Assembly: GCA_965249525.1 (NCBI GenBank)
Contig: OZ252237.1
Span: 1,241,470 to 1,305,469, forward strand
Direction of reading: 5' to 3'
Length of the DNA: 64,000 nucleotides
Origin: a bacterium
GTDB lineage: Bacteria; SAR324; JACQKK01
The position numbers and the translations under genes are program-made. Shown here piece after piece: positions 1-64,000 of the stretch. How positions within the stretch are numbered: the stretch's first letter is position 1; each line of letters starts with the position of its first letter. The notes beneath the pieces are model-generated. The model was not told the DNA's origin and made no database searches. It saw only the letters and a program-made list of their open reading frames with translations.

Positions 1-110
1 TGGGACAGAGAGAAACGCCAACTGCCAGATGCAGCTTGACGGGGAGTGGTGCTTTGAGTGGTGTTAAGCACTCTTTGAACTTGTTTGAGAAATGTGCTTA
101 TGAACTGCAT
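1..110 (-). CDS. 5' end of a further CARDB/RCC1-type lipoprotein paralog, running out of the window
   Basis: 1-176 is identical to 2433-2608; ATG at 110 gives MQFISTFLKQVQ..., the same leader as the 185-2542 gene. Confidence 0.7.
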   Translation of the reverse strand, partial: MQFISTFLKQVQRVLNTTQSTTPRQAASGSWRFSLS

Positions 111-176
111 GATTATCTTCATTGGAAACTTTATGTATGGATGATGAATGATGGCAGCTGTCACATAGCAAAGACA
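1..176. repeat. Direct repeat, second copy at 2433-2608 (period 2432 bp)
   Basis: Base-by-base identity from tgggacagag to aagaca. Confidence 0.95.
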
Positions 177-184
177 TGCCAGGC

Positions 185-2542
185 TTATTCAAACGACACG
201 CTTACGGGGGCGTTGCTGTTAGTGGTGCTGCCGTCACCCAGCTGTCTATTAATGTTGTACCCCCAGCACTTGGCAATTCCCAGGTGCAGCGCACAAGTGT
301 GGAAACTCCCTACTGAGATGGCAGTGACATCGCTAGTCAGCCCCCTCACCTGCACGGGAACAAGGCGTCTAGTGGTGCTGCCGTCGCCCAGACTTCCACT
401 GCTGTTACTTCCCCAGCACTTGGCGGCACCATTATGAAGCGCACAAGTGTGAAACACTCCCGCTGAGATGGCAGTGACATCGCTAGTCAGCCCTGTGACC
501 TGCGTGGGAGTGAAGCTGTTAGTGTTGCTGCTGTCGCCCAGCTGTCCCTTGTGGTTCCACCCCCAGCACTTGGCGGCACCATTGTGAAGCGCACAAGAGT
601 GAGAAGCCCCTGCTGAGATGGCAGTCACTCCGCTGGTCAGCCCTGAAACCTGTACGGGGGTATTGCTGGTAGTGGTGCTGCCGTCGCCCAGCTGGCCTTG
701 GTTGTTATATCCCCAGCACTTGGCGGCGCCATTGTGAATGGCACAAGTGTACCTAGACCCTGCTGAGATGGCAGTGACATCGCTAGTCAGCCCTGTGACC
801 TGCACAGGGGTACGGCGGTTATTGTCCACCCTGTCATCCTCAGGGGTATCTGGATCATCTTCGGTAATGGTGCGGGTGCCGTCGCCCAGCCGTCCATCTT
901 CGTTTTCCCCCCAGCACTTGGCGGCACCATTGTGAATGGCACAAGTGTGCTCATCCCCCGCTGAGATGACAGTGACATCGCTAGTCAGCCCTGAAACCTG
1001 TACGGGGGTATTGCGTTGAGTGTTGCTGCCGTCGCCCAGCCGTCCATCGCCGTTCTGCCCCCAGCACTTGGCGGCCCCTGTGCTGCTAAGGATGGCACAA
1101 GTGTGATCCCCTGCTGAGATGGCAGAGACCCCGCTGGTCAGCCCTGAAACCTGTACGGGGGTATTGCGTTGAGTGTTGCTGCCGTCGCCCAGCCGTCCAT
1201 CGCCGTTCCACCCCCAGCACTTGGCGGCCCCTGTGCTGCTAAGGATGGCACAAGTGTGCAAACCCCCTGCTGAGATGGCACTGGCAGATTCTCCCACCGC
1301 TACCTGAACCGCAACAGAGCAGTCATTGGCACTGTTACTGTCATCATCATGCGAAACACAGGCACCATAGTAGTAAACGCCAGCAGTGGATGGTGAGGTA
1401 GTGCTGAAACTTTGGTCTGTGGAGTCGCCTGAGCTGATAGTTGGCAGCGTTTCGCTGCCAAGTCTAGTATCACTATTACTAATGGTGTCGTCTGTGGATC
1501 GGTAATAGACGAGGGTGCCCCCGGAGGCTGCCGTGAGGTCGCCAGTATTTCTCACTTCAACACTGACAGTCAATTCTCTACCGCTAAGTATTACATTGGT
1601 GCTTACCGCAGGGTCTCTCACCTGCAAGTCTGGCCGCGCCACTTCTACTTCAATTCCTGTGGAACAATCGTTGCTGGGATTGGCATCATCAGCATGTGAA
1701 ATACAGGCACCATAGTAGTAAGTTCCCTCAGTATCAGGTGCGGTAATGGTGATACTTTGGGGGCTGCTGCCACTGCTGCTGATTGCTGCCAGAATCCTGA
1801 GGCTTTCAAAATCATCTGCGCTGGTGATGGCAGCATCGTTTGAACGGTAATAGGTAATAGTGCTGCTGCTGGCAGCATTTGCTGTACCTGAATTATACAC
1901 AGTGATGGAGAAGGTGAAGGCTGCTCCAGGCGGCACGGCATCGGGGACTGCAGAAGCTGAACGCAAACTGAGGTCTGGGGTGGGTACTGTTACAACCTTT
2001 ACACTAGCAGCACTGGAACAGATGATAGTGCCACTGCTGTTATCATCATGTGAAACACAGGCACCGTAATAGTAAGTGCCAGTAGCAGCAGGTACGGTAA
2101 TCTCGGCGCTTTGAGAAAGGCTGCTGCCCTGGGCGATTGCTGGTAGACTGCCGAAGCCCACAGAAGTATCTGTGCTGGTGATGGTGGCATCGTCTGAGCG
2201 ATAGTAGGTAATGCTGCCGCCGCTGGCTGCCTCGGCGGTACCCTCATTGGTGATGGTAACCGAGAGGGTAATAGGGGTGGACACCACTGGCGAAGATGGG
2301 TTTGCCGAAGGGGTTGAGATTGTTAAATTGGGTGCGGTTGCGGGGGTGCTGCCGCCGCCTCCACCTCCGCCTCCTCCCCCGCCGCAGCTGGTCAGCACCA
2401 GTACCACTGGCAGCAGCATGACCAGCCAACCCTGGGACAGAGAGAAACGCCAACTGCCAGATGCAGCTTGACGGGGAGTGGTGCTTTGAGTGGTGTTAAG
2501 CACTCTTTGAACTTGTTTGAGAAATGTGCTTATGAACTGCAT
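185..2542 (-). CDS. Lipoprotein with 3 CARDB-like Ig domains and a 7-blade RCC1/BLIP-II propeller
   Basis: Lipobox LTSC + poly-Gly; three P(D/N)L...TVxNxG...YYYGAC units; seven ISxGxxH(T/S)CA...KCWG...G(R/Q)LG repeats. Start set to MQFIS by analogy with MQSIS at 29406 and because the ORF-track start (2629) abuts the promoter. Confidence 0.85.
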   Translation of the reverse strand: MQFISTFLKQVQRVLNTTQSTTPRQAASGSWRFSLSQGWLVMLLPVVLVLTSCGGGGGGGGGGGSTPATAPNLTISTPSANPSSPVVSTPITLSVTITNEGTAEAASGGSITYYRSDDATITSTDTSVGFGSLPAIAQGSSLSQSAEITVPAATGTYYYGACVSHDDNSSGTIICSSAASVKVVTVPTPDLSLRSASAVPDAVPPGAAFTFSITVYNSGTANAASSSTITYYRSNDAAITSADDFESLRILAAISSSGSSPQSITITAPDTEGTYYYGACISHADDANPSNDCSTGIEVEVARPDLQVRDPAVSTNVILSGRELTVSVEVRNTGDLTAASGGTLVYYRSTDDTISNSDTRLGSETLPTISSGDSTDQSFSTTSPSTAGVYYYGACVSHDDDSNSANDCSVAVQVAVGESASAISAGGLHTCAILSSTGAAKCWGWNGDGRLGDGSNTQRNTPVQVSGLTSGVSAISAGDHTCAILSSTGAAKCWGQNGDGRLGDGSNTQRNTPVQVSGLTSDVTVISAGDEHTCAIHNGAAKCWGENEDGRLGDGTRTITEDDPDTPEDDRVDNNRRTPVQVTGLTSDVTAISAGSRYTCAIHNGAAKCWGYNNQGQLGDGSTTTSNTPVQVSGLTSGVTAISAGASHSCALHNGAAKCWGWNHKGQLGDSSNTNSFTPTQVTGLTSDVTAISAGVFHTCALHNGAAKCWGSNSSGSLGDGSTTRRLVPVQVRGLTSDVTAISVGSFHTCALHLGIAKCWGYNINRQLGDGSTTNSNAPVSVSFE

Positions 2543-2631
2543 GATTATCTTCATTGGAAACTTTATGTATGGATGATGAATGATGGCAGCTGTCACATAG
2601 CAAAGACAGTCTGGTTGCAAGTTTTGCACAC

Positions 2632-2660
2632 ATGGTAGGTTTTTTGGAACAACCTGTCAA
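2632..2660 (-). promoter_or_regulatory. Sigma70-type promoter TTGACA-N17-TACCAT
   Basis: Minus strand TTGACA (2660-2655), 17-bp spacer, TACCAT (2637-2632); TTGACAGG also precedes the other two CARDB-RCC1 genes. Confidence 0.65.
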
Positions 2661-2684
2661 TATTTATTTTAGGTTCTTTTATTT

Positions 2685-3896
2685 TCAGAGATGGGGGGTG
2701 GGGTGTGTGGGGAGTGTGGTTTGGGGGGGTTTGTAGCGGCCGATGTTCAGCAGCAGCCCTGTTGCCAGCAAATGGATGATGAGTGCGCTGCCGCCGTAGC
2801 TAATTAAGGGAAGCGGCAAGCCTTTGGTGGGAATCAAGCCCATCACCACGGACAGATTCATCAGTATTTGCACAGAGAACAGGCAGGCAATCCCATAGGC
2901 AAGATGGCGACCGAAGCCGTCTGAGGTGCGCAATGCCAAGCGAAAGGCGCGCCACAACAAAATGGCGAACAATACCATCACCCCCCACACGCCCAGCAAG
3001 CCTAGTTCCTCTCCCACAATAGAGAAAATGAAATCGGTGTGGGCATCGGGGAGGAAGAACATTTTTTGCTGGCTGTTTCCCAGCCCGCGACCCTGCCAGC
3101 CGCCTCCTCCAAAAGCCAGATAGCTTTGTACAATTTGAAAGCCAGAGTCCAATCGGTCTGACCAAGGGTCTAAAAAAGCCAGCAGTCTGCGCAAACGATA
3201 GGATTGACCCAGCACCAACCAGGTGGCTATCAGGGTTAAGCCTGCCATGCCCAGCAGCAGATGACCCAGTTTTCCTCCACCAGCAAACACCATCAATATC
3301 AGCACCAAGGCAATCAGCATCATACTGCCAAAGTCTGGCTGCAGCAGCACCAATAGTAGAAACAGGCTTGCCAATAATAAATTGGGCGCAATGCCCCGCA
3401 GAAACTGTGTGATGCGTTCGGGACATCTATCCAGATAGGAGGCCAGGTGCATCACCAACACCACTTTCAGCAGTTCCACTGGTTGAAAGCCCAGCGGACC
3501 CAGGCGCAGCCAACGACGCGCACCACCGGCTTCATGACCAATGCCGGGAATGAGTACCAACACCAGCGGTATCAAGGCTGCCAGCAGCATGAGCGGAATC
3601 CAGGGGCGCAATTGGTAATAAGGCACACGCATCACCAGCCAGAGTACTATCAAGCCCAGAATCAAATGCAGCAGATGATTGTACAACAGTGTCAGACTGC
3701 TTCCATACAGACGTTCGGACAAGGGCGCACTGGCACTGTATATCATCAGTGCGCCTATCATGGTTAGCAAAAGGGTGACACCTAATAGAACCAGGTCATA
3801 CCCCTGTTGGCGTTGCCACAGCAATTTGCGGTGCAGATAGGTGAACAGAACAGTCATCAGGGGGCCTCCTTGCCCGATGCTAGAATATAGAGACAA
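2685..3896 (-). CDS. ftsW: Putative lipid II flippase / peptidoglycan polymerase FtsW (SEDS family)
   Basis: GARRWLRLG, FQPVELLK, QPDFGS, PDAHTDFIFSIVGEELG, PTKGLPLPLISYGGS; true start may be ~3857. Confidence 0.93.
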   Translation of the reverse strand: MSLYSSIGQGGPLMTVLFTYLHRKLLWQRQQGYDLVLLGVTLLLTMIGALMIYSASAPLSERLYGSSLTLLYNHLLHLILGLIVLWLVMRVPYYQLRPWIPLMLLAALIPLVLVLIPGIGHEAGGARRWLRLGPLGFQPVELLKVVLVMHLASYLDRCPERITQFLRGIAPNLLLASLFLLLVLLQPDFGSMMLIALVLILMVFAGGGKLGHLLLGMAGLTLIATWLVLGQSYRLRRLLAFLDPWSDRLDSGFQIVQSYLAFGGGGWQGRGLGNSQQKMFFLPDAHTDFIFSIVGEELGLLGVWGVMVLFAILLWRAFRLALRTSDGFGRHLAYGIACLFSVQILMNLSVVMGLIPTKGLPLPLISYGGSALIIHLLATGLLLNIGRYKPPQTTLPTHPTPHL

Positions 3897-3900
3897 GCAG

Positions 3901-5388
3901 CTAAAGATTGCTGGCTGCGAGTGTTGGGCTGCCTTTTTCTGCTGCTGTTTTCAGCAGCGGACAGTCCACACAGCGACGCAGCCAGCTGCATGGCATCCTT
4001 TGACAACCCACTTTAACACCTTGCATAGCCAACACAAAACGTTCCATGTGTGATGAACGCGCTCCCTTAAAACCAATCACGCAGTCTGGTGCATCTAAAT
4101 TGTGCAAGGTTTGTATCAGCTCGTCTTGTGAGGCAATGCTGGCTACTTGGGTTTGGGGGGCAGCAGCTTTTAGGCTGGCAGCAAAGCCTGTTTCCTGTGG
4201 TTCATAGACCAGACAGCCTGTTACGGTTCCTGGTAGTTGTTTGGCTATCAGTTCAACGCTTTCTTTCAGGTCTTCTTCCAATTCGCTTAAAGGACCCAAT
4301 ACCAGAATCTTACGAGGTTCAGGACGCAGCTTCAAGGTTTGGGCCAGCGCAGCAATGGTTTCTGGGCTGGCGTTATAGGTATCATCTATCAGCATGGCGT
4401 GCTTGGCGCTTTTGGCTAGCTGCAGGCGACCTGGTTGTTGGGGGGCCCAGCCGTCGGCTTGCTGGACACAGTGGTCGGGCAGGTTCAAGGCGCGGCATAC
4501 GCCCCAGGCTGCCAGCAACGGCAGTGCCCCGAACGGACCGAGAATGCCTGCCTGCAAAGAGAGTTTGCTTTGTTGATGAACAGCAGTGAATTGTTGGCAG
4601 CCTTGGTGATTGTATTGGAGGTTGGTAACGGAGAAATCACCCTGTTCCAAGCCAAAGCTTTGGATGCAGCTATCGGGAGGACACAGGCTGCGGGCAAGTT
4701 TTCCCAGACGGGGGTCATGGCTGCCCCACAGGGCGGTTCCTACTGGCTGCAGATGTTGAAACAATTCGGTCTTGGTTTGGTAGATGGCTTGCTGGCTGCC
4801 GAATACGCCTAGGTGGGCATGACCAACATTGAGCAGCACCCCCACCTTTGGCGGTGCAATGCTGCACAGAAAGGCAATGTCCCCCTTTTTGCGGGCGGAG
4901 AATTCCAACACCACTGCGTCATGGCTGCCATTGAGTGCCAGCAGGCTGAGCGGTACACCAATTTCGTTATTCAGCGAACCGGGGGTTTTCAGCAGCTTCA
5001 AGTCGGCTGCTAAGACATGTGCAATTACTTCTTTGGCAGTGGTTTTGCCGTGACTGCCGGTGATAGCCACCACTTGGGGACGGTGCAGTTTGATGAGACC
5101 TCTTGCCATATCGGCAAGTGCGGTTTGTACATCTTTGGTTTGTAAAATAGCGCCTTTGAATGTCGGCAGATGGACGGGGCGGTCGGCGATAATCAGCTTT
5201 ACCGATGAGCCCATCAGCTGGGGGAGGTAGTCATGACCATCGCCGCCGACTCCACGCAGGGCGAAGAACATTTGGGCCTTGTTCAACTTGCGGGTATCGT
5301 GGGCTGCGCCATCAAGTGCTTGGTGGGGCTGGCTTGGCGGCTGCTGCCAGTGTCCGCAGGAGAAGGTTTTTGCCTGGGCGGGGGTCAT
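3901..5388 (-). CDS. murF: UDP-N-acetylmuramoyl-tripeptide--D-Ala-D-Ala ligase
   Basis: VVAITGSHGKTTAKE P-loop, NNEIGVPLSLL, DDTYNASPE. Confidence 0.9.
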   Translation of the reverse strand: MTPAQAKTFSCGHWQQPPSQPHQALDGAAHDTRKLNKAQMFFALRGVGGDGHDYLPQLMGSSVKLIIADRPVHLPTFKGAILQTKDVQTALADMARGLIKLHRPQVVAITGSHGKTTAKEVIAHVLAADLKLLKTPGSLNNEIGVPLSLLALNGSHDAVVLEFSARKKGDIAFLCSIAPPKVGVLLNVGHAHLGVFGSQQAIYQTKTELFQHLQPVGTALWGSHDPRLGKLARSLCPPDSCIQSFGLEQGDFSVTNLQYNHQGCQQFTAVHQQSKLSLQAGILGPFGALPLLAAWGVCRALNLPDHCVQQADGWAPQQPGRLQLAKSAKHAMLIDDTYNASPETIAALAQTLKLRPEPRKILVLGPLSELEEDLKESVELIAKQLPGTVTGCLVYEPQETGFAASLKAAAPQTQVASIASQDELIQTLHNLDAPDCVIGFKGARSSHMERFVLAMQGVKVGCQRMPCSWLRRCVDCPLLKTAAEKGSPTLAASNL

Positions 5389-6077
5389 GGCAAAGCCGTC
5401 TGACTAGAAGGAGAGGAACGCTGCCAAAGCACAAATCCATAAATGCCCGCAGCCAGCAAAAACAAATAAAGATAAGCGAAAAGCCGCGTATCCAGTCCCC
5501 GAATAGACAGCAGCAAATCATACCCGCCATGCAGCAAGGCAGCTACCAGCAGCCCGAGTAACATCATCAAGTATTTGGTGCGCCAGTGAACTTTCTGTGC
5601 GCTGATGGCGATGCCGATGCCCAAAGGGATGCTGAAGAGTGCATGCGCAGGTACAGTCAACACACTGCGCATCAGCAGTACAGGTGTACCAAAGCGCTGC
5701 AGATAAAACAAATTTTCTACCACGGCAAAACCAACAGCCACAGCCATGGCAGCCAGGATGGCATGAGAGATGACCAGGGTGCGGAAAGGACGGAACACTA
5801 GCAGCAGTACCAGCCATTTAGCAAATTCCTCATTTAACCCCACGCAGATTCCCCAAAAGATGCTGCGATGCCAAGGGTTGACAGCGTTAGCCCAAAACAG
5901 GGTTTCCCGTTCAATCATGTTGTTGAGTATCAAGGCCAGGAATGCTGAGGCTGCCCCGCCCAGAACCAGCCAAACCAGCAAGATGTTGCTGCGTCCCTGC
6001 CAGCCCCCCAGTCTGATAAACAGCCACAGCATCAATATGGCAGGCGCAAGTGCTATGGTAAACAGCCAGAAATTCAA
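5385..6077 (-). CDS. PrsW-family intramembrane metalloprotease
   Basis: EEFAK, GFAVVEN, HALFS and H(GG)YD motifs in a multi-TM protein. Confidence 0.8.
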   Translation of the reverse strand: MNFWLFTIALAPAILMLWLFIRLGGWQGRSNILLVWLVLGGAASAFLALILNNMIERETLFWANAVNPWHRSIFWGICVGLNEEFAKWLVLLLVFRPFRTLVISHAILAAMAVAVGFAVVENLFYLQRFGTPVLLMRSVLTVPAHALFSIPLGIGIAISAQKVHWRTKYLMMLLGLLVAALLHGGYDLLLSIRGLDTRLFAYLYLFLLAAGIYGFVLWQRSSPSSQTALP

Positions 6078-7423
6078 TTAAGCCCCCTGGTCTCCATGTT
6101 TTCCAGCAAGTGCTGGGCAATTTTCTGCCATTGGGGACCCAAGGCTGCATCACGCTGGGCTGCCTGTATGGTGTCTTTCGCCAGAGTGAAATTACCAGCT
6201 TCTACTGCCAGCAAGCCCAGCATTAACCGCGCCAAGGGCCAGCGCGAGGGATGATCACGCAGCATCTCTTGCAGATCTTTCACCCCGCCTCGCAGCACTT
6301 CATCTCCAGGGAATTGCTTGGTTACCCACAGATACCGCGCATAGGCTTGCTGATAGCTTCCTTGTGCTAGTAAAACCAACGCCAAATTCAGGTGCACATA
6401 ATACAATCCGTTGTCCAAACCCAAGGCCTGACGGCTGTAAAAATCGGCTTCTGCATAGTTGCCCAATACATAGTTGACCCATCCCAAATTCCCCAAGGCA
6501 TAAGAACTATGCACACGGCGGATAACTTCCTGATAGGCATGGGCTGCCTTGTGCATATAAACAGTCTGATAGGTTGCCAAGCCGTCGGGCTGCCGCTGGT
6601 AGCCTCGGTCATAATGCACATTGGCCAGGGTATGATACAACTCTGCCAGATTGCCAACATCGCGCGTGCGCACAAGACCTTCTTCTATCACGCGCACAGC
6701 TTCATCATATTCACCAGCATTGCGACTAAGACCGCTGCCGGCAATCACATGGTGGTCAATTAAGGGTGTGTTGGTTTGTAAAGGACCCCAACGACCGTAG
6801 CGGCGCAGCAAGTTCTCCCAACGTTTATCCAAGCTGCGTCTAGCCAAAGTCTGACCCTTGGCTGCGTTCTCTGTCTGACTGCCGCCCTTGGCAAAACGGC
6901 GTTTCAATTGATTCCACCAGCGGCTCATATCCGTACGAGGCCCCTGCTGTGGCTGCGGTCTGCCGTTGTTTAACAAATTTTCCCACCAGGATGAATCAGC
7001 AGCAGCTTGCCCCCCAGACAAACCGAACACCAACGGCTGGGCAGGGCGTGGAAATGCCAGTGTTAACACCAAATACACCGCCAAAACAGAAGCCAACACC
7101 CCCACAATTGCCAAGCGATGGGCATGGCGATGGCGATAGGTCCCTGCCTGTCGCCACCAAGCAGCTGCACGGCGGAATTCTTGCAAAGCTGCCTGCCCTG
7201 CCTGCCGTTTGAGATGTTCATTGGCTGCTGCATAGTGCGTCAAGGCTTTTGCTTCCGCCTGGTTTTCAGAAGTGCTACGGGTGAGGAAAGACAGCTTGCG
7301 CCTGCCCCACCATTTCCAACGGCTGCCAGATGTGCCGGCAGGTCGCTGAGGATTTCGCTTAAAAAGAAATGGTGCCATTGACTGCCTTAGCAAAAAGAGA
7401 AATCTCAGCACAGAAGCTGCCAT
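6074..7423 (-). CDS. Membrane-anchored tetratricopeptide-repeat protein
   Basis: One TM segment (LAIVGVLASVLAVYLVLTL) and TPR-like helices (ALGNLGWVNYVLGNYAEA, HLNLALVLLAQGSYQQA). Confidence 0.7.
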   Translation of the reverse strand: MAASVLRFLFLLRQSMAPFLFKRNPQRPAGTSGSRWKWWGRRKLSFLTRSTSENQAEAKALTHYAAANEHLKRQAGQAALQEFRRAAAWWRQAGTYRHRHAHRLAIVGVLASVLAVYLVLTLAFPRPAQPLVFGLSGGQAAADSSWWENLLNNGRPQPQQGPRTDMSRWWNQLKRRFAKGGSQTENAAKGQTLARRSLDKRWENLLRRYGRWGPLQTNTPLIDHHVIAGSGLSRNAGEYDEAVRVIEEGLVRTRDVGNLAELYHTLANVHYDRGYQRQPDGLATYQTVYMHKAAHAYQEVIRRVHSSYALGNLGWVNYVLGNYAEADFYSRQALGLDNGLYYVHLNLALVLLAQGSYQQAYARYLWVTKQFPGDEVLRGGVKDLQEMLRDHPSRWPLARLMLGLLAVEAGNFTLAKDTIQAAQRDAALGPQWQKIAQHLLENMETRGLN

Positions 7424-7539
7424 AAAAAAAGTATCGCATTTCCATTGTGGCGTAAAAGCCAGGGGCTGTCCAATCTATGATGGATGGCGTTTGCTGGAAG
7501 TGGGCAGTCAAGTTTCCTCGGTCAAGGAATGTGGGGGTG

Positions 7540-8175
7540 CTATTGCGGACGAAAGGCAGCGGTGCCGCCAAAGCCGTTGCAGAATTCCATGGGATGGTCT
7601 TGATGGCGAGGCATCCAGCCGACTTCTACGCCTTGTGAACGCAGTTGGTCGCGCACTTGGTGAAAACGGGCGAAGCTGTTGGGGGTGACCCAGAAGAAAT
7701 AGATATACTCTGCTGGAGGATGGCGCAAGCTGGCGCGCTGCCAGTTGGAGTTTGGGGATTGTGCCTGCTCCCAGCTTTCTCCGAGGGTGTTTTTGGGGGT
7801 GATTTCCAGGCAGTAGATTTGGTTGGTGACGGGGAAAAAGTTGATGTTGAGTTGGTTGTCGGGAATGTTGAGTTTGAGAGGCTGTGAGGAGGAGGGTCTT
7901 TGAGCGAGTTCCAGATAAAAGGGTTTGAGGTCTAGGTAGTGCAGTTTGTTGTTGTGCAAGGAGAACAGGGCGAATTTTTTATCAGAGGGGTGCGACCAGG
8001 GCAGCTTCAGCAGGCGCTGCTGGGTGGGGGCGGGGGGCAGCTGGGCGGTGGAGTGTTGCGCCAGCAAGGCCATGAAGGCAGCCAGAATAACTAGAACACC
8101 CACACTGTTGGAAACAATATCCACCAGGGAATCCAAGCCCGGTTCGATTAAGTTTTTGCGGCGAGATCTTTTCAT
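7540..8175 (-). CDS. Membrane-anchored hypothetical protein, ExbD/TolR-like topology
   Basis: N-terminal LDSLVDIVSNSVGVLVILAAF anchor; co-oriented with a MotA/ExbB gene. Confidence 0.6.
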   Translation of the reverse strand: MKRSRRKNLIEPGLDSLVDIVSNSVGVLVILAAFMALLAQHSTAQLPPAPTQQRLLKLPWSHPSDKKFALFSLHNNKLHYLDLKPFYLELAQRPSSSQPLKLNIPDNQLNINFFPVTNQIYCLEITPKNTLGESWEQAQSPNSNWQRASLRHPPAEYIYFFWVTPNSFARFHQVRDQLRSQGVEVGWMPRHQDHPMEFCNGFGGTAAFRPQ

Positions 8176-8177
8176 GC

Positions 8178-8918
8178 TTATGGTGTGGTTTGCGGGGAAA
8201 GCAGATAGGCGTTGGATTGAACCTTCGGCTGAAACTCTTGGTATGGAATTTCCCAGTCTGGAGGCAGTGGTTCCACCCCGATGGCCAAGCGGGTGGATTG
8301 TTCTAGCAGTTGGGAGGCAAGTTCATAGGTGTCAATGCCATTGGTGCGTACCAGCAGGATAGGATATTGCTGGATGCGTTCGGCACGGTTTTCGCCGCTG
8401 AGATTGCTGAGTTCCAGCTGGTGCAGCCAGGCGACAAAGCCCTGCTGAAAAGACGGCTGCTGGGGGATCAGACGTTTTAGTGCCAGCCATACTTGATCTC
8501 TGGAAGTGGTTGGTCCCAGTTCTTGGACAATTTTTTCAATCAGGTTATTGAGGGTGTTGACTTCTGTGCGCAGTTCTTCTATGGAAAAGCGTTGGGAGGG
8601 GATGTCCTTGCTGGCATGCAGCCATAGTGCTTCCTTGCGACATTCCAGCAGCAGCGGACGCACATATGGCGGTGCGCCCACCAGCTGTATTTCTGCTTGA
8701 ACGCGCGGGGAGACAGCACCAGAGGTTTGCAGCAATGCCAAAACCGCAGCCAAAAAAGACAGCACCCCCATGGCACCCAGCTGCACACTGAGAAAAGGAA
8801 ACAGTGAAAAACCCGGCTGACGCATAGGACTTATTCCATGGGGGATGAAGATGGGTGTTCGGTGCCTATGAAGGCCTGTTTCCTGCTGCCAGACATTGGC
8901 GGGTGAGTCCGTCCTCAC
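8178..8918 (-). CDS. Membrane-anchored hypothetical protein, ExbD-like partner (probable start 8825)
   Basis: FSLFPFLSVQLGAMGVLSFL anchor; operon spacing of 2-14 bp with neighbours. Confidence 0.6.
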   Translation of the reverse strand: MRTDSPANVWQQETGLHRHRTPIFIPHGISPMRQPGFSLFPFLSVQLGAMGVLSFLAAVLALLQTSGAVSPRVQAEIQLVGAPPYVRPLLLECRKEALWLHASKDIPSQRFSIEELRTEVNTLNNLIEKIVQELGPTTSRDQVWLALKRLIPQQPSFQQGFVAWLHQLELSNLSGENRAERIQQYPILLVRTNGIDTYELASQLLEQSTRLAIGVEPLPPDWEIPYQEFQPKVQSNAYLLSPQTTP

Positions 8919-8932
8919 CCTAGTTTGCGTGA

Positions 8933-10183
8933 CTATTCATCTTCATGGGGTTTGCTGGGGCTGGTTTTGCTGGGGCTGGGTTTGCTGGGGCTGGGTTTGC
9001 TGGGGCTGGTTTCGCTGGCAGCAACCTTGGCTGCTGTGGTTTGAGGCGCACTGTCGGCGCTTTTGCTGGGAGTACCAGCAGCTTTCTTGGGAGCATTTTG
9101 CTTCAGCAGACGCTCGGTGAATTGTCGCACCAGCGGTTGCAAACCTGTCAGCTGATGGTGTATGGTCTCGGTTTGGGTAGAAAGGTTTTTGACCAGCGGA
9201 TTCAATTCGCTGACCCAAGTTTGCGACAGCTGAGTCAACTGACGCAGGTGTGCCTGATAATTCTCATCTACGGGAATGCTAGAACTCACCTGCAGGTGTG
9301 GCAGAATGTGTTCCAAGCAGTATTCTTCCAACTCTATCAGTAATTCTTCCTCGTTTTTTTGTAAAAACGAAGACAGCATCATCACTGGCACCACCAGCAC
9401 CAATGCCAAAAAGGTGGTGTTAAACGCTATCGCCAAGCCGCCGGTCACCCCGCCCAGCGCACTGCGCATTTCATCCCCTAAGGAACTGGAGTCGCCGCTG
9501 TTTTCAATAAACACAGCAAATTGTCCCACCGCTTCTCCAATGCCCAGCACCGTACCAATAAAACCTAGAATAGGAATCGCCCAAATGAACACACGCAAGG
9601 CAGCATAACTGAGCTCCAGCTTTTTTAATTCCAGTTCGGCTTGGGAAGCCATGAAAGCAGTGAGACTCTCTTTGTTGGTTACCGATGGCTGATGCAGCAG
9701 CAAGCGTTCAATAAGTCTCCAGGCTGTAGAACGCAGCAGTTTTTTTTGGCGGCGCTGCTGCTGCTGCAAACGCTGTAATATTTCTTGCGCCTGCCAGGGT
9801 TGAATGCCCATGCGAAATATCTCTTGCGTCTTGGCTGAAAGCAGCTGCTTCTGCAGACGGTTTTCCTGGCGAAAGCGCTGGTACTTAAACCCCAGTAAAA
9901 AAAGCGAACACAGGGTAAAACCCAAAATCACTGCCGACACACGGTTTTGAAACAGTGCCAGCAGGCTGGCTTTGTCTATGAGAGGCAGCGGAAAAACTTC
10001 ATAAAAGACAGCCGTAAAAAGTATGGCAAGAAAAGCTGCCTTTAAGAGGTCAGCAGCACCCTGGGGGCGTCGAAGCAACGCAAAGGGTTTGCCCACAGCC
10101 TTTTGGTCATGATCTGCAGAAGAAGATTTTAAAGGAGACATCAGCAAACGCAGCCAGCAAGAACTTATGAAAAACGACAGCAC
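8933..10183 (-). CDS. MotA/TolQ/ExbB proton-channel family protein with low-complexity C-terminus
   Basis: IPILGFIGTVLGI...LAIAFNTTFLAL motif. Confidence 0.85.
   Translation of the reverse strand: MLSFFISSCWLRLLMSPLKSSSADHDQKAVGKPFALLRRPQGAADLLKAAFLAILFTAVFYEVFPLPLIDKASLLALFQNRVSAVILGFTLCSLFLLGFKYQRFRQENRLQKQLLSAKTQEIFRMGIQPWQAQEILQRLQQQQRRQKKLLRSTAWRLIERLLLHQPSVTNKESLTAFMASQAELELKKLELSYAALRVFIWAIPILGFIGTVLGIGEAVGQFAVFIENSGDSSSLGDEMRSALGGVTGGLAIAFNTTFLALVLVVPVMMLSSFLQKNEEELLIELEEYCLEHILPHLQVSSSIPVDENYQAHLRQLTQLSQTWVSELNPLVKNLSTQTETIHHQLTGLQPLVRQFTERLLKQNAPKKAAGTPSKSADSAPQTTAAKVAASETSPSKPSPSKPSPSKTSPSKPHEDE
8949..9018. repeat. 15-bp tandem repeat x~4.5 (PSKPS)
   Basis: ggtttgctggggctg units. 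Confidence 0.9.
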
Positions 10184-10312
10184 ACCCCAACATAACTATC
10201 GCTAAGTATAACTATACCCCCAACCATAACCTGCCACCAGCCCCATACGCAATACACCCCACTAACCCACTCCCCTGGGCTATGCTGTTGGGTTTCACCA
10301 ATGGTGCTGATG

Positions 10313-10540
10313 CTGGCAGCAGCCTTTTTTGCAGCTGCTTGACTGCTAAAAAAAATATTATGCTATAATAGCACTTATACAAACTATTATGCTATAATAG
10401 CATTTAGCACAAAGCCAGATTGAACTAGCCAAGCTGTATTTATTATAAACTGGCTTTTAGCACAAACCCAGGCTATCTTGTAAGAGGCTATCTTGTAAGC
10501 TCGTGAGGCATACTATACTCAAACTTCTAAGGAGGAGATT
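10313..10540 (+). repeat. RCC1 cassette leader, copy L0 (terminator 3' half, duplicated TGCTATAAT, 2x AGGCTATCTTGTAAG, RBS)
   Basis: Matches the elements at 12002, 13563, 15136, 19575, 21163 and, inverted, 48350, 49862, 51477. Confidence 0.9.
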
Positions 10541-12004
10541 ATGAAAACTCTACAATCATCATATACTGTGCCGGGCGTCTTTGTCTTGCTGTTGTCGGCT
10601 GTGCTGCTAAGCCTTGCCAGCTGCGGCGGCGGAGGCGGCGGTGGAGGCGGCGGCGGTGACGACAGCAAGGTTGCCGACAACAGCCCTCCCGACACGCCCC
10701 CTCCCGACGTCACCCCTCCTCCCATCATTGAGCCTGAACCCCTACTAGCCATCTCAGCAGGGTGGGTTCACACTTGTGCCATTGTGGAGGGCAAAGCCTG
10801 GTGCTGGGGAAAGAACGCCAACGGCCAGCTGGGCAACAACAGCACCGATGAGAGCAATCTTCCTGTGGCTGTGGTGCAAACCCCTGCAGTTACCACCGTT
10901 GGCAGCGAAAAAGATGCCGTTCTGCTGGACAGCGGGGTCTCTGCCATCTCAGCAGGGGTTAGCCACACTTGTGCCATTCAGGAGGGTGCCGCCTTCTGCT
11001 GGGGGAGCAACACCAATAGACGGCTGGGCAACTCTTATGGGACCAGCAATGTTGCTGTGCCTATCAGCACGCTGGGCAGCGGGGTCACTGCCATCTCAGC
11101 AGGGGATCGGCACACTTGTGCCATTCATGCTGGCAAAGCCTGGTGCTGGGGGAGCATGCTCAATGGACGGCTGGGTAACAACATCGATGCCACCAGTGTT
11201 AATACGTTTAGCGGTGTTCCTATGGCTGTGATGCTAACCGCTGAAACCACTACCACCATTGGCGGCACCACCACCACCACCGCTGCCACATTCATGGAGG
11301 GTGATGTGGATGCCATCATCTCAGCAGGGAGGGATCACACTTGTGCCGTTCACCTGGAACAAGCCTACTGCTGGGGGAACGGCGACTATGGACGGCTGGG
11401 CAACGACACTACCGACCATAAAAGCCTAGCCACGCTTGTGGGAGCCGCTGGCAGCATGCTGGACAGCGGAGTCACTTCCATCTCAACAGGGAGTGACCAC
11501 ACTTGTGCCATTCACAATACTGCTAGCGGGGATGAAGATGATGCATTTGCCGCCAAGTGCTGGGGGCGCAACAACAGGGGTCAGCTGGGCAGAGAATTTG
11601 CGGTAAGTAGCACTACTGTTCTTTTAAGCCAAAGCGATATTCCCGTGCAGGTCACAGGGCTGGAAAACAATGTCACTGCCATCTCAGCAGCGACTAATCA
11701 CACTTGTGCCGTTCAAGCTGGCAAAGCCTGGTGCTGGGGTGATGAGAAACAGGATCAGCTGGGCGTAACCGACGCTTTATCTCCAAAGCTAAGCTATGTA
11801 CCCCTGGCTGTGGAAATCACCGATGGCGGCCCCCAGCTAAGCGGGGTCACTGACATCTCAGTAGGGCAATTTCACACTTGTGCGCTGCTTGACACTGGTG
11901 TTGTCCAATGCTGGGGGGGTAACGGCAATGGACAGCTGGGGGTTGGCGCGCTTGAAGGTGGTGATGCCACAACCTTCATACCCCAAACCCTGAGCTTTAA
12001 GTAA
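10541..12004 (+). CDS. RCC1-repeat (7-blade) lipoprotein g1
   Basis: MKTLQSSY leader, lipobox LASC + 11 Gly, seven HTCA..CWG..LG repeats, RBS AAGGAGG. Confidence 0.9.
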   Translation: MKTLQSSYTVPGVFVLLLSAVLLSLASCGGGGGGGGGGGDDSKVADNSPPDTPPPDVTPPPIIEPEPLLAISAGWVHTCAIVEGKAWCWGKNANGQLGNNSTDESNLPVAVVQTPAVTTVGSEKDAVLLDSGVSAISAGVSHTCAIQEGAAFCWGSNTNRRLGNSYGTSNVAVPISTLGSGVTAISAGDRHTCAIHAGKAWCWGSMLNGRLGNNIDATSVNTFSGVPMAVMLTAETTTTIGGTTTTTAATFMEGDVDAIISAGRDHTCAVHLEQAYCWGNGDYGRLGNDTTDHKSLATLVGAAGSMLDSGVTSISTGSDHTCAIHNTASGDEDDAFAAKCWGRNNRGQLGREFAVSSTTVLLSQSDIPVQVTGLENNVTAISAATNHTCAVQAGKAWCWGDEKQDQLGVTDALSPKLSYVPLAVEITDGGPQLSGVTDISVGQFHTCALLDTGVVQCWGGNGNGQLGVGALEGGDATTFIPQTLSFK

Positions 12005-12224
12005 CAACCCGCCCAACTAGCATCAAGGCTGCTGTCTGTAACCAGGCAGCAGCCTTTTTTGCAGCGTCCTGACTGCCAAAAAAAATATCCCCATACCCTA
12101 GCATTTGATACAAAGAGGGTGTATTATTATAAACTGGCTTTTGGTGCAAACCCAGGCTATCTTGTAAGAGGCTATCTTGTAAGCTCGTGAGGCATTCTAT
12201 ACTCACATTTCTAAGGAGAAAATT
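12002..12224 (+). repeat. RCC1 cassette leader L1 (extended -10 replaced by tatccccatacc)
   Basis: Same terminator and 15-bp repeats as other copies, but no TATAAT. Confidence 0.9.
12025..12060 (+). terminator. Intrinsic terminator, reiterated after cassette genes
   Basis: aaggctgctgtct-gtaacc-aggcagcagcctt stem with one G.U pair, followed by a T run. Confidence 0.85.
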
Positions 12225-13565
12225 ATGAAAACTCTACAATCATCATATACTGTACCGGGCCTGTTTGTCTTGCTGTTATCGGCTGTACTGCTAAGCCTTG
12301 CCAGCTGCGGCGGGGGTGGCGGCGGTGGCGGTAGCAACGGTGGCGGCAGCCCTGCCATAACAGTTAGTGCTATCTCAGCAGGGGATAGCCACACTTGTGC
12401 CATCCTCAGCACAGGCGCCGCCAAATGCTGGGGAGAGAACTTCAACGGCCAGCTGGGTGACGACAGCACCGATGACAGCAATCTTCCTGCGGCTGTGGTG
12501 CAAACCCCTGCCGATACTTCTGACACTGACTCTGATAAGCATACCTCTGCCGTTCTGCTGGACAGCGGGGTCACTGCCATCTCAGCAGGGTTGGTTCACA
12601 CTTGTGCCATTCATAATGGTGCCGCTAAGTGCTGGGGGTTCAACGGCAATGGACGGCTGGGTGACGGCTTCACCGATGACAGCCCTATTCCCGTGCAGGT
12701 TTCAGGGCTGACTAGCCAGGTCACTGCCATCTCAGCAGGGGGTGCTCACACTTGTGCCATTCACAATACTGCTGGCGAGGGTGAAACTGAGGCACTTGCC
12801 GCCAAATGCTGGGGGCTCAACGGCAATGGACAGCTGGGTGACGGCAGCAGCACTAAGAGGTTAACACCCGTGCAGGTTTCTGGGCTGGGCAACGGAGTCA
12901 TTGACATCTCAGCAGGGGAAGTTCACACTTGTGCCATTCACAGGACTACTGCTGGCAAGCATGCCGCCAAGTGCTGGGGGAGCAACAACAAGGGTCAGCT
13001 GGGCAACGGCGCTACTAGCGGCGAGCAAAATGCACCCGTGCCAGTTGGCGGCGAGCTAGGCGATCTGGTCACTGACATCTCAGCAGGGAATGCTCACACT
13101 TGTGCCATTCAAGATGGCAAAGCCTGGTGCTGGGGTGATAACAGCCTGGGTCAGCTGGGCAGAGTGCTTGGTGTATCTCTAATGGTAAGCGGTACACCCG
13201 AGGCTGTTGTGGACCCTACCAGTGACGGCAGAGACCAGCTAAGCGGGGTCACTGACATCTCAGCAGGGAGTGGTCACACTTGTGCGCTGCTTGCCAGCGG
13301 TGTTGTCCACTGCTGGGGGCTCAACAGCAATGGACAGCTGGGCGTCGACACCACCAGCACTGCAAGCAGCACTATTCCCCTGCAGGTTGAAGGGCTGGAA
13401 AGCCAGGTCACTGCCATCTCAGCAGGGGATGAGCACACTTGTGCACTGCTTGACAGCGGTGTTGTCCAATGCTGGGGGAGTAACGGCGATGGACAGCTGG
13501 GGGTTGGCACACTTTCAGGTGATGCTACCTCAAGCCCCACGCCCCAAGCCCTAAGCTTTGAGTAA
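12225..13565 (+). CDS. RCC1-repeat (7-blade) lipoprotein g2
   Basis: Same leader, LASC + 8 Gly, seven repeats. Confidence 0.9.
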   Translation: MKTLQSSYTVPGLFVLLLSAVLLSLASCGGGGGGGGSNGGGSPAITVSAISAGDSHTCAILSTGAAKCWGENFNGQLGDDSTDDSNLPAAVVQTPADTSDTDSDKHTSAVLLDSGVTAISAGLVHTCAIHNGAAKCWGFNGNGRLGDGFTDDSPIPVQVSGLTSQVTAISAGGAHTCAIHNTAGEGETEALAAKCWGLNGNGQLGDGSSTKRLTPVQVSGLGNGVIDISAGEVHTCAIHRTTAGKHAAKCWGSNNKGQLGNGATSGEQNAPVPVGGELGDLVTDISAGNAHTCAIQDGKAWCWGDNSLGQLGRVLGVSLMVSGTPEAVVDPTSDGRDQLSGVTDISAGSGHTCALLASGVVHCWGLNSNGQLGVDTTSTASSTIPLQVEGLESQVTAISAGDEHTCALLDSGVVQCWGSNGDGQLGVGTLSGDATSSPTPQALSFE

Positions 13566-13789
13566 CAACCCGCCCAACTAGCATCAAGGCTGCTGTCTGT
13601 AACCAGGCAGCAGCCTTTTTTGCAGCTGCTTGACTGCCAAAAAATGAATATCTATGCTATAATAGCATTTAGCACAAAGCAAGTGAATTGATTATAAACT
13701 GGCTTTTAGCACAAACCCGGGCTATCTTGTAAGAGGCTATCTTGTAAGCTCGTGAGGCAACCTATATTCACACTTCTAAGGAGGAGATT
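13563..13789 (+). repeat. RCC1 cassette leader L2
   Basis: Terminator, ATGCTATAATAGCAT palindrome, 2x15-bp repeat, AAGGAGG. Confidence 0.9.
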
Positions 13790-15127
13790 ATGAAAACTCT
13801 ACAATCATCATATACTGTGCCGGGCCTGTTTGTCTTGCTGTTATCGGTTGTGCTGCTAAGCCTTGCCAGCTGCGGTGGAGGTGGCGGCGGCGGTGGAGGC
13901 GGCACCCCTGCCATCGCTAAGCCTAAACCCCCAATAGATGCCATAGCCATCTCAGCAGGGGAAGAACACGCTTGTGCCGTTCTCAGCACAGGCGCCGCCA
14001 AGTGCTGGGGGCTCAACGGCAGTGGACGGCTGGGTGACGGCAGCAAAGCTGACAGGGATATTCCCGTGGCTGTCAGCACGCTGGGCAGCGGGGTCTCTGC
14101 CATCTCAGCAGGGAGTGAGCACACTTGTGCCATTCATAAGGGCGTCGCCAAGTGCTGGGGTTTTAACATATATGGTCAGCTGGGTGACGACAGCATCTCT
14201 GACAGCAATAGTCCCAAGAATGTCGCAGATCTAGGCAGCGGGGTCACTGCCATCTCAGCAGGGAATAGCCACACTTGTGCCATCCTCAGCACAGGTGCCG
14301 CCATGTGCTGGGGAAGTAACCAAAATGCCCAGCTGGGTAAAGGCACCGATATTCCATCCAGCACCACGCCTGTGGAGGTCACGAATCTGGGCAGCGGGGT
14401 CGAAAAAATCTCAGCAGGGGGGTCTCACACTTGTGCCATTCACAATACGGCTACGGCTAGCGTGAGTGACCCTACCCCTGACCCTGTACTTGCCGCCAAG
14501 TGCTGGGGAGATGACACAGAGGGTCAGCTGGGCGACGGCGACACCACCACTGGAGGCCCTACACCCGTGCAGGTTTCTGGGCTGGGCAGCGGAGTCATTG
14601 ACATCTCAGCAGGGCAAAATCACACTTGTGCCATTCACAATACTGCTGCCGAGGGTGAAACTGAGCAACTTGCCGCCAAGTGCTGGGGGAACGACGGCAA
14701 TGGACGGCTGGGCAACGGCAGTGGTGACTCCAATGCAAATGCACCCGTGGCAGTTAGCGGCGAGCTAAACAGCGGAGTCACTGACATCTCAGCAGGGTAT
14801 ACTCACACTTGTGCCGTTCAAGATGGTAAAGTCTGGTGCTGGGGTGATAACAGCCAGGGTCAGCTGGGCAGAGAGATTGCTGTAACATTTCTAACAGCGA
14901 ACCACCGTATACCCGTGGCTGTGGCAGCCAACGATTACATGGGAGACCCGCTAGACGACCAGCTAAGCGGGGTCACCGCCATCTCAGCAGGGCAATTTCA
15001 CACTTGTGCGCTGCTTGACAGCGGTGTTGTCCAATGCTGGGGGAGTAACGTCCAGGGACAGCTGGGGGTTGGCAAAGATCCTATTGATGACTCTACCGCC
15101 ACGCCCCAAACCGTGCGTGAACCCTAA
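13790..15127 (+). CDS. RCC1-repeat (7-blade) lipoprotein g3
   Basis: LASC + 10 Gly, seven repeats, ends TPQTVREP. Confidence 0.9.
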   Translation: MKTLQSSYTVPGLFVLLLSVVLLSLASCGGGGGGGGGGTPAIAKPKPPIDAIAISAGEEHACAVLSTGAAKCWGLNGSGRLGDGSKADRDIPVAVSTLGSGVSAISAGSEHTCAIHKGVAKCWGFNIYGQLGDDSISDSNSPKNVADLGSGVTAISAGNSHTCAILSTGAAMCWGSNQNAQLGKGTDIPSSTTPVEVTNLGSGVEKISAGGSHTCAIHNTATASVSDPTPDPVLAAKCWGDDTEGQLGDGDTTTGGPTPVQVSGLGSGVIDISAGQNHTCAIHNTAAEGETEQLAAKCWGNDGNGRLGNGSGDSNANAPVAVSGELNSGVTDISAGYTHTCAVQDGKVWCWGDNSQGQLGREIAVTFLTANHRIPVAVAANDYMGDPLDDQLSGVTAISAGQFHTCALLDSGVVQCWGSNVQGQLGVGKDPIDDSTATPQTVREP

Positions 15128-15135
15128 GCTTTAAG

Positions 15136-15362
15136 TAACAACCCGCCCAACTAGCATCAAGGCTGCTGTCTGTAACTAGGCAGCAGCCTTTTTTGCAGCG
15201 TCCTGACTGCCAAAAAATGAATATCTATGCTATAATAGCATTTAGCACAAAGCAAGTGAATTGATTATAAACTGGCTTTTAGCACAAACTCAGGCTATCT
15301 TGTAAGAGGCTATCTTGTAAGCTCGTGAGGCATTCTATACTCACATTTCTAAGGAGAAAATC
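15136..15362 (+). repeat. RCC1 cassette leader L3
   Basis: Near-identical to L2/L6. Confidence 0.9.
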
Positions 15363-16670
15363 ATGAAAACTCTACAATCATCATATACTGTACCGGGCGT
15401 CTTTGTCTTGCTGTTATCGGCTGTGCTGCTAAGCCTTGCCAGCTGCGGCGGCGGTGGCGGTAGCAACGGTGGCGGCAGCCCTGCCATAACAGTTAGTGCT
15501 ATCTCAGCAGGGAGTGAGCACACTTGTGCCATCCTCAGCACAGGCGCCGCCAAATGCTGGGGAGAGAACTTCAACGGCCAGCTGGGTGACGACAGCACCG
15601 ATGACAGCAATCTTCCTGCGGCTGTGGTGCAAACCCCTGCCGATACTTCTGACTCTGATAAGCATACCTCTGCCGTTCTGCTGGACAGCGGGGTCACTGC
15701 CATCTCAGCAGGGGGGGGTCACACTTGTGCCATTCATAATGGCGCCGCCAAGTGCTGGGGAAACAACGGACAGGGACGGCTGGGCGACGGCAGCGATACT
15801 GAAAGCAATATTCCCGTGGCTGTCGCAGATCTGGGCAGCGGGGTCACTGCCATCTCAGCAGGGGGTCAGCACACTTGTGCCGTTCACAATGGCGCCGCCC
15901 AGTGCTGGGGTTTAAACCGACTTGGTCAGCTGGGTGACGGCACCGGCATGGAAAGGCTCACACCCACGCAGGTTTCTGAGCTGGGCAGCGGAGTCATTGA
16001 CATCTCAGCAGGGCAAAATCACACTTGTGCCATTCACAATACTGGTACCGAAGATGACCCTGTACTTGCCGCCAAGTGCTGGGGGAGCAATTTCAGTGGC
16101 AAGCTGGGCGACGGCAGCGATACTGAAAGCAATATTCCCGTGGCTGTCGCAGATCTGGACAGCGATGTCACTGCCATCTCAGCAGGGGCTAACCACACTT
16201 GTGCCGTTCATAATGGCGCCGCCAAGTGCTGGGGGAGCGACAGCAAGGGGAAGCTGGGCAACGGCAGTAGTAAAACCCGCAATCAAACCGAACCCATGCT
16301 TGTGGGAGAAACTGGCAGCGAGCTAAGCAGCGGAGTCTCTGCCATCTCAGCAGGGAATCTTCACACTTGTGCCGTTCAAAATACTAAAGCCTGGTGCTGG
16401 GGTGATAACAGCATGGGTCAGCTGGGTGTAAACATTGCTATAACTGCAGCGGAAAGCCATAGACCCGTGGCTGTGGAAACCACCCTTGACGGCAAAATGA
16501 AGCTAAGCGGGGTCACTGCCATCTCAGCAGGGTTGGAGCACACTTGTGCGCTGCTTGCCACTGGCGTTGTCCAATGCTGGGGGAGTAACGTCCAGGGACA
16601 GCTGGGGGTTGGTGCACTTCCAGATGGTGATGCCACAACCCTCACGCCCCAAACCCTGAGCTTTAAGTAA
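15363..16670 (+). CDS. RCC1-repeat (7-blade) lipoprotein g4
   Basis: LASC + 5 Gly, seven repeats. Confidence 0.9.
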   Translation: MKTLQSSYTVPGVFVLLLSAVLLSLASCGGGGGSNGGGSPAITVSAISAGSEHTCAILSTGAAKCWGENFNGQLGDDSTDDSNLPAAVVQTPADTSDSDKHTSAVLLDSGVTAISAGGGHTCAIHNGAAKCWGNNGQGRLGDGSDTESNIPVAVADLGSGVTAISAGGQHTCAVHNGAAQCWGLNRLGQLGDGTGMERLTPTQVSELGSGVIDISAGQNHTCAIHNTGTEDDPVLAAKCWGSNFSGKLGDGSDTESNIPVAVADLDSDVTAISAGANHTCAVHNGAAKCWGSDSKGKLGNGSSKTRNQTEPMLVGETGSELSSGVSAISAGNLHTCAVQNTKAWCWGDNSMGQLGVNIAITAAESHRPVAVETTLDGKMKLSGVTAISAGLEHTCALLATGVVQCWGSNVQGQLGVGALPDGDATTLTPQTLSFK

Positions 16671-16807
16671 CAACCCGCCCAACTAGCATCAAGGCTGCTG
16701 TCTGTAACCAGGCAGCAGCCTTTTTTGCAGCGTCCTGACTGCCAAAAAATGAATATCTATGCTATAATAGCATTTAGCACAAAGCAAGTGAATTTATTAT
16801 AAACTGG
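16668..16807 (+). repeat. Truncated cassette leader L4, joined to the dapD upstream region
   Basis: Follows the consensus to ataaactgg, then diverges; promoter part retained, 15-bp repeats and RBS lost. Confidence 0.85.
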
Positions 16808-16843
16808 TTTTGGGTATTCTCCATTTGTTCGGCTGGCATCCCT

Positions 16844-17977
16844 ATGACCCCTGCCTTTGTTGACCACCTCCAGCAGCTTATTTTACTGCGCATACATTCG
16901 CAGCCAAACACCCTCGCTGTGGTGCCCAGACTGCCCCCAGAGTCGTTGTTCGCTGCCCTGCTGCCACTGTTGGCAGCCCCGTTGGCAGCCCCGCCTGCCA
17001 GCAGCAGCCATGACTCCCCCGTGCTGTGTCGTCTGGACTCCTCAAAGCTGAACAGTCTGCCTGCGGCGCAATTACGCACATTAGAAGCGCATGAGGGAAT
17101 AGCTGCCTTGCTGGCATCAAAGGCGCAATGGGAACAGGTGCAAGTGGAGGTGGTGCGTTCAAAGCGCGCGGGGCTGCTGGAGAGACTGAGTCAGCGACAA
17201 GGTGATGCAGCAGACACCCAAGCATTAATTGAATTGATGGACAGCGGTCAGGTGCGCTGTGCAGAGAAAGTGCGGGGAGTATGGCAGCCGCAGGCTTGGG
17301 TGATTCAGGGGGTGTTGAATTATTTTGCCACCCATGAAATGCAAGTGATGGAACGTGCAGGCTGGGACAAGATTCCCTTAAAGACTCAAGGTTGGGATGC
17401 AGCCCGCTTTGCAGCTGGGGGGGTGCGGTATGCCCCTGGTGCGGTGGTGCGCAAGGGTGCCTGGCTGGGGGCGGGTACGGTGGTGATGAGTCATACATTT
17501 GTGAATATAGGTGCTTGGGTGGGGGGCGAGGGGGTGATGCTGGACACAGGCTCGCGGGTGGCTTCTGCTGCCCAGGTGGGCAAGGGAGTAAAGCTGGGGG
17601 CTGGCAGTGGCTTGGAAGGTGTGTTGGAACCGGCTGGTCGTATGCCTACAATTGTAGAAGACCAGGTGCGCATTGGGGCGATGTGTGAAGCTGCAGGCAT
17701 TATTGAGGAAGGTGCGGTGCTGGCCAGCGGTGTGGTGATGGCTTCTGGCAAGAAAATATATGACGAAGCCACAGGCAAGCTCATTCCTCCCCTGCCCCTA
17801 ACAGTGGAGGGCGTGACCTACCAGCTGCCAGTGATTCCAGCCTGGCGCTTGGCTGTGGGCGGGGCCTTGGTATCCAACAACACCGCTACCGATGCGGTGA
17901 TTCTCAAACCTGGCGATTTGCGAGAACGTGGTACCCTGCGCCATTTTGAGCGTCAAGGTCTGCTGTACAGCCGATAA
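16844..17977 (+). CDS. dapD: Tetrahydrodipicolinate N-succinyltransferase with N-terminal extension
   Basis: LMDSGQVRCAEK, WDKIPLK, PGAVVRKGA, FVNIGAWV, GVLEP and hexapeptide repeats. Confidence 0.85.
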   Translation: MTPAFVDHLQQLILLRIHSQPNTLAVVPRLPPESLFAALLPLLAAPLAAPPASSSHDSPVLCRLDSSKLNSLPAAQLRTLEAHEGIAALLASKAQWEQVQVEVVRSKRAGLLERLSQRQGDAADTQALIELMDSGQVRCAEKVRGVWQPQAWVIQGVLNYFATHEMQVMERAGWDKIPLKTQGWDAARFAAGGVRYAPGAVVRKGAWLGAGTVVMSHTFVNIGAWVGGEGVMLDTGSRVASAAQVGKGVKLGAGSGLEGVLEPAGRMPTIVEDQVRIGAMCEAAGIIEEGAVLASGVVMASGKKIYDEATGKLIPPLPLTVEGVTYQLPVIPAWRLAVGGALVSNNTATDAVILKPGDLRERGTLRHFERQGLLYSR

Positions 17978-17999
17978 AACACCATTTAAGCATGTGGGG

Positions 18000-18033
18000 A
18001 AATCCTCTGCTGGAAATCGCAGGGGTTTTTTTA
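18000..18033 (+). terminator. Intrinsic terminator after dapD
   Basis: aaatcctctgc-tggaaatc-gcaggggttt + T run. Confidence 0.75.
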
Positions 18034-18102
18034 TGCAATTCTTATTTATGATTCTTATGAAATATTACTTGACAATAGGCAAGAATTTGACACAATGGAA
18101 CT

Positions 18103-18121
18103 GAGAATAATAATCATTATT
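18103..18121 (+). promoter_or_regulatory. Fur-family box overlapping a putative -10
   Basis: GAGAATAATAATCATTATT matches GATAATGATAATCATTATC at 16/19; TTGACA at 18069 and 18087. Confidence 0.7.
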
Positions 18122-18159
18122 GTTTATCGGGTCATGGTTGATGGTGAGGTAAGAGTTTT

Positions 18160-19401
18160 ATGACGGAATTGGTAATCAAAGTTCACACCCGATTGCTAAA
18201 ATTGTTGGAGTTGCTGGAGGGTGAGGGGGCGCAAACTGTATTAAAGCCCAAAAACTGGCGGCGCTGGATATTTTATGGGTCCCTATCCGCTTTGTTGCTG
18301 CATCCAGAGACTCGCAGGTTGTTGTTGGAAGTGCTGCGCAACACCTATTTGACGGTGGTGGTGTTTGTGGCAGCCACCTTGGCGATATTTTATTTTCTGG
18401 AGGATTGGTTTCGGGTGGATGTGGCGGCGTTGTTGCAGCGTCATCGTCGCATTCAGCCGATGATTGCTGCCTTAGTGGGGGCTTTGCCTGGATGCGGGGG
18501 GGCGATTATGGTGGTGACACAGTATGTGAAGGGGGGCATCAGTTTTGGGGCATTGATTGCGGTGTTGACTGCAACCATGGGAGATGCGGCGTTCTTGCTT
18601 TTGGCACGCAAGCCCTTGGTGGCATTGGGATTATTTGCTGTCGGTGCTTTGGTGGGGACTGTTACAGGGATGGTGGTGGATGCCATTCATGGACCTGATT
18701 TTCTGCGCAGCAAGAATGTGCCGCAGCACATCAGTACACAGCGGGATTTGTTGGCGCCGCAGCCCTTATTTGGTTTTGCTTGGTTGTTGGCATTGCTTCC
18801 TGGGTTGGTGTTGGGCTTGGCGGATGCGTTTCAGTTAAATCTTGACGGCTTGCTGGGATTTAGTGAAGGATTTTGGCTGCCTTCTATGGTGGTAGGAGTG
18901 GCAGGAGGCACTTTAAGCATGCTGATGTGGGATTTGCTGCCTTATCGCCAGCCTCCTGTGAAGCCCAAGGGTTGTCGGGTGGAACGAAAAGACATGTTCC
19001 GCTGGCAGTATGGTTCTACCATTAGCCGCATTGTGAATGACACCAACTTTGTTACCAAGTGGGTGGTGATGGCATTTTTGTTTTATGAGTTGTTGTTATT
19101 CTTTAGCGGGGTGGAGTTGGGGAATGTGTTTCGTTTGTGGGCGCCGTTGGTGCCGCTGGTTGCAGTGCTGATGGGCTTTATCCCTGGTTGTGGACCACAG
19201 GTGTTGGTAACAGCCCTGTATGTGGATGGCTTCATTCCGTTTTCTGCCCAGCTGGGCAATGCAATTAGCAATGATGGAGATGCCCTCTTCCCTGCTATTG
19301 CCATAGCCCCCAAGGCTTCTATTGTGGCCACCTTGTATAGTGCTATTCCTGCGGTGCTGATGTCATACGGTTGGTATTGGCTGTTTGAAAGGGGGGGATA
19401 G
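18160..19401 (+). CDS. Putative manganese/metal transporter (DUF2899-type permease)
   Basis: Two internal repeats with GALPGCGGAI and GFIPGCGPQV, TATMGDAAF, NAISNDGDALFP. Confidence 0.8.
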   Translation: MTELVIKVHTRLLKLLELLEGEGAQTVLKPKNWRRWIFYGSLSALLLHPETRRLLLEVLRNTYLTVVVFVAATLAIFYFLEDWFRVDVAALLQRHRRIQPMIAALVGALPGCGGAIMVVTQYVKGGISFGALIAVLTATMGDAAFLLLARKPLVALGLFAVGALVGTVTGMVVDAIHGPDFLRSKNVPQHISTQRDLLAPQPLFGFAWLLALLPGLVLGLADAFQLNLDGLLGFSEGFWLPSMVVGVAGGTLSMLMWDLLPYRQPPVKPKGCRVERKDMFRWQYGSTISRIVNDTNFVTKWVVMAFLFYELLLFFSGVELGNVFRLWAPLVPLVAVLMGFIPGCGPQVLVTALYVDGFIPFSAQLGNAISNDGDALFPAIAIAPKASIVATLYSAIPAVLMSYGWYWLFERGG

Positions 19402-19516
19402 CCACACTTGTGCCCTTCACAATGGCGCCGCCAAGTGCTGGGGGCGCAACTTAGGCAGGCGGGGCGACGGCAGCACCCATACCAGCAACAACCCCAAAAC
19501 CGTGTTGTTTGAATAA
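19394..19516 (+). pseudogene. Orphan last blade of a CARDB-RCC1-type gene
   Basis: Reads GDSHTCALHNGAAKCWGRNLGRRGDGSTHTSNNPKTVLFE*; the 3' end aaccgtgttgtttgaataagccgtggc matches the end of the 24464 gene. Confidence 0.85.
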
Positions 19517-19574
19517 GCCGTGGCGGGCTACTTATACAGCTGCGGGGGGCGGTTCCCCCTGCATCACACCGCCC

Positions 19575-19758
19575 TGGCAGCAGCCTTTTTTGCAGCGTCC
19601 TGACTGCCAAAAAATGAATATTATGCTATAATAACATTTAGCACAAAGCAAGTGAATTGATTATAAACTGGCTTTTGGTGCAAACCCAGGCTATCTTGTA
19701 AGAGGCTATCTTGTAAGCTCGTGAGGCATACTATATTCACACTTCTAAGGAGGAGATT
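19575..19758 (+). repeat. RCC1 cassette leader L5 (begins at terminator 3' half)
   Basis: ggcagcagcctttttt...tgctataat...2x15-bp repeat...AAGGAGG. Confidence 0.9.
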
Positions 19759-21165
19759 ATGAAAACTCTACAATCATCATATACTGTGCCGAGCGTGTTT
19801 GTCTTGCTGTTATCGGCTGTGCTGCTAAGCCTTGCCAGCTGCGGCGGGGGTGGAGGCGGCGGCGGTGGCAGCAGCAACGGCGGCAGCAGCGCTGCCATAA
19901 AAGTTAGTGCTATCTCAGCAGGGAATAGCCACACTTGTGCCATCCTCAGCACAGGCGCCGCCCAGTGCTGGGGAAATAACGCCACCGGCCAGCTGGGCAA
20001 CAACAGCACCGCTGAGAGCAATCTTCCTGTGGCTGTGGTGCAAACCCCTGCCGATACTTCTGACTCTGATAAGCATACCTCTGCCGTTCTGCTGGACAGC
20101 GGGGTCGATAAAATCTCAGCAGGGAGTGAGCACACTTGTGCCGTCCTCAGCACAGGCGCCGCCCAGTGCTGGGGGAGTAACGTGAATGGACGGCTGGGCA
20201 ACAGTGATACCGATGACAGCAGTACTCCCATGGATGTCACAGGGCTGAACAGCGAGGTCACTGCCATCTCAGCAGGGGGGCAGCACACTTGTGCCATTCA
20301 TGGTGGCGCCGCCTTCTGCTGGGGGAACATGAGCGATGGACGGCTGGGTAACAACATGAATCCCGCGGCTAGTGCTACGATTAAGCATAGCGATGTTCCT
20401 GTGGCTGTGCTGCTAACCGCTGAAACCACTACCACCAGTGGCGGCACCTCCACCACCACCGCTGCCACATTCATGGAGGGCGATGTGGATGCCATCATCT
20501 CAGCAGGGACTTTTCACACTTGCGCCGTTCACCTGGAAACAGCCTACTGCTGGGGGGCCGATGGCCATGGACGGCTGGGCAACGGCGCTGATATTACCGA
20601 CAATCAAGGCCTACCCACGCTTGTGGATGTGAGCGCGCTGGAGAGCGGAGTCATGATTAACATCTCAGCAGGGCTTCAGCACACTTGTGCCATTCACAGG
20701 ACTACTGCTGGCGGTGTTAATAAGGATGCCGCCTACTGCTGGGGGAGCAACAGCCATGGTCAGCTGGGCAACGGTGCTACTAGCGGCGAGCAAAATGCAC
20801 CCGTGCCAGTTGGCGGCGAGCTAGGCGATCTGGTCACTGACATCTCAGCAGGGGGGGTTCACACTTGTGCCATTCAAGATGGCAAAGCCTGGTGCTGGGG
20901 TAATAACAACCTGGGTCAGCTGGGCAGAGTGCTTGGTGTATCTCCAATGGTAAGCGGTACACCCGAGGCTGTGGCAACCACCGATGGCGGCAAACAGCTA
21001 AGCGGGGTCAATAAAATCTCAGCAGGGAACACTCACACTTGTGCGCTGCTTAACACTGGTGTTGTCCAATGCTGGGGGAGTAACGGACAGGGACGGCTGG
21101 GGGTTGGCGCGCTTGAAGGTGGTGATGCCACAACCTTCACGCCCCAAACCCTGAGCTTTAAGTAA
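19759..21165 (+). CDS. RCC1-repeat (7-blade) lipoprotein g5
   Basis: LASC + 9 Gly, seven repeats. Confidence 0.9.
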   Translation: MKTLQSSYTVPSVFVLLLSAVLLSLASCGGGGGGGGGSSNGGSSAAIKVSAISAGNSHTCAILSTGAAQCWGNNATGQLGNNSTAESNLPVAVVQTPADTSDSDKHTSAVLLDSGVDKISAGSEHTCAVLSTGAAQCWGSNVNGRLGNSDTDDSSTPMDVTGLNSEVTAISAGGQHTCAIHGGAAFCWGNMSDGRLGNNMNPAASATIKHSDVPVAVLLTAETTTTSGGTSTTTAATFMEGDVDAIISAGTFHTCAVHLETAYCWGADGHGRLGNGADITDNQGLPTLVDVSALESGVMINISAGLQHTCAIHRTTAGGVNKDAAYCWGSNSHGQLGNGATSGEQNAPVPVGGELGDLVTDISAGGVHTCAIQDGKAWCWGNNNLGQLGRVLGVSPMVSGTPEAVATTDGGKQLSGVNKISAGNTHTCALLNTGVVQCWGSNGQGRLGVGALEGGDATTFTPQTLSFK

Positions 21166-21389
21166 CAACCCTTCCCGCCACCACCAAGGCTGCTGTCTGT
21201 AACCAGGCAGCAGCCTTTTTTGCAGCGTCCTGACTGCCAAAAAATGAATATCTATGCTATAATAGCATTTAGCACAAAGCAAGTGAATTGATTATAAACT
21301 GGCTTTTGGTGCAAACCCAGGCTATCTTGTAAGAGGCTATCTTGTAAGCTCGTGAGGCAACCTATATTCACACTTCTAAGGAGGAGATT
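21163..21389 (+). repeat. RCC1 cassette leader L6
   Basis: Matches L2/L3 apart from the left terminator flank. Confidence 0.9.
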
Positions 21390-22751
21390 ATGAAAACTCT
21401 ACAATCATCATATACTGTGCCGGGCCTGTTTGTCTTGCTGTTATCGGCTGTGCTGCTAAGCCTTGCCAGCTGCGGCGGCGGAGGCGGCGGCGGTGGCAGC
21501 AGCAACGGCGGCGGCAGCGCTGCCATAAAAGTTAGTGCTATCTCAGCAGGGAATAGCCACACTTGTGCCATCCTCAGCACAGGCGCCGCCCAGTGCTGGG
21601 GAAATAACGCCACCGGCCAGCTGGGCAACAACAGCACCGCTGAGAGCAATCTTCCTGTGGCTGTGGTGCAAACCCCTGCCGATACTTCTGACTCTGATAA
21701 GCATACCTCTGCCGTTCTGCTGGACAGCGGGGTCACTGCCATCTCAGCAAGGGGTCTTCATACTTGTGCCATTCATAATGGTGCCGCCAAGTGCTGGGGG
21801 TTCAACGGCAATGGACGGCTGGGTACCGCCTCCAGCACTGACACCAAGATTCCCCATCAGGTTTTAGGAGAGCTGGACAGCGATGCCACTACCAGTGCCA
21901 TCTCAGCAGGGGGGCAGCACACTTGTGCCATTCATGGTGGCGCCGCCTTCTGCTGGGGGAACATGCTCAGTGGACGGCTGGGTAACAACATGGTTGCCGA
22001 TGCGTTTAGCGATTTTCCTGTGGCTGTGCTGCTAAAAGCTGCAGTTACCACCGACCCCACCGAACCTGCCAAATTCATGGACGGCGATGTGGATGCCATC
22101 ATCTCAGCAGGGGAGTCTTACACTTGTGCCGTTCACCTGGAAAAAGCCTACTGCTGGGGGTACAACGGCAGTGGACAGCTGGGCAACGACACTACCGACA
22201 ATAAAAGCCTAGCCACGCTTGTGAGCGTGGACAGCGGAGTCATGATTAACATCTCAGCAGGGCTTCAGCACACTTGTGCCATTCACAGGACTACTGCTGG
22301 CGGTGTTAATAAGGATGCCGCCTACTGCTGGGGGAGCAACAGCCATGGTCAGCTGGGCAACGGTGTTACTAGAGGCAATCAAAGTGCACCCGTGGAAGTT
22401 GGCGGCGAGCTAGGCGATCTGGTCACTGACATCTCAGCAGGGGCTTCTCACACTTGTGCCGTTCAAGATGGCAAAGCCTGGTGCTGGGGTAATAACAGCC
22501 AGGGTCAGCTGGGCAGAGTGCTTGGTGTATCTCCAATGGTAAGCGCTACACCCGTGGCTGTGGACCCCAGCGGTGACGGCAGAGGCCAGCTAAGCGGGGT
22601 CAATAAAATCTCAGCAGGGCAATTTCACACTTGTGCGCTGCTTAACACTGGCGTTGTCCAATGCTGGGGGGGTAACGGCAATGGACAGCTGGGGGTTGGC
22701 AGCAAGCCTGCTGGCTCAACCTCCACGCCCCAAACCGTGCGTGAACCCTAA
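21390..22751 (+). CDS. RCC1-repeat (7-blade) lipoprotein g6
   Basis: LASC + 8 Gly, seven repeats, ends TPQTVREP. Confidence 0.9.
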   Translation: MKTLQSSYTVPGLFVLLLSAVLLSLASCGGGGGGGGSSNGGGSAAIKVSAISAGNSHTCAILSTGAAQCWGNNATGQLGNNSTAESNLPVAVVQTPADTSDSDKHTSAVLLDSGVTAISARGLHTCAIHNGAAKCWGFNGNGRLGTASSTDTKIPHQVLGELDSDATTSAISAGGQHTCAIHGGAAFCWGNMLSGRLGNNMVADAFSDFPVAVLLKAAVTTDPTEPAKFMDGDVDAIISAGESYTCAVHLEKAYCWGYNGSGQLGNDTTDNKSLATLVSVDSGVMINISAGLQHTCAIHRTTAGGVNKDAAYCWGSNSHGQLGNGVTRGNQSAPVEVGGELGDLVTDISAGASHTCAVQDGKAWCWGNNSQGQLGRVLGVSPMVSATPVAVDPSGDGRGQLSGVNKISAGQFHTCALLNTGVVQCWGGNGNGQLGVGSKPAGSTSTPQTVREP

Positions 22752-22785
22752 GCTTTGAGTAACAACCCGCCTAACTAGCATCAAG

Positions 22786-22819
22786 GCTGCTGATTGCTGG
22801 TGCATTCTAACTGCTTCAG
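22786..22819 (+). repeat. Left arm of 34-bp inverted repeat (partner 24416-24449)
   Basis: gctgctgattgctggtgcattctaactgcttcag; 33/34 to the reverse complement of the partner. Confidence 0.9.
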
Positions 22820-22900
22820 AGGGAGGGGGTGTTGTTTTTGTGATAGCATGATGCCATGAATATCTGGGGGAGGAAGGGGGTGGGTGTTGGTTGATAAGCG

Positions 22901-24016
22901 ATGGAACAGGGAACTTTGATTGTAGGGGGCGGAGTGATAGGCTTGGCTTGCGGATGGGTGTTGTGCAAGCGGGGCGAGCGGGTATTGTTGTGTGAACGGG
23001 GAGAGGCGGGAAAGGAGGCTTCTTGGGCTGCTGCGGGGATGCTGGCACCCTCAAGTGAGGTGGAGCTGGGGGAGGAAGATGTGAATTGGCTGGGTCGTGA
23101 GAGTTTGCGGTTGTATCCTGATTTTGTGAAGGAGTTGGAAGCAGCCAGCGGGGAGCGGGTGGAATTTCGCCAGGAGGGGACGCTGCAGCTGGCTTTGGAT
23201 GCGGATGAGCTGCGAGAGTTAGAACGGCGGTTTGAGCGTCAGCGTAAAATGAAGGCAGAGGTGCGCTGGTTGTCTGGAGAAGAGGCACAGGATTTGGAGC
23301 GGGGTTTATCGCCTCGGGTAGTGGGTGGGATTGATGCCTTTGGGGATTATCAGGTAGACAATCGCCAGTTGGTGAGGGCTTTGCGCCAGGCATTTTTGTC
23401 TGAGGGGGGGGAGCTGCGTGAGCATTGTGAGGTGGAGGCATTGCTGCCGAGAAACGGGGGTGCGCCGGGGGTGCGCGCAGCAGGAGAAGAGCTGTACTAC
23501 CAGCGGGTTTTGTTGACTGCTGGCTGCTGGAGTGGGAGCATTGCAGGTTTGGATTGCCTAGGGTCTTTGCCGCTGCGACCGATAAAAGGTCAGATGCTTT
23601 GCCTGAGGTCGCCGCTGAATGCTGCACCACGACATGTGCTGCGTGGTCATGGGGTGTATTTGACTCCGCGGGGGGATGGTCGGGTGTTGGTGGGGGCATC
23701 GGTGGAGGAGCGGGGTTTCAACAAACAGCTGACTGCTGGTGTGTTGTTTTCTTTGCTGCGGGAAGCCCGACGTCTGCTTCCTGGCGTGGATGAGTGGCCT
23801 ATGGAAGAGGCTTGGGCAGGCTTAAGACCAGGCACCCGAGACAATGCTCCCATTATGGGTCAGCTGGCTGCGGGACTTTTTGTGGCTACGGGACATTATC
23901 GCAATGGTATCTTGCATACACCCATCACCGCCTACAGCCTTAGCCGTCTCATGTTGGATAATCACTGCCCCCCTGTTATTCAGCCCTTCTCTGCCAAGCG
24001 ATTCCAAGTCCCTTAA
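22901..24016 (+). CDS. thiO: Glycine oxidase ThiO
   Basis: IVGGGVIG FAD site, ASWAAAGMLAP, PIKGQML, WAGLRPGT, TGHYRNGILHTP. Confidence 0.88.
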   Translation: MEQGTLIVGGGVIGLACGWVLCKRGERVLLCERGEAGKEASWAAAGMLAPSSEVELGEEDVNWLGRESLRLYPDFVKELEAASGERVEFRQEGTLQLALDADELRELERRFERQRKMKAEVRWLSGEEAQDLERGLSPRVVGGIDAFGDYQVDNRQLVRALRQAFLSEGGELREHCEVEALLPRNGGAPGVRAAGEELYYQRVLLTAGCWSGSIAGLDCLGSLPLRPIKGQMLCLRSPLNAAPRHVLRGHGVYLTPRGDGRVLVGASVEERGFNKQLTAGVLFSLLREARRLLPGVDEWPMEEAWAGLRPGTRDNAPIMGQLAAGLFVATGHYRNGILHTPITAYSLSRLMLDNHCPPVIQPFSAKRFQVP

Positions 24017-24387
24017 AAGCGTATCTCAAAATTTCTCAAAGGACAATTCTCTGCTGGGACTTTTTCCACCAAGAGTTCCCTTACCTGGGCATGCGAAGGG
24101 CCTCTGCGCAGCTGCGCCAGCATTTTGGGGCGGGTGTGGGCATTTAAGCGCATCACAGCTTCCACACGACCATCAGGCAAGTTGCGCACCCAGCCCGCCA
24201 CTTTCAGCTGCCGAGCGCAGCTGCTAACAAAATAACGATATCCCACCCCCTGCACCCGTCCTGCTGCCACAATGCGCAGCACTTCAATATCCCCCTTCCC
24301 AGCAGAGTCTGAGGAAGTGCCCATAGGAAGTGCCCATAAAGCGTACTTTGCTGTTACTGCCAAAGCCCACGCATTGTCCTCGCCCAA
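24013..24387 (-). CDS. acyP: Acylphosphatase (start uncertain)
   Basis: GRVQGVGYR and GWVRNLPDGRVEA signatures. Confidence 0.9.
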   Translation of the reverse strand: MGEDNAWALAVTAKYALWALPMGTSSDSAGKGDIEVLRIVAAGRVQGVGYRYFVSSCARQLKVAGWVRNLPDGRVEAVMRLNAHTRPKMLAQLRRGPSHAQVRELLVEKVPAENCPLRNFEIRF

Positions 24388-24415
24388 ACAGGGGAAGATG
24401 CCCTCTTAAGTGTAC

Positions 24416-24449
24416 CTGAAGCAGTTAGAATACACCAGCAATCAGCAGC
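24416..24449 (-). repeat. Right arm of 34-bp inverted repeat
   Basis: ctgaagcagttagaatacaccagcaatcagcagc. Confidence 0.9.
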
Positions 24450-24463
24450 TTTGCTGCCACGGC

Positions 24464-26806
24464 TTATTCAAACAACACGGTTTGGGGGGTGTTGCTGCTA
24501 TTGGTGCTGCCGTCGCCCAGCCGTCCATTGCCGTTATGCCCCCAGCACTTGGCCTGGCCTGCATGAACCGCACAAGTGTGATTCTCCCCTGCTGAAATAA
24601 CAGTGACATCGCTAGTCAGCCCCCTCACCTGCACGGGGGTTTCCTCCTGTGCGGTGCCGTCGTTGCCCAGCTTACCTAAGTTGTGCCCCCAGCACCAGGC
24701 ACTTCCGTTGGCAATCGCACAAGTGAACCCATCCCCTGCTGAGATAGCAGTGACATTGCTGCTTAGCTTGCTGCCAACGGCTCCCACCTCCACGGGAATA
24801 GTATTGTCAGTGGTGCTGCCGTTGCCCAGCTGGCCGTTGTCGTTCAATCCCCAGCACTTGGCGGCACCATTGTGAACCGCACAAGTATGTTTCTCCCCTG
24901 CTGAGATGGCAGAGACCTGGCTGCCCAGCCCACTCACCTGCACGGGGATGTTCTTCTGTGCGGTGCCATTGGCGGCGTAGCCCAGCTGTCCATTGCCCCC
25001 AAACCCCCAGCACCAGGCACCTCCGCTGACCAGCGCACAAGAGTGTGCAACCCCTGCTGTTATGTTCTCAACCCCGCTGTCCAGCAGGACGGCTTCGTTA
25101 CCACCATCGGCAGGGGTTTTCACCACAGCCGCAGGAAAAATGCGGTCAGTGGTGGTATTGTCGTCGCCCAGCCGTCCATTGGTGGCAGACCCCCAGCACC
25201 AGGCACCTCCGCTGATCACCGCACAAGTGTGATACCTCCCTGCTGCCAGGTGCGTAACCCCGCTGTCCAGCAGGGTGTCAGGGGGGGTTTTCACCACAGC
25301 TACGGGAACACGGCTAGTAGTTGTGCTGTTGTCGCCCAGCTGACCACTCACGCCATCTCCCCAGCACCAGACTCCCTCGTTCACAATGGCACAAGTGTGC
25401 TCCCTCCCTGCTGAGATGGTACTGGCAAGATGTGCCAAAACCATAATTGCAACCCTATCCGAACAGTCATTGGTACTGTCGGAGTCTCCAGCAACTGCAT
25501 CCACACAGGCATAGTAGTGATAAGTGCCAGGGGGAAGGTCATCAGGTAGGGTAATGGTGGTGGAAATATCAAAAGTAGCCCCAACAGCCAGTGCATTCAC
25601 CGTGGTGCTTGTGCCTACCTCAGTATCGTCATCAGGATTGCCTACGAGGTTTAGAGAACGGTAGATGCTAAGGGTGCTGCTGTCAGCCCTGAGGCTGCCA
25701 GTGTTGCGCACCGTGACCGAAAAGCTGAAAGAGTTCCCACGCTGCAAGACGCTGGTGTCAGCAGTAGCTGAGACCAACCCGAGGTTTGGAACAGTTGCAA
25801 CCATGATTGTATGGGAACAGTTGTTGGCGCTGTTGGAATCACCAGTAACTGCATCCACACAGGCATAGTAGTAATAAGTGCCAGGGGGAAGGTCATCAGG
25901 TAGGGTAATGGTGGTGGAAATATCAAAAGTAGCCCCAACAGCCAGTGCATTCACCGTGCTTGTGCCTGCCTCAGTATCATCAGCTGGAACAAGGGTCTTG
26001 TCTGCCGAGCGGTAGATTCTAAGGGTGCTGCTGCCAGCACTGAGGCTGCCAGTGTTGCGCACCGTGACCGAAAAGCTGAAAGATTTCCCACTCTGCAAGG
26101 TGCTGGTGTCAGCACTAGCGGATATTAGATTGAGGTCTGGAACAGGTGTTGCCGAAACGCTGACAACCACAGAGAAACAGTTGTTGGCGGGGCTGCTGTC
26201 ATCATGGTGTGCAACACAAGCCCCATAATAGTAAGTACCAGCAGTATCAGGTGCGGTAATCTCGATGCCTGCATGGTCAAAGGTGTTGCTGCCTGCCTCG
26301 GCACTGATGGCATCCAGCGTCACTGGCGAACCTTTTGGGGTGTCAGAGTCAGTGATGGTGGTGTCGTCTGTTGACTGGTAGTAAGTGAGGGTGCCGCCGC
26401 TGGCTGCCTCTGTACTGCCTTGATTGGTGATAGTAGCCAAGAGGGTAAAGGAGGTGGACACCTCTGGCGAAGATGGGTTTGCCGAAGCTGAGATGCTTAA
26501 ATCGGTTGCCGGTGTCCCTGCGGGTGTCCCTGCGGGGGTCTCTGCGGGTGTTGCTGCGGGTGTTGCTGCGGGTGTTGCTGCGGGTGTCTCTGCGGGTGTG
26601 CCGCTGCCGTCGCTCTCTTCTTTTCCGCCTCCGCCGCCGCAGCTGCCCAGCAGCAGCAGCACAGGCAGCAACAGCACCCACAATAGCGGGGCAAGAGAGA
26701 AACCCAGATTGCCAGATACAGCCTGAGGGGAGGTGGTGGTTTTAGTAGAGTTAAGCAATATAAAAGCTTGTCTGGAAACTTTGGTTATTGCTTTCCAAAC
26801 CCCCAT
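24464..26806 (-). CDS. Lipoprotein with 3 CARDB-like domains and 6 RCC1 repeats
   Basis: Lipobox LGSC + Gly, PAAT repeats, CARDB 2 and 3 near-duplicates; start moved to MGVWK because the promoter lies inside the ORF-track extension. Confidence 0.85.
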   Translation of the reverse strand: MGVWKAITKVSRQAFILLNSTKTTTSPQAVSGNLGFSLAPLLWVLLLPVLLLLGSCGGGGGKEESDGSGTPAETPAATPAATPAATPAETPAGTPAGTPATDLSISASANPSSPEVSTSFTLLATITNQGSTEAASGGTLTYYQSTDDTTITDSDTPKGSPVTLDAISAEAGSNTFDHAGIEITAPDTAGTYYYGACVAHHDDSSPANNCFSVVVSVSATPVPDLNLISASADTSTLQSGKSFSFSVTVRNTGSLSAGSSTLRIYRSADKTLVPADDTEAGTSTVNALAVGATFDISTTITLPDDLPPGTYYYYACVDAVTGDSNSANNCSHTIMVATVPNLGLVSATADTSVLQRGNSFSFSVTVRNTGSLRADSSTLSIYRSLNLVGNPDDDTEVGTSTTVNALAVGATFDISTTITLPDDLPPGTYHYYACVDAVAGDSDSTNDCSDRVAIMVLAHLASTISAGREHTCAIVNEGVWCWGDGVSGQLGDNSTTTSRVPVAVVKTPPDTLLDSGVTHLAAGRYHTCAVISGGAWCWGSATNGRLGDDNTTTDRIFPAAVVKTPADGGNEAVLLDSGVENITAGVAHSCALVSGGAWCWGFGGNGQLGYAANGTAQKNIPVQVSGLGSQVSAISAGEKHTCAVHNGAAKCWGLNDNGQLGNGSTTDNTIPVEVGAVGSKLSSNVTAISAGDGFTCAIANGSAWCWGHNLGKLGNDGTAQEETPVQVRGLTSDVTVISAGENHTCAVHAGQAKCWGHNGNGRLGDGSTNSSNTPQTVLFE

Positions 26807-26864
26807 GGATGAAGAATGATGACTGCTATCAATAGCAAAAACAGCAAATTCAAGATAGTCATAT

Positions 26865-26893
26865 ATCATAGAATTTTTAAAACCGCCTGTCAA
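26865..26893 (-). promoter_or_regulatory. Sigma70-type promoter TTGACA-N17-TATGAT
   Basis: Minus strand TTGACA 26893-26888, 17-bp spacer, TATGAT 26870-26865. Confidence 0.7.
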
Positions 26894-27042
26894 CTCTAAA
26901 AAAAGAGATTTTTTTATACAGGCAAAAAGCAATTGTTCAAAGGATGGTTTTGCATGTGAAAGTCAAACATGCAAGGATAGAAGTGGTTCTTAGTAGAAAT
27001 CAAAAGTTTTATTAAAACTGCTATTGCTTATGAGGAGGTGCT

Positions 27043-28263
27043 GTGATGACCAAGTATATTATTATCCAGGGAGATGGTATGGCCGACTGGCGTCAGGGGT
27101 CTCCTGACGGCAAGACCCCGCTGGAGGCTGCGCGGACGCCCAACTTTGACCGCTTGGCTGGTGCGGGTCTGTTTGGCATGACTCGCAATATTCCAGAAGG
27201 CATGCCTCCGGGTTCAGATGTGGGCAATATGGCATTGTTTGGTTATGATCCTCAAAAATACTACACAGGTCGTTCCCCACTGGAAGCCTTGGCTATGGGG
27301 GTGGCACTGGCGCCGGGCGATGTGGCTTTTCGCATGAATTTGGTGTGTTTGCGGGAGGAGAACGGAGAGGAGATCATGGATGATTACTCTGGCGGACATG
27401 TGGATGTGGCGCCTGGGAAACGGCTGGTCGCTGCCCTGCATGGAGCTTTGGGCAAGGACGGGCTGGAGTTTCATGCGGGCTTGGGCTATCGGCATTTGAT
27501 GGTCTGGCGTGGGGGCAAGCATGCCATGCGTACCACGCCGCCCCATGATCTGAGCGACAAGCCGATTGCCGCTTCCTTGCCGCAAGGAGAGGGGGCAGAG
27601 GCCTTGTTGCAGGTGATGCGTGAATCACGCCAGGTGCTGGCACCCTTGCAGACTCCAGATCAGCTGGGCGAGGGCAATCCGCGGGCGGTGACGCAAGTGT
27701 GGCTGTGGGGGCAGGGGCTGCCCACCAGCATGGACGATTTTCAAACCCATTATGGCTTGAAGGCTGCCTGCATCACTGCGGTGGATGTGGTGCGAGGTGT
27801 GGCGGTGGGTGTTGGGGCAACTTTAATCAGGGTGCCAGGTGCCACAGGGTATTTGGACACCGACTATGCTGCCAAAGGACAATATGCCTTGAACGCCTTG
27901 AATGACCATGACCTCGTCTATGTGCATATTGAAGCACCAGACGAGTCGGGTCATATGGGGGATCGTCAGGAGAAAATACGCGCTATTGAACAGATAGATG
28001 AGAAAATCGTGGGTCCCATGCTGGCAGGTTTGTCCACTCCATTTCACTTTCTTGTGACTTGTGACCATGCTACGCCCTTGGCTATCAAGACGCACAGCCC
28101 GGAGCCGGTGCCTTTTGCCCTGGCATCGGATGAAGACTTGGGGCAGTCCCGTCCCCCCAAGAAATACTGCGAGCAGGAAGCTACCACCAGCGGCGTGCTG
28201 GTAGAAGCAGGTCATACCCTGATAGAACGCATGAAGAACTACGGCGGCCGCGATGCCTCCTAG
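27043..28263 (+). CDS. apgM: 2,3-BPG-independent phosphoglycerate mutase, ApgM type
   Basis: GDGMAD, KTPLEAARTPNFD, PGSDVGNM, HIEAPDESGH, TCDHATP. Confidence 0.88.
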   Translation: MMTKYIIIQGDGMADWRQGSPDGKTPLEAARTPNFDRLAGAGLFGMTRNIPEGMPPGSDVGNMALFGYDPQKYYTGRSPLEALAMGVALAPGDVAFRMNLVCLREENGEEIMDDYSGGHVDVAPGKRLVAALHGALGKDGLEFHAGLGYRHLMVWRGGKHAMRTTPPHDLSDKPIAASLPQGEGAEALLQVMRESRQVLAPLQTPDQLGEGNPRAVTQVWLWGQGLPTSMDDFQTHYGLKAACITAVDVVRGVAVGVGATLIRVPGATGYLDTDYAAKGQYALNALNDHDLVYVHIEAPDESGHMGDRQEKIRAIEQIDEKIVGPMLAGLSTPFHFLVTCDHATPLAIKTHSPEPVPFALASDEDLGQSRPPKKYCEQEATTSGVLVEAGHTLIERMKNYGGRDAS

Positions 28264-28313
28264 CATGCAACCGAGCAAATGACCAAAACATTGCTCAGTT
28301 AGGCTGAAGAGTC

Positions 28314-29210
28314 ATGGACACTTGGGCAGTAGTTTACAATCCGCAGGCAGGCAGTTTTTCTGAGAAGCGTCTGGAAGACATCTTGCGCGCCATGCGTGCA
28401 GAGGGGGTGCGTGGGCGTGAGATGGCGTCAAGGGGTACTGGTCAGCTGGGGGAAATGGTGCGCAGCTTGAGGGGGGTCCAGCGGGTGGCGGTGTTGGGAG
28501 GGGATGGGTCATTGAATGAAGCAGCCAACGCTTTATTGGGCAGTCGCTTGCCCTTGGTGTGTTTGCCTGGGGGTACAGCCAATGTGTTGGCAGCAGAGTT
28601 GGGGATGCCCTTTAATGCCAAGGATTTGGTGCAGCAGGCGGTGCGTTCTCCTGCGGTGGAGCTGCATCCTGGGATGCTGAATCATCGTGCTTTTTTGCTG
28701 ATGGCTGGCTTGGGCTATGATGCCAGGCTGGTGCGGAGAGTGGAAGGCAGCTTGAAACGACGGCTGGGGAAATCGGCATATGTGTTGAGTGGACTGCGTG
28801 AATTGCTGCGTCCGCAGCCGATTTTTGATTGGAGGCTGCCAGGGGTGCCAGGGGTTCCAGGCAAACAGGGCTTGCAGGGACAAGCGGTGTGGTTGGTGGC
28901 TTGCAGGGCAGGTTGCTATGGGGGAAAGTTTGTTGTACTGCATCCAGAAGCCGCCTTGCTGGCAGACCAATTGGGTTTTGTGGCAGCACCCCCAGGCAGG
29001 CTGACAGGCTTGCTGCTGGAACGCTTGGTATTCAAAAGGCGAGGAAGGGGGCTCATGGGGAAGTGGGCTATGGGGGATAATTGCCAGGTTTCATCACCCA
29101 TACCACTGCATGCACAGGTGGATGGCGAATGGCTGTCCGCAGCCTGCCAGTTTCACATTGCTCTGCACCCCAAAACCATCTGGCTGGTCATGCCACAGGC
29201 TGCCCCATAA
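28314..29210 (+). CDS. Diacylglycerol/lipid kinase family protein (YegS/BmrU-like)
   Basis: [29 protein letters not shown]. Confidence 0.85.
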
Positions 29211-29405
29211 TTGCTTAGCAACTGCTGTTTTTTTAGCACCAGCTGTTTTGCTCATATGTGTGGGCAATTCTTGGGGGCTGTTGACAGGTTATTGTAGAAA
29301 ATACTATCATGTAACATTATTCTAAATTTGCTGTCTGGCGATTGACAGCAGCTATGATGATAATCATCTGAGTATTTTGGAGGGGTTTTTTTAGTAGAGG
29401 GTACC

Positions 29406-31447
29406 ATGCAGTCTATCAGCAAATGTTTCAAAAAATGTTTCAAACAAGTTCTTAAAGTGCTTAATGCTAAGAGTGCCACTTTCCCTCAGGCTGCACTTGG
29501 CAGTCTGCGGTTTTCCCTTGCCCAAGTATTGTGGGTGATGCTGCCTGTGCTGCTGCTGCTGGGCAGCTGCGGCGGCGGTGGCGGCGGCGGCACACCCGAG
29601 ACACCTGCGCCCAATTTAAGCATCTCAGCTGCTGCTGATGCCAGCAGCGTGAAGCATGAGGAATCTTTCAGCTTTTCGTTCACGGTGAACAATTCCGGTG
29701 ACGCCAGCGCCGACGGCACCACCCTTACAATCTACCGTTCTGCAGACGAAACCCTTGTTCCAGAGGAGGATGAGGTAGAAGCTGACTCAAGCTCGGTTCC
29801 TGAACTGGCTGCTGGGGCTACTTCTGATACTATTTCTACCACCATTACCATACCCGTAACCCTTGCCCCTGGTGATTATCACTACTACGCTTGTGTTACA
29901 AATACCAACATCTGTTCCCAAGCTTTTACAATAACGGTTGCAGGTATTCCAGACCTCGGGTTGGGTTCCGCTGTTGCTGATACCGACATCTTGCAACGTG
30001 GGAAATCTTTCACTTTCTCTGTCACGGTAAGCAATGTCGGCAGCGGCCGCAGCTCCGCCAGTGCCACCCTTGGAGTCTACCGTTCTGTAGACAACAGCAT
30101 CACCCCAGATTCTGATACTGAGGTTGGCACAGAAGTCACGGTGCCTGAACTGGATGCTGGCGACACCATTCCTAGTCTTAGCACCATGATTACCGCACCT
30201 GATGACCTTGCAGCTGAAACTTATTACTACTACGCCTGTGTGGGTGTTGCGGGTGATGCCGACAGAACCAATGACTGTTCTAATTCTGTTGCAATTCAGG
30301 TAACTGAGACCAAGCCTTCCCGTGCCATCTTCGCAGGGCATGGTCACTCTTGTGCCATTGTGGAAAGGGGCGAAGCCTGGTGCTGGGGAGATAATGGAGA
30401 TGGCCAGCTGGGCAACAACAGCAACGCTGACAGAAACAGACCCGTGGCTGTGGTGCAAACCCTTGCCGATGCTGATGCCATCCCTCCCATCTCTCTCACC
30501 CATCTTAGCGGGGTGACGAACATGGCAGCAGGGGGAGACCACACTTGTGCCATTGTCAGTGGCGCCGCCAAGTGCTGGGGGCAAACGGCAATGGACGATT
30601 GGGCGACAACAGCATCGGTAACAGACGTATTCCCGTGCAGGTTTCAGGGCTGACCAGCGAGGTCACTGCCATCTCAGCAGGGAATGCTCACACTTGTGCG
30701 ATTGTAGATGACGCCGCCTGGTGCTGGGGAAGTAACGGCAATGGACGGCTGGGTGACGACAGCACCAATGAACGCAGGACCCCCGTGCAGGTTGATGGAC
30801 TGACCAGCGATGTTGAAGCCATCTCAGCAGGGGAAGCCCACACTTGTGCCATTGTAGATGGCGCCGCCAAGTGCTGGGGGAACAACGATGATGGCAGACT
30901 GGGCGACGGCGAAACCACTCATAGAGATACTCCTGTAGAGGTTAGTGGTCTGGGCAGCAATGTTACTGCCATCTCAGCAGGGACTAAGCACACTTGTGCG
31001 GTTCACCAGGGCGCCGCCAAGTGTTGGGGAAGGGGCTCTCGTGGCCGGCTGGGCAACAATAGCACCTCTGAGAGCCGTACTCCAGCGGATGTGGTGCAAA
31101 CCCCTGTTGCTGGTACGACCCCTGCCGTCTTGCTGGACAGCGGAGTGACTGCCATCTCAGCAGGGGAGTATCACACTTGTGCCATTCACAATGGCGCTGC
31201 TTTGTGCTGGGGATCGAGGTTCGCTGGCAAGCTGGGTATTGGTGGTTCCACCTCTGGTAACCGCATCTGGCCTGCGCAGGTTTCGGGGCTGGGCAGCGAT
31301 GTCTCTGCTATTTCAGTAGGGAATAATCACTCTTGTGCCATTCACCAGGGAATTGCCAAGTGCTGGGGTACCAACTCAGCTGGCATACTAGGCGATGGCG
31401 GCGGTTCTTCACGTAGCTCCACCCCCGTACGCGTGCTGTTTCCATAA
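29406..31447 (+). pseudogene. CARDB x2 + RCC1 x7 lipoprotein split by a -1 frameshift in a G run (30577-30581)
   Basis: ORFs 29406-30653 and 30545-31447 join as KCWG-ANGNGRLG if G5 were G6. Confidence 0.8.
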
Positions 31448-31739
31448 GCTGTGGTAGGTTTTTTATGCTGGCAGGGGTCTTGCCCCCGCTGCCAGCACCC
31501 TGCACCTCTTGCTAGTAAAAAATACGCAAAAGAGCTGGGGCATCAGCCCAGCAAGCCTGTAAGCACAAGGGTTTACTTGCTGCGCCCCGCTGCATGAGGC
31601 AGAATCTCTAGCATGCCTTGTGGGCAGTCGCCCTTTCATCCAACCCCGCCTTTGAACCAACTTGCTGCTTGCCCCCACAGGCTGCAGCCGTTACCATTGC
31701 AGGCAGCCGCTGATGAACCCACGCCCCCGAGCTTAGCCC

Positions 31740-32702
31740 ATGTCTGCTTTATTGCCACCATCGCTTGCGCCTCCTGGGCATGCTTCCTCGCATGCAGCAC
31801 AGGCAGCACAGCAGCTGTTTCAGCTGCTGCATCAAATGCGTCAACGGCTGGAAAAACTGGACGGTCACCGCTTTGTCCAAGACCCCTGGCAGCGACCAGC
31901 AGGCGGAGGCGGTTTAAGCTGCGTGCTGGAACAAGGCCAGCTGTTTGAAAAAGCCGGGGTGTTGTTCTCCTCTGTCCATGGTGAGAAACTCCCCCCATCC
32001 ACCCTGATGCCAGCTGACGCCCAGCAGCAAACGCAAGCACCCTTTTTTGCCGTAGGAGTTTCGCTGATTCTACACCCGCACAACCCCTATGTGCCTGCCA
32101 CACATCTCAACCTGCGTTATTTTGAAGTGGGCGACTGCTGGTGGTTCGGCGGAGGCATGGACCTAACCCCCTGTTATCCATTCAAGGAAGACTGCATCCG
32201 TTTTCATCAGGCTGCCAAAGGCGCTTGCGATGCCTTTGACTGCGCTTGGTACCCCCATTTCAAACGCTGGTGCGATGAATACTTTTACCTGCCCCACAGA
32301 AAGGAACAGCGCGGCGTGGGAGGCATTTTCTTCAACCATCTGCGCCCCGCCAAACACCAGCGTGGACTGGACTTCCTGATGGCAGTAGCACAAGCCTTCT
32401 TGCAGGCGTATCCCGCCATTGCAGCTGCCAGACAACCCCTCCCCTACAGCCAGCGCCAGCGCAACTTCTTGCAGTACCGCCGTGGCCGCTATGCGGAATT
32501 CAACCTACTTTATGATCAAGGAACATTATTCGGCTTGCAATCTGGCGGGCGGGTGGAAGCCATTCTCATGTCCCTGCCCCCACTGGTCAGCTGGCACTAC
32601 AATTGGCAGACAGAAGACCACAGCCCCGAAAGCCTCATGCAGTGCTTCTTACAACCCCATGATTGGGCCAGCTGTGAAGCTATAAGCAGCAAAATCCGCT
32701 GA
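31740..32702 (+). CDS. hemF: Oxygen-dependent coproporphyrinogen III oxidase
   Basis: HPHNPYVPATHLNLRYF, WWFGGGMDLTP, RRGRYAEFNL, ILMSLPP. Confidence 0.95.
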   Translation: MSALLPPSLAPPGHASSHAAQAAQQLFQLLHQMRQRLEKLDGHRFVQDPWQRPAGGGGLSCVLEQGQLFEKAGVLFSSVHGEKLPPSTLMPADAQQQTQAPFFAVGVSLILHPHNPYVPATHLNLRYFEVGDCWWFGGGMDLTPCYPFKEDCIRFHQAAKGACDAFDCAWYPHFKRWCDEYFYLPHRKEQRGVGGIFFNHLRPAKHQRGLDFLMAVAQAFLQAYPAIAAARQPLPYSQRQRNFLQYRRGRYAEFNLLYDQGTLFGLQSGGRVEAILMSLPPLVSWHYNWQTEDHSPESLMQCFLQPHDWASCEAISSKIR

Positions 32703-32837
32703 TGTCTTCTCTTTTTTTAGCAATTTTTTGCAATATAAACCTATTAATAACAATCACTTATGCAATAAATCAGAAAAAGCTAAAAAATAGCTTGTAATAT
32801 CGTTGTTTTTTGCATACTATTTTAAACATAAGTTATG

Positions 32838-33060
32838 TGTCGGATCCCGGGCTCCCCCCTTCCCCCCCAATCCCGCCCGGGGTCCGATCTCTTTTTTGCT
32901 TACATTCAAGTCCCCCACAACCTCTTAGCGCACTGGGCGTTAAGGGGCAGTATTCACGTGTGGGTTTGTGTGTAGTGTCTGCCAGTATACACGCTGTTGC
33001 TGTATGGCTGTTGCTGTGTGCCAGCGACACTTTTAGCAGCATAGAAGGCTGCTAACGGGT
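32838..33060. ncRNA. Structured intergenic region, candidate sRNA or terminator complex (unassigned)
   Basis: cggatcccgggc/gcccggggtccg stem with C-rich loop and T run; further stems at ~32922-32946 and ttagcagc/gctgctaa. Confidence 0.3.
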
Positions 33061-33210
33061 CATTATATAGTGAAAAATATAGTGAAAAATAAAAGCAAAT
33101 TTTTTACATCAAGGGGCTTGCCTATCCCTAATAGATAAGATAGGGTGTTTTTTGTTAAAGAATTTGGCAGGAATCAGCCTCAACAGTAGAGAGGGAGAGG
33201 TCTTTATCAT

Positions 33211-34281
33211 ATGAAAGATTGGACGTATCTCAATCATCGTCAACAGTTGTTGCTGCAAATAGGAACAATTGCAGCACTACTTTTGCTGTTCTCTCTTTGG
33301 ATTTTCAAAAACGCACAAGCCCCTGGTATCTTAAAGACGGAGCAAGCCCCATCTCAGCAGATAACCTCAGGGGAAAATCCAGAGTTTAAGAGTCCCTTTT
33401 CTTTGGAAGCACTGCGGCATCGTCTACCGCCTGAGGGAGTGGCAAAAGTACATGCCCATATTGAACACTTCCGCGTTCATCAACATAAAAGAATCACCGG
33501 CGGACTGGGGCGTTCCAATCGCTACATGCAACGCTATCGCAAAATCTTCCAGCAATATGGTGTACCTGAAGAACTGACTTATCTGCCCCTAATAGAAAGC
33601 GGATTTACCGAAACAGCTGTATCTCCTGCACAGGCGGTGGGAATGTGGCAGTTTATCGCCTCCACCGGGAAACTCTTTGACCTGCACACCAACCAATGGA
33701 GTGACAGCCGTCGTGACCCCATCCAAAGTGCCCATGCGGCTGCGCGCTATTTACATCAGCTGCACCAGCGTTTTAACAACTGGGAGTTGTCCTTGGCAGC
33801 CTATAATGCCGGCGCCAACACAGTACGGTGGGCTGTGCGTCGCAACCAACGCGCAGGAAAACCCACAAACTTCTGGCATCTAGACCTCCCTGAAGAAACC
33901 CAAAACTATGTACCTGCCCTTTTGGCTACGGTGGTGATAGCCAAAAATCCAGAAGCCTTTGGCTTAAAAGTACGTTTTGAACCACAGCTGCATTTTGAAG
34001 AAATCCAAGTAGGGCCTGCCATCCATCTGAATTTGCTGGCAGGTGTGATGAATGTCCCCTTATCCAAACTGCGCGAACTCAACCCCCAATTGCTGCGCGA
34101 TACCATACCCCCAGTCCAAGGCATTTATTCCCTGCGTATCCCCAGTGGTTCAACCCAATACCTGCTTGAACAACTCAACACCAAAACAAAAAAACCCTGG
34201 GTGCTTCATTACCAAGACGAACAGTCTCAAAACTCTCCCAAAGGTTTTGTGATAAAAGAATCGCCCATACCCACACCTTAG
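33211..34281 (+). CDS. Membrane-bound lytic murein transglycosylase, MltD/SLT family
   Basis: LPLIESGF, AVGMWQFI, LAAYNAG, PEETQNYVP. Confidence 0.9.
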   Translation: MKDWTYLNHRQQLLLQIGTIAALLLLFSLWIFKNAQAPGILKTEQAPSQQITSGENPEFKSPFSLEALRHRLPPEGVAKVHAHIEHFRVHQHKRITGGLGRSNRYMQRYRKIFQQYGVPEELTYLPLIESGFTETAVSPAQAVGMWQFIASTGKLFDLHTNQWSDSRRDPIQSAHAAARYLHQLHQRFNNWELSLAAYNAGANTVRWAVRRNQRAGKPTNFWHLDLPEETQNYVPALLATVVIAKNPEAFGLKVRFEPQLHFEEIQVGPAIHLNLLAGVMNVPLSKLRELNPQLLRDTIPPVQGIYSLRIPSGSTQYLLEQLNTKTKKPWVLHYQDEQSQNSPKGFVIKESPIPTP

Positions 34282-34409
34282 CCTCTGCTTTTTCCAATCC
34301 AAGTGAGCATCGCTTTTGCTGCTTGCCAAACCTTTGCTTTGCTGCATATTGTTGTAGGAGATAGGTTTTTTTCGCAGCATCTCTTTCAGCGTCAGCGCCA
34401 TACCTAGCG

Positions 34410-35441
34410 ATGACTCAATACTTCTTAAAACGCCTGCTAGTTATTGCCCCCACCTTCCTGGGCATCACCTTGATGACCTTCATTGTGGTCAATCTGGCAC
34501 CTGGCGGACCCATTGAAAAAACCTTGCGTGAAATTCGCTTTGGGGCAGCACAAGCTGGTGTATTCAGTGCCAGCGAAATTACCAACCAAGGTGTCTCTGA
34601 GGAGGTACTCTCCCAACTGCGCCAACAGTTCGGCTTTGATAAACCTCTCCCCGTCCGCTACTTCATCTGGCTGGGACGGCTGTTGAGGCTGGACTTTGGC
34701 ACTTCCTTTGTTCATGACGAACCTGTCTTAAATGTGATTGCCAGCAAATTCCCTATCTCTTTAATGTTTGGAATCACCTCCCTGCTGCTGACTTACCTCA
34801 TCTGCATTCCGCTGGGCGTACTAAAAGCTGTGCGCGATGGCAGCTGGTTTGATTCTTCCTCCTCTATGCTGGTGTTTGCAGGTTATGCCACCCCTTCTTT
34901 AATGCTGGGCATTCTGCTGATTGTGCTTTTCGGAGGAGGCAGCTTCTTCAACTGGTTTCCCATCTCTGGCACCGTCTCCGACCTGCACGACACCTTCGGC
35001 TTCACACAACGCATCTGGGACAGAATCCATCATGCCATCTTGCCCCTCATCAGCTACCTGGCGGGCAACTTTGCCACCCTCACCCTGCTGATGAAAAACT
35101 CCTACCTGGAAGAACTGCAAAAGCCCTATGTCACCACCGCCCGTGCCAAAGGACTCAGCGAAATCACTGTGCGCTATCGTCATGTACTGCGCAATGCGCT
35201 TATTCCTATCGTCACAGGTCTGGGCAGCTTCTTGGGGGTGTTTTTTGTAGGCAATCTGTTCATTGAGCAAATCTTCACGCTTGATGGCATGGGGCTGCTG
35301 TTTTACAACTCTCTGCTGGCCCGCGATTATCCTGTTATCCTAGGCTTGCTCAGTTTGATTAGCATAATTTTGCTGATTGGCAATGTTATCAGTGACTTCT
35401 TCTATGTACTCGTTGACCCCCGCATTGACTTTGGCAAATAA
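34410..35441 (+). CDS. Peptide ABC transporter permease (YejB/OppB-like)
   Basis: APGGP, FGFDKP, YVTTARAKGL, RDYPVILG. Confidence 0.9.
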   Translation: MTQYFLKRLLVIAPTFLGITLMTFIVVNLAPGGPIEKTLREIRFGAAQAGVFSASEITNQGVSEEVLSQLRQQFGFDKPLPVRYFIWLGRLLRLDFGTSFVHDEPVLNVIASKFPISLMFGITSLLLTYLICIPLGVLKAVRDGSWFDSSSSMLVFAGYATPSLMLGILLIVLFGGGSFFNWFPISGTVSDLHDTFGFTQRIWDRIHHAILPLISYLAGNFATLTLLMKNSYLEELQKPYVTTARAKGLSEITVRYRHVLRNALIPIVTGLGSFLGVFFVGNLFIEQIFTLDGMGLLFYNSLLARDYPVILGLLSLISIILLIGNVISDFFYVLVDPRIDFGK

Positions 35442-35465
35442 CCTCCTCCACCCCGCTTTTCCCCA

Positions 35466-36500
35466 GTGCATTTTCAGCTAGACTCCATCACCCGCGCCCG
35501 CCTGGCAGCTTTTCGCAAACGCAAACTGTCGTGGTATTCATTATTGACCCTGATAATACTGTTCACGGTTTCACTGGGTGCAGAGTTGTTGGTGAACAAC
35601 CGCCCCCTGGTCATGCACTGGCAAGGAGACTGGTACTTCCCCGTCTTCCAACGCTACGCCCCCAGCCAGTTTCAGCAGCAAGATACCTTCGTCACTGACT
35701 ACCGCAGCATTCGGCTGTCCCAGGGCGATTGGGCTGTCTGGCCGTTGGTGCGTTGGGGTCCCTTGGAGTCAGATGGCAGCTTAGAGTTTTTCCCTTCATC
35801 CCCCAGCCTCCAACATTGGCTGGGGGTGGATGACAAGGGGCGGGATTTGCTCGCTCGTCTGCTGTATGGATTTCGTCTTTCTATGTTGTTTGCCCTGGGG
35901 GTGTGGCTACTCTCTTTTGCTATGGGCATGCTGGCCGGTGCTTTGCAAGGCTACTTTGGAGGACGCACCGATTTCTACGGACAACGTTTCTCTGAAATTT
36001 GGAGTGCTGTCCCCGTCTTCTTTCTGGTGATTACCATCAGTGCCATCTTTACTCCTGGGATCATTCTCTTAGCACTGCTGTTTGCTGTCTTCGGCTGGAC
36101 AGGCATTGCCCAATACCAACGTGCCGAATTCTTAAATCTGCGACGCCGCGAATTCATTGAAGCTGCCCGCATAGCAGGTGCCAGCCACTGGCGCATCATT
36201 TGGCTGCATGTCATGCCTAACGCCATCACGCCTCTCATTACCTTCACTCCCTTCACCATCGCAGGCGGCATTACCGGCATCGCTGCCCTGGACTACCTCG
36301 GCTTTGGAATCCAGCCCCCAGCACCCAGCTGGGGAGAACTGCTGCGACAAGCCCTGGAACACTTTTCCACCGCCTGGTGGATTGCCGTTTATACCGTGGG
36401 CGTAATGTTTGGCATATTGCTGCTGCTGGTCTTCATCAATGAGGGCGCACGCGAAGCCTTTGACCCCCACAAGGTCTTCCACGAAAGCACCGATATCTAA
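35466..36500 (+). CDS. Peptide ABC transporter permease (YejE/OppC-like)
   Basis: HWLGVDDKGRD, EFIEAARIAGA, LDYLGFG..P..PSWGELL. Confidence 0.9.
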   Translation: MHFQLDSITRARLAAFRKRKLSWYSLLTLIILFTVSLGAELLVNNRPLVMHWQGDWYFPVFQRYAPSQFQQQDTFVTDYRSIRLSQGDWAVWPLVRWGPLESDGSLEFFPSSPSLQHWLGVDDKGRDLLARLLYGFRLSMLFALGVWLLSFAMGMLAGALQGYFGGRTDFYGQRFSEIWSAVPVFFLVITISAIFTPGIILLALLFAVFGWTGIAQYQRAEFLNLRRREFIEAARIAGASHWRIIWLHVMPNAITPLITFTPFTIAGGITGIAALDYLGFGIQPPAPSWGELLRQALEHFSTAWWIAVYTVGVMFGILLLLVFINEGAREAFDPHKVFHESTDI

Positions 36501-36550
36501 AGCACCGATATCTAAAGCACCGATATCTAAAGCACCGATATCTAAAGCAC
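36484..36550. repeat. 15-bp tandem repeat x4.5 spanning the permease stop codon
   Basis: aaagcaccgatatct units. Confidence 0.95.
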
Positions 36551-36678
36551 TTCCAACCACCACCCGAAACATCCCGCTGACAGCATAGGTCTCCCTGCTG
36601 CTGCCGTGTCCCACAAACCCTTCTTGGGTAGTGGGGACTGATTGCAGCAGCCAGCTGCTGTTGTGCCTTTTCAGGGAG

Positions 36679-37080
36679 ATTGTAAGAAATTGTGTAGAAA
36701 AATGAAGAAAAAGTGCATTCGCTTAGCAGCCGAGACAACGGTTGTTATCATGAAAATAGGAGTGGTAGTGCACGTTCTTGAACAGGAAAGACTTGTATCA
36801 GTAATTTATTATGCCTCCATTCAAACTGATGCAAGTCTTTCCTCTTCTTTCTCATAAAAAAGAAAAATACGCTAACCCAATTGTAAGAAATCGTGTAGAA
36901 AAATGAAGAAAAAGTGCATTCGCTTAGCAGCTGAGACAGCGGTTGTTATCATGAAAATAGGAGTGGTAGTGCACGTTCTTGAACAGGAAAGACTTGTATC
37001 AGTAATTTATTATGCCTCCATCCAAACTGATGCAAGTCCTTCCTCTTCTTTCTCATAAAAAAGAAAAATATGCTAACCCA
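36679..37080. repeat. 201-bp tandem duplication (36679-36879 / 36880-37080)
   Basis: Near-identical copies from attgtaagaaa to gctaaccca. Confidence 0.95.
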
Positions 37081-37137
37081 GGTGATGTTTCTGGCAACTT
37101 GCTAAAGATGTATATCGCCATAAAAAAGGAGAACCCT

Positions 37138-37830
37138 ATGAAAACCTACATTTTACCCACATACCCTTATTTAGTTGATATGGTCAGCAAAACCAAGCAA
37201 CCGGGGCTTTACAATGCTTTATTGCTGGTAGTCATGCTGCTGCCTTCCCTTACGCTGTTCTCCTGCGGAGGCGGCGGCAGCGGCAGCGGCGGCAGCGGCG
37301 GCAGCGGCAGCGAAACAGCAGCAGCAGCACCAGCCCCTCTCTCAGACAACATTTATCTGTGGACAACAACCTCACAGTACAATGGCAATTTGGGCGGAAT
37401 AGAGGGTGCAAATAACAAATGCGCTGGCGATGACGCCAAGATAGCTGCTTTGCCAACGGGTGAATTTACTTATACCCATCAGGCAGTACTGGCTGGAAGT
37501 GAATCTCATTCCAGCAGCATTATACCCAGTACGGACACCCGTGAAGTCCAGCGTCCCGACAGCACCAAGATTGCTGACAACTACCAAGCTTTTGCAGGCA
37601 GCACTAATGCTGTGGATGCCAGCGTGACCAGCAATAACATTGAATACTGGACAGGCTTAGATTATTCTGTTGGGGATGCTACCTTTGCCCTAAGCAACCA
37701 CTGCAACAATTGGGGTGTGTCATCAGGTACTGGTGCTGTTGGACGTTCTATAGATATTGATGGAGATAGATTAGGCAATTACATACCTGCCTGTAATACC
37801 CCGCAATATCTTTTGTGCCTTAGTCATTAA
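37138..37830 (+). CDS. DUF1554 (endostatin/C-type-lectin-like) lipoprotein P1
   Basis: Lipobox LFSC + Gly; YNGNLGGIEGANNKC...WTGL...CNNW...C...LLC pattern; GGAG RBS before ATG 37138. Confidence 0.75.
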   Translation: MKTYILPTYPYLVDMVSKTKQPGLYNALLLVVMLLPSLTLFSCGGGGSGSGGSGGSGSETAAAAPAPLSDNIYLWTTTSQYNGNLGGIEGANNKCAGDDAKIAALPTGEFTYTHQAVLAGSESHSSSIIPSTDTREVQRPDSTKIADNYQAFAGSTNAVDASVTSNNIEYWTGLDYSVGDATFALSNHCNNWGVSSGTGAVGRSIDIDGDRLGNYIPACNTPQYLLCLSH

Positions 37831-37897
37831 TTTGCACCCCCAGCAAAAAAAGGGTAACATATTAGGTAGTTCTTTCTCCCATTCTAGGAGTACCTGC

Positions 37898-38587
37898 ATG
37901 CAAACCCACCTCTGGTCTCAGTCTATCTCAGTAAAATCAAGCAGGGGGCATCAAGCACTCCTGCTGTTGGCAGCCCTGCTGCTGCCCTCCCTCATACTGT
38001 TCTCCTGTGGAGGCAGTGGAGGAGGCGGCGGCGGAGACAAAACAGCAGCAGCCCCTCCCCCAGACCCCATTTATCTGTGGACAACAACAACCTCAGATCA
38101 CACGGGCAATTTGGGCGGAATAGTTGAAGCAAATAAGGTATGCGCTAACGATACCGCCAAGATAGCTGCTTTGCCAGATTTGCCAACGGGTGTTACTTAT
38201 ACCCATCAGGCAGTACTGGCTGATGCTGGATCTCATCCCAGCAGCATTATACCCAGTTCGGACACCAATCAAGTCCAGCGTCCTGACGGCACCAAAATTG
38301 CTGAAAACTACCAAGCTTTTGCAGGCAGCACTGCTAATGTGGATGCTGGCGTGACAAGCAATAGCATTGAATACTGGACTGGCTTACAGCCTGACTCTGA
38401 CTCTGGCACATTTACTACTCCTCCTGGTTCTCACTGCAGCAATTGGAGCAACGAAGAAACATCAGGGAGCGGTTTTATTGGACTTTCTCAAGAGGCCGGC
38501 TCGGGTAGATTAGGCCGCCGTGGAGTTTCTTTCTGCAATAGCACGCACCATCTTTTGTGCATCAGTCACACTCCTCCTACTGAGTGA
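37898..38587 (+). CDS. DUF1554-like lipoprotein P2
   Basis: AGGAG RBS, MQTHLWSQ leader, LFSC, same Cys/Trp pattern. Confidence 0.75.
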   Translation: MQTHLWSQSISVKSSRGHQALLLLAALLLPSLILFSCGGSGGGGGGDKTAAAPPPDPIYLWTTTTSDHTGNLGGIVEANKVCANDTAKIAALPDLPTGVTYTHQAVLADAGSHPSSIIPSSDTNQVQRPDGTKIAENYQAFAGSTANVDAGVTSNSIEYWTGLQPDSDSGTFTTPPGSHCSNWSNEETSGSGFIGLSQEAGSGRLGRRGVSFCNSTHHLLCISHTPPTE

Positions 38588-40439
38588 TGTCTGCTGAACT
38601 GCTGCTTTCGCTTTCCAGGTTGCTTACCAATTTGGCATAGAGTCCAGCGTGCTGAAGCAAGGTTTCATGGCTGCCGCTTTCCGCCACGCGCCCTTGGTCT
38701 ATCACCAAGATGCTGTCCGCACTGCGAATGGTACTCAAACGATGGGCAATAGCAATCACTGTGCGGTCTTGAAAGAGTTTGTGGACTGCCGTTTGTATGG
38801 CTTGCTCGGTGATGGAATCCACTGCACTGGTGGCTTCGTCCAACACAATCAGTTCTGATTCCCAAGCAACAGCGCGCGCCAGGGAGAGCAGCTGTCGCTG
38901 CCCCGCAGAAAAATTGCTCCCGCCGCGCTGCACCTGATGCTGGTAGCCCCCTTTGAGTCGCTCAATAAAGCCTGCAGCCTGGGTGTATTCGGCAGCTTGA
39001 CGCATCTGCTGTGAAGGAATCTCCTCCATAGCAATGTTAAAAGCCAACGAGCCTTGAAATAAGAACACATCCTGATGCACCACTGCAATCAGACGAGCAA
39101 GTGTCTCAGCGTGGTATTCCTTCAGTTCGCGTCCGTTAAGCAGAATATGACCCTGATACCCTTCATAAGCGCGCATCAGCAGCTTCACTATAGAAGACTT
39201 GCCTGCACCCGTAGCTCCCACAATCGCCAGCGTTTGCCCGCGCTGGAGAGAAAAATTGACGCCCTTGAGTATTTCCTCTCCCTCTGGTGTATAAGCAAAG
39301 CGCACCTGGCGAAATTCCAGCGAGTGGAACTCTTCCTTGGAGGGCTTGGGGTCAAGATGGTGCTGTTCGCTGACAGCAGGGGGGGTTTCACAAATTTGGT
39401 TGATGTGACTAAGGGCAGCCATGGAACGCTGCAGCAAGGCCAGCTGCTGGGAAAATTCTTTTAAGGGAACAAACAGCCGTTGGATGTACTCCATAAAAGC
39501 CACCAAGACCCCCAAGCTGAGTATACCGAATTGTACTTGGCTGGCACCAAAAGCCAGCACCACCACCATGGCAAGCACGGTAACGCTTTCCACGATAGAG
39601 TACAGGGCAGCATCATGGAAGTTGGAGGTGTTTTGGGCACGCAGGAAGCGTTGGTTTTTGCGTGTATAGCTTTGCAGGGCGGAGGCTTCGGCGCGAAACA
39701 GCTGCAGCACCTTGACCCCAGCCAGACATTCTTGCAGCCAGCCGGTGGCCTCCGAGAGGGCATGGCGCGCTTCATAAAAAGCACTGCGAATGCGCACCCG
39801 AAAGAAACGAATCGCCGCCAGCAGCAGAGGAACAATCAACAGCAGTGCCAGGGTGAGTCGCCAGTCCAGCAAGAACATGGCAATCAGAAATGCTACCATT
39901 TTTAACACATCTACCACCAGCTGCATGGCGTTGCTGCTGAGGCTTTCGCCCAGTGCTTCTACATCGCTGGTGATGCGGGTCAGCACGGTGCCGATGGGGT
40001 GGGAGTCAAAGTAGGCCCGCGGCAGCCTGAGGCTGTGGGCAAACACTCGGGTACGCAGTGCTGCCAGCAGGTTTTGTCCCACCCGCTGCATAGAGGTGAT
40101 GTACACTGCATCGGTAACATAGTCCACCAGCACCGCAGCGATAGCCAGAGAAGCCACCTTCACCAGCCCTGACCAATACGGCGCCAGGCTGCCTTCGTTG
40201 GCAGCAGGGAGGAGGTAGTCATCAATAGCCACCTTGATGAGCCAGGGCGGTATGCTTGCCATAACAGCAGAAATCGGCAGCAGCAGCACTACGCCAAAGA
40301 ACAGCCAGCGCCAGCGCACCAATTCTGGCCACAACATACGCAGCAAGGTGGGCGGCGGGCTGGCAAACAATCGTTTCCAGCAGCGTTCAGCAAAGGGTGG
40401 CAGCCGCTCGGGATATGGCTGCGAGGCAAAAGTGGTCAT
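38577..40439 (-). CDS. ABC exporter ATP-binding/permease subunit (MdlB-like)
   Basis: TM domain, GATGAGKS, FSAGQRQLL, LDEATS, IAHRLSTI. Confidence 0.9.
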   Translation of the reverse strand: MTTFASQPYPERLPPFAERCWKRLFASPPPTLLRMLWPELVRWRWLFFGVVLLLPISAVMASIPPWLIKVAIDDYLLPAANEGSLAPYWSGLVKVASLAIAAVLVDYVTDAVYITSMQRVGQNLLAALRTRVFAHSLRLPRAYFDSHPIGTVLTRITSDVEALGESLSSNAMQLVVDVLKMVAFLIAMFLLDWRLTLALLLIVPLLLAAIRFFRVRIRSAFYEARHALSEATGWLQECLAGVKVLQLFRAEASALQSYTRKNQRFLRAQNTSNFHDAALYSIVESVTVLAMVVVLAFGASQVQFGILSLGVLVAFMEYIQRLFVPLKEFSQQLALLQRSMAALSHINQICETPPAVSEQHHLDPKPSKEEFHSLEFRQVRFAYTPEGEEILKGVNFSLQRGQTLAIVGATGAGKSSIVKLLMRAYEGYQGHILLNGRELKEYHAETLARLIAVVHQDVFLFQGSLAFNIAMEEIPSQQMRQAAEYTQAAGFIERLKGGYQHQVQRGGSNFSAGQRQLLSLARAVAWESELIVLDEATSAVDSITEQAIQTAVHKLFQDRTVIAIAHRLSTIRSADSILVIDQGRVAESGSHETLLQHAGLYAKLVSNLESESSSSADITQ

Positions 40440-40455
40440 TAGGCAGAAATAGTCA

Positions 40456-42372
40456 TTAGGCAGGTGTATTCCTTACAGCAGCCTCGGCTGAACTTTCTTG
40501 CGCAGAGAAGTGATCCATAGAACGCTCTTGCTGCAGCAGCCAGGCTTCACGATAGCAGCCAGGCTGCTGTATCAATTGATGGTGACTTCCGCTGGCAATC
40601 AGGCGACCGTCTTCCAGCACCAGTACACGTGCAGCGCGTTCCAATGCCGAGATGCGGTGAGAAATAATCAAGGTAGCTTGGGCATGCTGAAATTGGTAGA
40701 TCTGGTCTATCAGCCAGCGTTCGGTGCCATGATCCACCGCAGACAGCACCTCATCCAATACCAACACCCCGCAGCGACGCATCATGCAGCGCGCCAAAGC
40801 AATGCGCTGCTTTTGACCACCAGAGAGCGTGATACCCTTTTCGCCTACCAGGGTGGACAAGCCGTTGGGAAAGCGTTTCAGGTCTGGTGAAAGACCTGCT
40901 GCGTGCGCTGCCTGCCGAATGCGGGAACGCACCTCTTTAGAAAATCCTCCACTGGATGAATCCATGCCTGCCAGCTCTCCGTTATTCCTGCCAAATTTTT
41001 GCGAAGACAAGCTGGACGCCAGTACCTCTTTGACGCTTCTGCCCTGGGCATTGTCCAGTCCTAAGGCGATGTTGGCTTCAATGGTGTCAGAGAACAACAG
41101 GGGTTCTTGGGTTACCAGCAGTATTTGGCGACGCAGGGTCTCAAGGCTGAGTTCACGCACATCCACGCCATCCAAAAAGATGGTGCCTGTGGGGGGAGAA
41201 AGCCAGCCACACAACAAATTAGCCAGAGTGCTTTTGCCTTGACCTACCGAACCGAATATGCCCACCACCTCACCAGGACGCACCACCAAAGAGATATCAC
41301 GCAGAATAGATTGCTGGGGACTGTCAGGATAAGACCAGCTCAGTGAGCGCACCTCCAAGCCCTGCTTTAACTCGGCAGGCAGAAACGGTTGCTGTTCGGG
41401 AAGAATTGGTGGAGGCTGGGGATGGGCATCAAACACTTGTCTTAAGCTGTACAAGGATGTCATCCCACGCTGCAATATAAACAACAAGAAGGTGATGCCC
41501 ATCAACGGTGGTAACAACATAGAAAGGTACAAAGCATAGGCGGTGAAATCCCCAATGCTCATCTCGCCCGATACCAGCAGACTGGCACCCAGCAGCAGCA
41601 ACACCACCTTCAATACATTCACCAAATGGCTGAGAATAGGGGTAAACAAACGGAATCTTGCTATGCGCACCGATGCCTCGCGCAAGGGAACATTCAGTTT
41701 TTCAAAGGCACCTTCCGCCCAGCCAAATCCACGATAAGAACGCAACACATCTAAACCGTTGTAGGCTTCTACAGTGAAGTCGGAAAGATGCTGCAAATTT
41801 TCCATGTGCTGAAACTGATAACGTTTCATGATGCGCAAGCCAATTTGCAGCAGAAAAAAAACAAAGACTATCGGCAGCAAAAAATAAATGGTCACCCGAG
41901 GAGCAATTTGGAACATCAACCAAGGTGCAACGGAGATAGTACCCAAGCCGTTGAAGAGCATCATCAAGCCGAATCCCATCAGCAGACGTACCCCGTTAAC
42001 ATCGTTGTTGATGCGGGAGATGAGCCCGCCGCTAGGATTTTTGAGAAAAAATTGGTGATGCATATGAGAAAGATGTGCCAACATGCGATTTTTTAAGTCA
42101 TACTCAATTTGTCTGCTGGGCACGAAAAAAGCCACACGGGATCCTGTACGAAAGACCAGGGTAATCAGTCCCAGCGCAGCCATCCAGATGAGGCTTTCTA
42201 AGAAACGGGGATGTTGCAGGTTGCCACCTTGTTCCAGTACATCTATGGCACGCTGCATCCATTGCGGTATAGACAACGCAGCCCATAGAGTCAAGCCCAG
42301 CATCAACACCCCCAGCAGATACATTCCCAAATGCTCGCGCAGCAATGCCAGCAAAAATTTTCTAGAACTCAT
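40456..42372 (-). CDS. ABC exporter ATP-binding/permease subunit (MdlA-like)
   Basis: GSVGQGKS, LSGGQKQRIALAR, LDEVLSAVD. Confidence 0.9.
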   Translation of the reverse strand: MSSRKFLLALLREHLGMYLLGVLMLGLTLWAALSIPQWMQRAIDVLEQGGNLQHPRFLESLIWMAALGLITLVFRTGSRVAFFVPSRQIEYDLKNRMLAHLSHMHHQFFLKNPSGGLISRINNDVNGVRLLMGFGLMMLFNGLGTISVAPWLMFQIAPRVTIYFLLPIVFVFFLLQIGLRIMKRYQFQHMENLQHLSDFTVEAYNGLDVLRSYRGFGWAEGAFEKLNVPLREASVRIARFRLFTPILSHLVNVLKVVLLLLGASLLVSGEMSIGDFTAYALYLSMLLPPLMGITFLLFILQRGMTSLYSLRQVFDAHPQPPPILPEQQPFLPAELKQGLEVRSLSWSYPDSPQQSILRDISLVVRPGEVVGIFGSVGQGKSTLANLLCGWLSPPTGTIFLDGVDVRELSLETLRRQILLVTQEPLLFSDTIEANIALGLDNAQGRSVKEVLASSLSSQKFGRNNGELAGMDSSSGGFSKEVRSRIRQAAHAAGLSPDLKRFPNGLSTLVGEKGITLSGGQKQRIALARCMMRRCGVLVLDEVLSAVDHGTERWLIDQIYQFQHAQATLIISHRISALERAARVLVLEDGRLIASGSHHQLIQQPGCYREAWLLQQERSMDHFSAQESSAEAAVRNTPA

Positions 42373-42529
42373 TGGTTGATACCTGTTTAAGGTGGTAGTT
42401 GCATAGAAATTATGTTAGAGATACTGCCATTGCCCCTCCCAGGCAAATAAGCCACTGGCTTGACAAGAAGTTCTGATTCATCTTGCCACCTAGACAGAAA
42501 ACACACAAGGGAGGACATATAACGCATCT

Positions 42530-43621
42530 ATGGAAACCGACTTTCTATCTCTGGATTTTCACAGAAGTGTTTGGCCCCAGCAGCTGATAAAGGGCATGCG
42601 AGACTCTTTGAAGGAGGGCTGTCTTCCTGGTTGGTGGTTGTATCATGGGACGCAGCAGGTATTGCGTTGGCAGGAGTATCAGGCGGGGCATGCACCAGCA
42701 GCAACGCAAGAGAAGAAGCTGTTTGAGTTGTACCGCCAAGCCAGTATTTGGATAGCACGAGAAGCCCTGGATAGACCCGTACAGGTGGTCAGTTTGGGTG
42801 CAGGCGATGGCAGCAAGGATGTGATGCTGGTGGATGCCCTGCTGGCAGGTGGTGGACGCAAGCCCCAGGACATTATTTACACGCCCATGGATATCAGCCC
42901 GTCTTTATGCGTACAGGCGCTGCACAACATGCATGCGCTGCAGCCCAATGTATCGCTGCATGCTTTGGTGGTGCGTTTGGATCAAGCCCCCAGGCTGCGC
43001 CCATGGTTGATGCAGCACGAAACCAGCATCGGTATTCTGGGGCGTGCTATTCGCATTATCACTTGCTTTGGGCTGTTTCCCAATATGTGGCCGCAGCCAT
43101 TTGCAGCCTGGCTGAGACGCCTGGTGCGCTATGGCGATTTTCTGCTGGTATCCACCAATCTTTCTCCTCCTATGGAAGAAGCTGTCTCCATGGTGATGCC
43201 CCAATATGACAATCCCTTGGCACGCGCTTGGTACCAAAGCGGGCTGGAGAGTTTAGGGGTGGGTCGCCAAAAGATACGGCTGGATATTCAGCCCCAAGCC
43301 CTTAATGAAGATGACAAAGCCTGGCAGGTGCAGGTGATGCTAACCAGCATGAATCTTAAACACCGTCTGAAAATTGAGCCATTTGCCTCTTTATCCATGG
43401 AATTGGAATTGGAGTCTCCTTTGTTGGTGTTCTTTTCCAATCGTTTTGAGGCGAAGACTTTTGAAGCACTGCTGGCACAAGAGGGTTTTGCGGTGTCAAA
43501 ACGTTGGTTGGAAGAAGACGCTTGCTGGGAAGGGGTCTTCGCTTGCTTCCCGCTGCCCCCAGGCATCAAGAAGGTGAAGTCCTCTGTCCCGGAGCTGCGA
43601 ATCGCTTCCCCATCCAGCTAG
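42530..43621 (+). CDS. SAM-dependent methyltransferase, EgtD (histidine N-methyltransferase)-like
   Basis: SLGAGDGSKD, YTPMDIS, FGLFPNM, GDFLLVSTNL align with the EgtD motif order. Confidence 0.6.
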   Translation: METDFLSLDFHRSVWPQQLIKGMRDSLKEGCLPGWWLYHGTQQVLRWQEYQAGHAPAATQEKKLFELYRQASIWIAREALDRPVQVVSLGAGDGSKDVMLVDALLAGGGRKPQDIIYTPMDISPSLCVQALHNMHALQPNVSLHALVVRLDQAPRLRPWLMQHETSIGILGRAIRIITCFGLFPNMWPQPFAAWLRRLVRYGDFLLVSTNLSPPMEEAVSMVMPQYDNPLARAWYQSGLESLGVGRQKIRLDIQPQALNEDDKAWQVQVMLTSMNLKHRLKIEPFASLSMELELESPLLVFFSNRFEAKTFEALLAQEGFAVSKRWLEEDACWEGVFACFPLPPGIKKVKSSVPELRIASPSS

Positions 43622-44603
43622 CCCGACCGCGTGCAAAATCTGCCCAATCCAAGGGACGCCCGCCTTCCAGCTGCACCCGCAGCAACCGTACCCCTCCCCT
43701 GCGTGTCCGCACCCGACCATCAGCATGCAATACCCCCGCTTCTCCTGAGGGCGCTTCCGCCTCTTCCAAAGACAAAAATATCACCCGCCGACCTTCCAAC
43801 AAGCCACTGCAGCCAGGCCAATACTTATAGGCCCGATACTTGCGCAGCACAGTCGCCGCATCCTCCAAGAAAAAATCCACCCCGCCATCCTGCTTGCGCA
43901 CCCGCTTGCACCAGGTTGCCTCCGCTTCTTGCTGCGGCACCCCCTCCAGCCGACCCTCCAGCATCCCTCCCAAGCACTGCCGCAGCAATTCAGCCGAACG
44001 CTCCGCCAAGCGACCTGCCAAACTGCTGGCATCATCTTCTGCGCACACCGCTTCAACCACACGCCCCACCAAACAACCCGCATCCAAGTGCTCTTCCATA
44101 CGCTGCAGGGTTACCCCCGTTTGCTTATCCCCTGCCAGCAGCACCGCCTGCACCGGACTTGCCCCCCGCCAGCGCGGCAGCAAAGAAAAATGCAAATTGA
44201 ACATCCCCAAATGCGCCATCTGCAGCATCCACGGGGGCAGCAGGCGACCATAAGCACACACCACCCCCAACTCCATTCCCCAGGCCTCCAACACCTGCCC
44301 TATTTCCTCAGGTTTCAGGCTGGCAGGTTTCAGGCTGGCAGGTTTCAGGCTGGCAGGTTTCAGGCTAGCAGGTCCCAGCCAAGGCAGCCCCCAGCGTTCT
44401 GCCTGCTGATGCACCGCACAACTGCGCAGCTGACGGGACATCCCCTCCCCGCCAGCACGCCTGCTGCCACGACCTGCAGCTTGAGGAGGCTGCGTCACTA
44501 CCCCCACCAGCCTCACCCGCTTATCTGCTGCCAATACGCCCAAAGACGGCAAAGCCCACTGTGGACTGCCAAAAAATACCGTGCGCACCCCTTGTTGTCC
44601 CAT
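43566..44603 (-). CDS. fmt: Methionyl-tRNA formyltransferase, with PASLK x4 insertion
   Basis: VFFGSP, VVTQP, VCAYGRLLP, NLHFSLLPRWRGASP, LDAG. Confidence 0.93.
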   Translation of the reverse strand: MGQQGVRTVFFGSPQWALPSLGVLAADKRVRLVGVVTQPPQAAGRGSRRAGGEGMSRQLRSCAVHQQAERWGLPWLGPASLKPASLKPASLKPASLKPEEIGQVLEAWGMELGVVCAYGRLLPPWMLQMAHLGMFNLHFSLLPRWRGASPVQAVLLAGDKQTGVTLQRMEEHLDAGCLVGRVVEAVCAEDDASSLAGRLAERSAELLRQCLGGMLEGRLEGVPQQEAEATWCKRVRKQDGGVDFFLEDAATVLRKYRAYKYWPGCSGLLEGRRVIFLSLEEAEAPSGEAGVLHADGRVRTRRGGVRLLRVQLEGGRPLDWADFARGRASWMGKRFAAPGQRTSPS

Positions 44604-44611
44604 TCATCTCC

Positions 44612-45955
44612 CTACCGACCAGAGTCATCGCCTGCTTTTTTGCCCGCAGCCTTTTGTATGGAAGCCCCTTTGCCCGTACGCGCCCGCAAGGATTCCGCAT
44701 GGGCAAACAACTGCTCGGCTTCGGCAAAACGTTGAATCTTCTCACTGTCTCGCTGCAAACGCTCTGGCGAATAACGCAGCACAGAGGAACGCTTGATGAA
44801 ATCACCCACCCCCAAGGGAGAAGAAAAGCGTGCCCGCCCCCCCGTGGGCAAAATATGGTTGGGACCGGCAAAATAATCACCCACCGCTTCTGGTGTGTCT
44901 GCCCCCAAAAAAATCGCCCCAGCATGACGCACCTGACTTAAAGTTTGAAACGGGTCAGCTGTGAGCAATTCCAAATGCTCAGGAGCCAGTTCATTCACCA
45001 CTTGCAAACCTGCCTCCAGACTGTCCACCAACACAATGCCAGAACCACTGGCAAAAGAAGCCGCAATAATATCCGCACGCGGCAAACCAGCTATCAACTC
45101 CTCCAAACGCCGCTCCACATCTTGGGCTTGCTGAGGATGCGTGGTCACCAGCAGCGCACGGGCATCGGCATCATGCTCCGCCTGAGAGAGCAAATCCCTC
45201 GCCAGATACTCTATGGGAATATCTTTCTGCGTACAAAGAATCACAATCTCGCTGGGACCTGCAATGGCATCAATGCCCACATCACCACACACCTGTCGCT
45301 TGGCTTCTGCCACCCAGCGACTGCCAGGGCCCACAATCTTGTCCACCCGCGGAACGCTTTCTGTCCCCCAAGCCAGTGCAGCAATGGCTTGTGCGCCGCC
45401 CACCGCATACAAATTCTCCACCCCCAACAAGGCCGCCGCTGCCAAAATATCCCGATGTGGAAGTCCATCCGCCCCTGGCGGCGACACCACCACTATCTCT
45501 CCCACCCCCGCCAGCTGCGCTGGCACCACGCCCATCAACAAGCTGGAAGCATAGGTTGCCTGCCCCCCAGGCACATACACCCCCACCCTGTCCAAAGGCG
45601 ATACCTTCCACCCCATCACACTGCCATCGGGAAAAAATTCCAAGCGACTATCCTCGCACTGACGCATATGAAAGCGCTCAATATTGTCCAGGGCCTCAAT
45701 CCATACATCCTTTAAGGCAGGATCAAGCCCCGACAGTGCTGCTTCCATCAGCTCCTCGCCCACCTTCAAAGAGACTGGCGCAACCCCGTCAAAACGCTGG
45801 GTATAATCCAAAAGCGCCCTGTCACCCTCAACGCGAACCCGCTCCAACACTTGGCGCACCTGTGCCTCCAGGTTGTCCTCTTGCGACAGCGTCCGACTTT
45901 CCAGCCGTTCCAGATATGCTTCCAAAGAGGGAAATATAGATACCAACGGAGGCAT
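44612..45955 (-). CDS. hisD: Histidinol dehydrogenase
   Basis: GGAQAIAALAWGT, KIVGPG, IDAIAGPSE, APEHLEL, GDYFAGPNHILPT. Confidence 0.96.
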   Translation of the reverse strand: MPPLVSIFPSLEAYLERLESRTLSQEDNLEAQVRQVLERVRVEGDRALLDYTQRFDGVAPVSLKVGEELMEAALSGLDPALKDVWIEALDNIERFHMRQCEDSRLEFFPDGSVMGWKVSPLDRVGVYVPGGQATYASSLLMGVVPAQLAGVGEIVVVSPPGADGLPHRDILAAAALLGVENLYAVGGAQAIAALAWGTESVPRVDKIVGPGSRWVAEAKRQVCGDVGIDAIAGPSEIVILCTQKDIPIEYLARDLLSQAEHDADARALLVTTHPQQAQDVERRLEELIAGLPRADIIAASFASGSGIVLVDSLEAGLQVVNELAPEHLELLTADPFQTLSQVRHAGAIFLGADTPEAVGDYFAGPNHILPTGGRARFSSPLGVGDFIKRSSVLRYSPERLQRDSEKIQRFAEAEQLFAHAESLRARTGKGASIQKAAGKKAGDDSGR

Positions 45956-45985
45956 TAGCGCAATTCCCTTAAAAGAAAGCCGATT

Positions 45986-46834
45986 TCAGGGAGAAAATTT
46001 GCGGGCTTTGGAATCATGGCCATAGCGTTTGTCAATAAATTGGAGACGGCGGGCAGCATCATCCGCCCAGGAGACATTGCGAGAGACCAGTTCTGCATAG
46101 TAGCGACGGGCTTGCAGGGGTTCTCCATTATCCTCCAAACAACGTGCCAACAGCCAGCGGGCATCGTTTATCTTACGATAGCGGGAATGTTTTTCCAACA
46201 GGGTATAAAGCGGTTCCAACGCACCCTCACACTGACGCAGCAAAAACATGGCCTGCGCCTGACGATGCAGCACTTGGGGCAGTCGCTTCTCCTTGGGAAA
46301 ATGGCTACGGAAATCCGCCAGGCTGCGCACTGCCAAATCCAAATCTCCGCTAAATAAACGAGACATTGCCACCCGCAGCGATCTGTCCGCCACAGTTTTT
46401 TCTGGCAGATCTGCCAACGGACTTTTCAACAAACGTTCCATTTCTCCTATGTCCAGCATGCGTTTATCCAGTTCATCACGCAGTGACAGCTGTGAGGCAG
46501 CATGTTTTTTCAGAGCGCTTTCCAATGCTTTTTCTAGTTTAATGCCGTCAATTTGTACATGTTCCAAGCTCTCACGCAGTGCTTGATTTTCACGCTCCAA
46601 ATTTTTTAAGTCCCGTTCTAACAGCTGTAATTTAGCCTCTATAATATTCAAAGTGCGTTGATTCTGAGGAAAAGCCAGTGTGGAACTGCCTGCCCATACC
46701 GCTATGGTCATGACCAGGCACAACCAGCTGACCGCCCCCGACAGCGACCGCAGCGGCGACCGCAGCAGCGACCACAACCAAGCAAAACAGACAGTTAAAA
46801 GCAATCCGAGGTAAAGCAATCCGATGTGTTGCAT
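45986..46834 (-). CDS. cpoB: Coiled-coil + TPR protein, CpoB/YbgF-like
   Basis: Coiled coil followed by TPRs (DFRSHFPK...DARWLLARC); directly after tolB. Confidence 0.65.
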   Translation of the reverse strand: MQHIGLLYLGLLLTVCFAWLWSLLRSPLRSLSGAVSWLCLVMTIAVWAGSSTLAFPQNQRTLNIIEAKLQLLERDLKNLERENQALRESLEHVQIDGIKLEKALESALKKHAASQLSLRDELDKRMLDIGEMERLLKSPLADLPEKTVADRSLRVAMSRLFSGDLDLAVRSLADFRSHFPKEKRLPQVLHRQAQAMFLLRQCEGALEPLYTLLEKHSRYRKINDARWLLARCLEDNGEPLQARRYYAELVSRNVSWADDAARRLQFIDKRYGHDSKARKFSP

Positions 46835-46852
46835 GGGGAAGGTTGGTGAGAG

Positions 46853-48349
46853 TTAAAATAGACGCAGCCGTCCCCAAGAGGGACTGTTTTCTTCTATGTC
46901 TTTGGCGGTGTTGGTGAGACGGCGCAGTCCGCTGCCATCAATGGCTACCACATAGAGTTTGAATTCACCACTGCGCCGTGAAGCAAACACAATCTGGCGG
47001 CCGTCTGGCGACCATTCTGCTTGCTCGCAGTTGTATGCGCCTTTTGTCACCGCTCGTAGATTCTGACCAAAGTCATCCATGATGTAAATCTGATCCACCC
47101 CTTTTTCCCGCCTGGTAAAGAGAATGTTTTGCCCATCGGGACTCCATTTGGGATCTGTGTTGTAGATGCTGTCAAAGCTCAGGCGCAGTTCACGACGAGT
47201 CTTTAAGTTCAATACATACACCTGCGGGCCGCCAGAGCGATCGGAAATATACACCAACTGGCTGCCATCGGGACTCCAATCTGGCTGGATCTCAATGCCC
47301 TCCCGTTGGGTAACACGATGGGGTTTGGAGATTTTTTTCTTGTACAGGTTCAAAAAGAACAGATCGATGTTTTCATCCATACTCATGGTAAATGCCAGCC
47401 GTTTGCCATTGCGTGAGAATGAACCACCTGTGTTTAAGCTGCCGAAATCGGTAAGGTAGCCGCTGCGCCTGCCTGTTCCAGCCAACTTCTGGTAGTAAAT
47501 GCGACTGCCTTTGAGAGAAAGCACGGTATAGATGATGGCATGGGTATCCGGTGTCAGGCGCGGCAAGATAGAAATGTTCTTGTTGCGAGAAATAATTTGA
47601 GGTCTGGTGCCGTGGGTATCGGTGGCGGCAATCACGGTTTTCCGTCCTGTCTGCTTCATGGCAAAGACAATGGTGGAGCCCAGCATTCCCCGTGTGCCCG
47701 TTAGACGCTTCGCCAACTGGTTGACCAATTCCATCACCGTCAATTCACGCAAACCTTGTTTTAAGTGAAAACCACGCTCAAACAACAGCAGCCCCTCAGG
47801 ACCAGCATCAAACACCTGCACGCGTACCAGTTTGCCATCTGTACTCAACTTCATGTACATATCCACCCGCAAACTTTGCTTGACCGGGCAGTAGCGTCTG
47901 CTGCTTTTGGCTATGCTGCTTTTGGCTATGCTGCTTTTGGCTATGCTGCTTTTGGCTATGCTGCTTTTGGCTATGCTGCTTTTAGCTAAATTGAACAGTC
48001 CGCTCCAACACAGGTTGCGTTTCAATAAGTCTTGAAATTTAACAAAATCCTGCTGCGCCCTGGCTGCCAGGACTTTTTTGCTTGGCAGCACTTCCAGCTG
48101 CAGTGACAGCCTGGCGAATCCCAGACCTTCTATCAAAATATCCTCTGCGGGATCCTGCTTGCCTGAAGGAGGCGCATAAGGCAGTGGCTGCGGCGGGCGC
48201 ACTACCTTGCTTAACCTGGCAGACTGTGCCCAGCCTGCACCCCCGCCCACCACACACAGCAACAACCACAACAAAACACTGCGCCCCACACAGCCTGACC
48301 GCAAACCGCAGCCCTGCCAAGAAAAAGCTCTCACTTGTTGCATCAACAT
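46853..48349 (-). CDS. tolB: Tol-Pal system propeller TolB, with AKSSI repeat insertion
   Basis: PD40 repeats PDWSPDG, PKWSPDG, EWSPDG; location in the tol cluster. Confidence 0.88.
   Translation of the reverse strand: MLMQQVRAFSWQGCGLRSGCVGRSVLLWLLLCVVGGGAGWAQSARLSKVVRPPQPLPYAPPSGKQDPAEDILIEGLGFARLSLQLEVLPSKKVLAARAQQDFVKFQDLLKRNLCWSGLFNLAKSSIAKSSIAKSSIAKSSIAKSSIAKSSRRYCPVKQSLRVDMYMKLSTDGKLVRVQVFDAGPEGLLLFERGFHLKQGLRELTVMELVNQLAKRLTGTRGMLGSTIVFAMKQTGRKTVIAATDTHGTRPQIISRNKNISILPRLTPDTHAIIYTVLSLKGSRIYYQKLAGTGRRSGYLTDFGSLNTGGSFSRNGKRLAFTMSMDENIDLFFLNLYKKKISKPHRVTQREGIEIQPDWSPDGSQLVYISDRSGGPQVYVLNLKTRRELRLSFDSIYNTDPKWSPDGQNILFTRREKGVDQIYIMDDFGQNLRAVTKGAYNCEQAEWSPDGRQIVFASRRSGEFKLYVVAIDGSGLRRLTNTAKDIEENSPSWGRLRLF
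47899..47988. repeat. 15-bp tandem repeat x6 inside tolB
   Basis: tgctgcttttggcta units. Confidence 0.95.
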
Positions 48350-48562
48350 TAGCTTACAAGACAGCCTCTTACAAGATAGCCTGGGTTTGCACCAAAAACC
48401 AGTTTCTAATAAATACAGCCTGGCTAATTCAGCTTGGCTAATTTACCTGGCTTGGTGCTAAATGCTATTATAGCATAATTTTTTTTGGCAGTCAGGACAC
48501 TGCAAAAAAGGCTGCTGCCTGGTTACAGACAGCAGCCTTGATGCTAGTTGGGCGGGTTGTTA
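48350..48562 (-). repeat. Cassette leader L8, directly upstream of the tolB start
   Basis: Terminator, CTGACT-N17-TATAAT, 15-bp repeats, then ATGTTGATGCAA. Confidence 0.9.
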
Positions 48563-49861
48563 CTCAAAGCTCAGGGTTTGGGGCACGGAGGTTGAGGTAT
48601 CAGGCTCGCTGTCAGCATCATCACCATCTGCAAGCTCGCCAACCCCCAGCCGTCCATTGTTGTTGGCACCCCAGCATTTGGCAACGCCGCTGTGAAGCGC
48701 ACAAGTGTGCAAATTCCCTGCTGAGATGGCAGTGACATCGTTTTCCAGCCCGTCAACCTGCACGGGAATATTGCTGGTGGTGGTGCTGGTGGCGACGCCC
48801 AGCTGACCATTGCTGTTACTCCCCCAGCACTTGGCGGCGCCCTTGTGAACCACACAAGTGTGAAATTGCCCTGCTGAGATTTTGGCATCGGCATCGACTT
48901 CCAGCAAGGCTTCATCGATAGAGTTGTCAGGGTCGGCAACGGTTTGCACCACAGCCACAGGAACCAGACTTTGAGTGATTTTGCCGTTACCCAGCCGTCC
49001 ACTGCCGTTGTTCCCCCAGCACCAGGCTTTGCCCTCCACAATGGCACAAGTGTGAGAAATCCCTGCTGAGATGATGGCATTGACATCGCTAGTCAGCACG
49101 TCAACCTGCACAGGCGTCTTGCGGTTATTATTATCTACAATACTGAAACCAACGTCAAAAGTGGTAACGGTGCCGTCACCCAGCTTGCCATTGCCATTGC
49201 TCCCCCAGCACTTGGCGACGCCATTATGAATGGCACAAGTGTGGCTACTCCCTGCTGAGATGGCAGTGACATCGCTAGTCAGCCCTGTGACCTGCACGGG
49301 AGTAGTGTTGCTACTCACTTCTTTGCCCAGCTGACCAAATTGATTACTCCCCCAGCACTTGGCGGCGCCACCATGAATGGCACAAGTGTGAGCACCCCCT
49401 GCTGAGATGGCAGTGACCCCACTGCCCAGCGTGCTGACAGCCATGGGAGTACTGCTGTCATCGGTATTACCTCTGCCCAGCTGTCCATCGCCGCCGTACC
49501 CCCAGCACTGGGCGGCGCCTGTGCTGAGGACGGCACAAGTGTGACCCGCCGCTGAGATGGCAGTGACCCCACTGCCCAGCGTGCTGACAGCCACAGGAAG
49601 ATTGCTGTCAGTGCCGCTCTCTTTGTTGCCCAGCTGGCCGCTGGCGTTATGTCCCCAGCACCAGGCTTTGCCCTCCACCATGGCACAAGTGTGACTTTGC
49701 CCTGCTGTAATAGCACTAGCCGTTAACGGTATGGCAGCACTGCCGCCGCCGCTGCCGCCGCCACCACCGCCCCCGCCGCAGCTGGCAAGGCTTAGCAGTA
49801 CAGCCGACAACAGCAAGACAAACAGGCTTGGCGCAGCATATAATGATTTTAGATTTTTCAT
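48560..49861 (-). CDS. RCC1-repeat (7-blade) lipoprotein g7
   Basis: MKNLKSLY leader, LASC + Gly, seven repeats. Confidence 0.9.
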   Translation of the reverse strand: MKNLKSLYAAPSLFVLLLSAVLLSLASCGGGGGGGGSGGGSAAIPLTASAITAGQSHTCAMVEGKAWCWGHNASGQLGNKESGTDSNLPVAVSTLGSGVTAISAAGHTCAVLSTGAAQCWGYGGDGQLGRGNTDDSSTPMAVSTLGSGVTAISAGGAHTCAIHGGAAKCWGSNQFGQLGKEVSSNTTPVQVTGLTSDVTAISAGSSHTCAIHNGVAKCWGSNGNGKLGDGTVTTFDVGFSIVDNNNRKTPVQVDVLTSDVNAIISAGISHTCAIVEGKAWCWGNNGSGRLGNGKITQSLVPVAVVQTVADPDNSIDEALLEVDADAKISAGQFHTCVVHKGAAKCWGSNSNGQLGVATSTTTSNIPVQVDGLENDVTAISAGNLHTCALHSGVAKCWGANNNGRLGVGELADGDDADSEPDTSTSVPQTLSFE

Positions 49862-50105
49862 GATCTCCTCCTTAGAAGTGTGAATATAGAATGCCTCACG
49901 AGCTTACAAGATAGCCTCTTACAAGATAGCTTCTTGCAAGATAGCCTGGATTTGCACCAAAAGCCAGTTTCTAATAAATTCACTTGCTTTGGTGTAAGTG
50001 TTATTATAGCATAATATTTTTTCTTTGGCAGTCAGGACGCTGCAAGAAAAAAGGCTGCTGCCTGGTTACAGACAGCAGCCTTTATGCTAGTTGGGCGGGT
50101 TGTTA
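49862..50105 (-). repeat. Cassette leader L9 (three 15-bp units)
   Basis: Reverse complement of the consensus element. Confidence 0.9.
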
Positions 50106-51476
50106 CTCCTCAAAGCTCACGGTTTGGGGCGTGGAGGTTGAGGTATCAGCATCGCTGTCAGCATCATCACCATCTGGAAGCTCGCCAACCCCCAGCCGTC
50201 CATTGGTGTTTTCACCCCAGCATTTGAAAACGCCGCTGTGAATGGCACAAGTGTAATTAATCCCTGCTGAGATGGCAGTGACATCGCTGTCCAGCAGAAC
50301 GGCATCAGTAGGGTTGCCATCAGAGTCGGTACCGGCAGGGGTTTGCACCACAGTCACAGGCTCATTGCTGACAAATCCAGGAGTGCTGCTTTTGGCGACG
50401 CCCAGCTGGCCGAAGGAGTTACTTCCCCAGCACTTGGCGGCACCACCATGAATGGCACAAGTGTGAAACTCCCCTGCTGAGATGGCAGTGACACCGCTAG
50501 TCAGGTCTGTGACCTGCACAGGCGTGGTTTTGTCCTTATCAATTCCCACGACACCAACAGTGGTAGTCTCGCTGTTACCCAGCTTGCCATTTTCGTTGTT
50601 CCCCCAGCACTTGGCGGCGCCATCGTGAACGGCACAAGTGTGCTCCACCCCTGCTGAGATGGCATCGACCTTGCTAGTCAGGTCTGTGACCTGCACGGGT
50701 GTAAAGCCGCTGCTGTCGTCGTCGCCGTCGCCCAGCTGACCCTCTGTGTCATCTCCCCAGCACTTGGCGGCGCCCTTGTGAACGGCACAAGTGTGATTAG
50801 CCCCTGCTGAGATGGCAGTGACATCGCTGTTTAGCTTGTCGGCAGTGGTTCCCACAAGCACGGGTACAGTTTGATCGGCGGTAGCAGCGGTGCCCAGCCG
50901 TCCATCGGTAAATTGCCCCCAGCAATAGGCGGCCTTATTTACAATCGCACAAGTGTGCCTATCCGCTGCTGAGATGGCAGTGACAAGGTTGTTCAGCGGA
51001 GAGCTGAGAGCCCCAGGAATCTTCCTGTCAGGGCTGGCGGTGAAACCCAGCCGTCCATTGCTGCCGAACCCCCAGCACCAGGCGGCGTCATCTACAATCG
51101 CACAAGTGTGCCTCTCCCCTGCTGAGATGGCAGTGACCCCGCTGTCCAGATTTGTGACCTTCTTGGGAGTACTGCTGTCAACGGCACCACCGATGCCCAG
51201 CCGTCCACTGCCGTTGTTCCCCCAGCACTGGGCGGCAAGTACCTCAGCTTCACCCTCGGCAGCAGTATTGTGAATGGCACAAGTGTGCTTCTCCCCTGCT
51301 GAGATAGTAGTACCACTTATTATGGGAGTGTCGTCGCCGCCGTTGCCGGGGTCAGCGACGACGCCGCCGTTGCCACCACCGCCGCCACCGCCGCAGCCGG
51401 CAAGGCTTAGCAGGGCAACCGAAAACAGCAGAACAAACATGTTCGGTGTAGTATATAATGATTTTAGATTTTTCAT
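50103..51476 (-). CDS. RCC1-repeat (7-blade) lipoprotein g8
   Basis: LAGC + Gly, seven repeats. Confidence 0.9.
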   Translation of the reverse strand: MKNLKSLYTTPNMFVLLFSVALLSLAGCGGGGGGGNGGVVADPGNGGDDTPIISGTTISAGEKHTCAIHNTAAEGEAEVLAAQCWGNNGSGRLGIGGAVDSSTPKKVTNLDSGVTAISAGERHTCAIVDDAAWCWGFGSNGRLGFTASPDRKIPGALSSPLNNLVTAISAADRHTCAIVNKAAYCWGQFTDGRLGTAATADQTVPVLVGTTADKLNSDVTAISAGANHTCAVHKGAAKCWGDDTEGQLGDGDDDSSGFTPVQVTDLTSKVDAISAGVEHTCAVHDGAAKCWGNNENGKLGNSETTTVGVVGIDKDKTTPVQVTDLTSGVTAISAGEFHTCAIHGGAAKCWGSNSFGQLGVAKSSTPGFVSNEPVTVVQTPAGTDSDGNPTDAVLLDSDVTAISAGINYTCAIHSGVFKCWGENTNGRLGVGELPDGDDADSDADTSTSTPQTVSFEE

Positions 51477-51650
51477 GATCTTCTCCTTAGAAGTTTGAAT
51501 ATAAAATGCCTCACGGGTTTACAAAACAGCCTCTTACAAGATAGCCTCTTACAAGATAGCCTGGATTTGCACCAAAAGCCAGTTTCTAATAAATTCACTT
51601 GCTTTGGTGTAAGTGTTATTATAGCATACTTTTGTGCAAGTGCTATGATA
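51477..51650 (-). repeat. Cassette leader L10 (no terminator; follows tolA)
   Basis: TATGCTATAAT, three 15-bp units, AAGGAG. Confidence 0.85.
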
Positions 51651-51674
51651 ATCTGTCAGATAAATCTTGTGGTT

Positions 51675-52325
51675 TTAAGGGGTGCATGTCCATACCAGCA
51701 CCGCCGACTTGGCGGAAAATTGCCTTGGCAGCGGAGGAAAGGAGGTGTTGTGGATACGCGCCAGACAAACCAGTTGATCAAAGCGTTGATTGCCACTGGA
51801 GGAAGTGAGCGCAATTTCTTGCTTGCTGCCATCACCAGCCAGCCGCAATCGTACCACTGCGCGTAATTGGGGTGAAAATTTGGCAGGGAAGTCATAATTG
51901 TCCCGCACCCGCTGACCAATGTCCTCCAAGTACAGCCGCCAAGCCAGTACTGCCGCCTTATCTCTTTCCCGCTTACTATTCTCCAGCTTAAACGCAGCCA
52001 CTGATGCATTTACTCTCCCCAGCGAAGCCTGGGGCAAAGTAGCAGGCCGCAACACCTTGGGCAACGGAGGAGCATCCTCAGACAACGGAGGAGCATCCTC
52101 AGACAACGGCACTGTGGCTGAGGGCTGCGAGGACAAGGCAGCAACTACCCCCGCTTGCACTGGCAGCAAATGCACAGGAACTGCTACCAACTGCACCTCA
52201 TAAGCCTGTTTTATCTCAGGCGGCGCAGTCGCAGGCCAAACCGCCAAACCCACTAATAACAAGCCATGCAGCAATATAGAGGCTATGAAGGCTTTTGCCA
52301 TGCCCGCTTGTTTTTTTACTTCCAT
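51675..52325 (-). CDS. tolA: TolA/TonB-family energy transducer
   Basis: SILLHGLLL TM motif, Pro-rich linker, C-terminal SSGNQRFD; follows tolQR. Confidence 0.7.
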   Translation of the reverse strand: MEVKKQAGMAKAFIASILLHGLLLVGLAVWPATAPPEIKQAYEVQLVAVPVHLLPVQAGVVAALSSQPSATVPLSEDAPPLSEDAPPLPKVLRPATLPQASLGRVNASVAAFKLENSKRERDKAAVLAWRLYLEDIGQRVRDNYDFPAKFSPQLRAVVRLRLAGDGSKQEIALTSSSGNQRFDQLVCLARIHNTSFPPLPRQFSAKSAVLVWTCTP

Positions 52326-52404
52326 ATGCTTGAACTAAAAACCCCTTGCCCTAAAAACCCCTTGCCCTAAAACTCCTTGCCCTAAGAACCCATACCCGCA
52401 CCTT

Positions 52405-52842
52405 CTATGGCTGTTCAATCACCAACCCCACCTGTTTCACTTGCAAACGGCGCAATTCAGCCATCACCTGCAATACCCTGCCGTAAGACAAGCGCGCATC
52501 CGCCCGCAGCAATGCAGGAGAATCAGGATTAGCCAGCCGCCAAAGACGCACCTGGCTGCGAAATGACTGCCTGGTAGCAGCATGGTTGAATGTCCCCAGG
52601 GTTTCCCTGTTCAAAGCCACCTCCCCCACCTGATTGATACTCACCACCAAGCTCTGCCCCTTCCCAGACCCAGCAGGAATATCCGCCTGCGGCAGCTGCA
52701 CCTGTAATGAATACGCCACCACAGGTGCCGTAATCATAAAAATCACCAACAGCACCAACAGCACATCCACCAACGGCACAATGTTAATCTCTGCCACTTC
52801 CCCTGTAGATAACGACCTGCTGCGCCAACGACTCATCATCAA
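52405..52842 (-). CDS. tolR: TolR/ExbD
   Basis: EINIVPLVDVLLVLLVIFMITAP, LRADARLSYGRV. Confidence 0.88.
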   Translation of the reverse strand: MMMSRWRSRSLSTGEVAEINIVPLVDVLLVLLVIFMITAPVVAYSLQVQLPQADIPAGSGKGQSLVVSINQVGEVALNRETLGTFNHAATRQSFRSQVRLWRLANPDSPALLRADARLSYGRVLQVMAELRRLQVKQVGLVIEQP

Positions 52843-53516
52843 TTTCCCCGTTCTATTCTATTCAAGGCACGCAAAACAAAGTTTTGCATGGTCTCCTGAT
52901 GCCGATGCAGCATCCCCTGATACACATTGTACGCCACCAATGAGGGAACCGCAGTAAACAGTCCCGCCGCCGTCGCCGCCAGCGCCTCGGATATCCCAGG
53001 CGCCACCACCGATAAACTCACCTCTCCCGAACGACCAATAGAGGTAAATGCACGCATTACTCCCAATACTGTCCCCAACAACCCTACATAAGGCGATGCA
53101 CTGGCCGTTAACGCCAAAAAACCCATTCCCCTGCGCAAGCGCTGAACCTCTGTGGCAATAGCGCACTCCATCTCTCGCATTAAGCACTCCGCCCTGCGTT
53201 CTGACTTCGCATGCGCCATATGATGCAGCTTACTTAATTCACGCATTCCCGCAACATATACCGTCGCCAACGGCGCCGTAGATTTGCTGGCATCTTGCAA
53301 AAATTTGCTGTGATGCAGTTTGGAGGTCTCCCTGGGCAAATTTGCCAAAGCCTGTAAACGACGTTCAAAGATGCGATTCCCACGTGACGCATCCCAAAAT
53401 CGCCAATTGCTGGCAAATATCCACGCCCAACTGCAAATACTGACCCCCCCCAATACCAACAACACCAAGAAGCCCGTAGAATTCTGCAGCAAACTGCCCA
53501 CAATCACATCCCACAT
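52839..53516 (-). CDS. tolQ: TolQ/ExbB
   Basis: SASPYVGLLGTVLGVM, VVAPGISEALAATAAGLFTAVP. Confidence 0.88.
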   Translation of the reverse strand: MWDVIVGSLLQNSTGFLVLLVLGGVSICSWAWIFASNWRFWDASRGNRIFERRLQALANLPRETSKLHHSKFLQDASKSTAPLATVYVAGMRELSKLHHMAHAKSERRAECLMREMECAIATEVQRLRRGMGFLALTASASPYVGLLGTVLGVMRAFTSIGRSGEVSLSVVAPGISEALAATAAGLFTAVPSLVAYNVYQGMLHRHQETMQNFVLRALNRIERGN

Positions 53517-53601
53517 AATCTGCTTCTCCTGATTCTGCCCCTCTCAAACTACTCCTTGCCCATCTCGCCCAAGCTTTAGATACGCATTGCTAAGGTTTGG
53601 C

Positions 53602-54198
53602 TTACTCTTCTTTAATCTCCACCCGTCGATTCTGACTCCAAGCCTCCTCATTGGAAGCACGAACCAACGGACGCTCCTCTCCAAAACTCACCGTACGTAT
53701 GCGGCTTCTTGAAATGCCACGCTCCAACAAAACACGCACCACCGCACTGGCACGCCGACTGCCCAATGCTAAATTGTACGCATTGGTTCCCCGTTCATCC
53801 GCATGCCCCACCACCAGCAATTGCACAGACTCATTATCCAACAAGTGTTCTGTCGTCAATGACAACACCTCCACCGCATCTGGGCGAATATCGGATTTAT
53901 CAAAGTCAAATCGTATATGCGGGTAATTCCCTTCTCGTATCGCTTGGGAAATTTGCTCTGGAGTACTGCTATCTGCAAGCTGTCTCCCTAGATCATCACC
54001 TACAGCAACCGCATCCTGCAGAGATGATGCATTGTCAATAGCCCTGCAACCTGCCATCCACAACCCCATTCCCACAGCCAACACCACCAAAACAAAAGAC
54101 GTCCTGCAACTCCATGCACCCCGCCAACCCCCTAAGCAGACATTCCACCGTTGATTTTTAAGCACTTTATTGAGCACCTTATTCAGCATTATATTCAA
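53602..54198 (-). CDS. pal: Pal/OmpA-family lipoprotein (downstream copy)
   Basis: MAGC lipobox; FDFDKS, GHADERGTNAYNLALGSRRA, SFGEERP, NRRV. Confidence 0.85.
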   Translation of the reverse strand: MNIMLNKVLNKVLKNQRWNVCLGGWRGAWSCRTSFVLVVLAVGMGLWMAGCRAIDNASSLQDAVAVGDDLGRQLADSSTPEQISQAIREGNYPHIRFDFDKSDIRPDAVEVLSLTTEHLLDNESVQLLVVGHADERGTNAYNLALGSRRASAVVRVLLERGISRSRIRTVSFGEERPLVRASNEEAWSQNRRVEIKEE

Positions 54199-54386
54199 TC
54201 GCAGCCTTATTTTTTTGCTTTAAGCATCCAGCTGCATGAAAACATACACCTTGCCAGCAGATGATGCACAAAACACGATGCACAAAACACGATGCACAAA
54301 ACACACTGCAATCATCATCTTATCCCCTATCACCACAATTGTTTATTGACAATTGTGTATTGACAATTGTGTATTGACAACGAGAA

Positions 54387-54986
54387 TTATCTCACACTAA
54401 ACACAACTCGACGATTGCTACTCCAAGCAGCAAGCGTACTGTCTAATTCCAGAGGTTGATCCTCTCCAAAGCTATCCGTGCGAATGCGATTGCTAGGCAG
54501 TCCTTGTGATACCATGGCATCTCGCACCGCACTGGCACGCCGATTGCCCAAGGCTAAATTGTAATCATTGGTTCCCCGTTCATCCGCATGCCCCACCACC
54601 AGCAATTGCACAGACTCATTATCCAACAAGTGTTCTGTCATCAATGACAACACCTCCACCGCATCTGGGCGAATATCGGATCTATCAAAGTCAAATCGTA
54701 TATGCGGGTAATTCCCTTCTCGTATCGCTTGGGAAATTTGCTCTGAAGTACCGCTGTCTGCAAGCTCATCACTTGTAGCAACCGCAGCCTGCAGAGATGA
54801 TGCATTGTCAGCAACCTGGCAACCTGCCACCCACAACCCCATCCCCGTAACCAACACCACCAAAACAAAAGGCGTCCTGCAACTCCATGCAGCCCGCCAA
54901 CCCCCTAAGCAAACATTCCACCGTTGATTTTTAAGCATTTTATTGATCATTTTATTCAGCTCCTCATTCAGCATTATATTCAGCAT
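54387..54986 (-). CDS. pal: Pal/OmpA-family lipoprotein, chimeric middle copy
   Basis: 5' two-thirds match 53602-54198, 3' end matches 55257-56108. Confidence 0.85.
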   Translation of the reverse strand: MLNIMLNEELNKMINKMLKNQRWNVCLGGWRAAWSCRTPFVLVVLVTGMGLWVAGCQVADNASSLQAAVATSDELADSGTSEQISQAIREGNYPHIRFDFDRSDIRPDAVEVLSLMTEHLLDNESVQLLVVGHADERGTNDYNLALGNRRASAVRDAMVSQGLPSNRIRTDSFGEDQPLELDSTLAAWSSNRRVVFSVR

Positions 54987-55256
54987 TATATTGCAGTACC
55001 TTATTCAGTACCTTATTCAGTGCCTTATTCAGCACCTTATTCAACATTGTATTCAGCATTATATTCAATCGCAACCTTATTTTTTTGCTTTAAGCATCCA
55101 GCTGCATGAAAACATACACCTTGCCAGCAGATAATGCACAAAACACGATGCACAAAACACACTGCAATCATCATCTTACCCCCTATCACCACAATTGTGT
55201 ATTGACAATTGTGTATTGACAATTGTGTATTGACAATTGTGTATTGACAACGAGAA

Positions 55257-56108
55257 TTATCTCACCCTAAACACAACCCGACGATTGCTACTCCAAGCAG
55301 CAAGCGTACCGCCTAATTCCACAGGACGCTCCTCTCCAAAGCTCACCGTGCGAATGCGATTGCTAGGCAGCCCTTTTGATATCATGGCATCTCGCACCAG
55401 GCGGGCGCGACGATGACCCAAGGCTAAATTGTAATCATTGCTTCCCCGTTCATCAGAATGTCCTTCCAAGGTTACTCGCAAATTGCTGTTCTTGAGCAAT
55501 TTTTTTACATTCTTGGTGATGTTACGAGAAGATTTAGCTCTAACCACTGCGCTGTCAACCTCAAAAAACACAGGAACATAACCCCGTGTGCCATAATCGC
55601 CAGGCCTGCTGGCTGGGCCTCTCACTGCTCTGACAGACCCAGGCGCCGCCGCTGCAGACAGTTCTACAATCACCAAGGATGCCTGCAGCAATGGATCTAT
55701 CCAGCCTTCAGGAAAATTTGGCGACTTAATCAACAGTGCTTTGCGCATGGTCTCTGCATTGAAAAATCGCTGAGCGGACAACCCCTGCGCTTGAACAACA
55801 ATGCTGTCATCTGCCCCATCTTCCCGCAGACGGTTCAGTGCATTTTCACTCACCTCCAAATAGGCATTTTGCAAATCCGGTGTTTGATTACTGAGATCAA
55901 GCGGCGGGGGCAAATCTTTATCCCCTTGAAGCCTTGATTCCTCAGTCGCATCCGCTACTGCCCCACCTGTTGGCGCACACCCATACATCAACAGCACCAA
56001 CAATAACAAACCCCAAAACCCTAAGCCCAGCGCTTGTCGTATGGCAGCAAGTATTCTGCTGTTGCTTGCATTCAAATGAAAAGTGGACTGCAATATTTCT
56101 AACTGCAT
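55257..56108 (-). CDS. Pal/OmpA-family lipoprotein with extra N-terminal region (upstream copy)
   Basis: MYGC lipobox; GHSDERGSNDYNLALGHRRA, NRRV. Confidence 0.8.
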   Translation of the reverse strand: MQLEILQSTFHLNASNSRILAAIRQALGLGFWGLLLLVLLMYGCAPTGGAVADATEESRLQGDKDLPPPLDLSNQTPDLQNAYLEVSENALNRLREDGADDSIVVQAQGLSAQRFFNAETMRKALLIKSPNFPEGWIDPLLQASLVIVELSAAAAPGSVRAVRGPASRPGDYGTRGYVPVFFEVDSAVVRAKSSRNITKNVKKLLKNSNLRVTLEGHSDERGSNDYNLALGHRRARLVRDAMISKGLPSNRIRTVSFGEERPVELGGTLAAWSSNRRVVFRVR

Positions 56109-56227
56109 GCTTTTTATTCCCTTATCGTCCTGTATTTTCTATGTGAATTTTAGCGTATTTGTCAAGCCATTCTTTGTTATCGTACACTTCAAGCCGTTGC
56201 CCGTTCCATCGTCCCCAGGTCCCACCC

Positions 56228-57091
56228 ATGCCCATACACACTCTCCCCTGGAATGTCTATCTGGATGATGCCCTCAGCGGCCCCCTCAACATGGCCCGAG
56301 ACCAATACCTGCTGCAGTGCGCCCTCAACCAACAGCAAGGGTTTATTCGCCTTTACAGCTGGGATCAGTCCCTGATTTCTTTGGGTCGCACCCAGCGCTG
56401 CCAAGACGACCTCAACCTGGCTGCCTGTGCAGCAAAGCGCATTCCCCTGGTCAGACGCATCACCGGCGGACGGGCTGTCCTCCATGGAGATGATCTTACT
56501 TATGCTGTCGCTGCCCCCAGAAAGGCTTTCAGCCATACCTCCCAACCCGCCAGCCTAATGGACATCTACCAAGCCATCAGCCAGGTATTTGTGCGTTTGT
56601 TTCAACATCTCCAGCTTTCCCCACACATCCAGCAGCATTCGCCCCAGCAGCGCGCCCGCTTAGCCAGCCCTATCTGCTTCGCCACACCCTCCCCCTTTGA
56701 AGTGCTGCACCAAGGCAAAAAACTCCTCGGCAGCGCACAAAGAATGCTCCCCCATGCCTTTTTACAGCACGGATCTCTCCCCCTAACCCCACAGCACCAC
56801 CAACTGCCTTCCCTTTTCCAGGCACCAGAAGCCACCCATATGCAGCACAAAATGACCGATCTCTCCTCCATTGGCGCCTGGAAACGCATCGGCAGCCTGC
56901 CCAAGCTTCAGCAGCTGCTGCTGCAATGCTTCCAAGAATGCTGGCAAACCCCATTGCTCCCTGCACAATGGCAAGAAAAAGACCATCTGGCTGTTGAAAA
57001 ACTGCTGCCCCAATACCCCTTGCTTCATCCCGCAAAACTGCTGGCTGCTAACAGTAAAAATTGCCAAACAGTCCGCCTCCATCCAAACTGA
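56228..57091 (+). CDS. Lipoate-protein ligase / octanoyltransferase (LplA/LipM family)
   Basis: GPLNMARD, RRITGGRAVLH, KKLLGSAQR, LQHGSL. Confidence 0.88.
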   Translation: MPIHTLPWNVYLDDALSGPLNMARDQYLLQCALNQQQGFIRLYSWDQSLISLGRTQRCQDDLNLAACAAKRIPLVRRITGGRAVLHGDDLTYAVAAPRKAFSHTSQPASLMDIYQAISQVFVRLFQHLQLSPHIQQHSPQQRARLASPICFATPSPFEVLHQGKKLLGSAQRMLPHAFLQHGSLPLTPQHHQLPSLFQAPEATHMQHKMTDLSSIGAWKRIGSLPKLQQLLLQCFQECWQTPLLPAQWQEKDHLAVEKLLPQYPLLHPAKLLAANSKNCQTVRLHPN

Positions 57092-57100
57092 TGCAAGTCT

Positions 57101-57230
57101 TTCCTCTTCTCTTTCCTCTTCTCTTTCCTCTTCTCTTTCCTCTTCTCTTTCCTCTTCTCTTTCCTCTTCTCTTTCCTCTTCTCTTTCCTCTTCTCTTTCC
57201 TCTTCTCTTTCCTCTTCTCTTTCCTCTTCT
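57101..57230. repeat. 12-bp all-pyrimidine VNTR, 10 full units + 1 partial
   Basis: ttcctcttctct units; only one unit in the homologous sequence near 36840 and 37040. Confidence 0.95.
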
Positions 57231-57309
57231 TTCTCATAAATTTGCACCCCCAGCAAAAAAAAGGGTAGTATGGTGGGTAGTTCTTTTCACTATTCATAGG
57301 AGTATCTGC

Positions 57310-58011
57310 ATGCAAACCCACCTCTGGTCTCAGTCTATCTCAGTAAAATCAAGCAGGGGGCATCAAGCACTCTTGCTGCTGGCAGCCCTGCTGCTGCCCT
57401 CCCTCATACTGTTCTCCTGTGGAGGCGGAGGCGGCGGCGGAGGCGGAGACAAAACACCAGCAGCAGACCCTCTCCCAGACAACATTTATCTGTGGACAAC
57501 AAGCGGAACGCACATGGGCAATTTGGGCGGAATAGAGGGTGCAAATAATGTATGCGAAGGCGATACCGACAAGACAGATACTTTGCCAGCTATTTTGCCA
57601 GCGGATGAGGATGAATTTACTTATAAACATCAGGCAGTGCTGGCTGTGGCTGATCCTGCATTTCACCCCGACAGTATTATACCTAATGCGGACACCCGTG
57701 AAGTCCAGCGTCCCGACGGCACCAAGATTGCTGACAACTACCAAGCTTTTGCAGGCAGCACTAATGCTGTGGCTGCTGGTGTAACACCCCCTCCTCCTGC
57801 TACTACACAAGAGTATTGGACTGGCTTAACGGCTACAGGGAACGATTTTATTATTGGAAATCACTGCGACAATTGGAGGGACGGAACAAATGGACAAATC
57901 AGTTCTGTTGGACTTTCTCAAAAGTTAGACGACCTTAGATTAGCCCGTGGAGTTGTTAGCTGTGATGTCCCGCTACATCTTTTGTGCGTTAGTCACTTAG
58001 TCACTAAGTAA
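57310..58011 (+). CDS. DUF1554-like lipoprotein P3
   Basis: AGGAG RBS, MQTHLWSQ leader, LFSC + Gly, conserved Cys/Trp pattern. Confidence 0.75.
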   Translation: MQTHLWSQSISVKSSRGHQALLLLAALLLPSLILFSCGGGGGGGGGDKTPAADPLPDNIYLWTTSGTHMGNLGGIEGANNVCEGDTDKTDTLPAILPADEDEFTYKHQAVLAVADPAFHPDSIIPNADTREVQRPDGTKIADNYQAFAGSTNAVAAGVTPPPPATTQEYWTGLTATGNDFIIGNHCDNWRDGTNGQISSVGLSQKLDDLRLARGVVSCDVPLHLLCVSHLVTK

Positions 58012-58139
58012 TGTCTATTGCCAAACAGCCCGCCTAGTGCTTGGGTAATATCTTTTGTGCATCAGCCATTAATTTGCACCCCCAGCAAAAAAGGGGTAGT
58101 ATGGTGGGTAGTTCTTTTCACTATTCTAGGAGTATCTGC

Positions 58140-58814
58140 ATGCAAACCCACCTCTGGTCTCAGTCTATCTCAGTAAAATCAAGCAGGGGGTATCAAGCAC
58201 TCTTGCTGCTGCCAGCCCTGCTGCTGCCCTCCCTCATACTGTTCTCCTGTGGAGGCGGAGGCGGCGGAGGCGGAGACAAAACACCAGCAGTAGTACTACC
58301 AACCCCTCCCCCAGACAACATTTATCTGTGGACAACAAGCGGAACGCACACGGGTGCTTTGGGCGGAATAGATGGTGCAAATAGTGTATGCGAAGGCGAT
58401 GCCGACAAGATAGCTGCTTTCCCAACGGATTTTACCCATCAGGCAGTGCTGGCTGTGGCTGATCCTGCATTTCACCCCGACAGTATTATACCTAATGCGG
58501 ACACCCGTGAAGTCCAGCGTCCCGACGGCACCCCGATTGCTGCCACCTACCAGGCTTTTGCAGGCAGCGCTGCTGAGGTGACTAGAGGTGTAACACCCAC
58601 TACTACTGAACAAATCTATTGGACTGGCTTATTGGATGGCAGAGGCATATATCTGATTGGTGCTCACTGCAACAATTGGCGCAGCGCAAGCGGAACAGTT
58701 CGCGGTGATATTGGACATTCTCAAGATGCCGTCTTCAGTAGATTAGGCACTGTCCTTAGTTCCTGTGATAACCTGCACCATCTTTTGTGCGTTAGTCACT
58801 TAGTCACTAAGTAA
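58140..58814 (+). CDS. DUF1554-like lipoprotein P4
   Basis: As P3; long identical middle segment, divergent C-terminal third. Confidence 0.75.
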   Translation: MQTHLWSQSISVKSSRGYQALLLLPALLLPSLILFSCGGGGGGGGDKTPAVVLPTPPPDNIYLWTTSGTHTGALGGIDGANSVCEGDADKIAAFPTDFTHQAVLAVADPAFHPDSIIPNADTREVQRPDGTPIAATYQAFAGSAAEVTRGVTPTTTEQIYWTGLLDGRGIYLIGAHCNNWRSASGTVRGDIGHSQDAVFSRLGTVLSSCDNLHHLLCVSHLVTK

Positions 58815-58994
58815 TGTCTATTGCCCAACAGCCCGTCTAGTGCTTGGGCAAAAACCAATAGTGCAAAACCCCATTGCTCCCTGCACAGCTGCTGACAGTA
58901 AAAGAGGCAGAGCGTCTGGCTAGAAAACGCTCTGCCCCATCATGTTAGGCTGTTAGCCCCGCAGGCTGTTAGCCCCAGGCTTTAACCCCAGGTG

Positions 58995-60122
58995 CTAATT
59001 ATCGCTGGTGAGCACTATGCTGCTTGAACCCACTGTCACCAACTTGCCGTCAACAGCGGTGACACCAAACAGACTGTTTGTTATCCCTGATGCTTGTTCG
59101 GTCCAACTTTCGCCATTGTCATCGCTGGTGGTAATCAGACCACCTGATCCTACCGCCACCAAGTGACTGCCAACCACTGCAGCAGCATAAAGGCTGCCGT
59201 AAATCCCTGTGTCTTGCAGGCTCCAACTTTCGCCATTGTCATCGCTGGTGGTAACCAGACCGCCTGTTCCTACCACCACCAAGTGACTGCCAATGGTTTT
59301 TACAGCCCTAAGATTTTCGCTGGTGGATGTTGTTCGGCTAGTCCAGCTAACACCCTCGTCATCACTGGTGATCAAGGTACCGCTGTTTCCCACCACCACC
59401 AAACGACTGCCAATGGTTTTTACAGCCCTAAGATTTTCGCTGGTGGATGTTGTTCGGCTGGTCCAGCTAACACCCTCGTCATCACTGGTGATCAAGGTAC
59501 CGCTGTTTCCCACCACCACCAAACGACTGTCAATCACCTCTATACCATTCAGAACCTCGTCCGTTATGGATAGTGTTTCGCCGCTCCAGCTTTCGCCGCT
59601 GTCATCACTGGTGAGGACAAGACCGTCTGATCCCACCACCACCGCCAAATGACTGCAAATGTTTTTTATAGCCTTAAGATGTTGGCTGGTGGATAATGTT
59701 TGGTGAGTCCAGCTGGCGCCAGAGTCATTGCTGGTGAGCACTGTGCTTGCGACTCCCACCACCATCAGGTTTTGACCAACGCTGGCTACATCGTTCAAAG
59801 TAATGATATTGCCATTGCTGGCAAACTGAGTCCCTGAGGTTCGGAGTGTCCAGCTATTGCCTGGTGGAGGGCTGTCGCTGTCAGTGTCGCTGTCAGTGTC
59901 AGTGTCGCTGTCAGTGTCAGTGTCGCTGTCAGTGTCGCTGTCAGTGTCGCTGCTGTCATCGCTGTTGTCTGCCAGGTGCTGTGTTGCAGAGTCGTCTGAA
60001 GAACTGCCTTTTGCAGTGTTGCCATCGCCGCCGCAACTAGCCAAAATCATGGCTGCCAGCAAAAACAGCCACCCTGTTTTGATAAAGCATGTAAATACTG
60101 TTCTAAAGTTTTTTGTTATCAT
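58995..60122 (-). CDS. Lipoprotein with Ser/Thr-Asp repeat stalk and BNR/Asp-box propeller
   Basis: LASC lipobox, (DS/DT)n tract, TSDDxGxSW repeats, one 120-bp blade duplicated almost exactly (59293-59532). Confidence 0.8.
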   Translation of the reverse strand: MITKNFRTVFTCFIKTGWLFLLAAMILASCGGDGNTAKGSSSDDSATQHLADNSDDSSDTDSDTDSDTDTDSDTDTDSDTDSDSPPPGNSWTLRTSGTQFASNGNIITLNDVASVGQNLMVVGVASTVLTSNDSGASWTHQTLSTSQHLKAIKNICSHLAVVVGSDGLVLTSDDSGESWSGETLSITDEVLNGIEVIDSRLVVVGNSGTLITSDDEGVSWTSRTTSTSENLRAVKTIGSRLVVVGNSGTLITSDDEGVSWTSRTTSTSENLRAVKTIGSHLVVVGTGGLVTTSDDNGESWSLQDTGIYGSLYAAAVVGSHLVAVGSGGLITTSDDNGESWTEQASGITNSLFGVTAVDGKLVTVGSSSIVLTSDN

Positions 60123-60529
60123 AATAAACCTTCTTTTCCCTGTTTTTCATCATGTGAGCCTATGAAAAATAGATGTTTCTGCCTGTCACCATGACATTCA
60201 GCTCATCCCTTATTTCTATGATAGCCCCCGCTATTGCTGTATCTAGGCAACCACACTTTCTTTCCATATTTCTACAGAATCTCTTTAGACTTCCAAACCT
60301 GAGACAGCCGCCGCCGCACAGCAGGCTGTTGATAACAGTTGTTCTTGGTGATGCGTACGGTTTGAAACCGCCTGCCCTCATACCCCTTGCTTCATCCCGC
60401 AAAACTGCTGGCTGCTGACAGTAAAACAGGCAGAGCGTCTTGGCTTGAAAACGCTCTGCCCATCATGCTAGGCTGTTAGCCCAGTAGGCTGTTAGCCCAG
60501 TAGGCTGTTAGCCCGCTGTTAGCCCGCTG

Positions 60530-61741
60530 TTAATTATCGCTAGCGATCACTGTGCTGCCTGAACCCACTGCCAGCAACTCGCCGTCAAGGGTTATGATGC
60601 CAGAAAGACCGCTTGTTATCCCTGATGCTTGTTCGGTCCAACTTTCGCCATTGTCATCGCTGGTGAGAACAAGACCGCTTATTCCCACCACCACCAAGCG
60701 GCTGTCAACGACTGTAACAGCATAAAGCGTACGGGCAAGAGGCCCTGCGTCTTGCAGGCTCCAACTTTCGCCATTGTCATCGCTGGTGATGACTGCACTG
60801 CCATGACCTACCGCCACCAAGCGGCTGCCGATGGTTGCGATATCATACAGAGTGCGGGTAGTCACTGCTTCTCTGGATGTCCAGCTTTCGCCATTGTCAT
60901 CACTGGTGAGGACGAGACCGTTTTCTCCCACTACCACCAAACGACTGCCAATGGTTTTTACAGCCATAAGATTTTCGCTGGTGGATGTTGTTCGGCTGGT
61001 CCAGCTAACACCATTGTCATCACTGGTGATCAAGACACCGCTGGTTCCCACCACCACCAAACGACTGCCAATAACCTCTACACCCTTAAAATTATCGGCC
61101 GTTATGGATGATGTTTGGCTGGTCCAGGTGACGCCATTGTCATCGCTGGTGAGTACTGTGCCAAAAACGCCCACTGCTATCAGGAGGCTGTCAGTAACCT
61201 TGAGCTTTTCAATACCATTGCTGGTGGATGTTGTTCGGCTGGTCCAGGTTTCGCCAGAGTCATCACTGGTGATCAATGTACCAGAGACTCCCACCGCCAC
61301 CAGGCTTTGACCGACGCTGACTACATCGTACAAAGTAATGGGTAGGCCACCGCTGGTAAACAGAGTCCCTGATGTTCGAACTGTCCAGCTGGTGCCTGGC
61401 AGAGAACTGTCAGTATCACTGCTGTCGCTGCTGTCAGAGTCGCTGTCAGAGTCGCTGTCAGAGTCGCTGTCAGAGTCGCTGTCAGAGTCGCTGTCAGAGT
61501 CGCTGTCAGAGTCACTGTCCGAGTCGCTGTCAGAATCGCTGTCCGAGTCGCTGTCAGAGTCACTGCTGTCATCGCTGTTGTCTGCCAGGTCCTGCGTTGC
61601 AAAGTCGTCTGAGGAACTGCCTTTTGCAGTGTTGCCATCGCCGCCGCTACAACCAGCCAAACCCATCATGGCTACAAGCAAAAACAGCCACCCGGCTTTG
61701 ATAAAGCCTGTGAATATTGTTCTAAAGTTTTTTACTATCAT
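60530..61741 (-). CDS. Lipoprotein with long Ser-Asp repeat stalk and BNR/Asp-box propeller
   Basis: LAGC lipobox, about 24 consecutive DS dipeptides, TSDDNG(E/V)(S/T)W repeats. Confidence 0.8.
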   Translation of the reverse strand: MIVKNFRTIFTGFIKAGWLFLLVAMMGLAGCSGGDGNTAKGSSSDDFATQDLADNSDDSSDSDSDSDSDSDSDSDSDSDSDSDSDSDSDSDSDSDSDSDSDSDSSDSSDTDSSLPGTSWTVRTSGTLFTSGGLPITLYDVVSVGQSLVAVGVSGTLITSDDSGETWTSRTTSTSNGIEKLKVTDSLLIAVGVFGTVLTSDDNGVTWTSQTSSITADNFKGVEVIGSRLVVVGTSGVLITSDDNGVSWTSRTTSTSENLMAVKTIGSRLVVVGENGLVLTSDDNGESWTSREAVTTRTLYDIATIGSRLVAVGHGSAVITSDDNGESWSLQDAGPLARTLYAVTVVDSRLVVVGISGLVLTSDDNGESWTEQASGITSGLSGIITLDGELLAVGSGSTVIASDN

Positions 61742-61999
61742 AATAATCAATCCTTTCCCCATTTTTCATCATGAGGATGTGTTAAAAACAGATGTTTCTG
61801 CCTGTCACCATGACAGTCAGTTCATCTCTTATTTCCATGATAGCCCCCGCTATTGCTGTCTTTAAGCAAACCCACTTTCTTTTCATACTTCTACAGAATT
61901 TCTTTAGATTCTCCACCAGGGACAACTGCTGCCGCCGCACAGCTGTTCTGGCAGCTGTTCTTAAGAGAACAACCCCGCTGGCTTTGACAGAATGTATGG

Positions 62000-63169
62000 C
62001 TAATAACGCGGCAGAGACGGGTTGATTTGCTCAGCCCAGGCATCAATACCGCCCTCTACGCTGACTGCGTCGGTGAAACCTTGCTGCTGCATCAACTGCA
62101 CAGCTTTTTCCGAGCGCTTGCCGTGATGGCAGTGTACAAACACTTTGCTGTCCTTGGGCAGTGAGTCCAAACCTGCTGGCAGGGTACTCAAGGGAAGCAG
62201 CTTGGCGCCTTCAATGTGTACAATTTCCCATTCGTGTGCTTCACGCACATCCAAGAGGGTAATATTGTGGTCATTGGCTATGGCTTGCTGCAATTCCCCC
62301 ACAGTGACCGTGGGTACACTCGGTTCACTTGGGGCATTGCCATTGCTGCTGGCGTTGACAAAGGCTTGGTAGTCTATCAGTTCAGTGACCTTGGGGTTGT
62401 CTCCGCACAGCAGGCAATTGTGGTTCTTGGTGATGCGTACGGTTTGAAACCGCATACGCAAAGCGTCAAACAGCAGCAGTCTGTCTTTCAATGATTCACC
62501 AATGCCCACAATCCATTTGACTGTCTCCGTTGCCATCAATAGTCCTATTACGCCCGGGAGCACGCCCAGCACACCAGCGGTGTCTCAGCTGGGGGCTAAA
62601 TCGGGGGGCGGCGGCGCAGCATACAAACAGCGATAGCAAGCCCCGCCATCGTGCGGATGAAACGCAGCAACCTGACCCTCAAAGCGGAAAATAGAACCCG
62701 ATATTAAAGGAATGCCAGCAAACCAAGCAGCATCGTTCACCAAGTAGCGCGTTTCAAAATTGTCTGATCCATCTACCACCAAGTCCCATTCGGCAAATAT
62801 TGGCTGCACATTTTCTGCTGTTAGTCGCTGCTTATAAAGCTTTACCTGCACATAGGGATTAAGTGCCTTGAGCCTCTGCCCAATGGACTCTGCCTTGGGT
62901 TGACCGATGCTGGCAGTATCGTGGGCAATTTGGCGGTTGAGGTTGGTTTCCTCCACCAAGTCATCATCCACTACACCGATGTGTCCCACTCCTGCAGCAG
63001 CCAAATAAATTCCCAACGGAGATCCCAAACCCCCCGCACCAATGCACAAAATCCTGGCAGCCTTTAGGCGACGTTGTCCAGGCAGGCCTACCTCAGGCAG
63101 GGTCAGGTGACGGTTATAGCGTTTAATTTCTTCTGCTGTAAGTTCTGCTTCAGGCATGGGGTCACGCAT
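62000..63169 (-). CDS. moeZ: MoeZ/MoeB-family adenylyltransferase-rhodanese fusion, probable selenoprotein (UGA at 62587-62585)
   Basis: Both track ORFs are in one frame: GAGGLG, CYRC, PS-[TGA]-DTAGVLGVLPG, CLLC, rhodanese CHHGKRS; 389 aa when read through. Confidence 0.85.
62549..62573 (-). promoter_or_regulatory. Candidate bacterial SECIS hairpin
   Basis: mRNA +12 to +36 after UGA: UGUGCU.GGG / CGUGCU loop / CCC(G)GGCGUA; G then U in the apical loop. Confidence 0.6.
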
Positions 63170-63178
63170 CCATCAAAA

Positions 63179-63279
63179 AAGGGGTCTTCCGCAAGAAAAT
63201 TTATCGGGTGCTGTCGGATAGGGGGAAATTGGGCAATAGGATCCCCAATGCAGCTCCCTTTCTCAACGGAAGACCCTTT
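63179..63279. ncRNA. ~100-nt multi-stem hairpin between moeZ and pdhA (unassigned)
   Basis: gggtcttccg/cggaagaccc, agaaa/tttct, gggtgctg/cagctccc, attggg/cccaat nested stems. Confidence 0.4.
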
Positions 63280-63474
63280 ACAATCTAAGATTTTTTTAAC
63301 TTAATCTACAAGCCCATAGCAATCAATTTTTCACCAAACTGTCACATGGTTGGTGCAAACTTGCCATATGCTGCAAAACTGAAGTACAATCCACCATACA
63401 TCAAAGCGACCAAGCAGCAGCAATAATTTCTTGGCAGCGGATTTTTTTGACACCCTTAGCAAGAGAAATTTTCT

Positions 63475-64000
63475 ATGCAGGAAGCAAAAAAGCGACATCT
63501 GCATGCAGTAGAAAAGCCCGCTGTATTCAGTATGAAAACCCTCACCGCCAGGCAGCAGGCGGTGGTGGAAGAACTGGGCAAAGAGCGTCTGGTAGAGATG
63601 TATCGGCTGATGTTTCTAATTCGCTCATTTGAACAACGGGCAGAACAAATGTACCAGCAGCGCAAAATTGGGGGGTTTTTGCATTTGTATATGGGTCAAG
63701 AGGCAGTCGGAGTGGGGATGCTTTCGGCTTTGCGACCAGATGACTATGTTGCCACTTCTTATCGCGACCATGGCATTTCACTGGCACAGGGCTTGAGTCC
63801 CAATGCCTGCATGGCAGAATTGTTTGGCAAGCAAAGCGGAGTTTGCGGCGGCAAAGGGGGTTCCATGCATTATTTCAGCAAAGAGAAGAACTTTTTTGGC
63901 GGGCACGGAATCGTGGGAGGACAAATTCCGGTTGGTTTGGGTGCAGGATTCGCTGCCTATTACAATCAAACCGATCAACTCAGCCTGGTGTTAATGGGTG
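63475..64000 (+). CDS. pdhA: Pyruvate dehydrogenase E1 alpha subunit, 5' part (runs off the window)
   Basis: Manual translation: IRSFEQRA..YQQRKIGGFLHLYMGQEAVG..YRDHG..GKGGSMH..GHGIVGGQIP. Confidence 0.92.
   Translation, partial: MQEAKKRHLHAVEKPAVFSMKTLTARQQAVVEELGKERLVEMYRLMFLIRSFEQRAEQMYQQRKIGGFLHLYMGQEAVGVGMLSALRPDDYVATSYRDHGISLAQGLSPNACMAELFGKQSGVCGGKGGSMHYFSKEKNFFGGHGIVGGQIPVGLGAGFAAYYNQTDQLSLVLMG

What the first reader, a model, noticed from the sequence alone, without database searches (positions are those of the whole stretch)
16668..19758. dapD and a metal transporter are embedded in the RCC1 array; the transporter takes its stop codon from an RCC1 relic
Seen: leader L4 breaks at ~16807 so dapD inherits the cassette promoter. 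The transporter ends gaaagggggggaTAG, and this GGGGATAGCCACACTTGTGCC is the RCC1 anchor motif, continuing as a complete last blade ending TVLFE* like the 24464 gene. Inference: a 2.6-kb block was captured by microhomology at the leader and at a blade anchor, destroying a CARDB-RCC1 gene. This suggests the anchors are recombinogenic and can traffic core genes.
Basis: partly seen in the sequence, partly recalled or inferred. Interest (0 to 1): 0.62.

Follow-up and report, generated by a model that had tools for sequence, protein, structure and literature searches.

The report
RCC1 arrays invaded a conserved gene string
The two housekeeping-type genes did not jump into the repeat-gene array: the sister species shows they sit in their old place, and a repeat-gene family specific to this genome spread into the tiny gaps around them, replacing one gene's stop codon and probably the other gene's promoter.

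Summary

**What holds**
- The leader after cassette 4 matches the canonical leader to 16813 (not 16807), then turns unique 30 bp before the dapD-like ATG.
- The ArsP_2 transporter ends WYWLFE-RGG-TAG. The TAG lies inside GAT-AGC of a one-blade RCC1 relic (19394-19516), which most resembles the last blade of the CARDB-RCC1 gene at 24464.
- 22 of 24 homologs, including the sister species, end in LFE directly before the stop; none has RGG. The stop is therefore non-native.

**What does not hold**
- The same-genus genome G001 has yegS-dapD-arsP2-thiO-acyP contiguous, with no RCC1 between them.
- The cassette leader has 17 copies here and none in G001 or 19 other relatives.
- A second array splits tolA from tolB, which are adjacent in G001.
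- So RCC1 genes spread into the short intergenic gaps of an ancestral gene string. The 2.6-kb block was not captured.

**Inferred**
- The relic is most simply what a deletion, or a ragged insertion end, left when it fell on the arsP2 stop codon.
- dapD keeps only the cassette promoter upstream.
- arsP2 keeps its own Fur-box promoter.

This is an ordinary mechanism in a tidy new example.

The parts
15363..16670 (+). Cassette 4, the last lipoprotein-RCC1 gene of array A (four cassettes, 10541-16670)
   Evidence: Pfam RCC1, RCC1_2 and WD40_RLD hits. Lipoprotein signal MKTLQSSY...LASCGG.
16671..16813 (+). Truncated cassette leader L4'. It holds the cassette terminator (stem 16691-16722, then a U run) and the promoter-like site 16739-16768. 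The break is at 16813/16814.
   Evidence: 98% identity to positions 1-152 of the 235-bp canonical spacer. The hairpin folds at -25.2 kcal/mol, z -5.75. CTGCCA-18-TATAAT with an upstream TG, as in the other leaders.
16814..16843 (+). 30-bp remnant of the native dapD upstream region
   Evidence: Unique in the genome. G001 has CTTTTGG 26 nt before its dapD ATG.
16844..17977 (+). DapD-like acyltransferase of the long SAR324 type (N-terminal extension plus hexapeptide-repeat domain)
   Evidence: Pfam THDPS_N_2 and Hexapep pass their cut-offs. NCBIfam DapD equivalogs fall below theirs: 180 vs 204 bits, 155 vs 375. Best PDB hits are DapD structures, E 1e-43. Single copy. Present in 16 of 19 family genomes. 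Homologs are named DapD or DUF2322 in SAR324 MAGs.
18004..18035 (+). Intrinsic terminator after dapD
   Evidence: Found by the terminator scan. Folds at -16.5 kcal/mol, z -3.1, followed by U7.
18087..18121 (+). The transporter's own promoter (TTGACA-16-AATAAT, 18087-18114), overlapped by a Fur-box-like palindrome (18103-18121)
   Evidence: 11 of 12 promoter match. The palindrome block is conserved in the G001 spacer. It is the best match to the E. coli Fur consensus in the whole genome, 16/19 and unique at that level. Two Fur-family genes are present.
18160..19401 (+). ArsP_2 ('putative manganese transporter') gene. The native part ends at 19389 (…WYWLFE). 19390-19401 is the non-native RGG plus TAG.
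   Evidence: PF11449 at 412 bits, profile positions 1-359 of 359 on residues 50-409. NF037962 at 232 bits. Homolog C-termini.
19391..19397 (+). G7 run at the junction, directly before the TAG
   Evidence: Read from the sequence. With G6 the transporter would be fused in frame to the 41-aa blade; with G8 it would gain 22 aa. This follows from my reading of the frames.
19394..19516 (+). Relic of one RCC1 blade, the last blade of a CARDB-RCC1-type gene, with its own TAA. It lies in the +1 frame relative to the transporter.
   Evidence: BLAST matches. It is the only blade outside an RCC1 ORF. C-terminal classes of all RCC1 ORFs.
19517..19572 (+). 3' flank of the lost CARDB-RCC1 gene. The first 8 bp are shared with the flank of the 24464 gene; the rest is unique.
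   Evidence: It forms a GC-rich structure with no clean terminator.
19573..22792 (+). Array B: leader L5 (from spacer position 52), cassette 5 (19759-21165), leader L6, cassette 6 (21390-22751), and 41 nt of 3' flank. The array ends at 22792/22793, inside the left arm of the terminator.
   Evidence: No terminator fold follows cassette 6 (z +1.0).
22778..22819 (+). Left arm of a 42-bp inverted repeat. The right arm is 24416-24457 on the minus strand, in the 3' flank of the CARDB-RCC1 gene 24464..26932. The two arms bracket thiO-acyP.
   Evidence: 39 of 42 identical, and only these two copies in the genome.
22901..24016 (+). thiO (glycine oxidase), the ancestral downstream neighbour of arsP2
   Evidence: TIGR02352 at 322 bits against a cut-off of 251. 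In G001 thiO starts 61 bp after arsP2.

Best explanation
The DapD-like gene and the ArsP_2 transporter are resident genes that have not moved. They belong to an ancestral string, yegS-dapD-arsP2-thiO-acyP, which the sister species still has intact.

In this genome a lineage-specific RCC1 family expanded. It consists of leader-bearing lipoprotein cassettes and larger CARDB-RCC1 genes. These came to occupy the 60-85-bp intergenic gaps on both sides of the pair, and RCC1 genes now sit at every local synteny break.

**3' side.** An illegitimate junction fell exactly on the arsP2 stop codon. There are two ways this could have happened, and I cannot separate them:
- a deletion of about 2.3 kb removed all but the last blade of a CARDB-RCC1 paralogue that once lay between arsP2 and the two-cassette array (the simpler reading);
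- the relic is the ragged end of an inserted RCC1 segment.

Either way, translation now runs three extra codons (RGG) to a TAG formed by the GAT-AGC (Asp-Ser) codons of the blade's GDSHTCA anchor. This harmless extension is why the junction was tolerated.

**5' side.** A four-cassette array ends in a leader cut at position 152 of 235, 30 bp before the dapD ATG.
- dapD has lost its native upstream region. It now lies behind the cassette terminator and the cassette's extended -10 promoter, but without the cassette's GGCTATCTTGTAAG repeats or its Shine-Dalgarno site.
- The transporter keeps its own promoter and a Fur-box-like operator.

**Shown:** both junctions, the non-native stop, the synteny, and the lineage specificity of the leader.
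**Inferred:** deletion versus ragged insertion, actual promoter use, and inversions between RCC1 paralogues.
For: 1. G001, the only other genome of 41 relatives with this transporter, has yegS, dapD, arsP2, thiO and acyP adjacent. Its spacers are 81, 275 and 61 bp and contain no RCC1.
2. In this genome arsP2 and thiO-acyP keep the same order and orientation. Only the relic and two cassettes lie between them.
3. The cassette leader has 17 matches in G000 and none in G001 or 19 other relatives. G001's best RCC1 match to cassette 4 is 35-50% identical, against 56-85% among G000 paralogues. The G001 RCC1 gene nearest the locus has an unrelated upstream region.
4. 22 of 24 ArsP_2 homologs end in LFE directly before the stop and none has RGG, so the G000 gene end is the derived state.
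5. A second, independent case lies in the same window. Two cassettes plus a nearly full leader sit between tolA and tolB, with the tolB start at the leader break. In G001 tolQ-tolR-tolA-tolB are contiguous with an 85-bp spacer.
6. All five local adjacencies that are broken relative to G001 have RCC1 genes at the breaks: hemF|yegS, yegS|dapD, arsP2|thiO, acyP|dedA, and exbB-like|gene at -20978.
7. Array ends are ragged: spacer positions 52, ~83 and ~99 on the left, and 41, 61, 69, 152 and 196 on the right. This fits illegitimate joins and not a site-specific element.
8. The relic is unique in the genome, and all five CARDB-RCC1 genes are complete with 6-7 blades. No reciprocal truncated partner exists.
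9. Promoter, terminator and Fur-box layout.
Against: - Only one sister genome is informative. Two outgroup genomes have other neighbours around dapD, so the polarity of the arsP2|thiO adjacency rests on parsimony, on the leader's absence elsewhere, and on the derived gene end.
- Upstream of dapD the ancestral neighbour yegS now lies 10 kb away in another orientation. At least one larger rearrangement has therefore happened, and the block's left flank is not ancestral.
- Deletion and ragged insertion cannot be told apart.
- Promoter use is pattern-based only. No RNA data were available.
- No reads could be laid.
- The G7 run could be a homopolymer error.
Confidence: 0.7

Rival explanations
1. 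A continuous RCC1 array (cassette 4, leader, CARDB-RCC1 gene, leader, cassette 5) existed first. A 2.6-kb dapD-arsP2 block was then captured into it by microhomology at the leader and at a blade anchor, replacing most of the CARDB-RCC1 gene.
For: - Both junctions are tight: 30 bp before the ATG and 0 bp after the last sense codon.
- L4' and L5 are 95% identical over 107 bp.
- A (C)TTTTGG microhomology is possible at the left junction.
- The block is single copy.
Against: - arsP2 is still followed by its ancestral neighbours thiO-acyP in the ancestral orientation. A transposed block would land there only by coincidence.
- No CARDB-RCC1 gene in the genome carries the cassette leader. All exact matches to the leader's opening 20-mer lie at lipoprotein-cassette arrays.
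- The leader system is younger than the dapD-arsP2-thiO string.
- No microhomology is visible at the blade anchor.
- The tolA|tolB case shows cassettes inserting into conserved strings.
Confidence: 0.1
2. RCC1 arrays around dapD-arsP2 are ancestral to the genus, and G001 lost them by deletion during genome reduction.
For: - G001 is smaller (1.60 vs 1.72 Mb) and has fewer RCC1 genes.
- Both genomes are reduced relative to the family, whose other members are 2.3-5.2 Mb.
Against: - G001 has the family-typical WLFE-TAG gene end. That end could not be regenerated from the G000 junction.
- The G001 genome has no trace of the leader anywhere.
- tolA-tolB adjacency is the general Gram-negative arrangement (established knowledge), and G001 has it.
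Confidence: 0.08
3. Assembly or sequencing artefact. Either the block is misplaced among near-identical leaders, or the G7 run is miscounted, so that the real protein is a transporter-blade fusion or ends elsewhere.
For: - The repeats are dense.
- A 7-G homopolymer sits exactly at the junction.
- G000 is a single assembly, and this protein occurs on one contig only.
- No reads could be checked.
Against: - A repeat-induced misjoin needs shared sequence on both true partners. The transitions from unique sequence to repeat at 16813 and 19390 would exist in the real genome in any case.
- Both genes are intact and full length.
- G7 gives the shortest of the three possible extensions, as selection would favour.
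Confidence: 0.07

Closest known systems
Genome rearrangement and gene-end remodelling by expanded paralogous or repeat families (IS elements, Rhs elements, rRNA operons; Neisseria Correia elements and Rickettsia palindromic elements, which donate promoters or terminators or alter reading-frame ends). Cited from my own knowledge of established literature.
   Same: - Dispersed, similar sequences lie at synteny breaks.
- Inserted copies bring a promoter and a terminator next to resident genes.
- One insertion changes the C-terminal end of a resident protein.
   Different: - The spreading unit is a complete lipoprotein gene of about 1.55 kb with its leader, not a small non-coding repeat or a transposase-bearing element.
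- The ends are ragged and there are no terminal repeats or target duplications.
- Spread therefore looks like segmental copying by illegitimate recombination.
ArsP_2 / 'putative manganese transporter' family (Pfam PF11449, NCBIfam NF037962)
   Same: - Full-length match to the family model.
- Both PGCG motifs and the NDGDALFP motif are present, as in all homologs.
   Different: - It alone carries three extra residues (RGG) and a stop codon taken from foreign sequence.
- The substrate is untested. The Fur-box-like operator hints at metal-regulated expression.
DapD, tetrahydrodipicolinate N-succinyltransferase (TIGR00965 / NF008808; PDB 3gos, 1kgq)
   Same: - The hexapeptide-repeat domain and the THDPS N-terminal helical domain match.
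- The best solved relatives are all DapD.
- It is single copy and conserved in the family.
   Different: - It carries an N-terminal extension of about 125 aa (DUF2322 in relatives).
- It scores below both equivalog cut-offs.
- Its activity is not shown.
Bacterial RCC1-repeat proteins such as the Legionella effector LegG1/PieG. Cited from my own knowledge.
   Same: Seven-bladed RCC1 propellers encoded by a bacterium with a small genome.
   Different: - Here they are lipoproteins or CARDB fusions.
- They form lineage-specific tandem arrays of 23 ORFs.
- No link to host Ran signalling was tested.

Membership tests
ArsP_2 (PF11449) transporter | Full-length match to the family HMM above the gathering score | tested here: met
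   412.5 bits against a cut-off of 32.5, profile positions 1-359 of 359. NF037962 at 231.6 against 100.
ArsP_2 (PF11449) transporter | Family-typical C-terminus ...YWLFE directly followed by the stop | tested here: not met
   G000 has WLFE plus RGG before the stop. 22 of 24 homologs end in LFE directly before the stop and none has RGG. This is a junction effect and no reason to exclude the gene from the family.
ArsP_2 (PF11449) transporter | Metal (Mn or As) transport activity | not testable with these tools
   Only indirect evidence: a conserved Fur-box-like operator.
DapD (THDP N-succinyltransferase) equivalog | Score above the NCBIfam equivalog cut-off | tested here: not met
   NF008808 at 179.9 against 204. 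TIGR00965 at 155.4 against 375.4.
DapD (THDP N-succinyltransferase) equivalog | THDPS N-terminal domain plus left-handed beta-helix hexapeptide repeats, with nearest solved structures being DapD | tested here: met
   PF14805 at 30.5 against 25, PF00132 at 31.8 against 27. The ten best PDB hits are DapD, E 1e-43 to 1e-37.
RCC1 repeat (the relic) | Blade signature (G-x-x-H-T-C-A ... C-W-G ... G-x-L-G) and nucleotide homology to RCC1 genes | tested here: met
   GDSHTCALHNGAAKCWG...RRGDG. More than 60 BLAST hits to RCC1 blades, the best at E 1e-22. It is one blade only and therefore not a functional propeller.
Mobile genetic element (IS, MITE or integron-cassette-like) as carrier of the arrays | Defined ends, terminal repeats, a target-site duplication or a recombinase | tested here: not met
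   Array ends fall at different spacer positions in every array. No repeats were seen at the ends.
Sigma-70 promoter driving dapD | -35/-10 consensus with an extended -10, and a mapped transcript start | tested here: inconclusive
   Pattern match of 10/12 with TG, the same as in three other leaders. No RNA data were available.

The most novel reading that the evidence does not exclude
The leader-bearing RCC1 cassette is a self-spreading 'terminator-promoter-gene' module. It settles in the short gaps of essential gene strings: yegS|dapD, arsP2|thiO, tolA|tolB. By cutting off native upstream regions it makes essential genes (dapD, tolB, possibly thiO) depend on cassette promoters. That dependence would protect the arrays from deletion in a shrinking genome, and it would tie cell-envelope and lysine/peptidoglycan genes to whatever signal controls the RCC1 lipoproteins.
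Probability: 0.15. Interest if true: 0.6.

Novelty: new member of a known kind. Interest (0 to 1): 0.35.

Why it matters
- It corrects the direction of the story. Core genes are not being trafficked by recombinogenic RCC1 anchors. A young, lineage-specific RCC1 lipoprotein family is colonising and reshuffling a reduced 1.7-Mb SAR324-type genome.
- It gives three concrete cases in which an expanding gene family rewires neighbours: a stop codon replaced, a promoter replaced, and the tol operon split.
- These cases are directly testable with RNA-seq and long reads.
- The locus is a useful model of how paralogue expansion and genome reduction interact.

Tried and rejected
- **The search for related loci with the transporter** in genome contigs found nothing. 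With an ABC permease it returned G001's record title only (OZ251219.1, an unclassified MAG) and distant proteobacteria.
- **Outgroup synteny.** G008 and G009 have unrelated neighbours around dapD, so they do not polarise the adjacency.
- **Literature search** for SAR324 plus RCC1 found nothing relevant.
- **Reciprocal product of an inversion.** I looked for a CARDB-RCC1 gene truncated before its last blade. None exists; all five are complete.
- **ATAGC microhomology at the right junction** (GAATAGC in G001 against GGGGATAGCC in the blade). Rejected: a join there would give TTTGAATAGCCACAC, without the observed AGGGGGGG.
- **Relic end as the native arsP2 end** (the shared TGTTTGAA / LFE*). Rejected: two other CARDB-RCC1 genes share TTTGAATAAGCC(G)TGGCA.
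- **A second degraded relic upstream of leader L0.** The similarity is marginal: 5 of 500 shuffles and 22 of 500 random genomic segments reach the score.
- **Circle excision and re-integration of array units.** Rejected for arrays A and C, whose two ends overlap by about 100-115 bp of spacer.

Full report
**1. What is there**

The window is positions 1241470-1305469 of a single-contig, 1.72-Mb genome with 49.8% G+C.

Between 10541 and 22751 lie six paralogous genes of 435-487 aa.
- Each has a lipoprotein signal (MKTLQSSY…LASCGG) and seven RCC1 blades.
- Each is preceded by a spacer of 220-235 bp. The spacer holds a strong intrinsic terminator (14-bp stem, -25.2 kcal/mol, z -5.75, then U6), a promoter-like site with an extended -10 (CTGCCA-17/18-TGcTATAAT), two copies of GGCTATCTTGTAAG, and a Shine-Dalgarno site.

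The array is interrupted at 16814-19389 by two genes.
- The first is a 377-aa DapD-like gene.
  - It has Pfam THDPS_N_2 and Hexapep domains, and its best solved relatives are all DapD.
  - It scores below both NCBIfam equivalog cut-offs.
  - It is single copy and conserved in 16 of 19 family genomes.
  - Homologs are named DapD or DUF2322 in SAR324 and 'Lambdaproteobacteria' MAGs.
- The second is a 413-aa ArsP_2 'putative manganese transporter'. It gives a full-length PF11449 match at 412 bits.

**2. The two junctions**

*Left junction.* The spacer after cassette 4 is 98% identical to positions 1-152 of the canonical spacer. By eye it matches through TTTTGG at 16808-16813. The following 30 bp, up to the ATG at 16844, are unique.
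- The cassette terminator and promoter are therefore retained.
- The GGCTATCTTGTAAG repeats and the cassette Shine-Dalgarno site are not.

*Right junction.* The transporter reads …TGG CTG TTT GAA | AGG GGG GGA TAG.
- From 19394 the +1 frame gives a complete RCC1 blade, GDSHTCALHNGAAKCWGRNLGRRGDGSTHTSNNPKTVLFE*, so the TAG lies within the GAT-AGC codons for Asp-Ser.
- The first half of the blade resembles inner blades of many RCC1 paralogues, cassette genes among them, at 91-92%.
- Its second half best matches the last blade, the stop and 8 further bases of the CARDB-RCC1 gene 24464..26932(-), at 85.7% over 98 bp. The protein-level ending (GDGST..SN.P..V.FE) is that of the CARDB-RCC1 class.
- It is the only RCC1 blade in the genome that lies outside an RCC1 ORF.

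**3. Is the stop codon foreign?**

Yes.
- In the 24 homologs fetched, at 48-67% identity, 22 end in LFE directly before the stop, most as …YG(W/Y)YWLFE*. None has RGG.
- The same-genus homolog reads TTTGAATAG.
- The Pfam profile ends at residue 409 of 413.

The native stop was lost at the junction, and three codons of junction or RCC1 sequence are now translated.

**4. Which came to which?**

Only one of 40 related genomes, G001, has this transporter. G001 is in the same genus, is 1.60 Mb, and is record OZ251219.1.

*The string in G001.* The order there is yegS-dapD-arsP2-thiO-acyP-dedA-aroC…, with thiO starting 61 bp after arsP2 and no RCC1 sequence.

*The string in this genome.* arsP2 is still followed by thiO and acyP in the same order and orientation. 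The only difference is 3.4 kb between them: the relic, leader 5, cassette 5, leader 6, cassette 6 and 41 nt of flank.
- A block transposed into a pre-existing array would land beside its old neighbours only by coincidence.

*Age of the cassette system.*
- The leader has 17 matches in this genome and none in G001 or 19 other relatives.
- G001's RCC1 genes are only 35-50% identical to cassette 4, against 56-85% among the local paralogues.
- The G001 RCC1 gene nearest the locus has an unrelated upstream region.
- The cassette system is therefore younger than the gene string.

*A second case in the same window.* Two cassettes plus an almost complete leader lie between tolA (51675-52325) and tolB (46853-48349), with the tolB start exactly at the leader break. 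In G001 tolQ-tolR-tolA-tolB are contiguous with an 85-bp spacer.

*Conclusion.* RCC1 genes moved into the short gaps of resident gene strings. The resident genes were not captured.

**5. Wider rearrangement (inferred)**

Five adjacencies that are intact in G001 are broken here: hemF|yegS, yegS|dapD, arsP2|thiO, acyP|dedA, and the exbB-like cluster against the gene at -20978.
- In every case RCC1 genes sit at the broken ends.
- Three inversions, each bounded by oppositely oriented RCC1 genes, convert one order into the other. This is my reconstruction.
- It fits homologous recombination among RCC1 paralogues. However, the region is so rich in RCC1 genes (16 of 23 ORFs within 72 kb) that the association is not a strong test.

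Array ends fall at different spacer positions in each array, and I saw no terminal repeats there. The seeding events therefore look like illegitimate joins of pieces cut from longer arrays.

Array B is the exception. It begins at spacer position 52 and ends at position 41, which is what the founder of a tandem duplication would show.
- Its downstream flank (GCTGCTGATTGCTGGTGCATTCTAACTGCTTCAG) recurs, inverted, behind the CARDB-RCC1 gene at 24464. The two copies form a 42-bp inverted repeat around thiO-acyP.

**6. Origin of the relic**

Two variants remain open.
- *Deletion.* A complete CARDB-RCC1 paralogue once lay between arsP2 and array B. A deletion of about 2.3 kb then removed everything from the arsP2 stop codon to the gene's last blade.
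- *Ragged insertion.* The relic is the ragged left end of an RCC1 segment that was inserted.

I favour the deletion variant.
- It needs only one event.
- The relic has its own unique 3' flank.
- The genome is reduced relative to its family.

No reciprocal truncated gene exists.

Microhomology at this junction is not evident. The bases AGGG/G7 at 19390-19397 are of unclear origin.

At the left junction a (C)TTTTGG microhomology is plausible, because G001 has CTTTTGG 26 nt before its dapD ATG, against 30 nt here. By my rough estimate the chance of this is about 1%, but the comparison was made after the fact.

**7. Consequences**

- *dapD.* The only plus-strand promoter-like site upstream is the cassette's, at 16739-16768, and it follows a strong terminator. 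dapD transcription probably depends on it. This is inferred.
- *arsP2.*
  - After dapD come a terminator (18004-18035) and then the transporter's own promoter (TTGACA-16-AATAAT).
  - The promoter is overlapped by GAGAATAATAATCATTATT. That block is conserved in the otherwise diverged G001 spacer.
  - It is the single best match in the genome to the E. coli Fur-box consensus, 16/19.
  - Both genomes encode two Fur-family proteins.
  - The transporter therefore kept its own, probably metal-responsive, control.
- *thiO.* Cassette 6 has lost its terminator, so thiO may now be read from the cassette 6 promoter.

**8. Caveats**

- Reads could not be examined.
- A misassembly caused by repeats cannot create a transition from unique sequence to repeat, so both junctions should be real. 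The order of arrays and the length of the G7 run remain unverified.
- With G6 the transporter would be fused in frame to the 41-aa blade. With G8 it would gain 22 residues.

**9. Verdict**

The stop is foreign, the relic is of a CARDB-RCC1-type gene, and promoter inheritance is likely.
- The capture and trafficking model is not supported.
- The mechanism is ordinary: expansion of a paralogue family, illegitimate junctions in tiny spacers, and recombination among repeats. It appears here as a clean new example in a reduced SAR324-type genome.

Noticed in passing
46853-52325 (minus strand): Two RCC1 cassettes and a nearly complete leader are inserted between tolA and tolB. The tolB start codon sits at the leader break. 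G001 has tolQ-tolR-tolA-tolB contiguous.
   Followed up: yes
22778-22819 and 24416-24457: A 42-bp inverted repeat (39 of 42 identical, the only two copies in the genome) brackets thiO-acyP. Each arm lies just after the stop of an RCC1 gene. It may be an ancestral RCC1 3' flank or the scar of an inversion.
   Followed up: partly
19384-19391 and 19506-19513: The transporter and the relic both end in LFE, and the 8 nt TGTTTGAA precede both ends (10 nt, TGTTTGAATA, if the G001 sequence stands for the ancestor). No simple recombination product explains the relic lying between the two copies. Unexplained coincidence.
   Followed up: partly
19391-19397: A G7 homopolymer lies directly before the new stop. 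G6 would fuse the transporter in frame to the 41-aa RCC1 blade. It could be a slippage site or a site of sequencing error.
   Followed up: no
18103-18121: This is the best Fur-box-like site in the whole genome (16/19 to the E. coli consensus). It overlaps the transporter promoter and is conserved in G001.
   Followed up: yes
10232-10267: The sequence just upstream of the first leader (L0) weakly resembles the 3' part of the relic (GCGACGGCAGCACCCATACCAGCAACAACCCCAAAACC). L0 and L5 also begin at the same spacer position, 52. This may be a second, older relic, but the statistics are marginal.
   Followed up: partly
29406-31447: A CARDB-RCC1 gene is split into two overlapping ORFs (415 and 300 aa), which looks like a frameshift. 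It lies between yegS and hemF, which are adjacent in G001.
   Followed up: no
10184-22900: Leaders are more alike (90-98%) than the cassette coding sequences (74-88%). This suggests selection or gene conversion on the spacers and diversification of the RCC1 blades.
   Followed up: partly
47.9-48.0 kb (TolB residues ~115-147; coordinates approximate): The N-terminal region of TolB contains a tandem peptide repeat, SIAKS about six times. The N-terminal part aligns only weakly with G001 TolB (44% over residues 20-122).
   Followed up: no
18160-19401: The transporter is not a family core gene. It is present in only 2 of 41 related genomes. The named homologs among its nearest matches are mostly alphaproteobacterial (48-56% identity). 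It was probably acquired by the genus ancestor before the RCC1 expansion.
   Followed up: partly

Follow-up and report, generated by a model that had tools for sequence, protein, structure and literature searches.

Four related genes in the 64,000-nucleotide stretch of DNA analysed here (the window) encode lipoprotein-like products that differ most towards their carboxy-termini, which raises the question of what has diversified them. The initial annotation read the pattern chiefly as the trace of a diversity-generating retroelement (DGR), giving strong diversifying selection as the alternative. The four paralogs that it named, P1 to P4, are genuine and all lie on the forward strand:

37138 to 37830, forward strand: P1, gene for a DUF1554/endostatin-like lipoprotein, identified from its translation; 28.0 bits against PF07588; lipobox TLFS-C, with the Cys codon at 37264

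37898 to 38587, forward strand: P2, gene for a DUF1554/endostatin-like lipoprotein; 36.6 bits against PF07588

57310 to 58011, forward strand: P3, gene for a DUF1554-like lipoprotein; 21.0 bits against PF07588, below the cut-off

58140 to 58814, forward strand: P4, gene for a DUF1554/endostatin-like lipoprotein, the copy used for modelling; 36.0 bits against PF07588

The gathering cut-off of PF07588 (DUF1554) is 27.5 bits; P1, P2 and P4 score above it and P3, though it scores below, is 72% identical to P4. All four (4/4) begin with a leader of the form LLLPSL(I/T)LFS-C-GGG, the cysteine being residue 37 or 43 by inspection. From this combination of hydrophobic leader, lipobox and cysteine, P1 to P4 are predicted to be lipid-anchored, and their original identification as DUF1554 lipoproteins holds. 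P2 closes the first array and overlaps the end of a convergent ABC transporter gene. The genome searched, a single contig of 1.72 Mb, contains nine DUF1554 copies in all, against the four named earlier. The signal peptide is out of frame in three of these nine and in two of the four copies of a related strain; some of the family may therefore be in decay. The nine copies, P1 to P4 among them, make up a lineage-restricted family of predicted lipid-anchored proteins with one DUF1554 domain each; of 88 genomes of the phylum only three have any DUF1554 copy, and a genome of the same genus (G001) has none.

A profile of the family matches endostatin chains in the PDB, including 1koe, over about 145 residues (E=2e-12), with all four cysteines aligned and an identity of about 20%. 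Foldseek searches with the AlphaFold (AF2) model of P4 (pLDDT 86.4) returned endostatins as all of the top five matches, with TM-scores of 0.67–0.72 by target length, the best being 1koe at 0.72. Matches to C-type lectins are weak (E>0.06), and the best 50 of the 92 matches include neither an Mtd nor a TvpA chain. The DUF1554 domain is homologous to endostatin and represents the endostatin-like branch of the C-type-lectin-like fold; it is through endostatin that the domain comes under the C-type-lectin-like fold group to which it was first assigned. P1 to P4 presumably contain two nested disulfides, for which we take the cysteine pairing of endostatin to apply; in P4 the inner one would be Cys177-Cys209.

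Most of the differences between the copies fall in the loops that this inner disulfide encloses and in those immediately ahead of it, in agreement with the variable region having been placed at the carboxy-terminal side:

37660 to 37806, forward strand: P1 variable loop region, from after YWTGL to just beyond the third domain Cys; inner-disulfide Cys codons at 37702 and 37792

38387 to 38548, forward strand: P2 variable loop region

57829 to 57975, forward strand: P3 variable loop region; inner-disulfide Cys codons at 57865 and 57961

58632 to 58778, forward strand: P4 variable loop region; inner-disulfide Cys codons at 58668 and 58764

The columns that are hypervariable among the copies are also those of highest entropy across 63 relatives from outside, while Gly189, Gly192, Arg201 and the cysteine residues are invariant amid them. 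Compared in windows of 15 codons, the variable region of P3 does not exceed 64% nucleotide identity with any of the remaining copies. The initial description is right about the small indels and about GGA and AGA TTA being invariant, and the five codon columns quoted as varying at positions 1 and 2 with position 3 fixed are exact (alignment columns 145, 155, 163, 164 and 167). They are a selected subset, and the statement fails as a general rule: the variable region has 47 codon columns without gaps, of which 34 vary at position 1, 31 at position 2 and 21 at position 3, and position 3 also varies in 14 of the 27 columns in which positions 1 and 2 both do. The 13 columns with position 3 fixed compare with 12.4 expected if the three positions were independent, so that this pattern is no more frequent than chance would make it. 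What does go beyond chance in the variable region is the preponderance of replacement over silent change.

The related strain (n=1) has four copies, S1 to S4, all of which lie at the P1/P2 locus, and its P3/P4 locus has none. S1 (L017, 9962–10630) is the ortholog of P1, and S4 (L017, 12226–12951) is the positional ortholog of P2. At the other locus its lipoate-ligase gene runs straight into the terminator region of the BNR gene, without the P3-P4 module. The elements of this module are:

57061 to 58888, forward strand: P3-P4 module, a strain-variable insertion or deletion, absent from the related strain (blastn of 55000–60200 against L018, and junction sequences)

57060 to 57077, forward strand: direct repeat ATTGCCAAACAGYCCGCC, which bounds each P3-P4 gene unit and recurs at 58017–58034 and 58820–58837 (three found, 0.1 expected)

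57098 to 57230, forward strand: 12-nucleotide tandem repeat TCTTTCCTCTTC, eleven units, between the array head element and the P3 leader

57235 to 57432, forward strand: P3 leader and signal-peptide block, 97% identical to 58067–58262 of P4 and 91% identical to 37805–38014 of P2

Only one or two units of the 12-nucleotide repeat occur in the head elements upstream of P1 and in a head-to-tail relic of about 150 nucleotides, which is located about 1 kb outside the window. Copy number and location vary by strain, and whole gene units have been gained, lost and moved. Conserved 23-nucleotide patterns were also used to look for further strains among JGI metagenome contigs and GTDB genome contigs, and none was found. 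A candidate promoter picked by eye upstream of P2 to P4 (TTGCAC-17-TAGTAT) scores 8/12 and was not returned by a consensus scan, and no promoter is claimed. The idea that the leader is held in common with the RCC1 lipoprotein arrays was likewise rejected; the leader of P2 to P4 occurs at those three genes only.

Selection was measured by pairwise Nei-Gojobori counts, with significance from Fisher tests; as the regions are of about 50 codons and the genes recombine, the dN/dS values are to be read in that light. In the variable region they range from 2.4 to 11 among young pairs and are significant in four of five pairs: 11 for S3/S4 (p=0.001), 4.9 for P2/S3 (p=0.011), 2.9 for P3/P4 (dN 0.88, dS 0.30; p=0.004) and 2.8 for S3/S2 (p=0.007). 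The fifth, P2/S4, for which the orthology is positional only, gives 2.4 and is not significant (p=0.08). Between the strains, flanking genes provide a baseline dS of 0.04–0.07 and dN of 0.01–0.025. The ratio also exceeds 1 in the amino-terminal part (2.2 for P3/P4 and 1.6 for P2/S4), indicating that the replacement excess reaches beyond one tract. Other pairs behave differently. The variable regions of P1 and S1 have three silent and five replacement differences (8 of 147 nucleotides; dN/dS 0.5), and those of P1/P2 and P1/S2 give about 0.8–1.0. Among older paralogs all three codon positions are saturated, as ordinary divergence predicts, with dN/dS of 0.6–1.8. The significant replacement excess in four young pairs supports the diversifying selection that had been named as the alternative to a DGR.

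The remainder of the gene tells of exchange between copies. The long identical middle and identical 3′ tail noted for P3 and P4 are confirmed as runs of 96 nucleotides (57628–57723 and 58437–58532) and 47 nucleotides (57976–58022 and 58779–58825). S3 equals S2 at 100% over codons 30–75, yet its variable region resembles that of S4 and P2; codons 0–15 of P1 equal those of S4, and the tail of S2 equals that of S1. This switching of the nearest relative along the gene, in its scaffold parts, points to gene conversion. Synonymous divergence is far higher in the variable region than in the amino-terminal part for S3/S2 (dS 0.23 versus 0.03) and P3/P4 (0.30 versus 0.075), while P2/S3 goes in the reverse direction, with the variable region below the amino-terminal part.

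It is highly improbable that the variable regions are the product of adenine-specific mutagenic retrohoming by a DGR, be it active at present, lost of late or located on a phage or plasmid that was not sampled; for the present assembly this reading is close to refuted. Several features do resemble a DGR target: the variable region is carboxy-terminal, about 150 nucleotides long and situated in a C-type-lectin-related fold, the 13 columns with positions 1 and 2 variable and position 3 fixed are mostly NNT or NNC, and the identical 3′ tail of P3 and P4 directly follows the variable region. The genome search for a reverse transcriptase (RT) and a template that the initial annotation had proposed found neither. 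PF00078 gave no RT over its cut-off in the 1.72-Mb contig; the best match, at 13.6 bits, contains a stop and runs antisense within an ORF of 629 amino acids. No RT was found in the same-genus genome G001 either. Two further genomes of the phylum have DUF1554, and in these RTs are absent or on other contigs, the latter being the case in a DUF1554-bearing genome of the order. Avd, which is common in DGRs but not universal, had no match in the whole genome (TIGR02436, E<=1). Blastn of P1 to P4 against the genome at word size 7 returned the paralogs and one 3′-tail relic but no template, and scanning both strands in 60-nucleotide windows, with unlimited mismatches at template A and at most six others, returned only the shared tails of P3, P4 and the relic. 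Nor is there an adenine signature: A makes up 24% of the bases at variable sites, and the three close copies P2, S3 and S4 have 26 invariant A sites against 37 variable sites, which leaves 41% of the candidate adenine sites unchanged where three independent retrohoming events would spare only a few percent. When changes were polarised by outgroup, private changes in the amino-terminal part of P4 alone were in excess away from A (10 of 19, p=0.016 uncorrected), and this was lost on correction for 16 tests. The indels within the variable region mean that a single template could not serve all copies, and about every second hypervariable codon varies at position 3 as well, as counted above. The retention of the P1/S1 variable region between strains and the replacement excess outside the variable region speak against a DGR as well. 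The survey of target classes by Wu et al. 2018 (PMC5758913) does not include DUF1554/endostatin, and no published link between DUF1554/endostatin and DGRs was found in the literature searched. A broader form of the idea is that a targeted mechanism acts, or did so recently, on the disulfide-closed loop and diversifies it without any RT or template being present in the chromosome, either a trans-acting DGR on an unsampled phage or plasmid or a process independent of RT. We give this a very slim chance; if true, endostatin-like DUF1554 domains would be a new hypermutation target class.

Programmed antigenic variation by segmental gene conversion, of the vlsE, pilE/pilS or tprK type, would have one or a few expressed copies rewritten often from other copies or relics. 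The copies are mosaic, P2, P3 and P4 have leaders and signal peptides in common, direct repeats flank the gene units, a relic adjoins the window and copies without an in-frame signal peptide could be donors, all of which would suit such a system. We nevertheless regard it as very unlikely. An archive of promoterless partial cassettes is missing, as blastn returned only the nine full-length copies and a single relic of about 150 nucleotides; P3, P4 and S2 each have a variable region of their own, no more than 69% identical to any other copy, and these regions were therefore not built from visible donors; exchange is mainly in the scaffold and not in the variable loops; and the P1/S1 variable region is stable across strains. 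It is also unlikely, if less so, that weakly constrained loops simply drift neutrally while gene conversion homogenises the rest, dN/dS above 1 then being an artefact of short regions, saturation and recombination. The variable columns are the least conserved family-wide, several copies resemble pseudogenes, and the ratios for older paralogs, P1/P2 and P1/S2 would suit drift. The four young pairs with significant replacement excess contradict it, dN/dS reaching 11 at a dS of just 0.03–0.06, where saturation is no issue, and the ratio of 0.5 for P1/S1 indicates constraint, so the loops are not free to drift.

The probable explanation combines diversifying selection with concerted evolution in a family of surface lipoproteins, and involves no dedicated mutator. 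In the younger copies the loops around the inner disulfide have a significant surplus of amino-acid-changing substitutions, and scaffold, leader and signal-peptide tracts are copied repeatedly among the paralogs; gene conversion would keep the rest of the gene alike. We infer that the lipoproteins are putatively surface-exposed and that the loops form a putative ligand-contact surface; selection for different or new binding specificity, or for escape from a recognising agent, may then push the copies apart.

The nearest named family is that of the Leptospira Len proteins. The NCBIfam model for LenA/LenB (NF047482) gives 32.3 and 24.8 bits against an equivalog cut-off of 300 bits, and on these scores the P family and LenA/LenB are distant relatives, not orthologs. 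LenA to LenF of Leptospira interrogans are leptospiral endostatin-like outer-membrane lipoproteins, which bind laminin, fibronectin and factor H (Stevenson et al. 2007, PMC2063517). Like the P family, they combine DUF1554, an endostatin-like fold and lipoprotein leaders, and are multi-copy paralogs with common 5′ non-coding regions; their diversity has been put down to paralog recombination and duplication, and Len loci are defective in some strains (PMC2063517), as some P-family copies have the signal peptide out of frame. Unlike the spirochaete, the host of the P family is an uncultivated, SAR324-type bacterium with a small genome; every copy is single-domain, and significant dN/dS above 1 is localised to disulfide-closed loops. 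Endostatin itself, the carboxy-terminal NC1 domain of collagens XVIII and XV (PDB 1koe, 1bnl, 1dy0, 1dy2), has the fold and the four aligned cysteines in common with the P family, which in contrast is bacterial, lipid-anchored and without collagen context.

DGR variable proteins with C-type-lectin folds include Mtd of the Bordetella phage, Treponema TvpA (FGE type) and Legionella LdtA (DUF1566 type) (PMC5758913). The P family is comparable in its lectin-like fold, its carboxy-terminal variable surface and some variable codons of NNY type, and LdtA is also a surface lipoprotein; the P family differs in having no RT, template repeat or adenine specificity, in its endostatin-like fold subclass, and in its indels and position-3 changes. 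In Helicobacter babA/babB and Neisseria opa, interlocus or tandem gene conversion likewise homogenises conserved parts while variable parts stay apart, and copy number depends on the strain. These belong to different protein families.

The analysis removes a false DGR lead, and its numbers demonstrate that selection on paralogs can mimic the look of codons varying at positions 1 and 2 with position 3 fixed. Work on Len-type proteins has so far concerned pathogenic Leptospira, in which they are adhesins that bind host matrix and complement. Len-type endostatin-like lipoproteins are now placed in an uncultivated, small-genome bacterium of SAR324 type, where they have expanded to nine copies, and the positive selection on their putative contact loops hints at a variable partner, which may be host matrix, prey, particle glycans, phage or a predator.

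The four DUF1554 lipoprotein paralogs of the window, P1-P4, are located as follows:

37138-37830, + strand, P1, DUF1554 gene
37898-38587, + strand, P2, DUF1554 gene
57310-58011, + strand, P3, DUF1554 gene
58140-58814, + strand, P4, DUF1554 gene

Each product, of 224-233 residues, contains a hydrophobic leader, a lipobox (L-F-S-Cys), a Gly-rich linker and one DUF1554 domain. P1, P2 and P4 exceed the Pfam gathering score for DUF1554; P3, 72% identical to P4, falls under the threshold. The leader and signal peptide common to P2, P3 and P4 are 91-97% identical. The source genome, a single contig of 1.72 Mb in which the window spans G000:C1:1241470-1305469, contains nine DUF1554 copies in total. 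A close strain, represented by one ENA metagenome contig (L017, P1/P2 locus; L018, P3/P4 locus), has four copies at the P1/P2 locus (S1-S4; S1 is the ortholog of P1, S4 the positional ortholog of P2) and none at the P3/P4 locus, where the lipoate-ligase gene leads directly into the BNR gene terminator region.

With a profile built from 69 family members, endostatin chains (collagen XVIII/XV NC1) score E=2e-12, and all four cysteines align; 18 members also match Pfam Endostatin. For the AlphaFold model of P4 (pLDDT 86.4), the top five PDB matches are all endostatins (TM 0.67-0.72 on target length); C-type lectins match weakly and rank after these, and the 50 best of 92 structure matches include neither Mtd nor TvpA chains. 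The nearest NCBIfam model is "endostatin-like outer membrane protein, LenA/LenB family", albeit with a score far under the equivalog cut-off. P1-P4 belong to a Len-like family of lipoproteins with the endostatin fold. Leptospira interrogans has six paralogous Len lipoproteins, with laminin, fibronectin and factor H as ligands; recombination among the paralogs generated their diversity, and in certain serovars some of the loci are defective (PMC2063517). Starting just past the conserved YWTGL motif, the variable region takes in the loop enclosed by the inner disulfide, whose pairing is inferred by homology with endostatin. Columns hypervariable among the paralogs are also those of highest entropy in 63 outside relatives, where G189, G192, R201 and the cysteines remain fixed amid them.

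The initial annotation had read the variable codons as changing at positions 1 and 2 with position 3 fixed, the mark of a diversity-generating retroelement (DGR). A codon alignment reproduces the five columns it quoted, the identical middle (96 nt) and tail (47 nt) of P3 and P4, and the invariant GGA and AGA TTA codons and indels. The pattern is not general. Among 47 gap-free columns of the variable region, 34, 31 and 21 vary at positions 1, 2 and 3, respectively; position 3 varies as well in 14 of the 27 variable at both positions 1 and 2, and the 13 with position 3 fixed compare with 12.4 expected if positions were independent. The quoted columns are a subset picked out of a larger set, and the genuine signal is an excess of replacement over silent changes. 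Older paralogs at other places in the genome have reached saturation at every codon position; that position 3 is still partly conserved in the young clade is therefore a matter of how recent these copies are, not of mechanism.

In every defining test run, the DGR interpretation failed. Neither the DGR-clade reverse transcriptase nor the template predicted for the genome was found: a whole-genome RVT_1 profile search gave no match above the cut-off (the sole hit, of 13.6 bits, contains a stop and lies antisense within a 629-residue open reading frame), no Avd (TIGR02436) was found in the genome, and blastn of the genome with 7-nt words revealed no additional copy of any variable region. A scan with 60-nt windows on both strands, allowing unlimited mismatches at genomic A and at most 6 elsewhere, returned no template, only the tail common to P3, P4 and a relic described below. 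Three independent retrohoming events should spare very few adenines, yet the three closest variable regions (P2, S3 and S4) retain 26 invariant adenine sites against 37 variable sites, at which adenine makes up 24% of bases. Because there are indels inside the variable region, a single template could not serve all copies. DUF1554 is not among the DGR targets of Wu et al. 2018 (Mtd, FGE-sulfatase, DUF1566-type, Ig; PMC5758913), and our literature search found no report connecting DUF1554 or endostatin to DGRs. Strong diversifying selection, put forward originally as the alternative, is supported by variable-region dN/dS values of 2.4-11, with p≤0.011 in four of five pairs.

Variable-region dN/dS in the younger clade (one-sided Fisher p)
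Pair; dN/dS; p
S3/S4; 11; 0.001
P2/S3; 4.9; 0.011
P3/P4; 2.9; 0.004
S3/S2; 2.8; 0.007
P2/S4; 2.4; 0.08

Since dN/dS also exceeds 1 outside the variable region (P3/P4, 2.2; P2/S4, 1.6), selection on the protein surface fits better than a mechanism confined to one tract. Between the P1/S1 orthologs, only 8 of 147 nt differ in the variable region (dN/dS 0.5), so this stretch has stayed stable since the two strains diverged. The baseline from six flanking genes is dS 0.04-0.07 and dN 0.01-0.025, except for one OmpA-family gene (dN 0.057). This OmpA/Pal-type gene adjoins the P3-P4 module (55257-56108 versus L018 2225-3076) and has a dN/dS of 0.89 between strains, the five others having 0.19-0.56. 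P2 and S4 differ by a 4-nt indel shortly before their ends (38566-38587 versus L017 ~12925-12951), giving C-terminal tails ISHTPPTE and LSSPHSSY.

The nearest neighbour by identity changes along the gene. Codons 30-75 of S3 are 100% identical to S2, while its variable region is of the S4/P2 type; codons 0-15 of P1 equal those of S4, and the S2 tail equals that of S1. Silent divergence is likewise discordant: for S3/S2, dS is 0.03 in the N-terminal part and 0.23 in the variable region; for P2/S3, 0.31 and 0.06. Such discordance between gene parts is the mark of gene conversion. Of the private N-terminal changes of P4, 10 of 19 start from A (p=0.016 before correction). Outside the variable region, at 58533-58547, P4 alone has CCG ATT GCT GCC ACC for AAG ATT GCT GAC AAC, four A-to-C changes in 15 nt that may represent a multi-nucleotide event or import from an unsampled copy.

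In three of nine copies here (G000:C1 ~1188690, 1189503 and 780044) and two of four in the related strain (L017 9886-10630 and 11442-12133), signal peptide and lipobox are out of frame with the domain, the shift lying in or just past the Gly-run linker (e.g., GAGAATGATGG versus GAGATGATGG). Pseudogenes, on/off switching or indel errors of long-read sequencing could explain this. The copies at 780044 and 1188690 have the upstream region and 5' end in common, frameshift included; their domains have diverged (N-terminal dS 0.55).

An 18-nt direct repeat flanks every unit of the P3-P4 module. The module (57061-58888) is missing from the closest strain (L018 ~1274-1290), through either insertion here or deletion there; fragments of the 3' end of the lipoate-ligase gene recur at its right junction (58866-58887 equals 56946-56967), and GCTGCTRACAGTAAAA occurs at both junctions. 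About 1 kb past the window end, a relic of ~150 nt (G000:C1:1306500-1306650, - strand) has the array head element (CCTCCATCCAAACTGATGCAAGTC...) fused straight onto the final ~20 codons and the 3' tail of a DUF1554 gene (...PQYLLCVSHLVTK*), resembling what deletion of a gene unit would leave behind. At 57098-57230, array head element and P3 leader are separated by 11 perfect 12-nt tandem repeats of TCTTTCCTCTTC, which could influence P3 expression; the head elements upstream of P1 and in the relic have one or two such units only. Immediately upstream of the P1 head element is a 201-bp tandem duplication (36679-37080, two copies, 97% identical).

Among 88 genomes of the phylum, only 3 carry DUF1554 above the cut-off, and the same-genus genome lacks it; the family comprises 250 representative clusters (E≤0.001) among 1.84 billion proteins, so the nine-copy expansion is lineage-specific. 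The loops, putative ligand contacts, are probably under diversifying selection; the scaffolds of the copies evolve in concert, and the gene units turn over between strains.

Follow-up and report, generated by a model that had tools for sequence, protein, structure and literature searches.

A very probable selenocysteine codon at the catalytic-cysteine position of a MoeZ-type gene in SAR324 bacteria

Introduction

Bacterial enzymes that join a ThiF domain to a rhodanese domain, such as MoeZ of Mycobacterium tuberculosis (Rv3206c, MoeBR), activate the carriers CysO and MoaD. In mechanism, the closest system that has been studied is Uba4, whose Cys225 forms a thioester with Urm1 that is essential if the rhodanese persulfide is to be reached (PMC6007339, PMC11662940).

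Selenoproteins of the MoeB family have been catalogued since 2005, when the "Molybdopterin biosynthesis MoeB protein", with 11 sequences from the Sargasso Sea, was added to the list of selenoprotein families (Zhang, Fomenko & Gladyshev 2005, PMC1088965). Analysis of the GOS dataset in 2008 listed 19 MoeB selenoprotein sequences that were assigned to pfam05237 (PMC2398784), and the family also appears in the tables of reviews from 2022 and 2026 with MBT7809913.1 as the example (PMC9312934, PMC13188914). All four of these sources present the family as a computational prediction, and no MoeB selenoprotein is known to have been studied biochemically.

The gene described here comes from SAR324, an abundant ocean lineage. 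SAR324 has also been named as a lineage that uses selenocysteine (Sec) (PMC5029168). The gene lies in a stretch of 64,000 nucleotides of a SAR324 genome (the window), for which a first-pass annotation had proposed a probable selenoprotein, a Sec-containing sulfur-carrier activating enzyme that annotation pipelines would split at an in-frame TGA. To follow up this proposal we utilize a combination of profile searches, six-frame searches of related genomes, phylogeny and comparative RNA folding to describe the gene, its putative recoding hairpin and the genome in which it occurs. Modest additions to the catalogued family are the conservation of the Sec form throughout an order with one reversal, a near-invariant hairpin for which the cysteine (Cys) forms provide a control, the standing of the Sec enzyme as the sole E1 of a streamlined 1.7-Mb genome, and its C-terminal rhodanese architecture.

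Results

One reading frame with a single internal TGA

Two ORFs on the minus strand, 63169..62585 (194 aa) and 62572..62000 (190 aa), share one frame, and the sole break between them is a TGA (62587..62585) in the context PPPDLAPS-TGA-DTAGVLGVLPG, just as the first-pass annotation had described. When read through, the frame has 390 codons with exactly one internal TGA and ends at a TAA at 62000, with the peptide around residue 195 becoming ...DLAPS-U-DTAGVLGVLPGVIGLLMATETVK (Table 1). A single Pfam ThiF match (E 1.6e-81) is continuous across the TGA. The remaining motifs, which had been called intact, are invariant in an alignment of 21 sequences; these include the nucleotide loop GAGGLG (GxGxxG; G44, G46, G47 and G49) and the CxxC pairs C178/C181 and C252/C255, as well as the rhodanese cysteine. 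The claim that the UGA falls on the conserved cysteine of E1-like enzymes also holds, as residue 195 aligns with three known cysteines, namely those in the loops of E. coli MoeB (1jw9, ...ALTCVEAGV...; C187) and E. coli ThiF (1zfn, ...RNCRTAGV...; C184) and the one that forms the thioester in Chaetomium Uba4 (6yub, ...QTSCGEAGI...).

The best NCBIfam model is MoeZ (NF005902), which scores 453.6 bits, below its equivalog cut-off of 647. The MoeB equivalog model (NF006444) scores 440.4 bits, just under its cut-off of 449, and the only NCBIfam model that is passed is that of the MoeB subfamily (NF004281, 288.8 bits versus a cut-off of 266). Because the equivalog cut-offs are missed, the gene is referred to here as MoeZ-type on the basis of its architecture and not as a MoeZ equivalog.

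Table 1. Features of the moeZ-type locus, in window coordinates, and sulfur carriers encoded in the same genome
Feature	Position	Strand	Description
moeZ-type gene, complete	62000..63169	(-)	389 residues and a TAA stop, with one UGA read through
In-frame TGA, predicted Sec codon 195	62585..62587	(-)	Same column in 42/42 Sec-form loci; Cys in all Cys forms
ThiF/E1 adenylation domain, residues 18-253, across the TGA	62411..63118	(-)	PF00899, 273 bits; alignments to 1jw9, 1zfn, 6yub
C-terminal rhodanese domain, residues 290-380	62030..62302	(-)	PF00581, 65 bits
Rhodanese active-site Cys347	62129-62131	(-)	Invariant in 21-sequence alignment
SECIS-type hairpin	62553..62570	(-)	5' arm 62570-62565, hexaloop CGUGCU 62564-62559, 3' arm 62558-62553
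ThiS carrier			Ends GG; adjoins ThiG
MoaD-MoaE fusion			PF02597 carrier
CysO-like carrier			Ends GGH; adjoins CysM-like PLP (PALP) enzyme and class-V aminotransferase or desulfurase
MoaD-like carrier			Ends GG; adjoins aldehyde:ferredoxin oxidoreductase (AOR)-like gene

Two features that flank the gene were also observed. Immediately downstream, at 60530-61762 on the minus strand, there is an ORF for a 410-aa lipoprotein-like product with a long (SD)n repeat, which is followed by about eight repeats of the type LTSDDNGxSWTS that resemble BNR or Ycf48-like repeats. Upstream, the leader between the moeZ start and a divergent pdhA gene (window 63170-63290, minus strand) can form a long hairpin, GGGGUCUUCCGC...GCGGAAGACCCC, that encloses inner stems, has a folding energy of -39.5 kcal/mol (z = -3.2) and is followed by a run of six U residues 5 nt before the ATG. 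The leader hairpin together with the U6 run looks like an attenuator or terminator. An Rfam search of 61900-63600 matched no family, and no known riboswitch was recognised in the leader.

Conservation of the TGA in related genomes

A six-frame search found a moeZ homologue in 54 of 61 related genomes, about 50 of which contain exactly one in-frame TGA, and the TGA forms are 43-68% identical to the window protein. A phylum-wide census of 88 genomes gave the same picture, with about 50 single-TGA genomes that represent about 20 genera. The TGA occupies the same column in every one of the 42 Sec-form loci that were extracted, including forms that are only 43-46% identical, and the Sec-form consensus reads ...PPPxxLxP[ST/N]-TGA-xxxGVLGVLPG. 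In the other orders of the class, the MoeB-like genes are all short, at about 270 aa, and lack both the rhodanese domain and a TGA at this site. At the TGA site the Cys forms of Gemmatimonadota, Chloroflexota, Actinomycetota, Acidobacteriota and other phyla have PSCAEGGVLGVLPG, so the UGA/Cys pairs that the first-pass annotation had suggested seeking in relatives do exist, with 42 Sec forms set against at least 68 Cys forms at an invariant Cys column.

A tblastn-type search with the alignment returned only Cys forms, all from other phyla, since the stop codon is penalised by tblastn. Among 5.8 billion predicted proteins there is no full-length Sec-form orthologue. The best full-length matches there are Cys forms whose identity does not exceed 56%, whereas the six-frame search recovers orthologues of 57-68% identity. 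Mis-annotation of this gene is therefore general, and the expectation that pipelines would split it is confirmed well beyond the window.

The nearest full-length Cys-form homologues in the predicted-protein collection (P0004-P0120) are about 476 aa long, and in most of them the E1-rhodanese portion is preceded by a fused carrier domain of the ThiS family. The few of these nearest homologues that are named by NCBI belong to Gemmatimonadales, and the SAR324 Sec forms are unfused.

In a maximum-likelihood tree of 67 sequences, the outgroup Cys forms constitute a well-supported clade (100/99) and the remainder of the tree comprises the sequences of the order. Four Cys forms from within the order (G027, G031, G053 and G039) form one clade that is nested among the Sec forms (100/97), and a second copy in genome G026 groups with the outgroup Cys forms. 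The simplest reading of this topology would be that Cys was exchanged for Sec once, at the base of the order, that this change was reversed once, and that one Cys paralogue was acquired. The window sequence and that of its congener G001 (about 1.6 Mb) share a long branch, which is placed with weak support (81/81). At 0.66 this branch is very long for a housekeeping enzyme when compared with family relatives of 3-5 Mb, the two genomes that share it being reduced ones of about 1.6-1.7 Mb, and its length is in keeping with accelerated evolution of a lineage that is streamlined or host-associated.

Coding continues past the TGA

The codons that directly follow the TGA exhibit a codon-type pattern, GCN GGN GTN, in which positions 1 and 2 are invariant and the third is free. 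Furthermore, most relatives have GTC, which is not a start codon, where the window has GTG. In three unsaturated pairs, dN/dS values are 0.05, 0.07 and 0.30 after the TGA, close to the 0.05, 0.06 and 0.15 of the N-terminal part. The codon pattern, the missing start in relatives and the low dN/dS speak against a two-subunit arrangement as well as a pseudogene, and the range after the TGA (0.05-0.30) indicates purifying selection.

A two-subunit arrangement would treat the TGA as a true stop, such that a 194-aa adenylation half assembles with a rhodanese half that is re-initiated at the GTG at 62572. The window does offer that GTG five codons past the TGA, and purifying selection downstream would also be expected of a separate subunit. 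However, the ThiF fold would then be cut in the middle of its crossover loop. The stretch from the TGA to the first possible start also shows codon-type conservation, and most relatives have no start there. Two polypeptides would also leave unexplained why the interruption is always a TGA, always in the Cys column and always followed by a frozen hairpin, and why it is restricted to genomes of a Sec-using lineage. We consider this arrangement very unlikely and favor synthesis of one polypeptide through the UGA.

A hairpin conserved as nucleotides in Sec forms only

With the T of the TGA numbered as 1, the Sec forms share the sequence GUCCUGGGCGUGCUCCCRGG at positions 16-35. The RNAalifold consensus is a 6-bp stem (18-23 with 30-35) that is closed by the hexaloop CGUGCU, CCUGGG[CGUGCU]CCCRGG, with 98.4% of cells paired, and the hairpin lies within the coding sequence, with 14 nt between it and the UGA. 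A hairpin with this loop had been pointed out from the window alone, and its reality at columns 18-35 is supported both by RNAalifold and by a freeze of synonymous sites that is confined to the Sec forms. Specifically, the third positions +18, +21, +24, +27 and +30 carry 0-0.57 bit in 29 Sec forms versus 1.3-1.8 bit in 68 Cys forms. Third positions outside the hairpin (+12, +15 and +36 to +45) carry 1.4-1.95 bit in Sec forms versus 1.2-1.9 bit in Cys forms. VLGVLPG is the commonest peptide at the hairpin in both Sec and Cys forms, with some Cys forms having VLGILPG, and local G+C content spans 40 to 70% across the Sec-form loci.

All changes in the stem preserve pairing (U.G/U-A in 14/7 sequences, C-G to U.G, and one G-U), and there are no double compensatory changes in the Sec-form alignment. 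As the stem is nearly invariant, a shuffle control for covariation is uninformative, and given the lack of double changes the argument for the hairpin rests on the contrast between Sec and Cys forms at synonymous sites. The hairpin is scrambled in three of the four in-order Cys revertants and in the acquired second copy of G026, e.g. GUCUUGGGAGUCCUGCCUGG. Among relatives, both the UGA and the hairpin are thus kept, the latter as a conserved nucleotide sequence in UGA forms only.

The copy in the window departs slightly from the consensus in that position 18 is G and not C, so that the outermost pair is G.G and five of the six pairs form; an alternative register has the shifted pair G62570-C62552. 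When the 66 nt after the window's TGA are folded alone, the hairpin is not the minimum free energy structure and is no better than shuffles (z = 0.18). Support for the hairpin as a recoding element is, judging from these alignments, comparative and not thermodynamic. The features by which a SECIS was recognised in the 2005 MoeB family, a downstream stem-loop with a small apical loop containing G, are present here as well.

Selenocysteine machinery and usage of TGA

The genome is a single contig of 1,724,560 bp with 49.8% G+C and an estimated completeness of 89.7%. All of the Sec genes that the first-pass annotation had proposed to look for were found, namely a tRNA-SeC with anticodon tca at 427385-427483 (aragorn) together with selD (354.8 bits), selA (466.2 bits) and selB (322.9 bits), each of which scores over its curated cut-off. 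The selD gene (C1:1506995-1507918, minus strand) has its own in-frame TGA at 1507891-1507889 in the classical motif TCG-U-AGKLSP, which is followed 13 nt after the UGA by the hairpin AGCCC[GGUC]GGGUU. By its sequence, this hairpin is a second example of the SECIS type of this organism.

TGA is otherwise a normal stop, as had been stated from neighboring genes, and ends 263 of the 1047 ORFs that have at least 250 codons (25%). Genome-wide reassignment of TGA was considered and rejected, with TGA ending a quarter of long ORFs and moeZ containing one internal TGA. A crude genome scan for additional selenoprotein genes, in which ORF pairs joined by a TGA were scored for codon usage, yielded 29 candidates, most of which look like frame-sharing neighbor genes by sequence context alone. 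The scan recovered moeZ and missed selD, in which the Sec is too near the N-terminus to be detected in this manner.

The UGA could in principle be read as a residue other than Sec (e.g. Cys or Trp, by near-cognate decoding) with the hairpin acting as a general stimulator of read-through, and the identity of the inserted amino acid is indeed beyond sequence analysis alone. Against this stand the full selA/selB/selC/selD set and a second Sec gene, selD, whose hairpin, with a loop that contains GU, resembles that of moeZ in form and spacing. Moreover, a Sec/Cys pair at a nucleophilic Cys is the standard signature of a selenoprotein (PMC1088965), and the only other potentially relevant tRNA that aragorn detected is a single tRNA-Trp (cca), with no further UGA decoder. 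Insertion of a different amino acid is thus highly improbable, and decoding of the UGA as Sec is the reading that we retain.

A sole E1-like enzyme and four sulfur carriers

A ThiF-profile search of the genome, a single contig with a completeness estimate of 89.7%, revealed no second E1-like gene, while a ThiS-profile search identified four PF02597 carriers (Table 1). Since it is the sole ThiF-family E1, the Sec enzyme is most likely the common activator of all four. From the gene inventory, it probably serves the ThiS-ThiG system, MoaD-MoaE, the MoaD-like carrier with its AOR-like partner, and CysO-type cysteine synthesis. In the CysO-like cluster (C1:270019-274364) the carrier ends in AGGH, one residue past Gly-Gly, and the gene after the carrier encodes a 464-aa protein with a metallo-beta-lactamase fold and not a JAMM (Mec) protease.

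One base (TGA versus TGC or TGT) would be enough for a pseudogene or a sequencing or assembly error to give the observed pattern, but this is exceedingly improbable given a single TGA in about 50 independent assemblies from about 20 genera, dN/dS well below 1 on either side of it and the standing of the gene as the only E1 for four carrier systems in a streamlined genome, with the base call in the window supported by comparison with other genomes and an assembly error excluded in practice by recurrence of the TGA at this column in 42 of 42 loci read and in the census genomes.

Discussion

The combined evidence makes it very probable that this moeZ gene is a genuine selenoprotein gene in which UGA-195 specifies Sec at the catalytic-cysteine position. 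The proposal of a Sec-containing sulfur-carrier activating enzyme, originally made from the window alone, is now backed by the Sec genes of the genome, by UGA/Cys pairs in relatives and by conservation of the hairpin. The product would be one polypeptide of the MoeZ/MoeBR type that adenylates sulfur-carrier proteins and passes sulfur to them, with UGA-195 presumably decoded by SelB and tRNA-Sec under direction of the hairpin within the gene.

A plausible reaction sequence would begin with adenylation of the Gly-Gly C-terminus of carriers of the ThiS/MoaD/CysO type. The selenolate of Sec195, located on a flexible crossover loop, would then attack the acyl-adenylate to give an acyl-selenoester that is subsequently handed to the persulfide on rhodanese Cys347, from which the carrier would be freed as a thiocarboxylate. 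The selenoester on Sec195 is proposed by analogy with the Uba4 thioester, and we infer Sec insertion, the selenoester chemistry and the choice of carrier substrates from sequence comparisons. Cys187 of E. coli MoeB, the equivalent of Sec195, is reportedly dispensable. A catalytic role of the loop position would therefore not be universal in the MoeB family. That the sole E1-like enzyme of SAR324-type bacteria works via an obligatory acyl-selenoester on Sec195, as a selenium analogue of the Uba4 thioester, is a tentative suggestion, which may or may not prove right.

If the selenoester is indeed obligatory, then synthesis of thiamin, of molybdo/tungstopterin and of cysteine by the CysO-type route would hang on selenium in a whole abundant order of the ocean. 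Retention of a costly Sec throughout the order, with a single known reversal, would then also constitute natural evidence for a catalytic loop residue in bacterial MoeZ-type enzymes. Independent of the chemistry, there is a consequence for annotation as the gene is intact and yet is given as two fragments by pipelines, both here and in about 50 related genomes. An essential enzyme consequently seems absent from metabolic reconstructions of SAR324-type bacteria.

Comparison with known systems

The best matches among solved structures are E. coli MoeB (1jw9) and ThiF (1zfn, 1zud), with E values of 6.6e-53 and 1.4e-48, respectively. Unlike the window enzyme, these proteins have no rhodanese domain, serve one carrier each and have Cys at the equivalent of position 195.

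The closest described selenoproteins are those of the 2005 MoeB family, with which the window gene shares membership in the ThiF/MoeB family, a UGA that is paired with Cys, a SECIS-type hairpin just downstream and an origin from uncultivated marine organisms. This comparison is one of descriptions, as the papers state in their text neither at which residue the Sec lies nor what the domain architecture or the taxon is. Assignment of the GOS sequences to pfam05237 (the MoeZ_MoeB region) is consistent with the same Sec position, though not proof of it. To this catalogued family the window gene adds a member that is still mis-annotated.

M. tuberculosis MoeZ has the same arrangement of an E1 followed by a rhodanese domain, along with the GxGxxG loop, the two CxxC pairs and the rhodanese Cys, and differs in that the window enzyme has Sec in place of the loop Cys. 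Their genomic settings are also alike in that the window genome has a CysO-like carrier beside a CysM-like enzyme as well as MoaD-type carriers, but they differ in that no JAMM (Mec) gene is found beside the CysO-like gene.

Uba4/MOCS3 (6yub, 6yuc, 6z6s) likewise combines an E1 with a C-terminal rhodanese domain, and Sec195 falls on the very Cys that forms the Urm1 thioester. Uba4 differs from the window enzyme in having Cys at this position, in being eukaryotic and in serving Urm1 and tRNA thiolation. On the strength of this analogy, Uba4 is the best mechanistic model for the window enzyme.
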